This document shows, piece by piece, positions 1 to 53,520 of a stretch of DNA of 53,520 nucleotides. Source of the stretch: a virus (Duplodnaviria > Caudoviricetes). The notes below the pieces were generated by a model. It was not told the origin of the DNA, ran no database searches, and saw only the letters and a list, made by a program, of their open reading frames with translations. The position numbers were made by a program, and so were the translations under genes. The DNA lies in IMG/VR virus record IMGVR_UViG_3300046011_008859, positions 1 to 53,520 of that record. One strand, given 5' to 3'. Position 1 is the first letter of the stretch; every line of letters begins with the position of its first letter.

Positions 1-68
1 TCCATGGCAAACACCCTCAGGATCAAGCGCAGTTCCACTGCAAACGCTACCCCTACCGGCCTTCAGGC
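1..68 (+). repeat. Direct repeat of 52957-53024 (68 nt exact); second exact 90-nt block 159-248 = 53115-53204
   Basis: Manual alignment of the window start against the window end. Confidence 0.9.
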
Positions 69-696
69 CGGGGAACTTGCCGTCAACATCCCTGACAAGC
101 GGTTGTTCGTCGGTGATGGCACCAACTCTCAGGAGTTGACGCGCCGTGCGGCATCGGATACTGCGGGACGGGTGCAGTTGGCGGCAAGCACGGGCGCACT
201 GACAGACAGCGGAGGACTGCACTTTGACAGCACGAACAACACGCTGACGGTCAACACGCTACTGGTGCAAAGCACTGCTAGCGAAGGACTGCTCTACCAA
301 AACGCCAATCCGTCAAAGCCGCTAGTGCTTACGCACTCAAACATGGCAGATGGCGGCGAGATCATCATTGGCGATTACTTTCAGGACGGCAGCAGCACCA
401 CGATCACGGTGAATGACGAGGCCAATACGGTTACTGTCGCCGCAGAACTGGTCGTGCAAGGCGAAGTTTACTCCGCGCAACTAGTGTTGCCGGATTCGGA
501 TGGTTCTAACTCCATCACGCTGAAGTCGGCGGCGACCGTAACAAGCAACTACACGCTGACGCTTCCGGCCACGGCAGGGAGCAACGGACAAGTCCTCACC
601 ACCAACGGGACGGGTACCCTTTCGTGGACCACCCCCAGCGGGGGAAGCGGATCTTCAACTCCCGATTTCCTGCTCATCAGCGCAGGCATCATCTAG
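4..696 (+). CDS. Fibre-type virion protein (N-terminal IKR...GELA fibre-anchor motif)
   Basis: MANTLRIKRSS...LQAGELAVN..DKRLFVGDG N-terminus; Thr/Ser/Gly-rich body with LTLPATAGSNGQVLTTNGTGTLSW fibre motif; paralogue/allele at 52960. Confidence 0.7.
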   Translation: MANTLRIKRSSTANATPTGLQAGELAVNIPDKRLFVGDGTNSQELTRRAASDTAGRVQLAASTGALTDSGGLHFDSTNNTLTVNTLLVQSTASEGLLYQNANPSKPLVLTHSNMADGGEIIIGDYFQDGSSTTITVNDEANTVTVAAELVVQGEVYSAQLVLPDSDGSNSITLKSAATVTSNYTLTLPATAGSNGQVLTTNGTGTLSWTTPSGGSGSSTPDFLLISAGII

Positions 697-705
697 GATC
701 TTGAC

Positions 706-1119
706 ATGGCGACATCAGCCCAATACACGGCGCAGCCGATCCTTGAATACGCGCAGCTCACCACCGGTGAAGCGTCGCGTACCGCCCCCACCAACATCGT
801 GGAAATCTGCGCTGGTCCAAACGTGACTGCTGGCGCAGGCGTCGGCAAGCGCATCACCCGCATCACTTGCCACGGCACGGGCAACACAGCAAACGGCATG
901 ATCCGGTTCTGGCTGTCGCTTGACGGCGGAACGACCAAGCGCCTCATCCTTGAAAAGGCAAAGCCTTCCACCACGCCAAGCAGCGCTACTTCAGCAGCGA
1001 GGATCGAAGCCTCGGAGTTGGCAGGAATGATCCTGCCGGGAGGAACGGCCAACAAGTTGTACGCGACGATTCAGGACACCGAGACTTGGAACGTCATCGT
1101 GGAGTCGGCGCTGCTGTGA
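706..1119 (+). CDS. Hypothetical virion/fibre-associated protein
   Basis: 137-aa ORF closely following the fibre gene; beta-rich composition. Confidence 0.65.
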   Translation: MATSAQYTAQPILEYAQLTTGEASRTAPTNIVEICAGPNVTAGAGVGKRITRITCHGTGNTANGMIRFWLSLDGGTTKRLILEKAKPSTTPSSATSAARIEASELAGMILPGGTANKLYATIQDTETWNVIVESALL

Positions 1120-2111
1120 ACGAGGGCATCAACGGATTCCCACGTGGGTGGATGAGCCGCGCAGCCGTGGCGATGTACACCATTGACGAATCGCGTGCGA
1201 TCCTCAAGCAGGAGTTCAAGGTCGCCGGGACGTACAACAACATCACTCCTCCCGCTGGTGCTGGTGGCGTCACCGTCCTTGTGTACGGCGGCGGAGGTGG
1301 TGGACAAAGCGGTGGATACCAAGTCGCGGGGACCGTCGCGTCTGGCGGCGGAGGAGGGGGTGGAGGAGGCGTGGACTTGGTTTCCATGCGGCTGTCGTTC
1401 TGGCCTTCTCGGCTCGGGACGATCTACTTTCAGGTGATCGTCGGGTCAGGTGGAGCAGGCGGCGCAGCGCGAACGAGCATTGGAAACGGATTCGGTGGAT
1501 CAAGCGGTGGTACGTCCACTGTCAACCTGACGAACAGTGCACGTACCGTGCTGTCTCGCTTTGTGACTGCGGAAGGCGGAAGCGGAGGCTCCGGTTCGCC
1601 GGGACAGCGCAACGGAATCGGAGGACGCATTCAGCCGTGGGGAAGCAACCTACGGTCGCAGTCTGGCGGCGGTGTTGCCGGATGGAGTTCCGGCGGCTTC
1701 CGATTCCCTGCCTCTTGGGGCGGCGTTGGCAACTTCGCACCATCCCACGCCTATAGTTGCGGAGGCGGTGGTTCTGGCGGCGTGGTCAACACGGACGGCA
1801 CCTCCAAGCAGGCAGGCGGCGCGGGCGGATACGGCGCGTACTTCTTCGACAGCATCTACCGTGCTGATGACGGAGGCACGGGCACAGGCGCTGATGCCGC
1901 GGAAGAAGAAATCATCTTTGGAGGCGTCGGCGGCAACGGCGGATATTCGGCGGGCACTGCTGATGGGGCCGCGTTTGCAGGAGGGGCTGGTATCAGAGGT
2001 GGAGGCGGTGGTGGGGGCGGCGGTTGCGTCACCCCGTCCAATGGCACGCACAACAGCGGAGGAGGTGGCGCAGGCGGGCCCGGATACGTCATGCTCCTTT
2101 GGACTCCTTGA
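1116..2111 (+). CDS. Glycine-rich protein (likely tail/fibre associated)
   Basis: GTG start overlapping the upstream TGA; many GGGGG runs and GGxGGxG repeats typical of phage glycine-rich domain proteins. Confidence 0.7.
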   Translation: MNEGINGFPRGWMSRAAVAMYTIDESRAILKQEFKVAGTYNNITPPAGAGGVTVLVYGGGGGGQSGGYQVAGTVASGGGGGGGGGVDLVSMRLSFWPSRLGTIYFQVIVGSGGAGGAARTSIGNGFGGSSGGTSTVNLTNSARTVLSRFVTAEGGSGGSGSPGQRNGIGGRIQPWGSNLRSQSGGGVAGWSSGGFRFPASWGGVGNFAPSHAYSCGGGGSGGVVNTDGTSKQAGGAGGYGAYFFDSIYRADDGGTGTGADAAEEEIIFGGVGGNGGYSAGTADGAAFAGGAGIRGGGGGGGGGCVTPSNGTHNSGGGGAGGPGYVMLLWTP

Positions 2112-2112
2112 C

Positions 2113-2292
2113 ATGGAACGCTACGCAGTCATCCAAGAGGCAGACAACATCGTCCGCACCATCGTCGCGGTCGCGCCGGATCAGGCGTGGCATTGCGACG
2201 ACAACTGCTTCCCTGTCCTGCTGAACGCAGGCGAGAACTGCGACATGGGGTGGACGTACTACGCAGACGAGACTCCGAGGTTCGTCCCGTGA
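2113..2292 (+). CDS. Small hypothetical protein (possible fibre chaperone)
   Basis: MERYAVIQEADNIVRTIV...MGWTY; ATG 1 nt after the upstream stop; small genes of this kind commonly follow Gly-rich fibre genes. Confidence 0.6.
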   Translation: MERYAVIQEADNIVRTIVAVAPDQAWHCDDNCFPVLLNAGENCDMGWTYYADETPRFVP

Positions 2293-2294
2293 CC

Positions 2295-2498
2295 ATGGAG
2301 CCAGGCTCAAACGTGGTGAAGCTCTCGCCGGGAGACTGGGCGAAGATCGCCGGCGTGGCAATCACGTTGTTCGGGAGCCTGATCGGGGTCTACATCCACC
2401 ACGACCGCCTGCTCACCCAGCTCATCGTCCAGCAGCAGTACACGAACACCCGCCTGGACAAGATCGAGACGAAGCTTTATGAAACGCCTCACCGCTAG
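2295..2498 (+). CDS. Single-TM membrane protein (holin-like candidate)
   Basis: WAKIAGVAITLFGSLIGVYI hydrophobic segment followed by a coiled-coil-like tail RLDKIETKL. Confidence 0.55.
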   Translation: MEPGSNVVKLSPGDWAKIAGVAITLFGSLIGVYIHHDRLLTQLIVQQQYTNTRLDKIETKLYETPHR

Positions 2499-2958
2499 CC
2501 TCCTGCTGGTGGGGTGTAGCGCGACGGAGCGGGTATCGGACAACACGAACGAGATCCGGGCAGAAGCCCGCGCCCTGTCCGTGCACGGGGAATCCATCCA
2601 AGACAAGGAGGTAGTCACCCGTGCCGACAGAATCTACGAACTGGCTGCCGATATCCATGCTCAGCTTCCTGGCCTTGAGGACCGTACCCCTGCGTGGATG
2701 GAAACGCTCATTTGGGTGGCTGGCTCCGTGGTTGCCGTTGCAGTCGTCATTGTCCTGTGGCAGACCGGACTGGGCCAGGCCATCCGGATTGCCGTCGGCT
2801 GGATCCCGCGCAAGAAGGTTTCGGATGCGGACCTTGCCAGCCGAATGCTCGATGACAAATCACCTGAGGATGCCCGCGAATATGTCGCTGCGCGGCGGGC
2901 ATCTGACCCGGAGTTCGATGCTGCGTGGCGACGCATTCACAAAAAGGAAACAGCATGA
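2479..2958 (+). CDS. Lipoprotein with an additional internal TM helix (u-spanin-like architecture)
   Basis: MKRLTASLLLVG-C lipobox at Cys13; TM segment TLIWVAGSVVAVAVVIVLW. Confidence 0.6.
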   Translation: MKRLTASLLLVGCSATERVSDNTNEIRAEARALSVHGESIQDKEVVTRADRIYELAADIHAQLPGLEDRTPAWMETLIWVAGSVVAVAVVIVLWQTGLGQAIRIAVGWIPRKKVSDADLASRMLDDKSPEDAREYVAARRASDPEFDAAWRRIHKKETA

Positions 2959-3071
2959 TCCTCGCTGACTTCTCCTCTTTCCTCGGTAGCCTTTGGTTTG
3001 CAGCCCTGCTTGGTGCGGTCGGCTTCGTGGCTGGCTGGTACCTGTGCAAGAAGCATGGCTCCAAGATCTGA
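2955..3071 (+). CDS. 38-aa single-TM peptide (not in the ORF track)
   Basis: MILADFSSFLGSLWFAALLGAVGFVAGWYLCKKHGSKI; AAGGA upstream; ATGA and TGATG overlaps with both neighbours. Confidence 0.65.
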   Translation: MILADFSSFLGSLWFAALLGAVGFVAGWYLCKKHGSKI

Positions 3072-4009
3072 TGTCGAACACTACCTTGGGATCGAATCCT
3101 AAGGCCCCGTTTCAGGTGAGGGCAGCGACAAGGAACATCCACCTTGTCGATCTCGATTGCACCTCGAAAACGGATGAGTGGTGGTTCCTGCTGTCCGGGG
3201 ACCGCCACCACGACAACCCGCACGCAGACCATGAACTTGAGCTCAAGCACCTGGATGAAGCGGTTGAGCGTCGCGCTGGCATCATCGATGTCGGCGATCT
3301 GTTCTGCGCCATGGAAGGCAAGTTCGATCCTCGCCGCAACAAGGCGGGCATTCGCGAAGAGCATGCACTGGCTGCGGACTACCTCGATTCCCTAGTCCGC
3401 CACGCCTCCGACTTCTACGCGCCGTACGCAAAGAACTTCGTCGTGATTGGCCGGGGCAATCACGAATCAGCGATCCTGAAGAACTGCGAGACGGACCTGA
3501 CCGAGCGGCTGTGCGAGCGCATAAGCCAGCAGACCGGGCACAAGGTGTATCCCGGAGGCTACGGCGGCTGGCTCCGTTTCAACATCAACCTTGACACCGA
3601 GCGGTTCACCCTGTCCCTCAAGTACTTCCACGGGGCTGGTGGGGCTGCGCTCATGTCCTTCGATACGCTCAAGGTCCGTCGCAACGCGGCGGTCATGCCG
3701 GACGCGGACGTGATCGTGCAGGGCCACGTCCACAAGCAGTGGTTCATGCCGCTGTCCCGCGAGCGACTTGTCTGCGACAAGGCCGGCTGCCGCGTGGTCA
3801 GCGACATCCAGTACCACGTCCGCACCGGGACGTACAAGGACGAGTTCGGTGACGGCCACAGCGGCTGGCACATCGAGCAGGGCCGAGGACCCGAGGTGCA
3901 GGGCGCGGTGTGGATGCGGCTCTACCTCGCGAAGCAGGCCGGCAAGACGATCAGCGGCGACCGCAAGACCTACTACCAGCTCACGCCTGAGTTCCACCTC
4001 GCGCACTGA
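3071..4009 (+). CDS. Calcineurin-like metallophosphoesterase
   Basis: Motifs GDRHHD, VGDLF, GNHE, FHG and GHVH in canonical order. Confidence 0.85.
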   Translation: MSNTTLGSNPKAPFQVRAATRNIHLVDLDCTSKTDEWWFLLSGDRHHDNPHADHELELKHLDEAVERRAGIIDVGDLFCAMEGKFDPRRNKAGIREEHALAADYLDSLVRHASDFYAPYAKNFVVIGRGNHESAILKNCETDLTERLCERISQQTGHKVYPGGYGGWLRFNINLDTERFTLSLKYFHGAGGAALMSFDTLKVRRNAAVMPDADVIVQGHVHKQWFMPLSRERLVCDKAGCRVVSDIQYHVRTGTYKDEFGDGHSGWHIEQGRGPEVQGAVWMRLYLAKQAGKTISGDRKTYYQLTPEFHLAH

Positions 4010-4021
4010 ACCCCACCAGCC

Positions 4022-4294
4022 ATGGCGAAGGGCGATCGAATCCTCCGCATCCGTGGCCAGCGATGGCGACTCAGGTTCGTGCCCCACCTGGGGGACGCGG
4101 AGGGCTTGTGCCACAAGCAGGAGCGCGTGATCCGCATTGCACGCGGCTACCCCGAGGAGCGGACCATGGACTCGATCATCCATGAGATCCTGCACGCGGC
4201 GCTGTGGGACCTGGACGAAGAGGCGGTGAACGAGACGGCCAACGCAATCTCCGCCGCACTCTGGCGTCTGGGCTACCGCCGGCCCGGAACTTAA
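4022..4294 (+). CDS. Small HExxH zinc-metallopeptidase-like protein
   Basis: SIIHEILHA motif followed by EE in a 90-aa ORF. Confidence 0.65.
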   Translation: MAKGDRILRIRGQRWRLRFVPHLGDAEGLCHKQERVIRIARGYPEERTMDSIIHEILHAALWDLDEEAVNETANAISAALWRLGYRRPGT

Positions 4295-4300
4295 ACTTCC

Positions 4301-4323
4301 ACTTGTAAGAAACTCTTACAAGT
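4301..4323. promoter_or_regulatory. Perfect AT-rich inverted repeat (operator-like or hairpin)
   Basis: ACTTGTAAGA-AAC-TCTTACAAGT, 10-bp arms, at the start of a 324-nt intergenic region. Confidence 0.5.
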
Positions 4324-4618
4324 CTTCATTACCGCGTACGTGGGATCGACAGTCCCAAATAACGTGTACGGACTCACCACACTTGTGAAGATCTGTAGCA
4401 CTTTCTATCCGGCGACCGACAATTCATCACAGCCGCCGTGTGGGATTCCCACTACCCACATTGCCGGGGAACACACGGCATCTTGTTGTTAGCTTCCGAC
4501 CGAAGCGAGCGATTAGATCAACGGCGGTGAAGCAGATACTACACCCTCTTCCCCTAGAGTCGCGCACGCGGGGAGGCGCGGTGCGCCCCGCGTGCGCTCA
4601 ACCCCAGGAGTCCCGACT

Positions 4619-5848
4619 ATGCCCCCACCAACCGTCTCAGTCAGCTACCCAACGTCCGTATGTGACCCGGTTTCACCCTGGCTTGAAAGCCACGGGATCT
4701 TCGCCCGGACCCCCCTCATTCGGTCCAGCGACTACCGCCTCGTCCGGTCGTGCCCACGCACATATTATCTGTCACGCCGTCTGGGGCTCGTAAAAGCCTT
4801 CCAGTACAGCCGGGCCCTCAGCCGGGGCTCATGGGTACACCTGGCCTTCGCGTGCATCTTGGACGATCCTAGCGATCGTGCCGTGACGCTAGAGCAAGCC
4901 GTGGTCGCCCGGTGCGAGGAACTGCGGGACGTGGCCAAGACCCTTGGCAGCTCCTCGGACAAGATCCGGGAGATCGTCGCCCGTGAGGAGCAGGACGCCC
5001 GTGTCAGCATCGCGTGGTTCAATGCCGCCCTCCAGGTCCCGGACGGATCCGGACGCACCATCGCCCAGCGTTTCCGCGATGACTGGCAGATCGTGGAGCA
5101 GGAACCGGAGATCGCGTTCAAGGACTGCCTCATTCAGCCCGACTGCCTCGTCCGGGACAAGGCCGGCAAACTCTGGATCGTGGACTTCAAGACCACGGCC
5201 ATGTCCACCAACGCCCGTCTCCAGACCTGCCCCCTCGAGTTCCAGACCCAGCACTACTTCAACACCATGCTTCGCCGCACGGCCGCAGACCCAGCCGCCG
5301 CAGCGCAGTGGTCCGCACCCGACCGCATCGGCGGCGTCCTGCACATCGCCGTGCGCAAGCCGTCCATCGAGTTCGGCATGCGTGACCGTCCGTTCACCAT
5401 GGACCTGAGCCCGTTCAAGTCCGGCCCACGCAAGGGCGAGCCCCGCAATGAGAAGATCTTCCACGGCGAACCGGACCCGTACCTCTACGAGCAGCGTTGC
5501 CTCGACTGGTACATCGGTCGCGGCGAGTACCTGCACAACGAACCCGAACGGCTCACCGATCCGTGCGTCGCGATTTCCACCACTTCCGCCGAACTGCTGC
5601 TTTCCGCCGAAGTACAGGCCGAGTACAATGCTCGCTTGTCCTTCGTGCGGAGATACAGGGAGCAAGCCGCAGAACCCGGCAACTACGAGATTGGGGATCC
5701 GGTCGTACAGCACGGCACGCCGTCGCCTTACCTCCCGTTCCACATGATCGAACCCGGCAAGTGGCCTGACCTGATCCTCACCGAAGGTTTCCTGCAGCGT
5801 GACAGAGACACCTTCACGGAGACGGATCTTGGAGAACCAGCAACCTGA
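4619..5848 (+). CDS. PD-(D/E)XK family exonuclease (RecB/Cas4-like fold)
   Basis: SSDY..SCPR.YY, RGSWVH, EQEPEI, PDCL, IVDFKT and QxxxY motifs; AGGAG upstream of the ATG. Confidence 0.8.
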   Translation: MPPPTVSVSYPTSVCDPVSPWLESHGIFARTPLIRSSDYRLVRSCPRTYYLSRRLGLVKAFQYSRALSRGSWVHLAFACILDDPSDRAVTLEQAVVARCEELRDVAKTLGSSSDKIREIVAREEQDARVSIAWFNAALQVPDGSGRTIAQRFRDDWQIVEQEPEIAFKDCLIQPDCLVRDKAGKLWIVDFKTTAMSTNARLQTCPLEFQTQHYFNTMLRRTAADPAAAAQWSAPDRIGGVLHIAVRKPSIEFGMRDRPFTMDLSPFKSGPRKGEPRNEKIFHGEPDPYLYEQRCLDWYIGRGEYLHNEPERLTDPCVAISTTSAELLLSAEVQAEYNARLSFVRRYREQAAEPGNYEIGDPVVQHGTPSPYLPFHMIEPGKWPDLILTEGFLQRDRDTFTETDLGEPAT

Positions 5849-6338
5849 GGAGAAGTCCCCCACCAGCCGCGAGTCTGGCAAGTCGGTCCTCGGCCCGGAG
5901 ATGTGGTCCGAAGTCCTGCAGCGCGTGATCGCACCACGCATCGCATCGGCAATCCGCCTCGATCCCCCCATCGAGAACAGGCACGAACTGCACAAGCGGT
6001 TCTGCGAGCTGAACTCGGTGCGCATCTCGTACTCCACCTTCAGCGGGTGGTGCGAGGATCTGGGCATCACGTTCCGCAAGCGCATCGAAGTCACCATCCC
6101 CGGCTGGAAGCCAGTGTCACAGCCGGTCAAGATCCCGTTCCGTGCCGTGTCGGAGACGGGCCCCGAGAACTCGCCCACCATCGAAGTGTCCATCTCCCCG
6201 GAGCCGGACGTTCCGATCACGTGGGATCCGCCGAAGCCCCCACCATCCCAGGTGTTCGGAGATGACGGACTTCCCAACATCCTGCCAGGCGGCATGCGTG
6301 GTCCCGCCTTCCTGGAATCCAAAGACTACGCAAACTAA
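5829..6338 (+). CDS. Hypothetical protein (possible DNA-binding N-terminal half, Pro-rich tail)
   Basis: ORF fills the gap between the nuclease and the ATPase; start uncertain (TTG 5829 with GGAG upstream). Confidence 0.55.
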   Translation: MENQQPEEKSPTSRESGKSVLGPEMWSEVLQRVIAPRIASAIRLDPPIENRHELHKRFCELNSVRISYSTFSGWCEDLGITFRKRIEVTIPGWKPVSQPVKIPFRAVSETGPENSPTIEVSISPEPDVPITWDPPKPPPSQVFGDDGLPNILPGGMRGPAFLESKDYAN

Positions 6339-6347
6339 GGAGTCATC

Positions 6348-7247
6348 ATGACACACTCCGTCACTCACGGTTCCACAATCGCCTCCAAGTACGCAGGGCT
6401 CGGCAATGCCGTTTCTACTGGTCGTAGCGTTCCTTCTCGCATGCTTGGACTCGTGGTCGGAGAGGCAGGCTGCGGCAAGTCCTTCCTCCTCCAGTCCCAT
6501 CCGGGTGCGTACATCCTCAATCTGGACGAGACTCCTGCGGTTTGCTCGACCAGCGAAGCCGTCATGTTCCCCACGCCCGGCCCTGACGGACGCTCCATCG
6601 ATGAGCGCGGCAACCCGGTCGTGATCGACTGGGCTGCGCTCGAGGCCAAGCACAAGGTCCTTCTCGACCTTGCCAAGAGCAACCAACCCCGACCAGAAAC
6701 CGTCGTCATCGACACGCTCGGTGCGGCGATCCGCCTGCTGCGTCCGCACATCGCCAAGCTCTACGGCCGCGAGCGGTTCACGGACGTCGATGGCCGGCTG
6801 GGCTGGGAGCGCTTGTTCGACACGCTCATCGAGTTCGGCACGAGCCTGCGCCGGCATGGGTACGGCGTCTACTACATTGCCCACCTGTCCCGCAAGCACG
6901 TTCCGCTCAGCGAGAACCAGCACGTCGAGGAGTACAAGATCCTCATCTCGGACGGCCTGTACGCGCGCATGTTCCCCATGTTCGACATCGTCATACCCGT
7001 CACGGCCCAGTGGGACACCCGCGAAGTCGTGACCGAGCAGACGGTGGAGATCAACGGCAAGCCCGTGAGCCGCAAGGTCACGAGCCAGCAGAAGATCCGC
7101 AGGCACTACGCCTCGTTCGACAACCCCAAGCTCGACGGCATCGCGAAGGTCCGCACGCTCACCCCGCTCTCGACCTTCGAGCTGCCGCGTGAGAATGCGT
7201 GGCAATCCTTCTGCGCCGCGTACGAGAGCGCGAACGCGGTCCGCTGA
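6348..7247 (+). CDS. AAA_24/Sak4-like P-loop ATPase (recombination)
   Basis: Walker A GEAGCGKS, Walker B VVIDTL, YIAH; TAAGGAG RBS; lies between nuclease and SSB. Confidence 0.75.
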   Translation: MTHSVTHGSTIASKYAGLGNAVSTGRSVPSRMLGLVVGEAGCGKSFLLQSHPGAYILNLDETPAVCSTSEAVMFPTPGPDGRSIDERGNPVVIDWAALEAKHKVLLDLAKSNQPRPETVVIDTLGAAIRLLRPHIAKLYGRERFTDVDGRLGWERLFDTLIEFGTSLRRHGYGVYYIAHLSRKHVPLSENQHVEEYKILISDGLYARMFPMFDIVIPVTAQWDTREVVTEQTVEINGKPVSRKVTSQQKIRRHYASFDNPKLDGIAKVRTLTPLSTFELPRENAWQSFCAAYESANAVR

Positions 7248-7327
7248 CGCGGGAACCGCGTTCGCTTCCCAGACTCTGTTTCGTTTGTTTCGTTTCGTTT
7301 CTTTCACCCCTCTTTACGGAGCATCAG

Positions 7328-7849
7328 ATGCCCATTGAGAACAACGTCAAGGCCATGTTCAACTCGCTCAACAACACCTTCGCGCAGGCCCAGCCCGACA
7401 ACGGCATGGGTGCTGGCGGTTGGTGGCCCGCCGAAGGCCAGCACGACGTGTTCGTGTCCAGCCTCAACGTGCGTGCCAGCGAGTTCAAGATGCCTGACGG
7501 CCAGAAGGTCCCCGGCACCGAGATCGTGTTCCGGTACCAGCTCATCAACGATCCTGACCAGCCCAACGAGCCCCGTTCCTTCGACGGTTCCTCGTTCCGG
7601 CTCCCGCAGGACACATCGTCCCTCGATGACAAGGGCCGCATGCGTGTCGAGATCGAGATGCGCCGCCTGAAGGGCCACCTTCAGACCATCCTCCGCCGCG
7701 ATGTCAAGGACATTGCCACGGCTCTCGCCGAGGCAGATGCACGCATCAACGGCGACCAGGCCGTGGCGGTCGTGGTCAAGTGCCAGTACGACAACGTCAA
7801 CGGCCGAACCTATCGCAAGGACTTCCTTGTGAAGCCCCTCGCGTCCTGA
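7328..7849 (+). CDS. Putative ssDNA-binding protein (DUF669-like)
   Basis: WPAEGQHDVFV beta-rich OB-like pattern; typical position after an AAA_24 ATPase. Confidence 0.55.
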   Translation: MPIENNVKAMFNSLNNTFAQAQPDNGMGAGGWWPAEGQHDVFVSSLNVRASEFKMPDGQKVPGTEIVFRYQLINDPDQPNEPRSFDGSSFRLPQDTSSLDDKGRMRVEIEMRRLKGHLQTILRRDVKDIATALAEADARINGDQAVAVVVKCQYDNVNGRTYRKDFLVKPLAS

Positions 7850-7875
7850 TACACTCACCAGTCACCCCACCAGCC

Positions 7876-7910
7876 GGGGGCGGGTAGCCCGCAAAGCTCC
7901 CGCCCCCTTT
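7876..7910 (+). terminator. Probable intrinsic terminator; second hairpin at 7927-7968
   Basis: GGGGGCGGG...CCCGCCCCC then TTT; CCCCCTGGC...GCCAGGGGG then TTTT. Confidence 0.5.
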
Positions 7911-7988
7911 CAGAGCCCCCGGATAGCCCCCTGGCTGCGACCTTCGACGGAACGCGCCAGGGGGTTTTCCCGGAGGGGGAAGGAACCC

Positions 7989-8426
7989 ATGTACCAGACC
8001 CGGTTCGTCTACCAACTGCCACTCGAACGAGCCGGAGAAGTTGCGGCCCACGTCACGAACGCGATGCAGGAAACCGCGATGCCTCCCGCGAACGTGCGGG
8101 TGCAGCCGGCTGATGACCTTGTCTTCGCGACGATCACGTACATGACGCCCACGCTGACCGAGAGCGACCAGCTCATCCAGTCGTGGAAAGCTATCGACGT
8201 GGCCGTGCAGGTGGAGCGCACTCATCGCCTGGACCCGGACCAGGTGGACTCGCTGCTTCTCGCGGGGAAGAACGGGCGCGAGCTTCGCCGCGCCCTAGCC
8301 CGCGCGATTCGCGAACTGTGCGTTCGCGGGGTGGGCTCGAAAGGCATCCTCGAGTACCTGCACGAGTGCGAGGAGATCGTCTCGGAGGCCTGCGAATTCG
8401 TAGAATCGCAGCGTGCACAACTCTGA
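7989..8426 (+). CDS. Hypothetical protein
   Basis: 145-aa ORF with AAGGA RBS and protein-like composition. Confidence 0.65.
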   Translation: MYQTRFVYQLPLERAGEVAAHVTNAMQETAMPPANVRVQPADDLVFATITYMTPTLTESDQLIQSWKAIDVAVQVERTHRLDPDQVDSLLLAGKNGRELRRALARAIRELCVRGVGSKGILEYLHECEEIVSEACEFVESQRAQL

Positions 8427-8859
8427 ACACGGGCTCTCCGCAGTCCTCTACCAGCACCCCGGCGAGCCACTCTCCATCACGGGCCCCAGCCCCTTCGTCG
8501 AAACCACGGAACCCCTCCCCGCGCACGTCGGCCTCCACCAAACCCCCACGGGCTGGTGGGGCGTCGTCACGCACACCCTTCCGCAGCAGCACCCGCAGGA
8601 CACCCTGCACCACTACGAACCCCACCTGCCACCCTGCGTGTGGTTCGGGCAGTGCGCGAACATCGGCCTCTACCTGCTGCCTACCCGCGAGAAGGTCGTG
8701 TCCGCACGCATCCGCGAGTCAGGCCTGCTCGGCATGAAGTCCTACCTCATGCACGAGATGGGCAAGGACAAGGCCGAGTCCCGGTTCGAGAAGCGCCGCA
8801 TCCCAGCCGGCGTCAGGTTCCTTCCCGGTCGCCACCTGCAGCTTTGGTTTTCCCTCTAG
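8413..8859 (+). CDS. Hypothetical protein
   Basis: 148-aa ORF overlapping the upstream gene; last plus-strand gene before the convergence point. Confidence 0.55.
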   Translation: MHNSEHGLSAVLYQHPGEPLSITGPSPFVETTEPLPAHVGLHQTPTGWWGVVTHTLPQQHPQDTLHHYEPHLPPCVWFGQCANIGLYLLPTREKVVSARIRESGLLGMKSYLMHEMGKDKAESRFEKRRIPAGVRFLPGRHLQLWFSL

Positions 8860-11800
8860 CCGACCAGCGGTACATGTCGCCCTGCTCCGTGGGCTGCGGC
8901 ACCTCCGCGCCCATGAGCTGACCCGGCAACGTCTGCTCGACCGCCTGCTGGTACACGTCGCGCACGGTGCGGTCGATCGTCTCCACCGTCCTGCCGACCA
9001 CGCTCTCCTCACGCAGCTTGATCGCCGACTTCATCTGCTCCTGCGTCACGGTCAGGGGCAGGCCGAAACGACGCTCGAACTCCGCCTTTACCTTCGCCGC
9101 AGCGCCCATGTTGTTGCCAAGCACCGCAGCGATGTAGCGCCTACGCCCCTCGCGGATAGCGTCACGGTTCTTCAGAAGGAACTGGCTCAGCTCCTGGGGC
9201 TGGCTGAACCTGCCAAGGTCTGCACCGAACGCCTTCAGCACGATGTCGCTGGTGGGGACTTGGCCCATGAACCGCCCGTCCGACTTGAACACGGGAGCCA
9301 TGCCGTTCTCCGCCTGACGCCAGTCCACGTACGTCCGCTGCAGCCCGATGTCCTGCAACGCAGTCATGGGCGACGCACTGCCCAGCAACCGGCTGATCGC
9401 AACGCCAGCCGGCACCGTGCGGGGCACGAGGTCCTTCAGGATCTCGATGTCTTGGCTCGACATGAACTTCAGGCCCTGCCACCCCAGATCCACGATGGGC
9501 GGGATGTACAGGGGTGGATCCTCGCCGGACAACGCCTGCTGCCCACCCACCAGGTCAGTCATTCCCATCGCAAGTCCCCGGCTCAGGTCCGCACCGAACA
9601 CGCTCTTGCCCACCTCGTACGTCACGGCACTGACCGCCATCATCCGGGTGATGTCCACCATCGTCACGGGAGAGGGAAGCACGCCAAGGATCGGCTTTGT
9701 GCTGCTCACCTCCCGGCCGGCGAAGGAACGGGTTCCGCCCATCATGGCCGGGACGGTGAACAGGTTCGCGAACGACCGAAGTCCGTACTGCGCGAACTGG
9801 CGGAACGCAGGCTCACGGAGCACAGGCGCGTAGAACAGGCCGGGACGGTTGATCGGGCTCGTTCCGAACTGGAACTGCTGCACTGCCTCCATGGCATCAA
9901 CCTGCGCACGGATCACGTCGTCCCCCACCATCCGGCCCGCACGCTGGTACGCGTTGAGCACGGCGTTCGCGGTCACTGTCCGGTTCAGCGTCTCGCTGAG
10001 CTGGAACGGCTTCATCACGAACTCGAGGAACGAGAACTTCGGCTTGCCGACCTGGACCTTCGCGCCCCAGCCGCTCTTCTCCATCATCTCCCACGTGCTG
10101 CCAATGTCCGCGATCCGGGTCAGGTCGATGTCCGTGTCCCCGAACTTGCGGCGGAACGACGACTCCATCGCAGACTGGATCTGGTCGCGTGTCGCACCCG
10201 GGCCCAGCCGCGACCGGGCAGCCGCGTAGCTTCCGATCATCTCGAACGCCTGGCTGTACGCACGCACCGTGTTCTTGAACCCAAGCTGGTGGATGCTCTG
10301 CAACGGCTGCATCAGGTTCATGATGACCGTGCCGATGTTCAGGCCCATGTGGCTGGCGTAAAGACCACGCGTCACGTTCGTGAACGGGCTGAACTCGAGC
10401 CCGGTCGAGTCGGTTGCCCAGCGCCGCAGGTCCCGGACGATCCTGCTGCCGTATCCGCCACGGGCCTCGATGGCCGTCATGAACTTGCTGTTCGCCAGCC
10501 TGAGCGCAGCCTCCTGCATCAGCGTCGCGCTTGCGACGTGTGCCGCCTCGTCCATGGGACGGATGCCCGAGATGGCGGGGATGATGTGCTTGCGCCACAG
10601 GTTGACGAAGTTCTTGTCCCTCGGGTTCTGGAGCGCGGCATCGTCAAGGTCCGTCTCCATCAGGTCGTACAGGCTGTACCCACCCGCAGGCTTCGCACCC
10701 TCAGGCACTGCCTCCAGGTCACGCACGGTCCACGGGGCCCCCCCACCGCTGGCCCCCACCGGCCCAGGCAATCGCGCCATGGCGGAAGCCTGCCCGAGAT
10801 CCTGCATCGCGATACGGACGGCGGGGTTCTTTGCCGCATCGTGCACGAAGAACGTGTAGTCCCTCGCCACGCTGGTGACGTACTTGTCCGCAGCGACGTC
10901 CGGCGCGACCCGCATGGTCCGGTAGAAATTCTGGTTCTCTCGCTGGCCCCTCACGCGCTGACGCTGCTGCTCGATGAAGTTGAACATCGCCTCGGTCCCA
11001 CCGAAGCGGTTGGCAATGTCCTCGAGGTCAGCGGGATTCCACGGCACCTCGGTCGTCCGGGTCCGGCCAAACGTGCGACCGGAGATCGCCACGCCATCGT
11101 CGCCGCCCGGCCCTTCCCGCTTGCCGGTGTAGGGGTTGTACGCGATCACGCGGTCGTCACGGTCACGCGTCTCGATCGTGTTGCGGGGGATGTAGTACGG
11201 ATCCTCGTAACCCTTCGCCATCGTCTCGACGATCAGGTTCTCGATCTCGTCCTTCGTCGCACCGACGCGCAGGCCAGAGGGCCTGCGCTTGCCTGCAAGG
11301 GTCATAAGGCGCGAAGCCACGTCGTCGGACAGCAGGTTCCGCACCGCCTCCTCGCCCGTGGAAGTCATCATGCCGGCGGAGTCCATCGCCCCGACGTTCT
11401 GCAGTTCCTTCATGCGAGCACGCACGGAACGCAGGATCTTGTTGCGGTCAACGACGAACCCGCGCCCAGCTGCATGCGCATCCTCGTCTCCTGCCAGCAA
11501 TACACGTCCGTACTCGTAGAACTTCCGCTGGGCCTCGTTGAAACGGTTGAGCCCGAACTCACGTTCGACCGCCTCAAGGGATCCGATGTCCGAAACGTAC
11601 TGCGCACGGGCTACCGTCTCGAAGTCCACCCTCGGACCGCCCTCGAACACGCTCGAAGCGCCCAGGTCCCCCCTGCCGAACACGCCTTCCGGATCCAGCT
11701 TGGTGGGGTCAAGCCCCGCCTTGATCACGATGCTGGGTTGCTCCCGCTTCCTCACAGAGTCCAGCAGAGTCGGAACTTCCGGACCGTAGTCCGTCATCAC

Positions 11801-12643
11801 TTCCGGATCCAGTCCGGGAATCTTTCCGAGCAGAGACGCGTCAGACGGGTTCGCAAGGTCGTACGACTCCAGCCCAGTCCGGTTGTGTTCACGCACGCGC
11901 ATGAACACTTCCTCCGAAACCTCGACCGGCTTGAACCTCGGACTGCCGTCGCTTGCCTTCCCCAAGTAGATGCGGATGTGATAGCGGTCCGGGCTCACGC
12001 CCCTTACGAACGTCTCTTCGCGGTTCTTGTCGAACCCAAGCGAACGAATCAGGATCGCGCCCCGGATGTCCCTCAGGTCTCTAGCAACTGCCTGGTTCGG
12101 AGCCTCGTCCGGGTCAAGGCTCGTCAGCTTGACATTGTGCTTCCGGCTGACCGTATCCAGCAGGGTGCGGACTTCCGCCTCCATCATCGATGACATGCGC
12201 TTGGTGACTTCCTCGTTCTTGAGGATGCCTGCCTGCGCCAGCGCGGAGATCCTGCGGCCGATGCTCTCCGTCGATCCGCTGGTGAACCCCACCATCCGCA
12301 GGAAGGGGAACATGGCCTTGGACGCATCGCCTGCCCAAGTGCCCTGTCCTCCCGCGAAGAACCGACGGCCGGACGCAAGGTTCCGCGCAGCCACGCCACC
12401 CGTGCCGAGCGTCAGCACGCCGAGCCAGACTAGCGGGTTCCCGAGCACGTTAATCGCCGTGTCGGCAACCGGGTTCCCGCCGTACTCCTCGCGCACCTTG
12501 TCCACGAACGACTCGCGCTCGCGTGGGCTCAGCGATGCCGGATCAAACAGAACGCGACTGACCGAGTTGGTCGTCGCGATTCCGTTTGCCAGCTGGCTGA
12601 TGATGACCGCTGGCTTGTCGTAGCTGCGGATCGGGTCGAACAC
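8813..12643 (-). CDS. Large putative internal virion (DNA ejection) protein
   Basis: 1276 aa, helical, at the distal end of the structural operon as in podoviruses; no catalytic motif recognised. Confidence 0.6.
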   Translation of the reverse strand: MFDPIRSYDKPAVIISQLANGIATTNSVSRVLFDPASLSPRERESFVDKVREEYGGNPVADTAINVLGNPLVWLGVLTLGTGGVAARNLASGRRFFAGGQGTWAGDASKAMFPFLRMVGFTSGSTESIGRRISALAQAGILKNEEVTKRMSSMMEAEVRTLLDTVSRKHNVKLTSLDPDEAPNQAVARDLRDIRGAILIRSLGFDKNREETFVRGVSPDRYHIRIYLGKASDGSPRFKPVEVSEEVFMRVREHNRTGLESYDLANPSDASLLGKIPGLDPEVMTDYGPEVPTLLDSVRKREQPSIVIKAGLDPTKLDPEGVFGRGDLGASSVFEGGPRVDFETVARAQYVSDIGSLEAVEREFGLNRFNEAQRKFYEYGRVLLAGDEDAHAAGRGFVVDRNKILRSVRARMKELQNVGAMDSAGMMTSTGEEAVRNLLSDDVASRLMTLAGKRRPSGLRVGATKDEIENLIVETMAKGYEDPYYIPRNTIETRDRDDRVIAYNPYTGKREGPGGDDGVAISGRTFGRTRTTEVPWNPADLEDIANRFGGTEAMFNFIEQQRQRVRGQRENQNFYRTMRVAPDVAADKYVTSVARDYTFFVHDAAKNPAVRIAMQDLGQASAMARLPGPVGASGGGAPWTVRDLEAVPEGAKPAGGYSLYDLMETDLDDAALQNPRDKNFVNLWRKHIIPAISGIRPMDEAAHVASATLMQEAALRLANSKFMTAIEARGGYGSRIVRDLRRWATDSTGLEFSPFTNVTRGLYASHMGLNIGTVIMNLMQPLQSIHQLGFKNTVRAYSQAFEMIGSYAAARSRLGPGATRDQIQSAMESSFRRKFGDTDIDLTRIADIGSTWEMMEKSGWGAKVQVGKPKFSFLEFVMKPFQLSETLNRTVTANAVLNAYQRAGRMVGDDVIRAQVDAMEAVQQFQFGTSPINRPGLFYAPVLREPAFRQFAQYGLRSFANLFTVPAMMGGTRSFAGREVSSTKPILGVLPSPVTMVDITRMMAVSAVTYEVGKSVFGADLSRGLAMGMTDLVGGQQALSGEDPPLYIPPIVDLGWQGLKFMSSQDIEILKDLVPRTVPAGVAISRLLGSASPMTALQDIGLQRTYVDWRQAENGMAPVFKSDGRFMGQVPTSDIVLKAFGADLGRFSQPQELSQFLLKNRDAIREGRRRYIAAVLGNNMGAAAKVKAEFERRFGLPLTVTQEQMKSAIKLREESVVGRTVETIDRTVRDVYQQAVEQTLPGQLMGAEVPQPTEQGDMYRWSARGKTKAAGGDREGT

Positions 12644-12652
12644 CCGGTCGCC

Positions 12653-13123
12653 TTAAGCCACCATGCTCCGGAAACGGATCTGGACCGTTCCTCGGAATGC
12701 CGCGAAGGTGTTCTCAAAGTCAATCATCACCCAGCGACCCTTCTGGATCAGGTTGTTCGCGTTGTTGATCTTGGTGCTTGCACCGACGTTCTGGGAGTCT
12801 CCTGCTGCGTCAATACGGACCACGGAGTCCGTGTCCGAGATGATCGTGTCTCCGGCAGCAGCGTTGTTGCCGCCGTCGATGTTGAACGAGCAGATGATCG
12901 TTCCCGCCGAAGAGTTCGGGGCAGTCGCCTCTTCAATGTTGAGCCGACCGTTTCCGCCACCGGGAACAATGATGCCAACAACCACGCTGTCGATGACGAG
13001 ATCACGGTCCGCATACATGAAGACCACGGGATCGCTGGTGCTTGCAGCCGCAACGAACGGAACGGTGACGATCTGGAAATCGTTGGGGTAGTGCTGGGTA
13101 ACGAGAGAGTTTGCGCCTGCCAT
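12653..13123 (-). CDS. Putative virion structural (decoration-like) protein
   Basis: 156 aa, beta-rich, strong AAGGAG RBS. Confidence 0.55.
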   Translation of the reverse strand: MAGANSLVTQHYPNDFQIVTVPFVAAASTSDPVVFMYADRDLVIDSVVVGIIVPGGGNGRLNIEEATAPNSSAGTIICSFNIDGGNNAAAGDTIISDTDSVVRIDAAGDSQNVGASTKINNANNLIQKGRWVMIDFENTFAAFRGTVQIRFRSMVA

Positions 13124-13147
13124 TAAAGTGCTCCTTGTGTTTGAAGT

Positions 13148-13954
13148 TTACTGAGTGAATTGGCCCTCGGCCATGGCTCGGCCAAGTTCCTGAAGAAGAT
13201 CGGTTCTCTGTTCGCCTCCAAGCACGACGGCCCCCTGAGGAAGCCGACGCCCGGCCATGACCTGTGCGTACATCGCAGGATCTGCCTGTGCCACACGCTG
13301 GAGGTTCAGGTCGATTGCAGCCTGCAAGCTTTCGCGCTGTGCTCGTTCCGCCTCCTGGTTGATGACCTGGCGGCGCTGCGCGTTCCGGAACTCCAGGAAC
13401 GCATCCTCTGCCAGCTTTCCCTCAACCTGCCGAGTCAGACTACGAAACGCTCCAACACCAGCTCCCAAGCCAGCCAGAGCGGCAAGGGCCCTAACTCCGT
13501 ACTTTCGGCCAAGCCTTACGGCCAAGTGAGGAGGGACCGGACCCGAAACAGCGCGAGGATCTTCCGGACCAAGGAGTGGACGAGGATCTGTCGGACCAAG
13601 GATTGTTCGGGGATCCTCAGGACCAAGAACCTCTCGAGGATTCTGAGGACCGAGAAATCGTCTTGGTCTTGGGTCTTCTGGACCGAGGAATCGTCGGGGA
13701 TCCTCAGGACCAATGGACAAATAGCGCGGATCTTCCGGACCAGAAATGCGTCTTACTTTTTCTTCCGGACCAGAAATGCGGATTACGTCGTCAGTAAGGG
13801 GAATTTCTACCGGCGACCGCTCAGACCGGGTCGGCGCTTCAGGACTCTTCTTCTTCCTACTTCTCTTCTTAGAAGAGGAAGAAGACCTGGTACTGCCGGA
13901 AGTAGCAGCCATAACGCCCTTGAGGACCTTGCTCTGAACGGGCTTCTTAGCCAC
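13148..13954 (-). CDS. Hypothetical protein with GPEDPR tandem repeats
   Basis: Basic/Ser-rich N-terminus, about 9 GP(E/Q/T)DPR-like units, a hydrophobic segment and a helical C-terminus. Confidence 0.65.
   Translation of the reverse strand: MAKKPVQSKVLKGVMAATSGSTRSSSSSKKRSRKKKSPEAPTRSERSPVEIPLTDDVIRISGPEEKVRRISGPEDPRYLSIGPEDPRRFLGPEDPRPRRFLGPQNPREVLGPEDPRTILGPTDPRPLLGPEDPRAVSGPVPPHLAVRLGRKYGVRALAALAGLGAGVGAFRSLTRQVEGKLAEDAFLEFRNAQRRQVINQEAERAQRESLQAAIDLNLQRVAQADPAMYAQVMAGRRLPQGAVVLGGEQRTDLLQELGRAMAEGQFTQ
13526..13780 (-). repeat. Degenerate 27-33 nt coding tandem repeat
   Basis: Recurrent GGACC cores on the plus strand; CTTCCGGACCAGAAATGCG occurs twice exactly. Confidence 0.75.
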
Positions 13955-14420
13955 GAGCAGCCTCCAGCCGGCTCAAGATCTCCATGGGAGTCATTGCTCT
14001 CGTCTGCTGAAGAGACGAAAGTCGTGCAGTATGACCAGCAAGAAGTTCTTCAAGTTCAGAGCTGATTGTCGGAGCCTCGCGGGCGCGCCTCATGTTCCTT
14101 GCAATCCCGGAAAGTTGTCGAGTCAACTGCTCGTCTGCCATCAACTCGGCAATGCTCGGAGCGCGACCGCCCCCCACCAGGCTTTCAAGCCCAGCGCCTC
14201 CTCCCATGCGCGACATCTTCTGCTGCTCGAACTCGTCCTGGATCTCCAGCTGCCGGCGCAGCATCTGCTCCTGCTCCTCCGTACTTGGCATCCCATTGCC
14301 CATCAGGAGGAAGGGCAAGGATCCAACGAGGCCGCCGACAAGCGCACCAGCAATGGTCCCAGGAGGGCCAAGGAATGATCCAAGTCCACCACCGACTGCG
14401 GCTCCTGCTGTGGCGCTCAT
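13947..14420 (-). CDS. Glycine-zipper protein (putative ejection/membrane-inserting)
   Basis: N-terminal GAAVGGGLGSFLGPPGTIAGALVGGLVG followed by a coiled coil. Confidence 0.65.
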   Translation of the reverse strand: MSATAGAAVGGGLGSFLGPPGTIAGALVGGLVGSLPFLLMGNGMPSTEEQEQMLRRQLEIQDEFEQQKMSRMGGGAGLESLVGGGRAPSIAELMADEQLTRQLSGIARNMRRAREAPTISSELEELLAGHTARLSSLQQTRAMTPMEILSRLEAARG

Positions 14421-14752
14421 TCTTCTGCCTCCGTGAACACGATCGCCTGCTCATCGTCAGGCGACCCAATGCGACCCACGCGACCAACCCAGCTGGTGGG
14501 GGACTCACGCTCCACGTACACCAGAACGTCAGCCTCCTGCCACACGGGATCGTACCGCACGTCCCAGAGCCAACGCCGAATCTGCTTCGGCGTCATCTTG
14601 CTGAACTTCCTGTCCAGCTCCGGCTTGACCAGCAGCCCGTTCGATCCGAGGATCTGGAACCCGTTCTCCGCATCCGGAGTGGACATCCCAATCCCAAACT
14701 TGTGGGCCATGAAAGTCAGGAAGTGGCTTGTTTCCTTCCAGTCCGACATCAA
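14417..14752 (-). CDS. Hypothetical protein
   Basis: 111-aa ORF overlapping both neighbours by 4 nt. Confidence 0.6.
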   Translation of the reverse strand: MMSDWKETSHFLTFMAHKFGIGMSTPDAENGFQILGSNGLLVKPELDRKFSKMTPKQIRRWLWDVRYDPVWQEADVLVYVERESPTSWVGRVGRIGSPDDEQAIVFTEAEE

Positions 14753-16353
14753 GGACTCAATCTCTGGATCTCTCCTCCAAGTCCGGTAGACAGAAGGCGA
14801 AGAGCATCCAGTTCTCCGCCAACGTCCTGCATCTCTGCGCCCGTGATCAAGTCTGAAAGCTGACCTTGTAGCTGGTTCTCGCGATTGAGCCCAGACATGA
14901 ATTCACGTTCAAGTTCCTGAGCAGAGCGAATCGGGATGCCAGGCCCCATCCTGCCTTCGGACAGGTAGTCAAGCAACGAGTTCACTTCCTCGTCAAGTCC
15001 GTAACGCTGGGCTCGCTCAAGCATTCCGCTTTCGGCAAGACGATCGTACTGGCCAGTCCTGCGGATTCGTCCGACAGCTTCCGACATCAACCGAAGATCC
15101 TCAAGATCGGTAACGACCATTGAACCTGCGGCATTCGCAAACATCGACATCTTCTGTCGCTCGGCACGGGCAGCCGCTTCGATTGCCATGCTTCGCAGCG
15201 AACGCTGTCCCCCCTGAGCAATCAACGCAGCAGATGCGTTGTCGTAGTTCAACGCGTTCTGGTTTGCCTTAGACGCAAGGTTCTGGAACATAATCTTCAC
15301 CGTGGTCGGATCCATGCCGGCAGCGACCAGCTGCTGAGTCGCATCGCCTTGACCCCCACCAGCCAGAAGAGCCTCAAGCGCAGTGCGCGCGGCGTCTGCG
15401 TTGAACTGCTTCTGTCCAGGGATGGTCGAAAGGGTAGCGATCATCGAATCAACCGCCGTAGCCTGCACCTTCTTACGGATCTCATCATCCGTATCCACTC
15501 GCTGGACAAGACCAGCGCTTCTTTCCATTCCAGGAAGGAATCCTTCTGCCACCCCCATGGAGGGCTGCAAAGCCATGTAGGCAAGACCCGAAAGTTCTTT
15601 CTCAGTCAAGTCAATGCCCTGGCTCGCCAACTTTCTTACAAGGAACGCCATGGGGCCACCGACAGAAGAAGCAGCCATTTCCTCTGCAGCTATCTGGACT
15701 CCAAAGAACTTTGCAACTTCAACCGCCTTGCGGATCTCGGCGGACGACAAGTTCATCTGCGCGGTTTCAGAGAACCGACCCGCATTGTCCGCAGCAGTCT
15801 TCAGCTGCTCGCTGAGTTGGGTGGCCTTGTTGCCAATCTCCTCTACGAAGGCGTCGAACTTCTGAGGAGTCAGCTCCATCCGTCGTCCAAGGATTGACTG
15901 CTGCATCGCAGCGTCTGCCTGCACTTTCTTCAGCTGCGACATCTGCAACTGGAGCTGCTGAGCGGCAGCTTGGCGTCCCTCGGCACTTGCGATCTGGAAG
16001 TCAATGTCCAACTTCTTCAACTTGAGTGCAGCTGCCTGTGCGTCTCTGGCAGAACTCTGCTGGGCAGCCAAGAGCATTTGGTTCTGCTGTAGCTCAAACT
16101 GCTGACTACTGGACTGCTGGCCCTGCTCGAACTGCTGACGCTGCTGCTCAAGTGCCAGTCTCTGATTCATCTCAGCCTGGCTTTGCGCCAACCCCATGCT
16201 TGCGAGCCGTTCCTGTTGGCTCATCTGCTGCTGCGCCAGTGCCATCGACTGTTGCTGCGCAAGGCCCTGCATGCCCCGCTGCGCAATCCCCTCTTCCGAA
16301 GATACGAGGTTCGAGAGGAGCGGATCGATGTTGCTCGGTGGCTGATATGCCAT
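14749..16353 (-). CDS. Gln-rich coiled-coil protein (putative ejection protein)
   Basis: 534 aa with a Q/A-rich helical N-terminal third. Confidence 0.6.
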   Translation of the reverse strand: MAYQPPSNIDPLLSNLVSSEEGIAQRGMQGLAQQQSMALAQQQMSQQERLASMGLAQSQAEMNQRLALEQQRQQFEQGQQSSSQQFELQQNQMLLAAQQSSARDAQAAALKLKKLDIDFQIASAEGRQAAAQQLQLQMSQLKKVQADAAMQQSILGRRMELTPQKFDAFVEEIGNKATQLSEQLKTAADNAGRFSETAQMNLSSAEIRKAVEVAKFFGVQIAAEEMAASSVGGPMAFLVRKLASQGIDLTEKELSGLAYMALQPSMGVAEGFLPGMERSAGLVQRVDTDDEIRKKVQATAVDSMIATLSTIPGQKQFNADAARTALEALLAGGGQGDATQQLVAAGMDPTTVKIMFQNLASKANQNALNYDNASAALIAQGGQRSLRSMAIEAAARAERQKMSMFANAAGSMVVTDLEDLRLMSEAVGRIRRTGQYDRLAESGMLERAQRYGLDEEVNSLLDYLSEGRMGPGIPIRSAQELEREFMSGLNRENQLQGQLSDLITGAEMQDVGGELDALRLLSTGLGGEIQRLSP

Positions 16354-16361
16354 GTTGTTCC

Positions 16362-17555
16362 TTATGCGAACAGTGACATGATGCGCGGATCAACCCGCGA
16401 ACTGCGGTCAACTTCAAGCGCCATTACCTGGCGGGTCAGCATCTCAGCAAGAGACACCGGGCCAAACGGCATCGTCTGAACCATCTGCGCACCCAGTACG
16501 TTGCCTCGCATCTCCATGTCCAAGGCGGTTGCCATCGCGCTCTGCAGCGCCGACTGAGAGAACTGGTGCATTCCGCTGTACCACTGGCCGATCTGCTCCT
16601 GCGCCTGCTGCTGCATCGCCGCAGACTGGAGCCCAAGCGCGCCCATGCCCTGCGCCGTCTGCGTGGTGAGCGAACCCCACTGTGCACCAACCGTGCTTTC
16701 GAGGCTCGCGAGGTTGGACTGCATCTGGGCCAACGCCTGCGCTGCCTGCTGGTCTGCCTGGCTCGCAAGGCTCGCGCTCTCGCGCTGCATGCCCATCCGG
16801 AGTTCGTCCTGCATCATGCCCTTCTGTTCGGGCGTCAGGTCATCCCGCCGGTTGATCGCATCCATCTGCGTGCGGAACTGCTGCTGGACCCCCATCACGC
16901 CGCTCGCGACCGTGTCCTTGCGGAAGAAGTCCATGTCCGAGATCGCACGGCGCATGGTGTCCACGCCGCCCTGCATCTGGCGCTGCGCTTCCTGCAGCCC
17001 ACGCTGGGCCTGCTGCTGTGCCTGCTGCACAAACTGCTGGCCCTGCTCACCTGCACGGTTCACGTTCTGGGCCTGCTGGAACATCAGGTCCATGCCCTGC
17101 TGCTGGGCACCCTGCGCCTGCTGGACCATCTGCCCGAAGCCCTGTCGCTGTCCCTGCAACTGGCCGAACAGACCCTGCAGCATCGCAAGTTCCTGCTGGC
17201 GAGCACCTTCAAAACGCTGGCGATCTTGAGCCAAGCCACCGGCGATCAGCTGCCCATACGTCGGAAAGCCCCCACCAGCCTGCTGGCTCGGGGCTCCCGG
17301 CGTGATGCGCATGCCCGTCTGGCCGCTGAAGTACCGGGGCTCGAACTGCGAACTCTCGAGGCCAAGTGGAACCACGTGCCCGCCGGGACCACCGAATGCA
17401 TGGCTCGAACTAGGACCCGCGTACGAGAACTGTCCGGGAATGCTGGGATGCGACTGCGGGTGGGTGAACCCGCCGGTATGGCTCATCGGACCCTGCTGGC
17501 CGCCACCGCCGAACAGGCCTTGAAGACCCTGCAGCCAGCTTGGAAATCCGCTCAT
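16362..17555 (-). CDS. Gln/Met/Gly-rich protein (putative pilot/ejection protein)
   Basis: 397 aa with QQAQQQAQ-type helical repeats. Confidence 0.6.
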   Translation of the reverse strand: MSGFPSWLQGLQGLFGGGGQQGPMSHTGGFTHPQSHPSIPGQFSYAGPSSSHAFGGPGGHVVPLGLESSQFEPRYFSGQTGMRITPGAPSQQAGGGFPTYGQLIAGGLAQDRQRFEGARQQELAMLQGLFGQLQGQRQGFGQMVQQAQGAQQQGMDLMFQQAQNVNRAGEQGQQFVQQAQQQAQRGLQEAQRQMQGGVDTMRRAISDMDFFRKDTVASGVMGVQQQFRTQMDAINRRDDLTPEQKGMMQDELRMGMQRESASLASQADQQAAQALAQMQSNLASLESTVGAQWGSLTTQTAQGMGALGLQSAAMQQQAQEQIGQWYSGMHQFSQSALQSAMATALDMEMRGNVLGAQMVQTMPFGPVSLAEMLTRQVMALEVDRSSRVDPRIMSLFA

Positions 17556-17563
17556 TGGATACC

Positions 17564-18241
17564 TCAGTACACGAAGTTGGAGAAGCCCGGAATGTTCTGG
17601 AGCGACTGTCGGGAAATGCCGCCAGACTCATTCGAGAACGTGGCGCTTGGACTGCGCCCTCTTGTCTTTGAAGGACGACCAGCAGTGGTCGGGGGTGCCA
17701 ACTGCGGACGCTGCGGGTTTGCCGACAAGAAGGTGGAAACGTCGTCTCTTCGTCCCGGCATTCCAGGCCGATCTCCACGCACATACGAAGCAGCGTCGAT
17801 CACGCTTCCGTCAGCGCGAAGCATTGGATTGGACCTTCCCTGATTGCTTCCCGGCCTGAACTGCTGGCTAGGCTGGTTGCCCATCATCGGCATGTTGCCG
17901 TACATGTTGCTCGGAGCCTGTTGCTGCTGCTGGCGCATTGCTGCGTTCTGCTGCGCCTGCTGCATCCAAGCCATCTGTGCCTGATACGGAACCACGCCAA
18001 GCTGAGGGAATGGCCTGCTGTTGTTCTGGACGTACTGGTCGTAGAAAGGACTGGATGGAGCAGACTGCTGCTGGGACGGCATGCCCAAGAGAGAGGAAAG
18101 CTGTGCCCAGTAATCCCCACCACCCATCGGGTTCTGCGAAGGAGCAGAAGAGGAAGGAGCAGACTGAGGCATAGTCTGGGTAGGAACAATGTTGTTCCAC
18201 CCACTAACCGTTTGCCACGGCATTCCAGTCATCCATGCCAT
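17564..18241 (-). CDS. Low-complexity Q/S/P/M/N-rich protein
   Basis: 225-aa ORF translationally coupled (TAATG) to the upstream tail gene. Confidence 0.6.
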   Translation of the reverse strand: MAWMTGMPWQTVSGWNNIVPTQTMPQSAPSSSAPSQNPMGGGDYWAQLSSLLGMPSQQQSAPSSPFYDQYVQNNSRPFPQLGVVPYQAQMAWMQQAQQNAAMRQQQQQAPSNMYGNMPMMGNQPSQQFRPGSNQGRSNPMLRADGSVIDAASYVRGDRPGMPGRRDDVSTFLSANPQRPQLAPPTTAGRPSKTRGRSPSATFSNESGGISRQSLQNIPGFSNFVY

Positions 18242-20913
18242 TAGAAAGTCCTCCGAGTCCTGTCGGTTGGAAGCATTCTACCCTTTACCTGGACCCCCAC
18301 CAGCCGATATTCCACGTTGGGCAGGAAGATCTCCACCCCCGGCGAGAACCACTGGCCGAGATATCCGTGCTTCCCGAAGGCAGCCCAGTGGGAACTGTCG
18401 CCACGCAGGATCGACTTCTCTACTTCCGACCCCGCAGAGTTGGTGGGGTAAGCCGCCATCAACGGTTCCTTGTCATTCTCACGGTACAGCAGGGCTTTCC
18501 ACTGCCGGGGGCCGATTTCCTTGCCAACGTTCACCTTCACGTCGGAGAATACGGCCCCCATGCTGCTGGGCTGCTTGACCACGAACTCCTCTGCCTTGTC
18601 CTCGCTCATACGCAGCGGGTTCCCGACCCACTTCAGGTAGATGGGATCCAGCGCCACGATGTCCCAGCTCTTCAGCAAGGATTCGCTGGGCACGTAGATC
18701 GTCACCCAAGAAGGTCCAGCGTCGTAGATGATGCCCTTCTCGCCCTTGGCTCCCCCGCTCAGGCAATAGACCCAACTTCCGATCTGCCGCATTGCCAAGA
18801 GGTTCGTGCCGGCCCCGAACGGATTGGAGCTTGCAGAAGAAAGACGCAGACCCTTGTTCGTGTAAGTCTGGCGGGTGCAGCTTGCGTCATACTGCTGGAA
18901 CGTCGTGGATACCTGGGCCCCTACCTGGGCCATGTGGTCGCCCGCGTACTCCAACATGTAAACCGGAGGCTCGGCGGAGGGGTCCGGGTACGTCTTGTCC
19001 CCGTAGGTTCGGCAAGGCATGAACACCGCCGGCCGGAAAGACGTGTTAGTCACGGCGTCCGGGAATGGCGCGTTCTTCAGGAACAGCGCGCGCGGCACCA
19101 GCTGCCCGTCCGTGTCCTTCCACCACCCGCCCGTCACCTTCGCGAATCCCGTGTCCTGCAGCTCCGTCACGCTGCCCGTCGAGAACCAGAACTGCACCGC
19201 CTGCTCGCGGGTGGGGTTCAGGATGTACAGGCACAGGGTCGCCGGATCGAACGCCATGCTCACCTTCGTGAGCTCTTGCGCGCCCGTGGTGCCCGAGTAC
19301 CACTCATCGATAATCAGGTCATCCACTGCCTGCACGTCGTCCAGCCGTCCGTCCGGGTACACCGCCTTCAGGCCCCGGTAGTTGACGTAGTACGTCACGG
19401 GCCCAACGGTCGCAGCCGCATACGGCCCGACCACGCCGTACCCGGCATGGGCCGCCACGACCCGGATGAACCCGTTGTCCTTGCTGAAGAACTGCACGCC
19501 GTTCCGCGTCAGTCCCGCCATCATCTGCCCGGTGCGCTTGAACACCGTCACCGCATCGCCCACGTTCGACGGACGGAACTCTCCTCGTGCCGTGAACAGC
19601 TCGACGCTCTCGTCTGTGCTCGAACTCCACCGAGTCTCGCCGGTCCCGGTCAGGTCCCCCGCGCTCTCGCTGATGTTCCCCACCAGCATCGTGCTGTCGA
19701 ACAGAGCACCAGCCCCGCCCTTCGGCATCGTCTCGTAGAAGCTCGGCTTGTTCAGGAACACGTCCTGCATCACCAGCGCGCTGTCCGTCAGCTGGTACGC
19801 GTACCGCCAGTACTTGATGCTTCCTCCCGTTGGGGGAGTTCCGGCAATGATTGTGTTCGCTTCCTCATAAGTAATGTCGAAGTCATCGATCGCAACCCTT
19901 GCCTCGAGCTGAAGGATCCCGCCCGTGTACGCGCCGGCGGCGTTGTCCGTCTTCACGCTCCGGTAGATGGCGACCGTGTCGAAACGGCTCGAGTCCACCA
20001 CGCCCGTGATGAAGATGCGGTGCGGATTGGAAAACGTCATGTCGACGTTGTTGCAGATCTGGCTCTTTCTCCCGCTCCTGCTGTCTTCGTACTGGACCGC
20101 AAGGCTGTACGAGCCACCCGGCAGGAGGGGAGCGCTCGACAGGTTGCTGACGGTCTCCAAGTGCGACCCGGTCGGGTTGTGTGACGTGTACGCAAACACG
20201 ACGGAACCAGGCGCGTTAGACTCATTGATCGGATCCGGAAAGTCGGCAAGCGCATACGTCGAATTGGAGCTGAAGTCCGATCCGAAGTTCTTGCCGTTGA
20301 TCCGCTTGCCGGGTCCGGCATTAGGGATCACGGTCACGCTCGTGGTCGTTGAGTTCTCCGCACGGAAGTACACCGCTCTCGGGGCGGATCCACGGATGAA
20401 GACGTAGACCGCCTTGCTGGTCGTCTCGACGCTCATTACCGCCTTGCCGTTGTTCGACAGCAATCCGGCGTCTGTCATTCCTTCCTTCAGGATCACCGTC
20501 TTCCAGCTGGGGGTCGTGCTTCCGTTCGGAGCTTCGTACTCCATCATCAGGTCGTATAAATCGTTGCACGCCGGAGTCTCCAGGTCGCTGGGTCTTCGGA
20601 CCACATACACGAATCCCCACACCCGCGTGCTTGCACCTGCGATCACGCTGAAGGACCAGAAGTCCACGACCTTGCAGCGGTGCGCCTTGTTCTCGTAGTG
20701 ATTGCTCAAAGCCCACCCAAGCGCAGTCTCGGGCGCGAATCGGTGCATCTCCCGGAAGCCAGGGAACGGCTTGATCCCTCCCTCGACCGAACCGTCCACC
20801 CCCACCAGCTCCGCAGCAAATCCGGGCATGACGCCCGTACGGGAGGTCGCCTTGCTCTCGGTGATCTTGAGCAGCGAATAAGGCCAGATGATGTCCGTCT
20901 CGGGTACCTGCAT
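18241..20913 (-). CDS. Tail tubular/nozzle-like (stabilisation) protein
   Basis: 890 aa beta-rich; N-terminal GGIKPFPGF; GYGVVGPYAA..VGPVTYYVNYRG propeller-like pattern; position after the adaptor. Confidence 0.6.
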   Translation of the reverse strand: MQVPETDIIWPYSLLKITESKATSRTGVMPGFAAELVGVDGSVEGGIKPFPGFREMHRFAPETALGWALSNHYENKAHRCKVVDFWSFSVIAGASTRVWGFVYVVRRPSDLETPACNDLYDLMMEYEAPNGSTTPSWKTVILKEGMTDAGLLSNNGKAVMSVETTSKAVYVFIRGSAPRAVYFRAENSTTTSVTVIPNAGPGKRINGKNFGSDFSSNSTYALADFPDPINESNAPGSVVFAYTSHNPTGSHLETVSNLSSAPLLPGGSYSLAVQYEDSRSGRKSQICNNVDMTFSNPHRIFITGVVDSSRFDTVAIYRSVKTDNAAGAYTGGILQLEARVAIDDFDITYEEANTIIAGTPPTGGSIKYWRYAYQLTDSALVMQDVFLNKPSFYETMPKGGAGALFDSTMLVGNISESAGDLTGTGETRWSSSTDESVELFTARGEFRPSNVGDAVTVFKRTGQMMAGLTRNGVQFFSKDNGFIRVVAAHAGYGVVGPYAAATVGPVTYYVNYRGLKAVYPDGRLDDVQAVDDLIIDEWYSGTTGAQELTKVSMAFDPATLCLYILNPTREQAVQFWFSTGSVTELQDTGFAKVTGGWWKDTDGQLVPRALFLKNAPFPDAVTNTSFRPAVFMPCRTYGDKTYPDPSAEPPVYMLEYAGDHMAQVGAQVSTTFQQYDASCTRQTYTNKGLRLSSASSNPFGAGTNLLAMRQIGSWVYCLSGGAKGEKGIIYDAGPSWVTIYVPSESLLKSWDIVALDPIYLKWVGNPLRMSEDKAEEFVVKQPSSMGAVFSDVKVNVGKEIGPRQWKALLYRENDKEPLMAAYPTNSAGSEVEKSILRGDSSHWAAFGKHGYLGQWFSPGVEIFLPNVEYRLVGVQVKGRMLPTDRTRRTF

Positions 20914-20922
20914 TGCTTGATC

Positions 20923-21264
20923 CTACTGCCCAACCGGCCATTTCCCCAGCGGACACGTAACCGCCGGCATTTCCCACTTCACCTGCAGCCTGCTCCGTTC
21001 CCACTTGGGACACCCGCAGTTCTTGCAGTACCACGCATCCCCGTCCACCTCGAGCCCCTCGCAACCGAAGCACGCCGCTTTCCTAGTCTCGATCACTGGC
21101 AAAGGAACGCTTCCTACCAGCGCGCTGGCCTCCGCTTTTGCGTATTCCATCGCCTTCCTGACGATCCCGGTCTTCTCCGACGAGATAACGGACAGCTCTC
21201 CCGTCTCCATGTTCTGCCGAAGGACATAGGTCCACATGCCGGAAGAGATCTTGAATTCCTTCAC
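20923..21264 (-). CDS. Small Cys-rich protein
   Basis: CFGC...YCKNCGC...CPLGKW. Confidence 0.7.
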   Translation of the reverse strand: MKEFKISSGMWTYVLRQNMETGELSVISSEKTGIVRKAMEYAKAEASALVGSVPLPVIETRKAACFGCEGLEVDGDAWYCKNCGCPKWERSRLQVKWEMPAVTCPLGKWPVGQ

Positions 21265-22784
21265 AGCTCTGCCCTCAATCTTCCGTTGATCGACTGCGTC
21301 ATCTCCAAGACGATGTCAGCCTGTGGGACGCAAATAAGAGTTTCTTCCGTAGAGATCAGGTAAGAAACAGTTCCGTTGACACATACCACTATGTTCGTCG
21401 GATCGCAATTGCAGTCACTCCATCGACAAACCCAATCGTTTCCTTCAAATTGACACGTAAAGGGTGAAAAGTTGCATACTCCAGATGCGCCGCTCCAGTC
21501 CACGTTAGGGGGAGGAGGGAAGCATGGGTCTTCCGGGCCATTGAAGGGAATGCAACCGATGCAACCCCAAGTATCCGTCCTATTCGTGACGGCTCCGAAA
21601 GCGTTTATGCAACCTTCGCTCTCTCCGGGGATCACATACTGCTGAGTTACAACCGAAGGCCGTTCGTTCTGCTGCCAAAGAGACGTGTTCAGTCCCAGAT
21701 ACGTAGAAGACAGGGACTGAAACGCGCCAAAGGCAAGACTGCTCGAAGTCAACTTTGGATACCAACCTTGAAGAAGCCAAGCGGTGAACCCGTTTACGTT
21801 GGGACCATATCCGAACGAAGATGCGTTGAACTGGACGTTCCAGAAAGAACCCCTGGCCTGATACCCAGGAATACCCATGGCAATCCTGTCGCCAACGTCC
21901 GCGATGAGAACCCTCTTGATGCAACCCTGTCCGAATGGATCAGTCCTGACAGGCCTGAGATCGAATACGAGAGCAGCAGACGTGCTGGACATGACCGATG
22001 CGGAGAACAATCCAGACGCATTGATGCTTGAGACGGCAGAAGCAACCGTCCCTGAGTAGACAGTTGTGTTTCCTTGCGCGTTCGTCAGCCTGATCTCTCC
22101 ACCAGCAACCTCCAGAATCCATGGATCGCTGGACGGACTTGCGGAAGTCCTGACGATCTGAAGCCCAAAGACGCTGGCAGTCACGACTGCGACCCATTCG
22201 ATCGCAAAGGACGAAGACACCACTGGTGGGGCGGAGTTCGTCACCGGGTCACCACTGACCATCTTGTCGAAAACCGCTACTTGGTCCTCACCGCAACAAG
22301 TTCCATTGGCACCTGTTTCGTTCTTGGTCACGGGATCCACGAATTCAAGTCCTTGATTGTGAACCCTTGATCTTGAAGAGAGGTTGTAAGTGGTCCGCTT
22401 CTGTCTCCAGCTTTGCGTCGTCGCGATGACTACGCTCGTGTTTGTCCTCGTGATCGCACCCAATCCAACCACGCTGCCTGATTGAATCGTCGTTGCTCCC
22501 TTTGTCCAGACTGCCTCTCCTTCGCAAGTGCCGTCTACGTCAAGGGCATAAAGCCTGGTAGCCGAAGAAAAGAACTCAGCGGTGTTTATCCAATTGACGT
22601 TGGAAGTGACGAGAAGACAATTCGGATTGTTGTTCGTGTACGTGCTCTTGAAAAACTGACCTGCGTACGAGAAGTTCTGTCGTTCCAGGAACGTGCATCT
22701 CACGCGCACGAAAGGACACTCCGGAATCTCAGCATCCGGTTCCCCGGTCGAACAGCAACTGGACCTGATCAAGCCCCCCAACAT
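21261..22784 (-). CDS. Cys-rich putative tail/receptor-binding protein
   Basis: MLGGLIRSSCC start coupled by TGATG; Cys clusters at both ends; visibly lower GC than its neighbours. Confidence 0.6.
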   Translation of the reverse strand: MLGGLIRSSCCSTGEPDAEIPECPFVRVRCTFLERQNFSYAGQFFKSTYTNNNPNCLLVTSNVNWINTAEFFSSATRLYALDVDGTCEGEAVWTKGATTIQSGSVVGLGAITRTNTSVVIATTQSWRQKRTTYNLSSRSRVHNQGLEFVDPVTKNETGANGTCCGEDQVAVFDKMVSGDPVTNSAPPVVSSSFAIEWVAVVTASVFGLQIVRTSASPSSDPWILEVAGGEIRLTNAQGNTTVYSGTVASAVSSINASGLFSASVMSSTSAALVFDLRPVRTDPFGQGCIKRVLIADVGDRIAMGIPGYQARGSFWNVQFNASSFGYGPNVNGFTAWLLQGWYPKLTSSSLAFGAFQSLSSTYLGLNTSLWQQNERPSVVTQQYVIPGESEGCINAFGAVTNRTDTWGCIGCIPFNGPEDPCFPPPPNVDWSGASGVCNFSPFTCQFEGNDWVCRWSDCNCDPTNIVVCVNGTVSYLISTEETLICVPQADIVLEMTQSINGRLRAEL

Positions 22785-23566
22785 CAGCAGCTTCCGTCGA
22801 TGCGGTTCGGCGCGCTGAACCAATACGTCGTGCTTCCGGTCACCTGCTCCGTGTACTCCATGCGAACCCAAGCATTCACCGGAACCGACTTTACGAAGAA
22901 GTTCGTGCCTGCCACCCTGTCCCCCGTTCCTGACTGAACCGTGTACCCATATGCGCTGGTGCTTGAATTGCCGCGTTCAAGGAGGTTGAACGCAGTCACG
23001 GGGCTTCCGGAAACCAATCCGTTGTCATATGGCTGGACGGTATACGTCCACTTCGCAAGGCTTGAATCCTTCTGGGCTGCGGTGATCTGCCCGTACACCA
23101 GCGTCGAACCGCCAGTCCCCCCACCTGCCGCGTAGTTGACGATCGCGGTCCCTGCATCCTCGGTCACGCTCACCAGTCCGGTACCCGTGAACCGTACCGT
23201 GTCGATGTTCGCGTAAGTGGCCGGCTCTCCTCCCCCATCCAAGTCCGTCTCGACCGTGATCGTCGTCCCTGCCCCTCCAGGTCCTCCAACCGGGATGGTG
23301 GGGAACGTGATCGGCGGGAACACGATCGGCGGAAAAATCCCGCTCCCATCCGGCCCGCCCGTGATCGAAATGCCGGGCAGCGTGATCGTCGTGCCGGGCA
23401 ACGGCGGAATTCCGATCGGAGGGAACGTCAGGTCGCTGTACCCGCTCGGGCGGTTGAGCGATGGGATCATCGCACTCCCATCTCCTCCACGTTCCATCAA
23501 GCCGGGGAAACGACGGGCAACTTGCCAGCGCGTGGTCCGGAAGTCGTTGTCGTCTCCGAGGGGCAT
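22784..23566 (-). CDS. Putative tail protein with FPPI/Pro-Gly linker
   Basis: 260-aa ORF coupled to both neighbours by TGATG. Confidence 0.6.
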   Translation of the reverse strand: MPLGDDNDFRTTRWQVARRFPGLMERGGDGSAMIPSLNRPSGYSDLTFPPIGIPPLPGTTITLPGISITGGPDGSGIFPPIVFPPITFPTIPVGGPGGAGTTITVETDLDGGGEPATYANIDTVRFTGTGLVSVTEDAGTAIVNYAAGGGTGGSTLVYGQITAAQKDSSLAKWTYTVQPYDNGLVSGSPVTAFNLLERGNSSTSAYGYTVQSGTGDRVAGTNFFVKSVPVNAWVRMEYTEQVTGSTTYWFSAPNRIDGSC

Positions 23567-24504
23567 CAGATCCTCCAGGTCTGGCCGAGCTGGTTGTCCA
23601 CCGTGTCCTTCTCGAAGTGCTTCGGCGTCCGCATCTGGATGTTGCTGTAGTGATCCATCAGCGTCTTCATCGCATCGCGGTACTGCGCCTGGATCATCCC
23701 GAAGTGCTCGCCGGTGGTCTTTCTGTACCCAGCCAGCTTCATCGCGCCCGCCGCAGCAAGCGCTTCGTACAGCGGTTCGCTTCCCTCCGGCGCGATCTCA
23801 AGGGCCGTCAGGTTTCCGGCGGCGTTGTGAACGAACGGTCGGCGGAAAGTAGCAATCCACTGCCCGGCAACCGTACCCGGATTCCACGAAGCAATCATCC
23901 TCTCCTCGATGACCCCGGTGTTTGCGGTTGGAAGCAGCCTGAGCATCTGCCCGACATACGCACTTGGCCTGCGATCGACGGACCCCACCAGCCCTGTCAG
24001 CGTGCCGAGCGTGAAAGTCACCTGGTCCTTGTTCCCGTTCAGCACGGCGCTTGTGCCTGCGCTCTGGCAGTAGAACGCCTGGTAGTCGCCGCTCGGCGTG
24101 TACCACAGTTCCAGCTCCGCGTAGTCCTCGGAAGGGTACGGAAGGAACGTGATCATGTTTCCCTCCACCTGCCAGTTCGGTCCCCGCAGGTTGTACATGT
24201 TGCGGGGCAGGGCTTCCTGGATGACCTCGCCGTTCTCCTGCAGGATGCACAGACGCCACACCTCGCCCACGCACGGGGGAAGCTGGTAGTGCTGCTGGTT
24301 CTTGGTGATCGGGAAGCTGAGCCGCTGCAGCACCGGGCTGGTCGAGCTGTTGTTCACCCGGCTCATGATGCTTGCGAACGCAGGCTGCACCACGTGCCGG
24401 ATGATGTAGTCGTCGCTGTACTTGGCCTCCATGTCGGGATCATCGAGGAACCCACGGATGCGCTCGACCACCGTCTTCAGGACACTGTTGCTTGAGTCAG
24501 CCAT
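23566..24504 (-). CDS. Head-tail adaptor / tail tubular A-like protein
   Basis: VVERIRGFLDD N-terminus, QHYQLP, ITFLPYP, ELWY and YEALAAAGA patterns of P22 gp4-like adaptors. Confidence 0.6.
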   Translation of the reverse strand: MADSSNSVLKTVVERIRGFLDDPDMEAKYSDDYIIRHVVQPAFASIMSRVNNSSTSPVLQRLSFPITKNQQHYQLPPCVGEVWRLCILQENGEVIQEALPRNMYNLRGPNWQVEGNMITFLPYPSEDYAELELWYTPSGDYQAFYCQSAGTSAVLNGNKDQVTFTLGTLTGLVGSVDRRPSAYVGQMLRLLPTANTGVIEERMIASWNPGTVAGQWIATFRRPFVHNAAGNLTALEIAPEGSEPLYEALAAAGAMKLAGYRKTTGEHFGMIQAQYRDAMKTLMDHYSNIQMRTPKHFEKDTVDNQLGQTWRI

Positions 24505-24505
24505 G

Positions 24506-25048
24506 TCAGCATGCCTTTGCCATTGAGATCAGTTCACTGACCGTGTTCCGGTACTGTTCCTCGGACTCGCTGGGGGCGGTCCACCCCACCTGCCCGTTCT
24601 CGACCTGGTGCGCTGCCTGGTCCATTCCCTTGCTGCGCATGTACTTCACCGCGTTCCTGCGGCTGTACTTGCGGTCATCGAGCATCTGACGCCTGTGCAG
24701 CGACGCCTTCCGGAGCCGTTCCCGCATCGCCGCCACCGTCTCCTCGACTGGCTTGCACCGTGCGATCAACGCCTCCCCCACCAACCTGCCGGAAGCAGGC
24801 ATGTCCGGCGGAACCGGCATCGACTCCAGCTCCAGCGCAACGGGAGTGTCGGTCTTCGTCGGCGGATAGATCCACTTCGCAAGCACCCACGTCCCGGCTT
24901 TGCGGTGGTGGTACACGAACAGGTCATGGATGCCAGTCAACTTGCGGGCGTACCGAATCCACTCGCCGTCCGGGCAGACCTCGTGCTCCTCGCCGATGGC
25001 AAGTCCTGCACAAGCCGCTTCCCATTTAGGGTCGAACGTGATTTCCAT
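24506..25048 (-). CDS. Hypothetical protein
   Basis: MEITFDPKWE... ORF with GAGGAGG upstream. Confidence 0.6.
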   Translation of the reverse strand: MEITFDPKWEAACAGLAIGEEHEVCPDGEWIRYARKLTGIHDLFVYHHRKAGTWVLAKWIYPPTKTDTPVALELESMPVPPDMPASGRLVGEALIARCKPVEETVAAMRERLRKASLHRRQMLDDRKYSRRNAVKYMRSKGMDQAAHQVENGQVGWTAPSESEEQYRNTVSELISMAKAC

Positions 25049-25053
25049 TTCGC

Positions 25054-25308
25054 TCAATCGAAACCTCCTCGCTTGCGGGACTCCCTGATCTTCGACCGGA
25101 ACTCGCCGAGCGTCATGCCGTCCGGCGGCCAAGTTCCGAACTTCCTCTTGTAGAACCCACGCTCACCCTCCGTCAGCTTCCTGCCCCTGTCCATCCCAGC
25201 CGGCTTGGACTTTGGCCTCGGCAACGGACGAAACGAAGGAGTGTCCGGAATCTTCTCCGGAGCCTTCTCCATCATCCGTGCGATCCGTGCGCGATAGCCT
25301 TCATTCAT
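25054..25308 (-). CDS. Small basic protein
   Basis: 84 aa, R/K-rich (MNEGYRARIARMMEK...). Confidence 0.55.
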   Translation of the reverse strand: MNEGYRARIARMMEKAPEKIPDTPSFRPLPRPKSKPAGMDRGRKLTEGERGFYKRKFGTWPPDGMTLGEFRSKIRESRKRGGFD

Positions 25309-25403
25309 CGCTTCTTCGCCATGACTCAATCCTACCCACGAAATCGGGGCCGGCCCTTCGACCGGCCCCTGCGGGAGTCCCTGCCCGCCCACCCCTCAGG
25401 TGG

Positions 25404-25550
25404 TCAGTAGCCCTTGGTCTTCCCGAAGGTGTTGAGCTTTCCGCCCTTCACCCTCACCTTCCTCGGCTTCAACGCGCCGCTGGTCATTCCCTTCGGCTTG
25501 ACCTTGCGGCGCACGCGCTTCTTTAACGCGGCGATCGGGTTCGGCCCCAT
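25404..25550 (-). CDS. 48-aa Lys/Arg-rich peptide (not in the ORF track)
   Basis: MGPNPIAALKKRVRRKVKPKGMTSGALKPRKVRVKGGKLNTFGKTKGY; AAGGAGG upstream. Confidence 0.6.
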   Translation of the reverse strand: MGPNPIAALKKRVRRKVKPKGMTSGALKPRKVRVKGGKLNTFGKTKGY

Positions 25551-25551
25551 G

Positions 25552-25623
25552 TCAGCATCCTCCTTTGCAGTTGCACTTGCTCATGCCACACTTCTTGCAG
25601 CCCTTGACTTTGATCTTCTTCAT
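25552..25623 (-). CDS. 23-aa Cys/Lys peptide (not in the ORF track)
   Basis: MKKIKVKGCKKCGMSKCNCKGGC; ATGA overlap with the upstream gene; stop 1 nt before the next ATG. Confidence 0.55.
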   Translation of the reverse strand: MKKIKVKGCKKCGMSKCNCKGGC

Positions 25624-25817
25624 CGGATTCCGTGCTTGTAAAGAGGGGGCAAACCGAGATCCTTGTGGGGAGAGCGAGTGGGTGCCCTTGGTCCCTTTCG
25701 CTTTTTGCCTGGAACTCCGGGAGCTTCGATGCTTCCGGGATTGACCTTGTTTCTCATGCTTGACCGGCCGATCTGGCTGGCCATGTTCCTGAATCCGTTC
25801 AACGGGTTTGGCGACAT
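25620..25817 (-). CDS. Small basic protein
   Basis: MSPNPLNGFRN...; TGATG coupling. Confidence 0.55.
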   Translation of the reverse strand: MSPNPLNGFRNMASQIGRSSMRNKVNPGSIEAPGVPGKKRKGPRAPTRSPHKDLGLPPLYKHGIR

Positions 25818-25954
25818 CACTTCCAACCTTTCTTCATCTTTGCGTACTGGCTCGGATCCACCGTGGACTCGCTCTTCGGACGGCTGATCCCAAGCCGCCT
25901 TCGCTTGTTGATGTTCCCCACCAAGCTGTTCTTGACCTTCACGCGCTTTGCCAT
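25817..25954 (-). CDS. 45-aa basic protein
   Basis: MAKRVKVKNSLVGNINKRRRLGISRPKS...; TGATG coupling. Confidence 0.6.
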   Translation of the reverse strand: MAKRVKVKNSLVGNINKRRRLGISRPKSESTVDPSQYAKMKKGWK

Positions 25955-26196
25955 CAGCAGTTCCAAGCCCTTCGTGCTTTGCGGAGCCGGCTGTTCGGAT
26001 CCCCTGCGGCCTTGGGCCACATCTTCATCTGGCCGGCGGAACGCGCGCAGAACGAATCGCGACGCGAACCGCCTTCAGGCTGCGGAGGCTTCAGGTTGCT
26101 TCCGGTGGCACGATTGTGCGCACGTCTGCCCAGCTCGCTCAGTCCGCCGAGCGGGTTCTTGTGCTTGGCCTTGAAGTTGAAGCGCTTCTTTGCCAC
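25954..26196 (-). CDS. DUF6321-like small basic phage protein
   Basis: GGLSELGRR.HNRATGSNLKPPQPEGG.RR.SFCAR...NSRLRKARRAWNC pattern. Confidence 0.7.
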   Translation of the reverse strand: MAKKRFNFKAKHKNPLGGLSELGRRAHNRATGSNLKPPQPEGGSRRDSFCARSAGQMKMWPKAAGDPNSRLRKARRAWNC

Positions 26197-26210
26197 GCAG
26201 TCAGTTTAGC

Positions 26211-26250
26211 AAAGGGAAAGGGGCGAGCCCCGAAGGACCCGCCCCTTTCT
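26211..26250 (-). terminator. Intrinsic terminator after the major capsid gene
   Basis: Minus strand GAAAGGGGCGGGTC-CTTCGG-GGCTCGCCCCTTTC-CCTTT with a cUUCGg tetraloop. Confidence 0.7.
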
Positions 26251-26265
26251 GCGTGGACGCTGCAA

Positions 26266-27771
26266 TCACTCGCCGTACTGACGGTCCTCGGCGACACCGG
26301 TCAGCTTCATGCCGGCCGGCTGATCCGGGACGAGCTGCATGCGCAGCATGCCCGGCATCTGAGCGCCTTCCGTCAGGAGGCTGTTGCCACCGCCGCTTCC
26401 CGTCCGGGTGATCGGCACCTTGACGCTGGAGTAGCCCAGCGCCGGGGCGACGAACTCGAAGGGGATGAAGGACTCGGCCTTGTCGAACTTCTGCGTGCCC
26501 TTCGGCGACGGCGGAACGTACTTCTTCCAGTTCGCGCCACCCTTGCGGAGGCCGTACACGGTGCCCGACTCGATGTAGTTCGAGGTGTAACCCGCGTACG
26601 TACGACCGTCGAAGGTGAACTTGAAGCCCTCCTGGCTGCCCTCGTTGGTGAGGGACGACAGGCGGTTGGTGCGATCGATCTGGTACTGACCGATCTTCTG
26701 GGCCTCGTAGTTCAGCCACACGCCATCGCTGGCGATGAGGCAGTCCATGTACTGGCCGTACTTCTCCTTCGCACGGTGGAACCCGCGCAGGTACTGACGG
26801 AGCTTGTGCTCAGTCAGGGTGCCGACGCTGTTCTTGAAGAACGACTTGAACTCCGGGTGGACGTCCACGTCGATTCGGTTGTTGTCGTCCGAATCGCTGC
26901 CGAGGAGGTAGCCGCTGTTCTTCAGCCAGCTGTTGATCCCGGCGATCCCGTAGCCCTTGCTGTTCGCGAAGGTCACGATGTCGTTGTTGATGATACCCGT
27001 GTCGTCCTTGCCGACAACGGTGATCGTCACGAGGTTCTCGACCTCATCGACCGCAGAAACGTACGCGCTTTTACGAGTGCCAGACGTCTCGTTCCGGCGG
27101 GTGGCACCGTTGGACGTGTAGATGTCCACGCGCATGCCGACCGCGTAACGGTCGATGTTGTTCTGGAGGGGGTTGAACGAGAAGACGCTGTTGCCGCCAG
27201 CCACGTCGATCGTGCCGCGATTGGTGATGGAACCGAGCGAGTAATTGGTGTTGTCGCTCATGTACCAGTAGTTGCACAGCGTGTGCGCGATCAGTCGGGC
27301 GTGACCCTCGAGCTTGGGCGCAAGGATCTCGCCGATGAACGCCGGGGTCGCCTCGGCCTGCATCTCACCCAGGGTGACGAGCAGGTTGGAAACCATGGCC
27401 TTCATGCCGATGCCCAGACGGTACGGACGGGCCATCGCACCATCCGAGGGATCAGGCCAAGTCTGGCTGAGGCTCTGGGTCTGGAGCTTGCTGCCCACGT
27501 TCGTCACGCCGCTGCTGTCACCGTACAGGGTGAACTCGGTGTTGGCGTTCATCTCGAGCACGCCAGCCATCGAGCCCATGTAGATCTTGAGGATCTTCAT
27601 GTCGCGGCCGATGAGGCTGGCCTGACCGACGCCCTGGCTGGTCACGGTGGTGTCACGCCATGCGGGGTCCATGGCGGGAAGGAAGACTTCGATGTTCTTG
27701 TTCAGGATCTCCTGGATCCGGTTGCTCTGCTGCGAAAACAGCGAGTTGGCTGGTGCAAACTGTGCTGGCAC
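26266..27771 (-). CDS. Major capsid protein
   Basis: 501 aa between scaffold and terminator; strongly biased codon use; HK97-type position; central insertion-like region. Confidence 0.75.
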   Translation of the reverse strand: MPAQFAPANSLFSQQSNRIQEILNKNIEVFLPAMDPAWRDTTVTSQGVGQASLIGRDMKILKIYMGSMAGVLEMNANTEFTLYGDSSGVTNVGSKLQTQSLSQTWPDPSDGAMARPYRLGIGMKAMVSNLLVTLGEMQAEATPAFIGEILAPKLEGHARLIAHTLCNYWYMSDNTNYSLGSITNRGTIDVAGGNSVFSFNPLQNNIDRYAVGMRVDIYTSNGATRRNETSGTRKSAYVSAVDEVENLVTITVVGKDDTGIINNDIVTFANSKGYGIAGINSWLKNSGYLLGSDSDDNNRIDVDVHPEFKSFFKNSVGTLTEHKLRQYLRGFHRAKEKYGQYMDCLIASDGVWLNYEAQKIGQYQIDRTNRLSSLTNEGSQEGFKFTFDGRTYAGYTSNYIESGTVYGLRKGGANWKKYVPPSPKGTQKFDKAESFIPFEFVAPALGYSSVKVPITRTGSGGGNSLLTEGAQMPGMLRMQLVPDQPAGMKLTGVAEDRQYGE

Positions 27772-27810
27772 GGTGGTTGTCTCCGGTCATTGACCGGCTA
27801 GAGGCGGAGT

Positions 27811-28707
27811 TCAGACTTTGCTTTCCCCACCAGCCCCGATGTCGGCGGCAAGTCGGGTCAGCGCGTCTACGTTGAAGTTCCGGACGTCCTTGTCCACATC
27901 GCCCCGGTCCATGCCCTTCTTGAATTCGGGCGGTGCCACGGGCTTCTGCGACTTCAGGACTTCCAGCTCGCCATCTGTTTCCGGCGACCGGCCGAGGCCG
28001 TCAATGTCGCCGATGACCGTGCGATAGTTTCCTGCAACAGCCTTGGCTGCTTTCGCAGCCTCGTCAGCGACCCATTCCTCGCTGAACTGCCCGCCAGCCG
28101 AATCACGCCGGCTGTAGAGGTTCTTGAGGGTGGCCTCGCGGACCTGCTCCTGCAGAGCTCGCCAGGCACCCGCCGCATGCTCGCGGCCACGGGTCTTGTC
28201 GAGCGTTTCCAGCATCTTAACGATGTCGGGATTCTTGTCAATGCTTTCGATGACCCGGCGATCCATCTCCTCCTTCAGCATCCGCAGTCGAAGGCTCTGG
28301 GACTCTTTCATGGCCCTCTCGGCCTTGGACTCGGCCTCGCGGGTCGATTGCTTAATCATCCGTTCGATCTTCACGGTGTCGTCCTCGTCTCCCTCATCTG
28401 CTTCCTCAGCACCCTCGTTCTCGAGGTATTCCTTTGCGTACTGACGGGCCTCGTTATCGCTGAACCCGGCGCCACGCAGGACCTTGTACGCAGCCTCGGC
28501 GTCCGGGCTCTCACCACGCATCAGGCGGGTTGCGTTCTCCCGGAACTCCTCCAGCTGGCTAATCTTGGTCTGGGCATCCCTTGCCGCGTTCGCCTGCTTC
28601 AGCAGCTCTCCGACCGTGAGGACGGTTCCGTCCTCGAGCTCCAGCTCGGTGTCCATCTCCAGATCGTCCGACACGCCCTCGATGGGCTTCTGCTCTTCGT
28701 CAGCCAT
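27811..28707 (-). CDS. Capsid scaffolding protein
   Basis: Acidic, helical, LEDGTVLTVGELLK; between portal and capsid. Confidence 0.65.
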   Translation of the reverse strand: MADEEQKPIEGVSDDLEMDTELELEDGTVLTVGELLKQANAARDAQTKISQLEEFRENATRLMRGESPDAEAAYKVLRGAGFSDNEARQYAKEYLENEGAEEADEGDEDDTVKIERMIKQSTREAESKAERAMKESQSLRLRMLKEEMDRRVIESIDKNPDIVKMLETLDKTRGREHAAGAWRALQEQVREATLKNLYSRRDSAGGQFSEEWVADEAAKAAKAVAGNYRTVIGDIDGLGRSPETDGELEVLKSQKPVAPPEFKKGMDRGDVDKDVRNFNVDALTRLAADIGAGGESKV

Positions 28708-30703
28708 TTGCTACTCCTGGGGGTTGTGCCTGGGGACCGATCCGACCTGCGACCCCACCAGCCATCTGGGGGTTGACGATCGCTACGTCGTCGGGGTTCG
28801 GGACCATGGCGGGAAGGGACTGTCCCATGAACGAGATCAGGGACTCACGGTATGACTTGAACGCGTCCTGCACGGCAGGGCTCGCCAGCGTCATGATCGG
28901 GTTTGCCATGAACGCGCTGAGAACCCTCAGCTGCAGGTCAGGGCGACAGGTATGCGGGGTCAGCACGATCTGCTGGGTGTTCTCGCCATCACCGTACAGC
29001 AGCAGGGTGTTGCGGATCACGCTCTCGTAGGCGCTCTTCTCCTCGTCCATCCACAGGGCAAAGTCGAGGCCTTCCTTCATCGCGAACAGCTTTACGCCCT
29101 CAGGATCGGTCATTCCCGCCTGCAGCAGACTCATCGCCTCCTGCTTGCGAACGACCTCGCTCTTTGGCGCGGTGTCCTTGACAGTGAAGCTGATCTGGCT
29201 GAAGTTCGGGATCGGGTTCTTCTTGAAGCTGACCGTGCCGTCCTGCGGGTCGATCACCGCCCCGGCCAGGTCCAACGTCATCTTATTCACCGGGATTGCA
29301 CGCTGGCTCAGCAGCATCTCCCGACTCGCCTTCGCCACGAGGCTCTTGTACATGCCGCCGAACGCCGCCTGCACACCGCTGGTGGGGTTCGTCATCGCCT
29401 TGCTGATCTGCTCATCGAGGAACTGCAGGCCGCTTGCGCTGTCCACCCGGCCCTTCTCCGCAAGAAGGTCCTGCACCGGGCTCAGCCCGTCGCTGATCGC
29501 CTTCGCAAACTGAGCGACCTTTCCCGGCACGTCGCCGGCATTGTGCGGCTGGATGACCAGCGGCTTGAAGTCGTCGCCGATCAGCGCATCCTTGCTGTAG
29601 CTGACGTACCGCAGGCCCTTGCCGATGTCGCGCATCATCGCACGCTCGTTCATCGTGCCCTGCGGCATCACCAGCAGGCCGTACTTGTCGATGTCACGGA
29701 CGTTGTTGAACAGGCTCTTCAGCATCCGCTCCATCTCGCGGACGATGCCGAACATCAAGTCGAACAGCCCCGCTCCATGGAACGTGCCGTTGTCCATAAA
29801 CCGCGCAAAGCCGATCGGGCAGTACGTCTCGACGCCGGTCAGGTCACGGTCCTCGAGCACCACGTCCCCGCTCGACACGACGTAACGGCTGACAGTGCCG
29901 CGAGGCCCGTCCATCCACAGCTCACGGACCTTGACCACCTCCATCTCACGCCCGTCCGGAACCCCGTTTAGTGCGCCGGTGCTCGCGGAGTTCAGGATGT
30001 AGCCGTTGCCGGGGCTGTCCGCCGGCTCCTCCATGTCATGACCCCACTCCCAGCTCCACGCGTCCATCCGCTCCTTGTTCTTCTCGAGCGTGCCCTTGCT
30101 GAACCGCTCCTGCAGGAACGTCATGGGAACGACCCGCTGGCGGATCATCCCGCGTGCCTTCGTGTGGTCCATGCCCAGGCTCGGGAACGGCATCAGCTCC
30201 TTGGGGTGAATCACCTCCAGGTCGCTGGTCAGCCCGATGGTGGGGTGGTCAACCATGTGACCCGTTACGCCGCACGAACCCAGAAGCGCGAACAGGTAGT
30301 TGAACTCCCGCTTAACCTTTTCCAGCTGCTGGTCGCTCACGACCGCATCCGCCACCAGCTGCGCGACGCTCCGCTCCCGGATGCCCGCGAGGCTCATACC
30401 CTGCCGGAGAGCACGGGGACGCAGGTCCATGGTGTTGAGCCTAGCCGTGGTCTTGTCCACGATGGACAGGAGCTCCGTGCTCTGGAACTCCATGTTCCCG
30501 TCTTCGTCCAAGTAGTACGGGACCACACGTGCCGTGCGAGGATCGAATACGTCGAACCGTCGGAACCCGTTCAGGTAGTACCACGCCAGGATCCAAAGGG
30601 TCCGGCGGTACGTCAGCTTCGTCAGCTCTCGCTCGACGTGCTGGTCGATGATGCGACCAAGTAGGTTCTTGTCCTTCGGCAGCGTGTAAGCGTCACTCGC
30701 CAT
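28700..30703 (-). CDS. Portal protein
   Basis: 667 aa downstream of the terminase; GAGLFDLM..IVREMERM, GRVDSASG and Q/P-rich tail patterns of P22-like portals. Confidence 0.75.
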   Translation of the reverse strand: MASDAYTLPKDKNLLGRIIDQHVERELTKLTYRRTLWILAWYYLNGFRRFDVFDPRTARVVPYYLDEDGNMEFQSTELLSIVDKTTARLNTMDLRPRALRQGMSLAGIRERSVAQLVADAVVSDQQLEKVKREFNYLFALLGSCGVTGHMVDHPTIGLTSDLEVIHPKELMPFPSLGMDHTKARGMIRQRVVPMTFLQERFSKGTLEKNKERMDAWSWEWGHDMEEPADSPGNGYILNSASTGALNGVPDGREMEVVKVRELWMDGPRGTVSRYVVSSGDVVLEDRDLTGVETYCPIGFARFMDNGTFHGAGLFDLMFGIVREMERMLKSLFNNVRDIDKYGLLVMPQGTMNERAMMRDIGKGLRYVSYSKDALIGDDFKPLVIQPHNAGDVPGKVAQFAKAISDGLSPVQDLLAEKGRVDSASGLQFLDEQISKAMTNPTSGVQAAFGGMYKSLVAKASREMLLSQRAIPVNKMTLDLAGAVIDPQDGTVSFKKNPIPNFSQISFTVKDTAPKSEVVRKQEAMSLLQAGMTDPEGVKLFAMKEGLDFALWMDEEKSAYESVIRNTLLLYGDGENTQQIVLTPHTCRPDLQLRVLSAFMANPIMTLASPAVQDAFKSYRESLISFMGQSLPAMVPNPDDVAIVNPQMAGGVAGRIGPQAQPPGVANG

Positions 30704-30947
30704 TTGTCTTTCGCTTCCTCAGGGACTTCCATCCGGGCGGCATTTCCTCGAACAGCTCCACGCCCTTCAGGTTGAAGGTGGTGGAAGGCGTCGGATCGGG
30801 GCTGGGCAGCTTCTGGTTGGCGGGGCTTGCCTCCATCCGATCAGACACCTCTTGCCCATAGTAAGACTGGGCAAGCATCTGGAAGTATACGAACGGAATC
30901 GTGACGTAAAGGGGATTAGACCCGCGTTCCTCGTTTGCCATTGTCAT
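30693..30947 (-). CDS. Hypothetical protein
   Basis: 84-aa ORF overlapping the terminase end and the portal start. Confidence 0.55.
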   Translation of the reverse strand: MTMANEERGSNPLYVTIPFVYFQMLAQSYYGQEVSDRMEASPANQKLPSPDPTPSTTFNLKGVELFEEMPPGWKSLRKRKTNGE

Positions 30948-32859
30948 TCTCCTGGATGCCGCCCATCAAGGCATTGATGGGCATTGAGTTGAAATCCATT
31001 GCTTCCACGGCAGGGATCCCACCAGCCAAGGGATCCCTGATGCTTCCGTCCTCGATCATCTGGGCAAAGTCGAGGGCAGTGGACTGGCCGGGGACGATCT
31101 GTCGATCCAGCCGTCCCCGGACCACGAACATGCTCATCGCAACCGTGTCAATGAAGTCGTCGTGCTGGAGTCCGCCGCTGTCCGCGTCCGGGTTGAACTG
31201 CTCGATCTGGTCAAACAGCATCCGCCATGGTAGGACCCCACGACGCCAGACCGGAAACTTGATGAGCCCGTGCTCGAATCGGTAGTGCAGGGCGTTGATC
31301 TTCGAGGTCTTGTCAAGGGTGCCTACCCTCAACGGAATGATCCGGGGGGGTGTCTCACCCGTCACTTCCGATGCCTTCTGCCGGACCATCGACTCCATTG
31401 CGGAGTACAGGCCAAACGACTGTCGAACCACCTCCGGATGGATCGATGGGCACCCCCACCTGCCGGCCATCGCGAATGACTTCTCGATGAGAAGCTGTTC
31501 CCGGCACTGTCCTCCCCAGGTGTCCAGAACGAACAAGCAGGCATCCACGGGGTCATAACCCATCAGGGTGCAGACCTTGTAGTCGCTGTCGCTCGTGTTC
31601 GTGTAGCTGGTGTCCACGGTAATGAACATGCGCACCCGGTTCTTCAAGAACTCAGGAAGCAACATCTTTTCTTCAAGCCCGTTCTTACCGTGCCAGCAGA
31701 TCGTCGACCCGCTCCGCTTTGGGTCGGCGTCGAACTCCGGGTCCGGATTCTCCAGCCACCACCCATGCTTGGCCTGAGTGACCTCGCCGAAGTGCAGGTC
31801 CTCGGCCTCGCCTGGCTGGGCCAGGTACTCAGCCATGTAGTTGTGGCTTCCGATCATCTCACGGATTTCGTCAAGGCTGACCAGACCCTTCAGCTTCGGG
31901 TCCTCATCCTTCGCCTTACGGTCCAGCGGCCACATGCCAGGCCAGCAGCTCTTGCGGACTCCATTCTCCTCGTACTCGGCCTTGAGTATCAGGCGGGCCC
32001 ACTGGTCGAAACGAGAATCCTTTGCCACTAGGCCGGTGGGGCTTGGCATGGTTTCCATCGCGTGCCATGCGTAGTGACGACGGCTCACGAACGTGGCAAG
32101 CCAACGGACGCTCGTGTCACGTCGTGTCACCATGGGCATCACGACCTTGAACAGAAGGCGTTCCATGTACGAACGGAGCACGCTCATGCTGGTCGAGGCC
32201 TTGGGGTCATACTCCGGATCGTCCAGCGCGTACACGCGCGGGCGTCCGCCACGCTGTCGGCTCTCAGCGCTCATTGCACGGAACCAGCTTCCGTTGTTCA
32301 GGTACATCATCTCCACGCCGAACGAACGCTCGCCACGCTTCGGAGTCAGTCGGCCGTCGGGGAACTCGGGACCCCAGTCGTCAATCAGGCGCTGGTTCGA
32401 CAGGAACTGAGTCTTCAGGATCTGGGACGTCTGCTCTGCGTTGTCGATGCTGCTCGTGGCGTAGATGAAGGAGTAAGCCGGGCGGCTAACCATCTGAAGG
32501 AGTGCCGACTTGCGGAAGCAATTGCTCTTGGCAAAGCCACGCGGGGCAATCGCGACGCTGCGGGGTGCGAGCGCCCACAGGCGGTAGATGGCGAAGTGCC
32601 CCAGCGGCGACTCGATCGGGTCATCGTCGTAGAAGTAGGGATTGAACTCCTCTTCCCAATCCGGGTAGAGGTAGTAGCGGTCGAAGAAGTTGATGGCTGC
32701 AGCGAGCGCCTGGGCCCGGTCGTTCGGGTCGCCGCCGAGTTGCCACTGCTTGCACGCGTTCACGCGCGCGAGTCTCTGTCCCTCGGGCGTCAGCTCGAGG
32801 TAGTCGGCGGGAAGTGGGTAGAAGTCATTCCCCCCACGCTCGATCCGTACGACGCTCAA
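30916..32859 (-). CDS. terL: Terminase large subunit
   Basis: Walker A APRGFAKS, RGGRP..YALDDPE Walker B, nuclease motifs ITVDTS, SDSDY and QHDDFIDT. Confidence 0.9.
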   Translation of the reverse strand: MSVVRIERGGNDFYPLPADYLELTPEGQRLARVNACKQWQLGGDPNDRAQALAAAINFFDRYYLYPDWEEEFNPYFYDDDPIESPLGHFAIYRLWALAPRSVAIAPRGFAKSNCFRKSALLQMVSRPAYSFIYATSSIDNAEQTSQILKTQFLSNQRLIDDWGPEFPDGRLTPKRGERSFGVEMMYLNNGSWFRAMSAESRQRGGRPRVYALDDPEYDPKASTSMSVLRSYMERLLFKVVMPMVTRRDTSVRWLATFVSRRHYAWHAMETMPSPTGLVAKDSRFDQWARLILKAEYEENGVRKSCWPGMWPLDRKAKDEDPKLKGLVSLDEIREMIGSHNYMAEYLAQPGEAEDLHFGEVTQAKHGWWLENPDPEFDADPKRSGSTICWHGKNGLEEKMLLPEFLKNRVRMFITVDTSYTNTSDSDYKVCTLMGYDPVDACLFVLDTWGGQCREQLLIEKSFAMAGRWGCPSIHPEVVRQSFGLYSAMESMVRQKASEVTGETPPRIIPLRVGTLDKTSKINALHYRFEHGLIKFPVWRRGVLPWRMLFDQIEQFNPDADSGGLQHDDFIDTVAMSMFVVRGRLDRQIVPGQSTALDFAQMIEDGSIRDPLAGGIPAVEAMDFNSMPINALMGGIQENDNGKRGTRV

Positions 32860-33206
32860 CGCCCCACCAGCCCCACGGCAGCGATGCGCAGGAACGCAAC
32901 GGCCATGAGGTTGTGGTCCTGCACGAAGCGTTCAAGGTCGTCACCGATCTTCAGCCACTTCTCGCCTTCGTAGACCTGGCTCCGGAAGAGCTCTCCAAGC
33001 TGGTCGGGTTCCATCTTCCGGAACACGCTCGGCTCGAGGACCCCAAGCTGCGGGAGGATCGACGCGCCTAGACGGTAGCAGTCAAGGGGCGGAAGGCTCT
33101 TGATCCGCTCGAACGCCGCTTTCTGGAGCGGGGTGGGCTGCTTGGGCGGAGTCGCGGGCGGGAAGGAACTGGGCTGCGAAGGGGAGGCTGTCTGGGACTT
33201 TGACAT
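32856..33206 (-). CDS. Hypothetical protein
   Basis: MSKSQTAS... ORF whose stop overlaps the terL start. Confidence 0.55.
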   Translation of the reverse strand: MSKSQTASPSQPSSFPPATPPKQPTPLQKAAFERIKSLPPLDCYRLGASILPQLGVLEPSVFRKMEPDQLGELFRSQVYEGEKWLKIGDDLERFVQDHNLMAVAFLRIAAVGLVGR

Positions 33207-33528
33207 GGTTCGTTGTTTCTCGCAGGGACTGGACGAGTTTCGCCGACGCGCTGATCTTAACGACCCGGTCGCCTTCCTGGTGCGTGATCTCCGCGTTCTG
33301 GCTCTGGATGATGCCGTTGATCTCGGCCGTCTCCCGCACCACGCCACGGAGCTGCTTCATCGCAGCCATCGCAACCTTGGGGTCGGAGTCCCTGCTGAAC
33401 TCGACCAGCCGCTCGACTTCCTCCCGTACCTCCCAGTTGCTCGACCGCAGCGCAAGGGCAACGCCGTCAAGCCCGAAGTAGGCGCGGATCGTGTCCTCGC
33501 CGGGAACCGCTCGGTCTACCTGCTTCAA
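33082..33528 (-). CDS. Hypothetical protein (terminase small subunit candidate)
   Basis: Helical 148 aa with DSDPKVAMAAMKQL, upstream of terL. Confidence 0.45.
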   Translation of the reverse strand: MKQVDRAVPGEDTIRAYFGLDGVALALRSSNWEVREEVERLVEFSRDSDPKVAMAAMKQLRGVVRETAEINGIIQSQNAEITHQEGDRVVKISASAKLVQSLRETTNHVKVPDSLPFAAQFLPARDSAQAAHPAPESGVRADQEPSAP

Positions 33529-34769
33529 TCAAGGCCTCCGGCAAGCGCAGACGGATCCCACTCCATCCGCATCTTCTCCAGTGCCTTCCGGCCACGGCGG
33601 GTCTGGACCGTCTTCTCGAGATCACGCCAGCGGGACAGGGTTGCCTTCATTTGGCGGCCGGACGAGATGCGCGCACGCTCGGCCTTCCGCTTCTGGATGG
33701 GACCCAGCTTCTGGGTCTTGATCGCTTCCTTGCCGGCCGGGAGGTTCGATCCGTAGTCCTCGAGGAACCGCTGGTAGTGGGGGTACATCTTCGCGATGGC
33801 CAGGCGGTCGTACGCATCTTCCGGGAGGTCCGCGTACTTGGCGCGTGCCTTCCCCACCAGCTTCTCGAACCGCTTCCGCTCCGGACGGGTCATGCCCTCC
33901 CGGAGCGAGAAGAACATCTGCTTCTCCTCGGCGACGAGTCGGCGGTCGGACACCATCTGCTTGCGCGGGGCCACGTCCCTCGGGATCGCCATGCTCACGT
34001 CCGAACGCTCGCCGGACTTGGGCGCGTAGAAACCTGAATCAGCGTACGAACGCCAGGCGGTCAGCGCGCCCTTGCCGGATTCCTTGATCTTCATGCGGGG
34101 CATGGATCCCCGGAACACAACATCTCCGGCTTCTTCTGCCTTCTTGACCCGACCGACGTCCTTCTCGAGCTCCTTGAGCACGTCCTTCTTGCGGATGTCG
34201 GCAGGCGAGCGACCGCTCCTCATGCGCGAGCGAAGGGCGGCCATGACGTACTTCTTGCCTTCGGGCATCGCGAAGAACTCGGAGATCGGTCGCTGCAGCT
34301 CCGGCATGATCGAGGACTCGAAGAACTCGCCGCGTGCCGTGAGTCGCTGCTTCGTCCTTGCGGACTTCAACTGGGCCTTGCTCTCCGGATCGGTTGCGCC
34401 TTCCTTGAAGTAGCGCTCGTCCAGAGGCTTGGTTCCCGTGGACACCATCGTGCCCTGGGAAACGCCCTCGATGCGGTCCTGCGCGTAGGTCACGAGGGTC
34501 GGCATGAGCTTCGCCGCCTGCGGGCGGACCTTGCCCTGCTTGACGGCGGCATCAACCGCAGACTGGATGTTCTTTGCCTTCGACTTCTTGCCCAGAATCC
34601 CCATCACCGCAGCAAGCTCTTGGCCGGTGGGGACCAGGTCCGCCAGCTTCATGCGGGGCTGCATCTCTTCCGCAACCGCTGACATCGAAGGCTGGCTCCT
34701 CGACAGGGCAGGCAATGCCTGGCGTCCCTGCACGAGCGTCAGCTTCCTGATTGGGTTCTTTCTTGCCAT
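33525..34769 (-). CDS. Basic (K/R-rich) hypothetical protein
   Basis: 414-aa ORF with host-like codon pattern. Confidence 0.65.
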   Translation of the reverse strand: MARKNPIRKLTLVQGRQALPALSRSQPSMSAVAEEMQPRMKLADLVPTGQELAAVMGILGKKSKAKNIQSAVDAAVKQGKVRPQAAKLMPTLVTYAQDRIEGVSQGTMVSTGTKPLDERYFKEGATDPESKAQLKSARTKQRLTARGEFFESSIMPELQRPISEFFAMPEGKKYVMAALRSRMRSGRSPADIRKKDVLKELEKDVGRVKKAEEAGDVVFRGSMPRMKIKESGKGALTAWRSYADSGFYAPKSGERSDVSMAIPRDVAPRKQMVSDRRLVAEEKQMFFSLREGMTRPERKRFEKLVGKARAKYADLPEDAYDRLAIAKMYPHYQRFLEDYGSNLPAGKEAIKTQKLGPIQKRKAERARISSGRQMKATLSRWRDLEKTVQTRRGRKALEKMRMEWDPSALAGGLD

Positions 34770-35235
34770 TGGTCTGCTCGGCTGCCGGGATCATTGTAAG
34801 CACGAAACGCGTGAGTTCAGCGGCGGCCGACCGGATTGCTGCACGCTCGGTAGGAGGAGAGTGAAGCCCCACCATCCGGCGGGAGTCGAGGATCGAACGG
34901 ACGACCAGCTTCCAGTTGCGCTGGATCTCGTCAGGCTCCACGCGATTGCGGAAGTGTCGGCGGTTCTTCTTGTCCTTCTGGTAGGAGTTGGGCCCGTGGA
35001 AGTCCTTGTTCCCGGGCATGGACAGGTGCTTCATGCACACCTGGAAGACAGAGGGGTCCACGAATGCCGTGCGGCCCAGCACGATGGTGGGGCAGCAGAT
35101 GGAGCGGCACAGCGCCCGGAACGCACGGGTGGTGTCGATCCCGAAGGGGGTCAGTTCGCGGATGTAGTACGCCTCGCTCATGAGACGGACCCCGCGACCG
35201 AACGAGATGACTTGCTGATCCTTGTCAGTTACCAA
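34552..35235 (-). CDS. Hypothetical protein
   Basis: Fills the gap 34770-35228; start uncertain (TTG 35235 or ATG 35181); 3' end overlaps the next gene by 218 nt. Confidence 0.55.
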   Translation of the reverse strand: MVTDKDQQVISFGRGVRLMSEAYYIRELTPFGIDTTRAFRALCRSICCPTIVLGRTAFVDPSVFQVCMKHLSMPGNKDFHGPNSYQKDKKNRRHFRNRVEPDEIQRNWKLVVRSILDSRRMVGLHSPPTERAAIRSAAAELTRFVLTMIPAAEQTNGKKEPNQEADARAGTPGIACPVEEPAFDVSGCGRDAAPHEAGGPGPHRPRACCGDGDSGQEVEGKEHPVCG

Positions 35236-36680
35236 TACTTGCCGGGGAAGTAGTACATGCTTCGCGGATCGCTGAAGCTTTCGGGCATCTGGGACCGGAG
35301 CCACTCCATGAATCCTCCCTGCAACGAGGGGTTCTGCTGGAATCGGCGAGAGAGATCCTGCTGCGTCCGGCCCAGGGATTCGTTGAGGGAGTTCGGGAGA
35401 TTGAAGAGCTGGGAACCAGCGGCATCAAGCGCACGCGACAGGTCGGAGTTGTTCAGGTAGTCGATTCCGCGACCTGCGGCTCCGATTGCAGAACCAACTC
35501 CTTCATCCATCCGGCGGAAGGTGTCCATCGCTCCCGGTCGGGATGCCTGTTCCTGGAAGGATCGGCCAAGCGATTCGTTCAGGGCGGAAGGAAGATTGGC
35601 AACCGATCGACCTGCGGCTCCAAGAGCATTAGCAAGATCCGAGTTCGCTGCGGCACTCGCAGCGCTGGAGGCTGCGTCGTAGATCGCTCCGGGGGCAGCT
35701 TCGATTGCCCGACCGCCCTTGATGAGCGCGCTGTCGATTGCTCGACCGGCGCGGTTTGCGAGGTAGTCAGCACCTTCCCCAAGTGCACGTGTGAATCCGA
35801 TGGGATCACGTTGCCCATCCGGGAAGATGTAGTTGGAGAATCCGGTTCGGAATGACCAGTTCGGATCCTGGAAGATCTCGGACATCTTCCTGAATCCTTC
35901 TTGCTGCGTCTCGTATGCACGCTTTGCCCGGTTCTGGGCAGAGGTGGCTGCGGTATCCAAGTCAGAGATTTCTCGTCGGCGTTGCTCGTCGGCTTGGCGG
36001 TATCCGGCCTGCGTGTCTCGAATGCCCTGCTGCGCTGCCTCGCCTTCGGTGCGGATTCGAGCCTTTTCTGCCTCGGTTCTCTGGGCATTGCCGAGCTGGA
36101 AACCCCCCACCAGCGAACCGAAGTCCTGAACGCTCATGGTGGGAGCTGCTGCGTTCAGCTCTTCCAGGGTCATGTTCATACCCCGCTGGCGAAGTTCTTC
36201 CGCACGCTTCTGTTCGGTTGTGCGATTTGCCTGCGTGCGGGCCTCGATGTCCCGGAAGTCCTGCTCGTTCTTTAAGCGCATCCTCTCCGAAGGCGTCATC
36301 TCACGAGAAGGAGTTTGAGTCTTTGAGGAGGCCTCTGCAATCGGAGTCCCAACAGGAGCTGATTCATGCAGACGCTCCACCGCATACATTGGTCCTACGG
36401 TGTTCTTCTCTGGAATTACTCTGGTAGCAGGGACGGAAACCTTGCGACGACGTTGTTCATCGAGTCGGCGCATGGCCGGGGTGACGGAGACTTGGGTTCC
36501 GTCCGGCAGGGTTTCGACTCGGGTGCCAGCGGGAGCGGAGGAGCGGACGCGACGCCGGCGGTTGCGCGGATCGACGCCGCCACGGTTCATGTCGCGGGAG
36601 TGTCGCGGCTTGGAGTACGGAGTGAGAGAACCGCCGTAATTCTGGCTGGGGGCGTTGACGTTTTGAGATCGGTTCGCCAT
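35229..36680 (-). CDS. Hypothetical protein with an internal repeat; first gene of the leftward operon
   Basis: 483 aa; two NSDL..AL.AAG....NLP..LNESLGR units. Confidence 0.65.
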   Translation of the reverse strand: MANRSQNVNAPSQNYGGSLTPYSKPRHSRDMNRGGVDPRNRRRRVRSSAPAGTRVETLPDGTQVSVTPAMRRLDEQRRRKVSVPATRVIPEKNTVGPMYAVERLHESAPVGTPIAEASSKTQTPSREMTPSERMRLKNEQDFRDIEARTQANRTTEQKRAEELRQRGMNMTLEELNAAAPTMSVQDFGSLVGGFQLGNAQRTEAEKARIRTEGEAAQQGIRDTQAGYRQADEQRRREISDLDTAATSAQNRAKRAYETQQEGFRKMSEIFQDPNWSFRTGFSNYIFPDGQRDPIGFTRALGEGADYLANRAGRAIDSALIKGGRAIEAAPGAIYDAASSAASAAANSDLANALGAAGRSVANLPSALNESLGRSFQEQASRPGAMDTFRRMDEGVGSAIGAAGRGIDYLNNSDLSRALDAAGSQLFNLPNSLNESLGRTQQDLSRRFQQNPSLQGGFMEWLRSQMPESFSDPRSMYYFPGKYW

Positions 36681-36709
36681 AATGGTTCGCTCAGAGAGAG
36701 GAGACAGAC

Positions 36710-38128
36710 ATGAGAGATTGGTGGCTTCAGAATCCGCTTGACAGCGTAGAGCCTGTCAAGGTTGCGCGCGTTGCGCTGCAGAGGCAATTTACCACGTCCG
36801 AAGGGGTGAGAGGGCTGTGGCGTTGGCGGAATGACTGGTGGGTGCTCGAGGACAACGTGTGGCGGGTGGTCGATGAGGAGCGCGTAAGGGACCTCATGTG
36901 GCTGTTCCTCGAGGACAGTGTGTGGCAGAGGGCCACGCAGAACGGGCTTGTGCTGGAGAGGGTGAAGCCGGACAAGCCGAAGGTGGACGGAGTGGTGAGG
37001 GCGCTGGAGGCGTTGGTGAGGATCAGCGCGGAGAGCGTTCCGCTGTGGCTGGACCGGAGGCCAGGCGACTTTCCGGCGGGAGAGACGGTCGCGTTCATGG
37101 ACCGGCTGGTGAATGTGAGGACGCTGGAGACGGTGGAGAGAACGCCGAGGTGGTTTGATACGGCGATCCTGCCCGTGAACTGGGAGCCGGACGCGAAGTG
37201 CCCGAGGTGGGAGCAGGCAGTGAGAGAGTGGGGTGAGGGCGATCCGATCTGGGCCGAGTTGTTGGCTCGGTGGATGGGATATTGCCTGATGGGGACGCGG
37301 AAGTATGCGCGGTGGATGCTGATGTACGGCAAGATCCGGGGAGGGAAGGGCACGATCAGCGGGGTGTTGAGGAAGTTGGTGGGTAGGGATGCGTTCATGG
37401 GAGCGAGCCTGGAGGATCTGTCGGGCGGGTTCGGGATGGACGGGCTGGAGCGGACGAAGGTGCTGAGCATCAACGAGGTGAGCGAGCTGGAGGGGAAGAA
37501 TGGGGAGAGGGTGTGTCGGGTGGTGAAGAACATCGTGGGCAGGGACCCGATGACGGTGGACGCGAAGTACATGCGGCAGCAGAGGAACGTGGTCGTGAAT
37601 GCGGCCGTGATGATGCAGAGCAACGAGATCCCGGTTCTGCCGAACAAGGGCAGGGGGTTGAGCGGCAAGATGCTGGTTCTGCCGTTCGACGTGAGCTTCG
37701 AGGGCAGGGAGGACCTGGATCTGGAGGGTGATTTGGAGCGGGAGCTGCCGGGAATCGCGGCATGGGCGATCAGGGGTGCGCATCGGCTGGAGGGAAGCGC
37801 GGCGGGAGACAGGTGGCCTGTGCCGAAGGCGAGCGATCGGGCGGTGAAGATGTATCACCTGCAGAACAACCCGTTCGATGCGTTCCTAGAGGCACGGTTT
37901 GTGAAGGTTCCGGGTGGGTTCGTGAGCAACACGATCCTGAGGGCGCAATGGGACGCGTGGGTGAAGGCGAACCGGATCCGGATGCACGTGAGCATGAACC
38001 TGCTGCCGATGAAGGTGGTGCAGGGAAGCAGCTGGGACGTGAGGCAGACCCGGTTGAGCGAGGCCCATGGGCACGAGAGGGGGATCGAGGGGTTGGGATT
38101 GAGGAAGGAGTATGATGACGAGCACTAG
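36710..38128 (+). CDS. SF3 (D5/P4-type) DNA helicase with no evident primase domain
   Basis: D5_N-like PVNWEPDAKCPRWEQ, Walker A MYGKIRGGKGT, Walker B SINE, motif C MQSNEIP; GAGGAG RBS. Confidence 0.85.
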   Translation: MRDWWLQNPLDSVEPVKVARVALQRQFTTSEGVRGLWRWRNDWWVLEDNVWRVVDEERVRDLMWLFLEDSVWQRATQNGLVLERVKPDKPKVDGVVRALEALVRISAESVPLWLDRRPGDFPAGETVAFMDRLVNVRTLETVERTPRWFDTAILPVNWEPDAKCPRWEQAVREWGEGDPIWAELLARWMGYCLMGTRKYARWMLMYGKIRGGKGTISGVLRKLVGRDAFMGASLEDLSGGFGMDGLERTKVLSINEVSELEGKNGERVCRVVKNIVGRDPMTVDAKYMRQQRNVVVNAAVMMQSNEIPVLPNKGRGLSGKMLVLPFDVSFEGREDLDLEGDLERELPGIAAWAIRGAHRLEGSAAGDRWPVPKASDRAVKMYHLQNNPFDAFLEARFVKVPGGFVSNTILRAQWDAWVKANRIRMHVSMNLLPMKVVQGSSWDVRQTRLSEAHGHERGIEGLGLRKEYDDEH

Positions 38129-38136
38129 GAGGTCAC

Positions 38137-38388
38137 ATGAAGCCAGGATCCATGGACGGGGCGGTGGAGGAGCAGGTGTTGGCTGTGCAGATGGGCGACA
38201 TCAGCCAGCGTGCTACGGCTGCCTTGCGGTTCCTGGACTGGCTGGAGGGCGTGACTGGCCCTCGGTGGGTGGGCACTGAGCGTGGTGCGGTGAAGCAGGA
38301 TGGTCGGAAGGCCACGGACCAGGAGTTGGAGGTGCGGAAGGCCGCGTTGGACTACCTGAAGCTGCACCTGCACGGCGAAATGGACTGA
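38137..38388 (+). CDS. Hypothetical protein
   Basis: 83 aa with AGGAGG RBS. Confidence 0.65.
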   Translation: MKPGSMDGAVEEQVLAVQMGDISQRATAALRFLDWLEGVTGPRWVGTERGAVKQDGRKATDQELEVRKAALDYLKLHLHGEMD

Positions 38389-38401
38389 TACTCCCCTCTC
38401 G

Positions 38402-38438
38402 CCCCCCATCGCCTTCGGGTAGGTGGGGGGTTCTTTTT
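38402..38438 (+). terminator. Intrinsic terminator
   Basis: CCCCCATCGCC-TTCG-GGTAGGTGGGGG followed by TTTCTTTTT. Confidence 0.75.
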
Positions 38439-38439
38439 G

Positions 38440-38775
38440 GCCGTTGTTCGGGTACCAGGGGTACCAAGAGATCGATCGGCTCCTTTCTTTTATATATATC
38501 TCTCTTATGTAGGAAAGGAGGGTTGGTATTGCTGGTACAGGTTAGGTATTTGTAGGGGAATTTTGAGAGATATAGGGCCTTTCCCCTCTACGGCGCGCAC
38601 AGCCGGGGGGCCTGCACCCCCCCCTCCGGCCGGCAGGCACGCTCGAGCGGCAGCGGGCACACACGAAGGCAGCAGCCGGAGCGCGACGGCGGTGCCCAAG
38701 TGGCTTCTTTATGAAGCCACTTGGACACGCGTGTGTCGGGTGACTTCGAACCTCTTGTCCCGAAAGGACAACGCC
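38440..38775. other. Non-coding control region (candidate origin or genome end)
   Basis: AT-rich tract TTTCTTTTATATATATCTCTCTTAT, repeated GGTA(C/T), G6/C8 runs, 12-bp inverted repeat, GC-skew switch. Confidence 0.5.
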
Positions 38776-39150
38776 ATGAAGACCGTGACCATGACCGAGC
38801 AGCAGATCGCCGCGTTCGCACAGCAGGCCGCACAGCAGGCCGTGGCGGAGTACATCGCCCGGAACACGCTGAAGCCGTCCGACTTCAAGGTCGTCGCCGT
38901 CACCAACATCCCCTCGAAGTCCGGCGGCAAGCCGTGGGGCACGCTCGAGATCATCGACCAGCGCACGGGCGAGCGCGTCGAGTGCTTCCTCGACCGCGTG
39001 CACGACGCCGGCAAGCGCAAGGACGGCGCGGATCAGCAGATCTTCTACGCCACCGTCCGGAAGCCGAAGGCGGACGCCGCCCCGGCCGCCCCGGCGAAGG
39101 CCAAGAGCAAGACCAGCGCCGTCTCCGCCGCCGTCGCTGCGTCCGCCTGA
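38776..39150 (+). CDS. Hypothetical early protein with an Ala/Lys-rich tail
   Basis: MKTVTMTEQQ...; AAAGGA RBS; strongly biased codon use. Confidence 0.7.
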   Translation: MKTVTMTEQQIAAFAQQAAQQAVAEYIARNTLKPSDFKVVAVTNIPSKSGGKPWGTLEIIDQRTGERVECFLDRVHDAGKRKDGADQQIFYATVRKPKADAAPAAPAKAKSKTSAVSAAVAASA

Positions 39151-39274
39151 CGCAGCATCAGCCGCCCTCCCCCTGCCTCCTTGCGGGGCAGGGGGAGTGG
39201 CTTTCGTGGTTCCCGGCGCGTAGCCGGGCCGACCGCTCCCAACCCGTCCTACCCCGGCCAGAAGGAGGCCAACC

Positions 39275-39658
39275 ATGTCCAACCCCACCCGCCAGCAGTC
39301 CGTCAGCGCAGCCGTTGCCGCAGCCCGCATCCGTGTCGAGGACGCGCTCCTCGCCCTGTCCCAGGAACTGAGCAAGACACTCGTCGGTCTCGATGACGAG
39401 ACCCAGGACGACATCGTCCAAGACCGGCGTGCGCAGGGCCGAAAGATCTACGAGGCGCTCAACCGCCTAACCGAAGACCTGATCGAGCCGTGCTCGACCT
39501 GCGGACACGGCGAGCACTCGACCTGCCCGTGCCGACTGTACGACGAGCCCGACCCGGACGGCGACCGGGACCATCCCGGCATCCCCACCTGCCCGTCCTG
39601 CAAGCACGACCTCGAGCTCGACGCGGAACTCCGCTGCTCCCGTTGCGGTGCAGCCTGA
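39275..39658 (+). CDS. Hypothetical protein with Zn-finger-like Cys motifs
   Basis: CSTCGHGEHSTCPC and CPSC...CSRC; AAGGAGG RBS. Confidence 0.7.
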   Translation: MSNPTRQQSVSAAVAAARIRVEDALLALSQELSKTLVGLDDETQDDIVQDRRAQGRKIYEALNRLTEDLIEPCSTCGHGEHSTCPCRLYDEPDPDGDRDHPGIPTCPSCKHDLELDAELRCSRCGAA

Positions 39659-39855
39659 CCTTGTCGGGGTGGTTCCCGCTGTCGCGGGGGAACCACCCCT
39701 CTCTTTCTTCTTTCCTCTTTCGCAGACAGGAATCACATGCCCGCCTGACCACTCCCACTCTCTCCCCACGCGGGGGGATGCGCTTCGCGCCCCCCGCGTG
39801 GGGTTGCACTGCGTTTCTTTTCTTCTTTCTCATTTCTCTATCACAGGACACTGCC

Positions 39856-40464
39856 ATGGAAATCAAGTTCGAATCACTCAACGCCATCGACTTCTCGCGC
39901 TTCGCCCGTCCCACACCGTCCGACTACCCGACCGGCCGCTACTCCGGCACCATCTCGGCCGTCGAGCCGCAGACCAAGGACAGCAAGGGCAACTTCACGC
40001 TCCGCCTGCGCGTCCAGACCACCGTCGACCAGGAGCCCGGCAAGCCCACGCTCCGCGTCAACGACCTCGTCTCGTTCGTCGGACCCAACGGCTTCATGTG
40101 GGCTGGCGCCAACGTGTTCTGCGACCTCATGGCCATCGCAGGCCACGACCGCGACTCGATCTACGCCTCGTGCAAGGCGCTCGCCAACGCCCTCGAGTCC
40201 GCAGACACAGCCGCAGTCCGCTCCACCTTCACCGAGATCGCCTTCAACGCCTCGGTCCTGCCCGGCACCCGCGTCGCCCCGTTCATCACGTGGACGGACG
40301 ACGGACAGTACGCCAACGTGAAGGGCTCCAAGGTCGCGCCGTCCTACGTCTCCGCCACCAACGAGTCGGACCCCGCCGACTCCTTCACCGGCGATGACGT
40401 CGACAGCCCGACCGAGCAGCCCAACCGCCGGGCCAAGCGCACCCTCGTCAAGGGTCGCCGCTGA
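39856..40464 (+). CDS. Second putative SSB/DUF669-like protein
   Basis: YPTGRYSGTISAVEPQ..SKGN.TLRLR pattern and an acidic C-terminal stretch. Confidence 0.5.
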   Translation: MEIKFESLNAIDFSRFARPTPSDYPTGRYSGTISAVEPQTKDSKGNFTLRLRVQTTVDQEPGKPTLRVNDLVSFVGPNGFMWAGANVFCDLMAIAGHDRDSIYASCKALANALESADTAAVRSTFTEIAFNASVLPGTRVAPFITWTDDGQYANVKGSKVAPSYVSATNESDPADSFTGDDVDSPTEQPNRRAKRTLVKGRR

Positions 40465-40555
40465 TCCATCCACTCGTCTCCCCCACCGACCTCTGTCCAT
40501 CCTTCGGACATGTCGGTGAGGGGAGCCGGGATCACCACATGCAGAAAGGAACCGC

Positions 40556-41131
40556 ATGCTGCCCTCACTCACCGTCTCCGCCCTCCTCGTCCCCATCCCG
40601 TTCTCCTCGTGGGTCGTCAGCCACTCCGCCATGGAGTCATCCGCCCAGCCCTCGTGGATGCCGGACCCCGCCTCCGACCACCGTCCCTACCTCCTCCCGC
40701 CCACCAGCGACATGACCGAAGGCATCCCCATGCCCACCGAGTCAGGCACCGAGCGCGAGGAGTTCTCGTTCCGCCAAGCGTGGGAACTGACCCGCTCGCT
40801 CGAGTCCCTTCCCGCCCAGTGGCATCCCGTCTACCGCAAGTGGAATCGCGTCCTCTCCCAAGAGCACCAGCTCTCCATGTCCGCAGGCGGTGCTCACCGC
40901 TACGCAGGCCTCGAACCCATCACCATCCGCACCCCACCTGCCCCGCCCGCACCCGCCGTCATCGAAACCCTGCTCGGCACGGACCAGCGACGCGCACTCC
41001 GCGCACGCCTCTACCGCAGGCTCGGCATCGTCCGTTGCTCCCGCACCCAGCGCCTTGCCCGTGACCCGGACTCCGCTTGGACCACCATCGGTGGACTCGA
41101 CCGCCGTGTCCGCTGGGCCCAACCCGCCTGA
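40556..41131 (+). CDS. Hypothetical protein
   Basis: 191 aa with AAAGGA RBS. Confidence 0.55.
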   Translation: MLPSLTVSALLVPIPFSSWVVSHSAMESSAQPSWMPDPASDHRPYLLPPTSDMTEGIPMPTESGTEREEFSFRQAWELTRSLESLPAQWHPVYRKWNRVLSQEHQLSMSAGGAHRYAGLEPITIRTPPAPPAPAVIETLLGTDQRRALRARLYRRLGIVRCSRTQRLARDPDSAWTTIGGLDRRVRWAQPA

Positions 41132-41212
41132 ATCCTTTCTGCACCCCGGGTGAGGGTCGCGTTCGCGCCCCCTCACCCGGGGATTCCCTTCGTTCCTGTC
41201 CCGATCAGTCCC

Positions 41213-41497
41213 ATGCCGACCCAACCACCATTCATAACCGCCAAGTACCAGGTCTTCTGCGCCACCAACCCGTCCGGCCGAATCATGCAGGTCTGGGCAC
41301 AGCCTCCCAACTTCTTCCCCGAGGTCATCGCCACCGACTACCCCGACCCCGACACCTGCCAGACCATGCTCGTCTGCGCAACCGACGACTACGCCACCGC
41401 ACTCCAGTCATGGCGTGCCAACGCGTCCGCCTGCCGTACCACCTGCTCCGCTCTCGGCACCAAGTGCCACACCCTGGACTCCCAACTCGAGGACTGA
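41213..41497 (+). CDS. Hypothetical protein
   Basis: MPTQPPFITAKYQVFC... ORF directly after a hairpin. Confidence 0.55.
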   Translation: MPTQPPFITAKYQVFCATNPSGRIMQVWAQPPNFFPEVIATDYPDPDTCQTMLVCATDDYATALQSWRANASACRTTCSALGTKCHTLDSQLED

Positions 41498-41498
41498 C

Positions 41499-42296
41499 AT
41501 GACAACCTCCCGTCTCTACCTGCACGCCGGCGCTTCCGAGATCTCCTTCTCCGATCTCGCCGCCATCCCGGCCCCCGAACCCACGCCCTCGTGGCATCCG
41601 ATCCCGCACTCCACCTACATCTCCGCCATCCGCGACTCGCTCTCCGTCCTCGGCGCATCCGTCGTCACCGAACGGTTCGCCATCAAGCCGGGCCACACCG
41701 GAGCCGACAAGCTCTTCGGCCTCATCGAGTTCGAGCACCCGCGCCTGCACTCTTCCAAGGGCGGCATCGCAGGCTTCGGATTCCGTGGCTCGTGGGACAA
41801 GACCATCGCGCAGTCCGGCATCATCTCGTTCCGCACGTTCGTCTGCGACAACATGGCGTTCTCAGGAGGCGAAGCCATCTCGTTCCACCGCAAGAACACG
41901 CCCGGCCTCGCAGCCGACTACGAAACCACCATCGCCACGGCGATGATCAACTTCATCTCGACCGCCAACCAATTCATAAAGGTGCTCGACCAGCTCAACC
42001 ACGTCCGAGTCCCGGACACCCGTGAGTTCATCGACACCACTGCCTGCGCCCTCGCCGACGAAGGCGCTGTCCTCTGGCAGAACGTCCCGCACCTGCGCCG
42101 TGAGCTCATGCGCATCGACGGACCTGGCGGATTCTTCCCAGCCGAACGCAACGACGGCCTCACCACCGGCCTTGTCCTCCAAGCCGTCACCGAAGTTGAG
42201 AAGCGATCGCTCAACGCCCTGTCCACCGTCGATCGCATGCAAGCCGCAACCAACTACGTCACCCGTCTCGCAGACCTGGAGTACGCACACTCATGA
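41499..42296 (+). CDS. DUF932-like protein
   Basis: WHPIPH, GFRGSWDKT and FRTFVCDNMAFSG motifs. Confidence 0.75.
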   Translation: MTTSRLYLHAGASEISFSDLAAIPAPEPTPSWHPIPHSTYISAIRDSLSVLGASVVTERFAIKPGHTGADKLFGLIEFEHPRLHSSKGGIAGFGFRGSWDKTIAQSGIISFRTFVCDNMAFSGGEAISFHRKNTPGLAADYETTIATAMINFISTANQFIKVLDQLNHVRVPDTREFIDTTACALADEGAVLWQNVPHLRRELMRIDGPGGFFPAERNDGLTTGLVLQAVTEVEKRSLNALSTVDRMQAATNYVTRLADLEYAHS

Positions 42297-42610
42297 CAAC
42301 CCCACTCGACCCACGCGTCATCGAATCCATCCGCTCCGCCTTCAAGAACAACAACGAGTACTTCTGGGATGCCCCCAGCAAGCCCGAGCACATCGACGCC
42401 ACGGCCAAGTACGCGGCCGCCTACTTCAGGCTCGCTCCCAAGTGGATCGAACTGAACGAAGCCGTCCGCAACTCCATCACCACCATCGAAGTCCAGTCCG
42501 AACTCATCTCCCGTCTGTCCGACAAGGTCGACCGCTTCATCGCACTCTGCGAAGACAACGGCATCCTGTCCGACGACATCGAACGCGCCAAGAACGGAGC
42601 ATCCAAGTGA
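42293..42610 (+). CDS. Hypothetical protein
   Basis: 105 aa with ATGA/GTGA coupling on both sides. Confidence 0.65.
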   Translation: MTTPLDPRVIESIRSAFKNNNEYFWDAPSKPEHIDATAKYAAAYFRLAPKWIELNEAVRNSITTIEVQSELISRLSDKVDRFIALCEDNGILSDDIERAKNGASK

Positions 42611-43212
42611 TCGCCACCCGCACCCGTCCCTACACCGACCCGCACCCCACCATCCGCATCCAGGAGGACGCACTCAAGCGCCAGCGCGAGCGTTTCGCCG
42701 AACGCAAGCGTGCCATCTCACGCCTCGTCGCCGAAGCACCGTCCGACCAGAAGGAGATCTTCCACTGGACGCTGGTCTACGACCTCGAGCAAGCGCCGCT
42801 CATCACCAGCCGTGAACTCCTGCTCACGCAGGGCATCATCCCCTGCCCCCCGCAGGAACTCATCACGGACCTCGACGTTCACGACGAACTGTGGACAGTC
42901 ATCGAGGGCATGGCCAAGACCGGCATCTACCTCCTCAACACGGACCACATGTGTGACCGTGACCTGTACGCCCGCCTGTACTTCCGCATCCTCGACGAGC
43001 AGACCCGTGGCCTGCCACCCGCTGCCGAAGCCTGCGAGTACATCGACTGCCTGCACCCGCTCGACCTTGACCACCCGCTCGGCAAGAAACTCGCAGCACG
43101 GAAGCCGGCCAACCCTGCCACCACGTACGTTCGTGGCCCGGCCTGCCCCCTGTCCGGCGAACTCGCCGACCGTGATCGCTACCTTCCACGTCCGTCGAAC
43201 CCCAACGACTGA
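42607..43212 (+). CDS. Hypothetical protein resembling a bacterial conserved hypothetical family
   Basis: LWTVIEGMA..GIYL.NTDHMCDRDLYARL...ADRDRYLP; GTG start overlapping the upstream stop. Confidence 0.65.
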   Translation: MIATRTRPYTDPHPTIRIQEDALKRQRERFAERKRAISRLVAEAPSDQKEIFHWTLVYDLEQAPLITSRELLLTQGIIPCPPQELITDLDVHDELWTVIEGMAKTGIYLLNTDHMCDRDLYARLYFRILDEQTRGLPPAAEACEYIDCLHPLDLDHPLGKKLAARKPANPATTYVRGPACPLSGELADRDRYLPRPSNPND

Positions 43213-43222
43213 CGAACCAAGC

Positions 43223-43328
43223 CATGGGACCGTCCGCACCGCCGGCTCGTAACCGGCGTCAAGCGGAATCCCATGAACACCCTGCGCTCCAGGTTTACCT
43301 GGTAGCGGACGACGGTCCGTGCGCAGGG
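43223..43328 (+). ncRNA. Candidate structured RNA (nested hairpin plus three-way junction)
   Basis: CATGGGA/TCCCATG enclosing CCGC/GCGG and CGCCGG/CCGGCG; CCCTGCGC/GCGCAGGG enclosing CCAGG/CCTGG and GCGGAC/GTCCGT. Confidence 0.4.
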
Positions 43329-43469
43329 AGGTATCCCCCGGCCATCCGCCCTCCTCTGAGCGACCATGCCTCTGTCTCGGTGCCGCGGCACTCAGCACAC
43401 GCCACTAGCGTCCACCACGATAAGGCTCTGGCTGGTGGGGTACCATCCCCGCCCCATCCGAGGAACGAC

Positions 43470-44186
43470 ATGCAACTCACGCTGCTCCACGCCAAGCCGT
43501 CATGCACGGCCTGCGATCTCCATTCCTCCGCCAAGAACGTAGGCATCCCGTCCCGTCACCTGCCCACCAGCCTGCCGCCTGACCCCGCCAACCCAGTCGT
43601 CATCGTCATCGGCATGAACCCCGGCACCCAAGAGGACCGTGCCGGCGAGTGCTGGATCGGCCCGTCGGGCCAGCTCCTGTCCGGCCCGTACCTCACGGGC
43701 TCCGGCATCAACTCCCTCGCCACCGTGTACCTCTGCAACGTGGCCCGGTGCGTGTCACCCGGCGGCAAGCCCAAGCCCGCTCACTACCGAACCTGCTTCG
43801 GCAACACACTCGCCGACATCCAGTCCATCCTCGAGCACCACATCCCGGCCACCGCCCGTGCCATACTGTGCGCCGGTGCCGACCCGGTCACGCACCTGTC
43901 CCGCACCTGGTCCAAGCGCGCACTCTCCCAGCAAGAAGCATTCCGTACCCAGGGCATCGCCATCCCGACCCTGTCGCGCACCCACTTCTTCGCCACGTAC
44001 CACCCAGCCGCAGTCCTGCGCGAGCCCGGCCTCATCCACCCGGTCGCAGACCACATGGCCCTGCTCCGCAACTTCCTGACCGGAGAACTCGCACGCCCGT
44101 CCGCTCCCCTCATCCGCGAACCCTTCTACCCAGTGACCGAGGCCAACCTCAACAACGCCGCATTCCGGCAAGGCACGCTCCGATGA
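43470..44186 (+). CDS. Uracil-DNA glycosylase, family 4-like (Fe-S type)
   Basis: CTACDL, IGMNPG.QEDRAG..WIGPSGQLL, YLCNVARC, TYHPAAVLR; GAGGA RBS. Confidence 0.85.
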   Translation: MQLTLLHAKPSCTACDLHSSAKNVGIPSRHLPTSLPPDPANPVVIVIGMNPGTQEDRAGECWIGPSGQLLSGPYLTGSGINSLATVYLCNVARCVSPGGKPKPAHYRTCFGNTLADIQSILEHHIPATARAILCAGADPVTHLSRTWSKRALSQQEAFRTQGIAIPTLSRTHFFATYHPAAVLREPGLIHPVADHMALLRNFLTGELARPSAPLIREPFYPVTEANLNNAAFRQGTLR

Positions 44187-44431
44187 CTAACCCCAACAAA
44201 CAGCCCGAAGAGCAGAACCCGTACGCCTCATACCTCGAGCAGCTGCTCGGGTACACGGTCAAGACCGTGATCATCTACGCATCAGACGACGGCGTGGACG
44301 AAACCTCGTACGGCCTGATCCTCAGCCGCACCGACGACGACGGCAAGGAACAGTTCCTCTACACCGAGATCCTGCGTGACGAGGAAGGCAACGGGCCCGG
44401 CCACCTCCACATCTCCAAGGACCTGGCATGA
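44183..44431 (+). CDS. Hypothetical protein
   Basis: MTNPNKQ...LRDEEGNGPGHL; ATGA coupling. Confidence 0.65.
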   Translation: MTNPNKQPEEQNPYASYLEQLLGYTVKTVIIYASDDGVDETSYGLILSRTDDDGKEQFLYTEILRDEEGNGPGHLHISKDLA

Positions 44432-44601
44432 CCGACAAGGAACTCATCGAACGCCTCACCGCCGAGCGCGACGAGGCGATCAAGGACGCGGAACGATGGC
44501 AGGCAGACGCCCTGCGCCTGTTGACCGAACGCAACGCAGCCAAGGAACAGAACGTCAAGCTCCTATCCAAGATCCAGGAGTACGAGGCACGTGAGCAATA
44601 G
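44428..44601 (+). CDS. 57-aa coiled-coil protein (not in the ORF track)
   Basis: MTDKELIERLTAERDEAIKDAERWQADALRLLTERNAAKEQ...; ATGA coupling. Confidence 0.6.
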   Translation: MTDKELIERLTAERDEAIKDAERWQADALRLLTERNAAKEQNVKLLSKIQEYEAREQ

Positions 44602-46675
44602 TCCCCGAGTCATCTCCCTCGACATCGAAACCTACGGAGCCGCTGCCACCAACGGGAAGGGAACCCTGTTGCCTGCGCAGACCGTGTTCCATCCTGCACG
44701 GGCCATCGCCACGGACGGCGTTGCCCGCCAGGACCTAGTGCTCACGTGCGCCATCACCGTCGCAGCGTCCGAGCCACGCCGTCCCGCCAACGGAACGCTC
44801 GACCTCGACGGCATCGCCAGCCTCGTGCCCGGCTCCACCTTCACGCTCAACCTGACCGACCCCACCAGCCACGCGTGCCTGTCCGCATGGCTTCGTCACT
44901 CCGACGTGATCGTCGGCATGAACCTGCCGTTCGACATCCTCTGGCTGCGTGCGTTCAGCAACGAGTTCGCGATGCTCCTGTCCGGCAGGCATACGCTCAT
45001 CGACCTGTCCGTCGTCAACTTCCTTCACTCCGAGCTCCGTCCAGAGCGCAGCCTCAAGTCACTCGGCCCCGTCCTCGGCACGCACTCGTACCGTGACGAC
45101 GCCACTCTCAAGGACGGCCGACGCTTCCCGTCCCCCACCAGCCCGGATCTCCACGCCTACAACGCGCAGGACACGCACAACACCATGCTCGCCGTCGCCC
45201 ACCTGGCACGGCGCATCCAGCAGGATTACCCCGGCACAGACAAGCTCAACCCAAAGTGCGTCGGCCACTTCAGCAGCACGCTGTGGTCCACCATCCGCAT
45301 GAGCGAAGCCGGCATCCCGTTCCGGTTCCGCACCCTGCACAACCTCGAGGATCGCCTGCTCCTCGAAGCAGACCAAGCATCCAACTGCGCCGCTGCTGGT
45401 GGGGTACTCATCGAAGGCGAAGGCAGCGTCCAGTCGCAGCGCGAGTTCCTCGACCGATGCATCGCCGACATCCAGGTCGCGCACCCCGACTTCCTCACCC
45501 ACCCACTGCTCACCTACACCGAGAAGAACAAGCAGCTCTCGTGGTCCAGCGAGAACCGCCGCCTCATCTCCAGCCACCTGCCCGACACGCACCCGGCCCG
45601 TGCCGTCTTCGAGTGCGCCGACAAGCACGCCACCGCACAGAAGCTCGTCTCCTCATACACCTACCCGCTCCTCCGGCACCGTCGCACCAAGCCCACGGAC
45701 AAGTCCTCCGTCCTCATCCCCTGCGCCGGCAACCCGATCATCGGCATCGCGTACCCCACGTGGTACACCGTCCCGTCCGTGCCGAAGGACTCCGGCTCCG
45801 AGGGCGGCACGATCCAGGCACGCATCACCTGCAAGAACCCAGCAGCCCAGACATTCCCCGCCGTCATCAAGGACTGCGAGGAGTCACGCTTCCCCGGCGG
45901 CAGCATCGTCTCGTTCGACCTGAGCCAGATCGAGCTCCGCGTCGCAGCCGTCCTGTCCGGCGAGCCCACCCTGCTCGCCGCCTTCAACGACGGCCTCGAC
46001 CTGCACACCGAGCGCACGCTCGCCATCTTCGGCCCCGACTCCAAGGAACGCACGGACTTCAAGGCCCTGCGCCAGATCGGCAAGACCGTGAACTTCGCCG
46101 ACCTGTTCGGCGCATCCGCCGCACGACTCCAGCGTTCCGTGCTCGACATGTCCGGCACGCTGTACCCCATGTCCTTCTTCGACCAGATCGTCGCCTCACG
46201 CCACGCCCAGCGTCCCCGCCTGGTGGAGTGGCAGCACTCCCTCTGCAAGACCGCCGAGTCCAATGGGTACATCGAGCTGCCGTACACCGGCCACTCCCGC
46301 ACGTTCACCAACTTCCGTCTGGACGAACGGGCATGGCGCACGCGCAAGGAACTCAAGCAGATGCTCGCACGCGGAGGCAAGTCGATGATCTCCGAAGTCT
46401 GCAACTTCCCCGTGCAGGCGACCGCCGGCAACGCCATGCTCGCCATCCAGAACCACATCCACCGCAGCCTCGGACCCCTGACTTCTCCCACCAGCCACCT
46501 CCAGCCGCGCCTGTTCCTCCAGGTCTACGACGCCCTGTACTTCGACTGCCCGCCGGGCACCGAAGACCATGCCCGCGACCTCATGGTGGAAGCAGTCGAG
46601 CACGTGTCCGAGTGCGGCTATTGGTACGAACTCTGTTCCCGTTCCGGTCATCACGCACCCCTCATCTACGAGTAA
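44591..46675 (+). CDS. polA: DNA polymerase family A with 3'-5' exonuclease
   Basis: Exo motifs SLDIETY, NLPFDI, YNAQD; motif A DLSQIELR; motif B RQIGKTVNFADLFG; NFPVQATA; motif C LQVYDAL. Confidence 0.9.
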   Translation: MSNSPRVISLDIETYGAAATNGKGTLLPAQTVFHPARAIATDGVARQDLVLTCAITVAASEPRRPANGTLDLDGIASLVPGSTFTLNLTDPTSHACLSAWLRHSDVIVGMNLPFDILWLRAFSNEFAMLLSGRHTLIDLSVVNFLHSELRPERSLKSLGPVLGTHSYRDDATLKDGRRFPSPTSPDLHAYNAQDTHNTMLAVAHLARRIQQDYPGTDKLNPKCVGHFSSTLWSTIRMSEAGIPFRFRTLHNLEDRLLLEADQASNCAAAGGVLIEGEGSVQSQREFLDRCIADIQVAHPDFLTHPLLTYTEKNKQLSWSSENRRLISSHLPDTHPARAVFECADKHATAQKLVSSYTYPLLRHRRTKPTDKSSVLIPCAGNPIIGIAYPTWYTVPSVPKDSGSEGGTIQARITCKNPAAQTFPAVIKDCEESRFPGGSIVSFDLSQIELRVAAVLSGEPTLLAAFNDGLDLHTERTLAIFGPDSKERTDFKALRQIGKTVNFADLFGASAARLQRSVLDMSGTLYPMSFFDQIVASRHAQRPRLVEWQHSLCKTAESNGYIELPYTGHSRTFTNFRLDERAWRTRKELKQMLARGGKSMISEVCNFPVQATAGNAMLAIQNHIHRSLGPLTSPTSHLQPRLFLQVYDALYFDCPPGTEDHARDLMVEAVEHVSECGYWYELCSRSGHHAPLIYE

Positions 46676-46678
46676 ACC

Positions 46679-46993
46679 ATGCAGAACTGGTCCGTTCCCC
46701 CCACCGTCTTCGAGTCCCTCTACCGCTACTACAGACACGGCATCCCCGGCGGCGACTTCGTCATGTCCGTCATCAACGACAAGGGATGGGAAGCCGCAGC
46801 CCGTGCGGACTCCACCAACCGCAAACACCTGGCCGACATCCTGCTGTTCAACGGGCAGGCCAGCCGATACCACCGTGACTGCAAGCTCTCGAACGACATG
46901 TCCGGATACGACCTGCGATGGGAAGCATGGCGCAACCGGTACAGCCCGGAAGCCCAGGAGATCACCGCCTACCTCGGAGAAGACGATGATTAA
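46679..46993 (+). CDS. Hypothetical protein
   Basis: YYRHGIPGGDFVMSVIND...AAARADSTN. Confidence 0.65.
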   Translation: MQNWSVPPTVFESLYRYYRHGIPGGDFVMSVINDKGWEAAARADSTNRKHLADILLFNGQASRYHRDCKLSNDMSGYDLRWEAWRNRYSPEAQEITAYLGEDDD

Positions 46994-47303
46994 GTACGGC
47001 GACTACAACCTCGAAGGTCCCATCGAACGGGACATCACCGTGTACGTGGAGCGCAACGGCATCTACCTTGCCACCACCTATGCCTGTCGCTACACGATCA
47101 TCAACGAGCGAATCGACAACGGCGACCGTAGGTCACGCGTCGAAGTCGAGGACCGCACGCTCATCAAGGTGGAGTTCGGAGATGTCCACGACAACGAGTA
47201 CCGCTGGATCTACGGCGACGACATGCACCCCAAGATCCGCAACGCGGTCGACACGTTCGGTCCGGAGATCGAGAACAAGCTGAACAAGGAACTAAAGCCA
47301 TGA
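46986..47303 (+). CDS. Hypothetical protein
   Basis: MIKYGDYNLEG... overlapping both neighbours. Confidence 0.6.
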   Translation: MIKYGDYNLEGPIERDITVYVERNGIYLATTYACRYTIINERIDNGDRRSRVEVEDRTLIKVEFGDVHDNEYRWIYGDDMHPKIRNAVDTFGPEIENKLNKELKP

Positions 47304-47698
47304 GCAACTACCCCAACATCCGCAAGTGCATCGACCAGGTCCGCCACCTCCTCCCCGCCGAGTTCACGCTGGTCGTGGAGTACTCCGGGTCCAACGACTC
47401 CGGCTGGTTCGACCACCACTTCTTCTCGATGGAGGAAGGCGACCGGGTAATCTACAAGTCCGAAGACGAGAAGGAAGCAGCGCACTCCATCGTCCAGTCG
47501 TTCATCTCCGACATCCACGACGAGCTGTACCAGCTGCTCGAGTCCAGATTCCCCGGCTGGGAGATCGGGGATGGGTACGTGGACGGATCGAACGGAGCAT
47601 TCACGATCCACAGCAAGAACAACGTCATCTCCCAGCGGCACGAGATCCGATTCCAGGAAACCAAGGACGAGAGTCCAGACGAGGAAGTGAGCTTCTGA
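47300..47698 (+). CDS. DUF6878-like protein
   Basis: VEYSGSNDSG and PGWEIGDG..G.FTI motifs. Confidence 0.65.
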   Translation: MSNYPNIRKCIDQVRHLLPAEFTLVVEYSGSNDSGWFDHHFFSMEEGDRVIYKSEDEKEAAHSIVQSFISDIHDELYQLLESRFPGWEIGDGYVDGSNGAFTIHSKNNVISQRHEIRFQETKDESPDEEVSF

Positions 47699-48135
47699 TG
47701 CACCCATACCACCACGCACTGTCCTCCGCCAAGAAGTTCGGCGGGGAATGGCAGGATTACCTGTTCATCCACAACTGGTTCGACGAGACGAAGGCACTGA
47801 TGGGAGACGCACGACACCGTGCCCTCCGCCACCACACCGCCGGCATCTTCTGGTGCGAGCAGGAGTTCGGAACCAACATCAAGGTTGGCGACAAGCTGGT
47901 CCCGGTCCGGCTGGTCGCGGAGCAGCACGTCATGGAGGACATGGGTTTCCTGCCCACGCCCGAGTGGTGGCTGTCCAACATGAAGCTGACCATCGGCATG
48001 AACCGAGTCCCCTCCAAGCCGCCGGTCAGCGGAGACGAATGGGCGGACACCAGGAAGAATCTCCTGAAGGACATCTACGGACTGCACAAGGAAATCCCTA
48101 GCATCCGGGAGTGTCCCGAACCGCCACCGTCCTGA
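47698..48135 (+). CDS. DUF6915-like protein
   Basis: HPYHHALSSAKKFGG..DY..IHNWFD..K..D.RHRALRHH..GIF...EQHVMEDMG. Confidence 0.75.
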   Translation: MHPYHHALSSAKKFGGEWQDYLFIHNWFDETKALMGDARHRALRHHTAGIFWCEQEFGTNIKVGDKLVPVRLVAEQHVMEDMGFLPTPEWWLSNMKLTIGMNRVPSKPPVSGDEWADTRKNLLKDIYGLHKEIPSIRECPEPPPS

Positions 48136-48692
48136 TCGACAGCAGGGAGAAGAAGCCGCTTGCGTTCCCGGCCCACCTCGTGGTGCTGGACCGCAGCCGC
48201 CCCTCCACCGCCGGCAAGTCCCTCACATTGACGGTCCGCACTCAGTCTCAGACCCTCAAGACCGGGGACTACCGGCTGGTGGGGGGCACCAGCGCAATCG
48301 AGCGGAAGGGATCCTTCGAGGAGATCGCAGGCAATTGCCTGACCGTGGACGGCAGGCGACGCTTCGCTGACTGCTGCCGTCGCCTGCGCGACGATTGCAG
48401 GACAGCATGCCTCCTGTTCGAGGGCTGGATCCGTGACTTTGAAGTAAGGCCTGGACTTCCCCATCCGGGGGTAGCAACCGATGCCCTACTGGATATCATC
48501 GGGGAGCACGGTTTGCCGCTCATGCTTCTTCCCCTGAGCACAGTAGGCCAGCGTAGGGCCGCAGGAGAATGGGCACTGAGGTGGCTGCTCGCGCAGGAAA
48601 AACATGGCACAGGTCCAGCTCACGACGGACGTCAAGAACTACGACTACCAGACGCTGATCTCAGGGGTGACTCCGTCAGGGGAGACGTTTGA
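48111..48692 (+). CDS. ERCC4/XPF-domain nuclease (resolvase candidate)
   Basis: IDSREKKP, LKTGDY and IERKGS motifs. Confidence 0.8.
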   Translation: MSRTATVLIDSREKKPLAFPAHLVVLDRSRPSTAGKSLTLTVRTQSQTLKTGDYRLVGGTSAIERKGSFEEIAGNCLTVDGRRRFADCCRRLRDDCRTACLLFEGWIRDFEVRPGLPHPGVATDALLDIIGEHGLPLMLLPLSTVGQRRAAGEWALRWLLAQEKHGTGPAHDGRQELRLPDADLRGDSVRGDV

Positions 48693-49140
48693 ACCCAGGA
48701 GATTTCCGGTTTCCGTCCGTCCGACTTCCTCGAATGGATCAGGGGTCTATGTCTTCGGCGGTAACCAGAACTACCTGAAGCTCCAGGTTTTCTCGGCTCA
48801 GACCTCGGGGCTCAACGCATACATCTACGGCTGGAACTTCTGCGCAGAACGAATGTTCTGGGTTCCTCAGGCCCTTTGGGAAGGAAGCTTTTCGTTTTCT
48901 GCTCCCATCGCGACTGTTCCGTTCTCGACAAGTCAGATGTATGCAGGGTTCATGACGACCACTTCTCCCGGAAACAATGCTGGACCGACGAACAGCAAGG
49001 AACTTGTGTTTGGGACACACACTGCAGGTTCCACCCTGATGGTGGACTGCGTCGGTGCTCAGTTCCTTGAGCTGGTCATCTTCAATCCTACTTCTGGCGG
49101 TTCGGCTTCCACCCTTGGCATTCTCACGTCGAGCCTCTGA
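48604..49140 (+). CDS. Hypothetical (probably structural) protein
   Basis: 178 aa beta-rich; first gene of the fibre cassette; lower GC. Confidence 0.6.
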   Translation: MAQVQLTTDVKNYDYQTLISGVTPSGETFEPRRFPVSVRPTSSNGSGVYVFGGNQNYLKLQVFSAQTSGLNAYIYGWNFCAERMFWVPQALWEGSFSFSAPIATVPFSTSQMYAGFMTTTSPGNNAGPTNSKELVFGTHTAGSTLMVDCVGAQFLELVIFNPTSGGSASTLGILTSSL

Positions 49141-49397
49141 TGAGATACAGAATCAAGCCAGTCGGAAGCCCATACGCGCTGCTTTCGAGACTGCGCAACG
49201 GCGAGAGGATCCTGCCGCTTGTTCTTGTTGCCTCGTTCAATCCGAGCGACAACGTCTACGACTACGTCTACGACGGTGAGAATCCAACCGCAAGCCAGGC
49301 GTTCGTCCAGGATTACCTCGAAGGATCCGATCCGTACGAAACGCAGTACGTCCTGTACGTAGACGGTGGAGATCCCTTCACCGAACTGCCTTCGTAA
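49140..49397 (+). CDS. Hypothetical protein
   Basis: 85 aa, TGATG coupling, VDGGDPF near the C-terminus. Confidence 0.6.
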   Translation: MRYRIKPVGSPYALLSRLRNGERILPLVLVASFNPSDNVYDYVYDGENPTASQAFVQDYLEGSDPYETQYVLYVDGGDPFTELPS

Positions 49398-49400
49398 TCG

Positions 49401-50405
49401 ATGATCACGAACAAGTCAATCATCGCAGTAAGGCGTGGATCATCCGCTGCGTGGGTGAATGCGAATCCACTTCTTGTACTTGGCGAGATTGGCTACGACA
49501 CGACGGCCCTGAAGTTCAAGGTCGGGAACGGAGAAGACCTGTGGAACGACCTGCCGTACGTCACGGCCGGAGACACCCAGGCTCTCTGGACACGGACAGA
49601 CCCGACGACCATTACGGTCGGCGGCATCACGAGCGGAACGTCGGGCTCCGCGCTGGTGGGTGACAATGCCATCGAGATCCTCGAGCGGATGCTGTACCCA
49701 TACGTCGCACCCGTGTTCAGCAACCTGTCGGTGTCCGGGCTGAGCAGTGCATACGAGATCGGCCAGCCATTCATCACGAGCGGCACCGCAACCTGGACCG
49801 CCGGCCAGCCCACCGCCAACTGGATCAACGGCACCGGGTACATCTCGTTCACCCCACCCACCGGCGTGGTGGGGGACATCGCGGGTCCGTTCAACCCCAC
49901 CAGCCAAAGCCAGGTACTCAACTTCTCCTCCTTCACTGCCCCCACCAGCCCCGTCAACAGCAACTCGATCACGATTGCACTGCGTGGCCAGCACAACGCA
50001 GCCAACCCCACCAACGCGAGCACCAGCATCAGCCGTCAGTGGTGGTCCCGCATGTACTTCGGCAAGTCAAGCAACGCGAACCTGACCACCAACACATTCA
50101 ACGTGGCAGCCGGCACAAACAACGGTGCGCTGCTCCAGACCACGAACGGCCAAGGCCCCAGCAACTACTCGATGGACGTGGGTGCAGGCGGTGGATACTT
50201 CTACTTCTTTATCCACAATGACTACACCCTGTCCACCGCTGGACCGTTCTTCGGACTGAGGTTCGGCACCAACGCGCTGGCGCAGGACCCGATCACGACC
50301 GTCACCCTGACGAACCAGTACGGCGTGACCGCCACGTACAAGCGGTACAAGTCCACCAACATTCTCAACGACGCCATCACCGTGGTGGCGAACCCGACTT
50401 CCTGA
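49401..50405 (+). CDS. Fibre protein with an Mtd_N/hyaluronidase-type N-terminal domain
   Basis: RRGSSAAWVNANPLLVLGEIGYDT...KVGNG...WNDLPY. Confidence 0.75.
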   Translation: MITNKSIIAVRRGSSAAWVNANPLLVLGEIGYDTTALKFKVGNGEDLWNDLPYVTAGDTQALWTRTDPTTITVGGITSGTSGSALVGDNAIEILERMLYPYVAPVFSNLSVSGLSSAYEIGQPFITSGTATWTAGQPTANWINGTGYISFTPPTGVVGDIAGPFNPTSQSQVLNFSSFTAPTSPVNSNSITIALRGQHNAANPTNASTSISRQWWSRMYFGKSSNANLTTNTFNVAAGTNNGALLQTTNGQGPSNYSMDVGAGGGYFYFFIHNDYTLSTAGPFFGLRFGTNALAQDPITTVTLTNQYGVTATYKRYKSTNILNDAITVVANPTS

Positions 50406-50406
50406 C

Positions 50407-50772
50407 ATGCCAATCCCAGGAACAGTACCCCTCTCAGGCACGGTCGCGCCCACCTCGGAGCTCGACACGTTCCCGGTGACGAACCCGAAGTACGGGCTCG
50501 GCGGACTCAGGACGGTGGCAGACATCACCGAGAGAAACTCAATCCCAACCGAGCGCAGGCAGGTGGGGATGATGGTCTATGTCCTGTCCGAATCCCTCTA
50601 CTACGGACTTGCGGGGGACACGGGGAACAACAACTGGGTGCCGCTTCGGATTCCTGACATAAGGTTCTTGGTAACTAGTCCCCAGAATCTGGATATCCTG
50701 TCCTTCAATAGCAGCGTTTCCGCATTCATAAATCTGCCTCAAGAAACAATCACCGACGGCGGGACTTACTAA
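50407..50772 (+). CDS. Fibre-associated protein
   Basis: GGLRTVADITERNSIPTERRQVGMMVYV; C-terminal ITDGGTY. Confidence 0.65.
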   Translation: MPIPGTVPLSGTVAPTSELDTFPVTNPKYGLGGLRTVADITERNSIPTERRQVGMMVYVLSESLYYGLAGDTGNNNWVPLRIPDIRFLVTSPQNLDILSFNSSVSAFINLPQETITDGGTY

Positions 50773-50781
50773 GGAAGAACA

Positions 50782-52956
50782 ATGCCAAACACGATCCGCA
50801 TCAAGCGCCGCCTCCTCGACGCTACCGTTCCCAACCCGCTTCAGTCAGGCGAGCTTGCGTACAACGAGGTCAGCAACAAGCTGTACTACGGTGCGGGCAA
50901 CAACGGATCCGGCGTTGCCACCAGTGTCATCGAGATCGCGGGTTCCGGTTCGTACGTGGGCCTGACCGGAACGCAGACGATCACCGGGAACAAGACCTTC
51001 AGCGGCACCGTTACGCTGAGTGGCACCTCGACCGCAGTCACACAGGCAAACAGCGACGACTCCACCAAGATCGCGACGACCGCGTTCGTCAAGAGCCTCG
51101 GCCTTGGGTCCGGCTCGGTCACGAGCGTTGCCCTGACACTTCCGTCCTTCATCACGGTGACCGGATCGCCAGTCACCACCTCCGGCACACTGACGGGCAC
51201 GCTTGCATCGCAGACTGCCAACCACGTTTTCATCGCACCGAACGGTTCGGCCGGCGCTCCGACTTTCCGTGCCTTGGCAGCCGCCGACATTCCCGAACTA
51301 ACGTCGAGCAAGATCAGCAACTTTAACACTTCAGTTCAAAGCACCAAGCTGAACCAGTTTGCCGCGCCGGATGGGCCAGTGGCCATGGGAAGCCAGCGGA
51401 TCAGTGGCCTCGCCGAGCCCACTCAGTCCACCGACGCAGCGACCAAGAACTACGTCGACACCACCGCTCAGGGCATCCACACCCACACGTCCTGCCGCCT
51501 GGCCACGGCTGCTGCTCTTCCGTCCTGCACCTACAACAACGGGACGAGCGGCGTCGGCGCAACCCTGACCGCCACTGCGAACGGGGCACTGACCGTCGAT
51601 GGCGTTGCCGTTGCCTCAGGCGACCGCATCCTTGTCAAGAACCAGGATGCTGCGCCCCTTCAGAACGGCGTGTACGTAGTGACAAACACCGGCGGCGCAA
51701 GCGCCGTGTTCGTGCTTACCCGTGCCACGGACATGGATGCGGCCGACGAGTTCCCCGCCTCCTTCGAGTTCGTGGAAGAGGGATCGCAGGCAGACTCCGG
51801 CTGGATCTGCACCACCAATCTGCCCATCACCGTCGGCACGACCGCAATCGTCTGGACGCAGTTCAGCGGCGCAGGTCAGATCGACGCGGGCAACGGTCTC
51901 ACGAAGACGGGCAACACCCTCAGCGTGGTAACCGCCTCTCAAACCCGTATTGCGGTCAGCGCAGACAGCATCGACCTTGCCCAGGTCACGGTGACGCCAA
52001 CGGTTGGTTCCCCTGGAACGGACTACGTTGCTGGCCTGACGGTTGACGACTACGGTCGAATCACTGCATACCAGACTTCGACCATCCAGTCTGCAAGCAC
52101 TTCGGTTTCAGGCATCGTCCAGCTTTCGTCGGCCACGAACAGCGCGTCTAACTCGTTTGCTGCCACTGCATCAGCAGTCAAGTCAGCCTATGACCTTGCC
52201 AACGGTGGTCTGAGCAAGACCGGTGGCACGATGACCGGCAAGCTCACCGCTAGGGCTTCCGATATCTCGGCTGCCTCCATCAACATCGGGAACGGAACGG
52301 CCCCGACTACGCCTGTGACCGGAGACGTGTGGGCCACGGGCGGCGAACTTTACCACTACACGGGAAGCAAGAGCGCCAAGATCGCGCAGGCAGACTTCTC
52401 CAACGTCACGGGGCAGCTCGGGCTTGCCAACGGCGGAACCGGCGGAGCGTCATACACCGCAGGCAAGATCGTCAAGGTCAACGCAGGCGGCACGGCATTC
52501 GTCAACGTCACGGACGGCACGGACCTGGTCGTGCCCGGAACCACCACGGTCGGCAAGATCATCACTGCAGGTGGAACGACGACAGTCGCTTCGCTGAACA
52601 TTCCCGTTGGCGTTGCCCCCACTTCTCCTGTTTCTGGAGACATCTGGAACTCAGGCACTGCAATTAACTTCCGGAACAACGTAGGTGGAAGCCGAACCTT
52701 TGCGTTCTCTGATGGAAACATCACAGGTACCGCAGCTGGTTTGTCTGCAACTCTTGCGGTTGCATTCGGCGGCACGGGCGCGACCTCGCTAACGGGCTAC
52801 GTCAAGGGCAATGGCACGAGCGCAATGACCGCTGCGGCCACGATCCCGAACACGGACATCACTGGGCTCGGCACGATGTCCACGCAGGCGGCGAACAACG
52901 TCGCCATCACCGGCGGTACTATCGACGGCATCGTGATCGACGGCGGCACCTACTGA
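50782..52956 (+). CDS. Long tail/capsid fibre protein
   Basis: MPNTIRIKR..GELAYN; STKIATTAFV; DAATKNYVD; GDRILVKNQ..QNGVY; GIVQLSSAT; C-terminal IDGGTY. Confidence 0.8.
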   Translation: MPNTIRIKRRLLDATVPNPLQSGELAYNEVSNKLYYGAGNNGSGVATSVIEIAGSGSYVGLTGTQTITGNKTFSGTVTLSGTSTAVTQANSDDSTKIATTAFVKSLGLGSGSVTSVALTLPSFITVTGSPVTTSGTLTGTLASQTANHVFIAPNGSAGAPTFRALAAADIPELTSSKISNFNTSVQSTKLNQFAAPDGPVAMGSQRISGLAEPTQSTDAATKNYVDTTAQGIHTHTSCRLATAAALPSCTYNNGTSGVGATLTATANGALTVDGVAVASGDRILVKNQDAAPLQNGVYVVTNTGGASAVFVLTRATDMDAADEFPASFEFVEEGSQADSGWICTTNLPITVGTTAIVWTQFSGAGQIDAGNGLTKTGNTLSVVTASQTRIAVSADSIDLAQVTVTPTVGSPGTDYVAGLTVDDYGRITAYQTSTIQSASTSVSGIVQLSSATNSASNSFAATASAVKSAYDLANGGLSKTGGTMTGKLTARASDISAASINIGNGTAPTTPVTGDVWATGGELYHYTGSKSAKIAQADFSNVTGQLGLANGGTGGASYTAGKIVKVNAGGTAFVNVTDGTDLVVPGTTTVGKIITAGGTTTVASLNIPVGVAPTSPVSGDIWNSGTAINFRNNVGGSRTFAFSDGNITGTAAGLSATLAVAFGGTGATSLTGYVKGNGTSAMTAAATIPNTDITGLGTMSTQAANNVAITGGTIDGIVIDGGTY

Positions 52957-52959
52957 TCC

Positions 52960-53520
52960 ATGGCAAACACCCTCAGGATCAAGCGCAGTTCCACTGCAAA
53001 CGCTACCCCTACCGGCCTTCAGGCTGGTGAGCTGGCGGCCAACACGACAGACAAGACGCTGTTCATCGGTGACGGCACGAACACGCAGGAGCTGACGCGC
53101 CGTGCAGCATCGTCTACTGCGGGACGGGTGCAGTTGGCGGCAAGCACGGGCGCACTGACAGACAGCGGAGGACTGCACTTTGACAGCACGAACAACACGC
53201 TGACAGTCAACACGGTGTTGGTGCAGTCCACGTCTACGGAAGGTGTTGTCATCAATAACGCCAACCCGAGCAAGCCGATGGTGCTGACGCACTCAAACAT
53301 GGCAGATGGCGGCAAGATCATCATCGGCGATTACTTCGAAGACGGCAACGGCACCACGATCACGGTCAACGACGAGACAACAGAAGTCGGCATTCAAGGC
53401 ACGCTGGTTTCGCTGGAGGGTATGCAGACCGTTCAACTTCAGTTGCTTGACGGTGACTATTCACACAGCGTCAATCTTGCTGCGCCATTGACTGTTGCGG
53501 CTACTTACACGCTGACGCTT
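52960..53520 (+). CDS. Fibre-type protein, paralogue/allele of 4..696, truncated by the window end
   Basis: MANTLRIKRSSTANATPTGLQAGELAANTTDKTLFIGDG...; open to the end of the window. Confidence 0.75.
   Translation, partial: MANTLRIKRSSTANATPTGLQAGELAANTTDKTLFIGDGTNTQELTRRAASSTAGRVQLAASTGALTDSGGLHFDSTNNTLTVNTVLVQSTSTEGVVINNANPSKPMVLTHSNMADGGKIIIGDYFEDGNGTTITVNDETTEVGIQGTLVSLEGMQTVQLQLLDGDYSHSVNLAAPLTVAATYTLTL

What the first reader, a model, noticed from the sequence alone, without database searches (positions are those of the whole stretch)
2505..49949. Genome-wide Chi-containing 10-mer (GCTGGTGGGG) at 27 or more sites
Seen: exact CCCCACCAGC on the plus strand starts at 4011, 5858, 7865, 15354, 17270, 18295, 19678, 20800, 23983, 27825, 28753, 32862, 33852, 36105, 44860, 45133, 49895 and 49940. 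Exact GCTGGTGGGG starts at 2505, 3635, 8552, 9248, 14492, 29378, 43431, 45395 and 48275. Eighteen of the 27 extend to the 11-mer GGCTGGTGGGG. Nine-base versions occur near 31018, 40700, 43563, 46487 and 49652. At roughly 63% GC (my estimate) about 0.4 copies are expected on both strands. The motif is read as LVG, AGG, GWWG or PTS in different genes and also lies between genes (4011, 7865, 43431), so selection appears to act on DNA rather than protein. Established: GCTGGTGG is the E. coli RecBCD Chi site. Inference: this is a phage-wide cis-acting system. It could be Chi mimicry against host RecBCD/AddAB or CRISPR adaptation, a recombination hotspot for the phage's own nuclease/ATPase/SSB module, or a binding site for a phage or host protein (stoperator-like).
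Basis: partly seen in the sequence, partly recalled or inferred. Interest (0 to 1): 0.9.

Follow-up and report, generated by a model that had tools for sequence, protein, structure and literature searches.

The report
Selected G-rich DNA word across phage genome
An uncultured lake phage and its whole family keep dozens of copies of one short G-rich DNA word written through their genes, spelled differently in each lineage, so it is a real DNA-level signal whose reader is still unknown and which is probably not a copy of the bacterial Chi site.

Summary
Observation confirmed. GCTGGTGGGG occurs 27 times (9 +, 18 -) where 0.3-0.4 are expected. A shuffle of synonymous codons that keeps every protein gives 4.3. 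The full word is gGCTGGTGGGG[G/T] around a GGTGGGG core, which occurs 65 times.

It is read as AGG, LVG, WWG or, antisense, PTS. About half of all peptides able to carry it are spelled as the word.

Relatives at about 77% DNA identity keep 15-16 of 20-21 aligned sites intact, against 14-24% for control 10-mers. More distant relatives (large terminase, TerL, 52-58% identical; GC 41-61%) carry 19-31 copies of a different word, (C/A)GTGGGGGG(A/AC), or a seven-G spelling, at other positions.

Orientation ignores transcription. The strand bias is what GC skew predicts in 9 of 11 genomes.

No bacterial genome searched is enriched, but the host is unknown.

Best reading (0.4): a co-evolving site for a phage-encoded DNA-handling protein. 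Host Chi mimicry is a live rival (0.2). Stoperator-like control and origin-iteron identity fail direct tests. The scan has noted comparable G-rich genome-wide words in other phages.

The parts
2505..2514 (+). 10-mer, sense, read LLVGC (lipobox-like) in ORF 2479-2958
   Evidence: kept in G001, G002, G004, G005
3635..3644 (+). 10-mer, sense, AGG, ORF 2993-4009
   Evidence: not kept in relatives
4011..4020 (-). 10-mer, intergenic between 2993-4009 and 4022-4294
   Evidence: kept in G001, G002, G004
5858..5867 (-). 10-mer, antisense, PTS, ORF 5799-6338
7865..7874 (-). 10-mer, intergenic after the SSB-like gene 7199-7849
8552..8561 (+). 10-mer, sense, GWWG, ORF 8413-8859
9248..9257 (+). 10-mer, antisense, PTS, in the 1276-aa gene 8813-12643
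14492..14501 (+). 10-mer, antisense, PTS, ORF 14417-14752
15354..15363 (-). 10-mer, sense, AGG, ORF 14749-16353 (no homologue in the ten relatives)
17270..17279 (-). 10-mer, sense, AGG, ORF 16362-17555
18295..18304 (-). 10-mer, sense, LVG, 890-aa gene 18241-20913
19678..19687 (-). 10-mer, sense, LVG, 890-aa gene
20800..20809 (-). 10-mer, sense, LVG, 890-aa gene
23983..23992 (-). 10-mer, sense, LVG, ORF 23566-24504
   Evidence: not kept in relatives
27825..27834 (-). 10-mer, sense, AGG, 14 nt before the stop of ORF 27811-28707
   Evidence: kept in G001, G002, G004, G005
28753..28762 (-). 10-mer, sense, AGG, in the 667-aa gene 28700-30703, which I read as the portal gene from size and position only
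29378..29387 (+). 10-mer, antisense, PTS, in the portal-like gene 28700-30703
32862..32871 (-). 10-mer, sense, LVG, 6 nt before the stop of ORF 32856-33347, at the start of the TerL gene
33852..33861 (-). 10-mer, sense, LVG, ORF 33525-34769
36105..36114 (-). 10-mer, sense, LVG, ORF 35229-36680
43431..43440 (+). 10-mer, in the 5' part of, or just upstream of, the UDG-like gene (ORF 43224-44186)
44860..44869 (-). 10-mer, antisense, PTS, DNA polymerase A gene
45133..45142 (-). 10-mer, antisense, PTS, DNA polymerase A gene. G001, G002 and G004 have GCAGGTGGGG here; G006 has its own word CGTGGGGGGAC at the same spot
45395..45404 (+). 10-mer, sense, AGG, DNA polymerase A gene
48275..48284 (+). 10-mer, sense, LVG, ERCC4-like gene 48111-48692 (relatives have GTTGGTGGGG)
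49895..49904 (-). 10-mer, antisense, PTS, Mtd_N-domain gene 49401-50405
49940..49949 (-). 10-mer, antisense, PTS, Mtd_N-domain gene
786..50568 (.). 38 further GGTGGGG cores with variant 5' flanks (GATGGTGGGG x8, GCAGGTGGGG x7, GTTGGTGGGG and others), spread over the genome
   Evidence: (list and position counts)
40478..40525 (+). Intergenic hairpin CTCCCCCACCGAC...GTCGGTGAGGGGAG. At the orthologous spot G001, G003, G004 and G006 have an inverted pair of their own word. Here both arms have changed together, so the pairing is kept but the word is lost
38402..38438 (+). Terminator-like hairpin after the helicase operon. Its 3' arm is GGTGGGGGG, followed by a T run

Best explanation
The word is a cis-acting DNA site that a family of uncultured lake and marine tailed phages maintains by selection throughout the genome. 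The family shares TerL, a portal-like gene, a capsid-like gene, a D5/P4-type helicase, a UDG-like protein, DNA polymerase A, a PD-(D/E)XK nuclease, an AAA_24 ATPase and an SSB-like protein.

SHOWN: it is written at the DNA level against codon preference, in three frames, on both strands and between genes. Individual sites are kept while their flanks diverge. Each lineage has its own spelling around a shared GTGGGG core: GGCTGGTGGGG here, CTGGTGGGGT, CGTGGGGGGAC, AGTGGGGGG(G)A. Spelling follows the phage tree, not GC content.

MOST LIKELY MECHANISM (speculative; roughly half of this hypothesis's weight): the word marks places, about every 1.5 kb on one strand and every 3 kb on the other, where the phage's own replication-recombination machinery starts or processes a DNA strand by priming, loading or cutting. 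Any DNA that stays long in this lineage therefore acquires it.
For: Excess and codon-level selection:
- 27 against 0.30-0.40 expected, and against 4.26 +/- 1.26 under the synonymous shuffle.
- 7 of 16 AGG[VADEG], 9 of 17 xLVG and 8 of 17 xPTS peptide contexts are spelled as the word. Codon usage predicts about 0.4%, 1% and 2%.
- The tripeptides LVG, AGG and PTS are 2.3-3.2 times over expectation. Their reversals are not.

Purifying selection:
- 16 of 21, 15 of 21 and 15 of 20 aligned sites are fully kept in G001, G002 and G004. Random aligned 10-mers are kept 14-16% of the time and same-composition 10-mers 14-24%.
- 18-20 of 33-39 sites in orthologous genes coincide with a site in the relative, against a null of 0.25-0.41.

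Family-wide and lineage-specific:
- 26-35 copies in G001-G004.
- 19-31 copies of GTGGGGGGA in G006, G008 and G009; a seven-G spelling in G007 (22 against 0.22).
- Type A forms one TerL clade. Type B forms two clades, in which sister subclades of GC 45-46% and 57-61% share GTGGGGGG (quick tree).
- At 45133 the orthologous spot in G006 carries G006's own spelling.

Not a host-wide word where I could look:
- In the metagenome-assembled bin G011, 29 of 36 GTGGGGGGA lie on three small contigs. One of these, C7, holds the TerL relative L107. The remaining roughly 3.5 Mb hold 7.
- 151 Planctomycetota and 121 Cyanobacteriota genomes show no enrichment at anything like the phage's density. The few cyanobacteria with an excess over the reversed control are explained by pentamer usage: O/E 1.2 in 398 kb.
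- Five proteobacterial replicons are at control level.

Other points:
- In an IMG/VR scan for two copies 300-330 nt apart, 2 of 33 hits were enriched genome-wide, and both are family members.
- Genes with no homologue in the ten relatives (8.5 kb) hold 1 of 27 10-mers and 3 of 53 wider-set sites. This fits slow acquisition during residence in the lineage.
- Spacing per strand tends to be more even than random: CV 0.41-0.9 against about 0.95. Four of 11 minor-strand sets have P <= 0.005.
Against: - No reader is identified.
- The obvious candidate is the D5/P4/SaPI-Rep-type helicase (TIGR01613; best folds SaPI5 PriRep5, poxvirus D5/E5 and ASFV PrimPol). It probably reads other repeats: the origin-like region just after its operon carries GGTAC(C) repeats in type A genomes and TGACCAC repeats in type B, not the genome-wide word.
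- No primase catalytic domain was found. PF09250 gave nothing in six-frame searches of 5 genomes.
- The strand bias, 17:36 here, is no more than strand composition predicts in 9 of 11 genomes. It does not switch around the origin-like region: 9:17 against 8:19, my hand count from the listing. This gives no positive sign of a fork-direction-dependent role.
- The window's spelling contains the complete E. coli Chi octamer, which would be a coincidence under this reading.
- The host is unknown, and most phyla could not be searched.
Confidence: 0.4

Rival explanations
1. Chi mimicry. The word, or its 7-8-nt core, is the crossover-hotspot sequence of the unknown host's RecBCD or AddAB nuclease. The phage accumulates it in both orientations so that the nuclease, entering at any double-strand end, is switched from degradation to repair before it destroys the genome. 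The different spellings reflect different hosts.
For: - The window's spelling contains GCTGGTGG exactly, 36 copies or 0.67 per kb.
- Its variants GATGGTGG and GTTGGTGG fit the Haemophilus form GNTGGTGG. That form is recalled, not taken from a call.
- Known Chi sequences are short, G-rich and act independently of transcription (recalled).
- Lambdoid phages without RecBCD inhibitors over-represent Chi: median O/E 2.3-4.8, about 0.2 per kb (PMC3784561, abstract and passages).
- No Gam or Abc2-like gene was recognised among the proteins scanned.
- Even spacing and presence on both strands would suit protection from either end.
- The commoner strand is the TerL-sense strand in 11 of 11 genomes. That is the active orientation for lambda-type entry if packaging runs with late transcription. 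This last step is inference from recalled lambda biology.
Against: - About 10-11 positions are constrained, and the strongest are GGTGGGG plus a G at -3, not the octamer. Known Chi sites are 5-8 nt (recalled).
- O/E is 68 for the 10-mer, far above the published phage Chi excess.
- GCAGGTGGGG x7 is not a GNTGGTGG form.
- Type B and C lineages hold no Chi octamer, yet have the same density.
- The same spelling spans GC 41-61%.
- The word is not enriched in any genome searched: bin G011 outside its three small contigs, 272 genomes of two phyla, five proteobacterial replicons and 398 kb of the best cyanobacterial candidate.
- The phage has its own nuclease/AAA_24/SSB-like module.
Confidence: 0.2
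2. Nick-associated motif. A phage enzyme introduces single-strand interruptions at the word in packaged DNA, as in T5, the phiKMV-like phages and the tf/Rembedalsseter group.
For: There is a published precedent for a short asymmetric word conserved across a phage group that otherwise shares little DNA. TACTRTGAC marks 13 nicks in Rembedalsseter and is enriched in 60 relatives: net 9.0 against 0.7 (PMC11780129, abstract and passages). Here too the word is asymmetric, family-wide, ignores gene orientation and has no known function. The family core includes two nucleases, PD-(D/E)XK and ERCC4-like.
Against: The published motifs lie on one strand only, number 4-13 and are concentrated in one part of the genome. 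Here there are 53-68 sites on both strands at about 1:2, spread evenly. No read-level data could be examined: all runs holding the phage are served as contigs only.
Confidence: 0.12
3. Double-strand binding sites for a phage protein that organises, marks or shields the genome. Examples would be recognition of phage DNA for packaging, condensation, or protection from a host or phage nuclease. Orientation would not matter.
For: Strand choice follows composition only in 9 of 11 genomes. There is no relation to transcription. Spacing is even. The spelling is lineage-specific, as expected for a co-evolving protein-site pair. One site lies at the junction of the candidate small-terminase gene and the TerL gene (32862). 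An inverted pair of the word sits in a conserved intergenic spot.
Against: No candidate DNA-binding protein was recognised; most early genes have no family match. G008 shows a 3:20 strand bias with almost no GC skew (P = 0.003), which argues for a directional role in at least one lineage. In the window the conserved hairpin keeps its pairing but has lost the word, so that locus is selected for structure, not for binding.
Confidence: 0.12
4. Stoperator-like control. A repressor binds the sites and blocks transcription elongation across the genome, as in Cluster A mycobacteriophages.
For: The copy number is similar, the site is asymmetric, and the consensus is lineage-specific, as for L5, Bxb1 and Trixie (PMC6550527 passages; PMC9283540 abstract only).
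Against: Stoperators predominantly lie in one orientation relative to transcription. Here sense:antisense:intergenic is 25:20:8, and 10:10:3 in G008. No integrase or repressor was recognised among the proteins scanned. No prophage relative was found in 185,579 species genomes; the only hits were four contigs in metagenome-assembled bins.
Confidence: 0.03
5. No function. The word is a by-product of peptide, codon-pair or mutational bias, or of gene conversion.
For: LVG, AGG and PTS are common small-residue peptides. The site at 2505 doubles as a lipobox-like LVGC.
Against: The word uses disfavoured codons (GCT 0.15, GGT 0.16, GGG 0.19). It occurs in three frames, antisense and between genes. 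It exceeds the protein-preserving null six-fold. Sites are conserved far above same-composition controls. Distant relatives enrich a different word.
Confidence: 0.02

Closest known systems
Chi sites (E. coli GCTGGTGG, read by RecBCD) and their over-representation in lambdoid phages that lack RecBCD inhibitors (PMC3784561)
   Same: Short, G-rich, asymmetric, scattered through coding sequence independently of transcription, and over-represented. The window's spelling contains the E. coli octamer.
   Different: Here 10-11 positions are constrained, centred on GGTGGGG. O/E is about 68, not 2-5. Sister lineages use words without the octamer. No host genome with the word was found among those searched. 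Whether a host nuclease reads it is untested.
Nick-associated motifs of Pseudomonas phages tf and Rembedalsseter (TACTRTGAC), and of the phiKMV-like phages and T5 (PMC11780129)
   Same: A short asymmetric word kept across a whole phage group regardless of gene content, with unknown function. This is the nearest published kind of phage-family genome word.
   Different: Those words sit on one strand only, number 4-13, and are concentrated in one genome region. Here there are 53-68 sites on both strands, evenly spread. Physical nicks are untested.
Stoperators of Cluster A mycobacteriophages (L5 gp71-type repressor sites; PMC6550527, PMC9283540)
   Same: Tens of asymmetric sites per genome, with a consensus that drifts from lineage to lineage.
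   Different: Stoperators point with transcription and belong to temperate phages with a cognate repressor. Here orientation ignores transcription, and no repressor, integrase or prophage relative was found.
Template recognition sites of helix-bundle-domain primases (pRN1 ORF904 5'-GTG-3'; phage NrS-1 5'-GTGG/GTGA-3' and TTTGGTTA; PMC8718748)
   Same: Every spelling in the family shares GTGG(GG). Density, about one per 1.5 kb on the commoner strand, is of Okazaki-fragment order. The family core includes a D5/P4-type helicase-primase relative.
   Different: Those sites are 3-8 nt. No AEP/Prim-Pol catalytic domain was detected here. Site orientation does not switch around the origin-like region.
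Origin iterons of self-loading SF3 helicase initiators (SaPI Rep, P4 alpha; PMC9371898)
   Same: The family's helicase folds like SaPI5 PriRep5. An AT-rich, repeat-flanked origin-like region lies right after its operon, as in SaPIs.
   Different: The repeats at that origin-like region are GGTAC(C) or TGACCAC, not the genome-wide word. The word is dispersed, not clustered.

Membership tests
Chi (RecBCD/AddAB hotspot) | Sequence equals the host's Chi | tested here: inconclusive
   The E. coli octamer is contained in the window's spelling, but the host is unknown. Type B and C relatives lack the octamer.
Chi (RecBCD/AddAB hotspot) | Over-represented, and skewed by replichore, in the host chromosome | not testable with these tools
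   Host unknown. Not enriched in those searched: bin G011 outside its three small contigs, 151 Planctomycetota, 121 Cyanobacteriota, five proteobacterial replicons.
Chi (RecBCD/AddAB hotspot) | Recognition length of 5-8 nt (recalled from the literature) | tested here: not met
   10-11 constrained positions: G at -3 in 58 of 65 sites, C/T/A then T/A, an invariant GGTGGGG, and rarely C at +1.
Chi (RecBCD/AddAB hotspot) | Attenuates the host nuclease in one orientation | not testable with these tools
   Needs enzyme assays. The strand bias equals the composition expectation in 9 of 11 genomes.
Stoperators (Cluster A mycobacteriophages) | [quoted passage not shown] | tested here: not met
   Sense:antisense:intergenic is 25:20:8 in the window, 27:27:14 in G001 and 10:10:3 in G008. 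The defining feature is taken from PMC6550527 passages.
Stoperators (Cluster A mycobacteriophages) | Cognate immunity repressor in a temperate phage | tested here: inconclusive
   No repressor or integrase family was hit among about 50 proteins scanned. No prophage relatives were found. Many small ORFs were not scanned.
Nick-associated phage motifs (tf/Rembedalsseter, phiKMV, T5) | Physical single-strand breaks at the motif | not testable with these tools
   Only assembled contigs of the runs are served.
Nick-associated phage motifs (tf/Rembedalsseter, phiKMV, T5) | Motif confined to one strand | tested here: not met
   9:18 for the 10-mer and 17:36 for the wider set. Only G008 approaches one strand, at 3:20.
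Primase recognition sites (AEP with helix-bundle domain) | Phage encodes an AEP/Prim-Pol catalytic domain | tested here: not met
   PF09250 found in 0 of 5 family genomes, six frames, E <= 1. Only the P4-family C-terminal helicase part is present (TIGR01613, 126 bits).
Primase recognition sites (AEP with helix-bundle domain) | GTG(G) core in the template word | tested here: met
   All spellings share GTGGGG. The feature is taken from PMC8718748 passages.
Primase recognition sites (AEP with helix-bundle domain) | Sites lie on the lagging-strand template, so orientation switches at the origin | tested here: not met
   9:17 against 8:19 (+:-) in the two halves around the origin-like region at about 38.5 kb. 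This is a hand count from the listing. Unidirectional replication is not excluded.
Origin iterons of SF3 helicase initiators (SaPI Rep, P4 alpha) | Repeats clustered beside an AT-rich region next to the helicase gene | tested here: not met
   Such a region exists in all 11 genomes, but its repeats are GGTAC(C) or TGACCAC. The genome-wide word is dispersed.

The most novel reading that the evidence does not exclude
The word is a phage-lineage 'self' tag: a Chi-like signal whose reader is encoded by the phage, not the host. For example, the family's PD-(D/E)XK nuclease/AAA_24/SSB-like module or its D5-type helicase would process or degrade any DNA lacking the lineage's spelling (host DNA, competing phages) and would switch to recombination or replication on meeting the word. 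Word and reader would co-evolve, so a change of spelling (GGCTGGTGGGG, CGTGGGGGGAC, AGTGGGGGGGA) would act as a barrier between lineages. Newly acquired genes would be 'naturalised' over time, as the depletion of the word in lineage-specific genes suggests.
Probability: 0.12. Interest if true: 0.9.

Novelty: new variant of a known kind. Interest (0 to 1): 0.72.

Why it matters
Short words kept throughout a genome by selection on the DNA itself are rare and have been informative: Chi, uptake sequences, KOPS, stoperators, phage nick motifs. Each pointed to a machine that reads DNA.

Here a whole family of abundant, uncultured lake and marine phages devotes about 1% of its sequence to such a word. 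It bends codon choice, and even amino-acid sequence, in essential genes to keep it, and it re-spells the word from lineage to lineage.

Either outcome can be tested with oligonucleotides and a few purified proteins.

This scan has noted comparable G-rich genome-wide words in unrelated phages (unchecked notes), so the phenomenon may be general.

Tried and rejected
1. Nearest cultured relatives. Megablast of 20 kb and tblastn of TerL against 50,697 phage records found nothing. The helicase has only 28%-identical relatives.

2. Host identification.
- No tRNA genes.
- The TerL profile against 185,579 species genomes found 4 contigs in metagenome-assembled bins and no prophage.
- Sequencing runs are lake-water metagenomes only, kept as contigs. 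I therefore did not use read laying: contigs cannot show read ends or strands.

3. I first read the strand bias as a genome-wide polarity. A strand-specific composition model predicts it in 9 of 11 genomes, so I dropped polarity as evidence.

4. The origin-like region carries other repeats, so I rejected this as the leading candidate.

5. Shewanella phage 1/44, the closest cultured helicase relative, looked as if it had a polar word. It is a local array of 29 repeats at 3808-4271, a classical origin, not a genome-wide word.

6. Gene-end association is 2-3 times in type A genomes, which share sites, and absent in type B. It is too weak to build on.

7. HIP1 is absent.

8. Some cyanobacteria show the 10-mer at 5-12 times its reversed control. 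In 398 kb of the densest one, O/E is 1.2 under a pentamer model, so there is no host signal.

9. Sequence searches of three large proteins against solved structures and two atlas look-ups gave nothing usable.

10. The exact-string paper search returned only primers in unrelated papers: 283 papers, 30 listed. That is my basis for saying I found no description of these words in print. Subscription journals are not covered. I did not ask for supplements. Tables S1-S4 of PMC3784561, which I did not see, hold the Chi O/E values per model.

12. The careful tree did not finish. The tree cited is the quick one.

Full report
WHAT THE WINDOW IS. The window is one complete IMG/VR virus record: 53,520 bp, CheckV completeness 100%, listed as linear. 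GC is 0.619. Its two ends overlap as diverged copies of one tail-fibre-like gene: 1-68 equals 52957-53024, and the 564 bp overlap is 77% identical.

Genes run + (1-8.8 kb), - (8.8-36.7 kb, the structural block with TerL at 30916-32859) and + (36.7-53.5 kb, early and replication genes). Proteins I could recognise:
- PD-(D/E)XK nuclease, 4592-5848
- AAA_24 ATPase, 6348-7247
- a P4-family primase C-terminal/SF3 helicase, 36710-38128 (TIGR01613, 126 bits against a cut-off of 108.7)
- a family-4 UDG-like protein, 43224-44186
- DNA polymerase A, 44591-46675
- DUF6915, and a weak ERCC4-like nuclease, 48111-48692
- an Mtd_N-domain fibre protein, 49401-50405

Most other proteins match no family. There is no tRNA, no close cultured relative and no prophage relative in 185,579 species genomes. 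The DNA occurs in lake-water metagenomes.

Dinucleotide shuffles give 0.30 (maximum 2). An order-3 Markov model gives 0.40. The reversed word occurs 0 times. Eighteen sites extend to GGCTGGTGGGG, and the five nine-base versions are real.

Shuffling synonymous codons within each gene, with proteins kept, gives 4.26 +/- 1.26 (maximum 8 in 500) against 27. For the core GGTGGGG it gives 27 +/- 3.8 against 65. After masking the core, no other word exceeds z of about 9.

The signal is wider than the 10-mer. The 65 GGTGGGG cores have G at -3 in 58 cases and G at -4 in 45. Position -2 is C, T or A (42, 10, 9), position -1 is T or A (47, 9), and C is rare at +1 (8).

SELECTION IS ON DNA.
- Frames. Of the 27 sites, 17 lie in the sense strand (AGG x7, LVG x9, WWG x1), 8 lie antisense (always PTS) and 2 lie between genes.
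- Codons. The word uses minority codons (GCT 0.15, GGT 0.16, GGG 0.19). Even so, 7 of 16 AGG[VADEG], 9 of 17 xLVG and 8 of 17 xPTS contexts are spelled as the word, where codon usage predicts about 0.4%, 1% and 2%.
- Protein sequences. The tripeptides LVG (18 against 7.9), AGG (29 against 12.2) and PTS (17 against 5.3) are enriched. Their reversals are not. The word has therefore also shaped the proteins.
- Conservation. Relatives G001, G002 and G004 are 77% identical over the roughly 30 kb that aligns. There, 16 of 21, 15 of 21 and 15 of 20 aligned sites are intact. The figures are 14-16% for random aligned 10-mers and 14-24% for 10-mers of the same composition. Identity is 81-100% at word positions and about 60-85% in the flanks.

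A FAMILY TRAIT WITH LINEAGE-SPECIFIC SPELLING. TerL relatives are numerous in IMG/VR: 121 confirmed, 80 kept.
- Those with TerL 81-95% identical share the word. Whole records G001-G004 hold 26-35 copies, with reversed control 0.
- A GC-50% sister group (TerL 69%) has CTGGTGGGGT at lower density (G005).
- Relatives at 52-58% identity, from GC 0.41 to 0.61, carry a different word. CGTGGGGGGAC or AGTGGGGGGA occurs 31, 19 and 21 times as GTGGGGGGA in G006, G008 and G009, with controls of 0-2. G007 has a seven-G form, TCCCCCCCAC, 22 against 0.22.
- All spellings share GTGGGG.
- On a quick TerL tree, type A is one clade (support 100). Type B occupies two clades. Within one of these, sister subclades of GC 45-46% and 57-61% share GTGGGGGG.
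- Site positions are shared within the close clade: 18-20 of 33-39, against a null of 0.25-0.41. At greater distance they are almost never shared: 1-2. One orthologous spot in the polymerase gene carries each lineage's own spelling (45133).
- Genes with no homologue in the ten relatives (8.5 kb) hold 1 of 27 10-mers and 3 of 53 wider-set sites. DNA seems to acquire the word with residence time.

ORIENTATION AND SPACING.
- Orientation is unrelated to transcription. Sense:antisense:intergenic is 25:20:8 here, 27:27:14 in G001 and 10:10:3 in G008.
- The G-form is commoner on the TerL-sense strand in 11 of 11 genomes.
- That strand is also the G-rich strand. A strand-specific trinucleotide model predicts the observed share in 9 of 11 genomes; the exceptions are G008 (3:20, P = 0.003) and G009 (P = 0.07). 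I therefore do not count polarity as independent evidence.
- The ratio does not change across the origin-like region: 9:17 against 8:19, my hand count.
- Spacing per strand tends to be more even than random. CV is below the null mean in nearly all 33 sets. Four minor-strand sets have P <= 0.005, but others are unremarkable.
- Sites are 2-3 times enriched within 60 nt of stop codons in type A genomes, which share sites, and not in type B.

HOST WORD OR PHAGE WORD? I could not identify the host. Where I could look, the word belongs to the phage.
- In the bin that holds a type B contig, 29 of 36 GTGGGGGGA lie on three small contigs. One of these, C7, holds the TerL relative L107. Seven lie in the other roughly 3.5 Mb.
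- Among 151 Planctomycetota and 121 Cyanobacteriota genomes, none has the 11-mer at more than about 10 per Mb. The phage has 336 per Mb.
- The cyanobacteria with the largest excess over the reversed control (for example 91 against 10) show O/E 1.2 under a pentamer model in 398 kb.
- Five proteobacterial replicons (Ralstonia 2.09 Mb, Polaromonas, Rhodoferax, Novosphingobium, Sinorhizobium 1.68 Mb) are at control level for both the 10-mer and TGGTGGGG.
- E. coli K-12, which does own the octamer, has 34 copies of the 10-mer in 4.64 Mb.
- An IMG/VR scan for two copies 300-330 nt apart returned 33 contigs. Only the two family members among them are enriched genome-wide.
- These searches cover a small part of bacterial diversity. 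Actinomycetota, Bacteroidota, Verrucomicrobiota and proteobacterial chromosomes were out of reach.

CANDIDATE READERS.
- The family core (tblastn matrix) comprises the nuclease/AAA_24/SSB-like module, the helicase, UDG-like plus polymerase, the ERCC4-like nuclease and the structural genes.
- The helicase model (pLDDT 64) matches SaPI5 PriRep5, poxvirus D5/E5 and ASFV PrimPol.
- SaPI Reps load themselves at penta- or hexanucleotide iterons that flank an AT-rich region directly after rep (PMC9371898 passages). All 11 genomes have such a region after the helicase operon: an AT-rich tract and a conserved AATTTTGAGAG-like box. Its repeats are GGTAC(C) in type A and TGACCAC in type B, not the genome-wide word. 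The helicase's DNA-binding domain is therefore probably occupied with those repeats.
- Helix-bundle primases recognise GTG or GTGG (PMC8718748 passages), which matches the shared core. However, no Prim-Pol domain is detectable.

VERDICT. The word is real, strongly selected at the DNA level, family-wide and re-spelled between lineages.
- Best supported (0.4): it is the recognition site of a phage-encoded, co-evolving DNA-handling protein, most plausibly marking where strands are started or processed during replication-recombination. No reader has been found.
- Host Chi mimicry (0.2) remains possible because of the embedded octamer and the unknown host. Against it are the length and centre of the word, the Chi-less spellings in sister lineages and the negative genome searches.
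- Nick motifs (0.12) and orientation-free binding sites (0.12) cannot be separated from the best reading without read-level or biochemical data.
- Stoperator-like control (0.03) and a no-function by-product (0.02) are effectively excluded.
- I found no description of these words in the searchable literature. Earlier notes of this scan report comparable words in unrelated phages. These are unchecked leads, not support.

Noticed in passing
window 38389-38776, and the same position after the helicase operon in G001-G010: Origin-like region conserved across the family. A terminator-like hairpin is followed by GGTACC/GGTAC/GGTAT repeats, an AT-rich tract (TTTCTTTTATATATAT...) and a conserved AATTTTGAGAG-like box. 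Type B relatives have TGACCAC repeats in place of the GGTAC ones. The layout resembles SaPI Rep origins.
   Followed up: partly
window 36-47 kb; same pattern in G001-G006, G009, G010: Sharp, conserved GC-skew switch. The helicase gene is strongly G-rich on its sense strand (+0.2 to +0.4 per kb). The next 7-10 kb of early genes, on the same strand, are strongly C-rich (-0.2 to -0.3). The sign is opposite to the bacterial origin rule.
   Followed up: partly
window 36710-38128, 43224-44186, 44591-46675: The replication set (D5-type SF3 helicase, a UDG-family protein immediately upstream of the polymerase, and the polymerase) recalls the poxvirus D5/D4/E9 arrangement. That comparison is recalled, not tested. 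All three genes are in the family core.
   Followed up: no
window 1-564 and 52957-53520: The window's two ends are diverged copies (77% identical, with exact stretches 1-68 and 159-248) of the start of a fibre-like gene. This is either a circular genome assembled across two variants or a real terminal duplication.
   Followed up: partly
window 49852-50012: Five GGTGGGG cores within about 160 bp (49852-, 49868+, 49895-, 49940-, 50006-) inside the Mtd_N-domain gene. This is the densest local cluster in the genome.
   Followed up: no
window, genome-wide: GATC occurs 390 times against 185 expected from base composition. CGTGATCG/CGATCACG occurs 20 times against 4.9. GATC excess is seen in all ten relatives too.
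   Followed up: no
L275 (Shewanella phage 1/44, NC_025463) 3808-4271: An intergenic array of 29 GATGATGTG repeats, many extended to GATGATGTGTCATATGC, all on one strand. It looks like a classical iteron origin in the nearest cultured phage with a related helicase.
   Followed up: partly
G015:C1:51505-54849 and G016:C1:21456-23348 (IMG/VR contigs unrelated to this family): Local clusters of 7-8 copies of the same 10-mer on one strand within 2-3.3 kb of otherwise unenriched 56-58 kb phage contigs. Probably a repetitive glycine-rich gene.
   Followed up: partly
G184, G277, G214, G175, G259 (Cyanobacteriota genomes): The 10-mer is 5-12 times commoner than its reversed control (for example 137 against 11). 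In the one genome examined this is explained by pentamer usage (O/E 1.2). It shows that the reversed-word control can mislead.
   Followed up: yes
window 2505-2514: This copy of the word encodes an LLVGC lipobox-like motif in a small membrane-protein gene. It is kept in G001, G002, G004 and G005, so it may be under both protein-level and DNA-level constraint.
   Followed up: no
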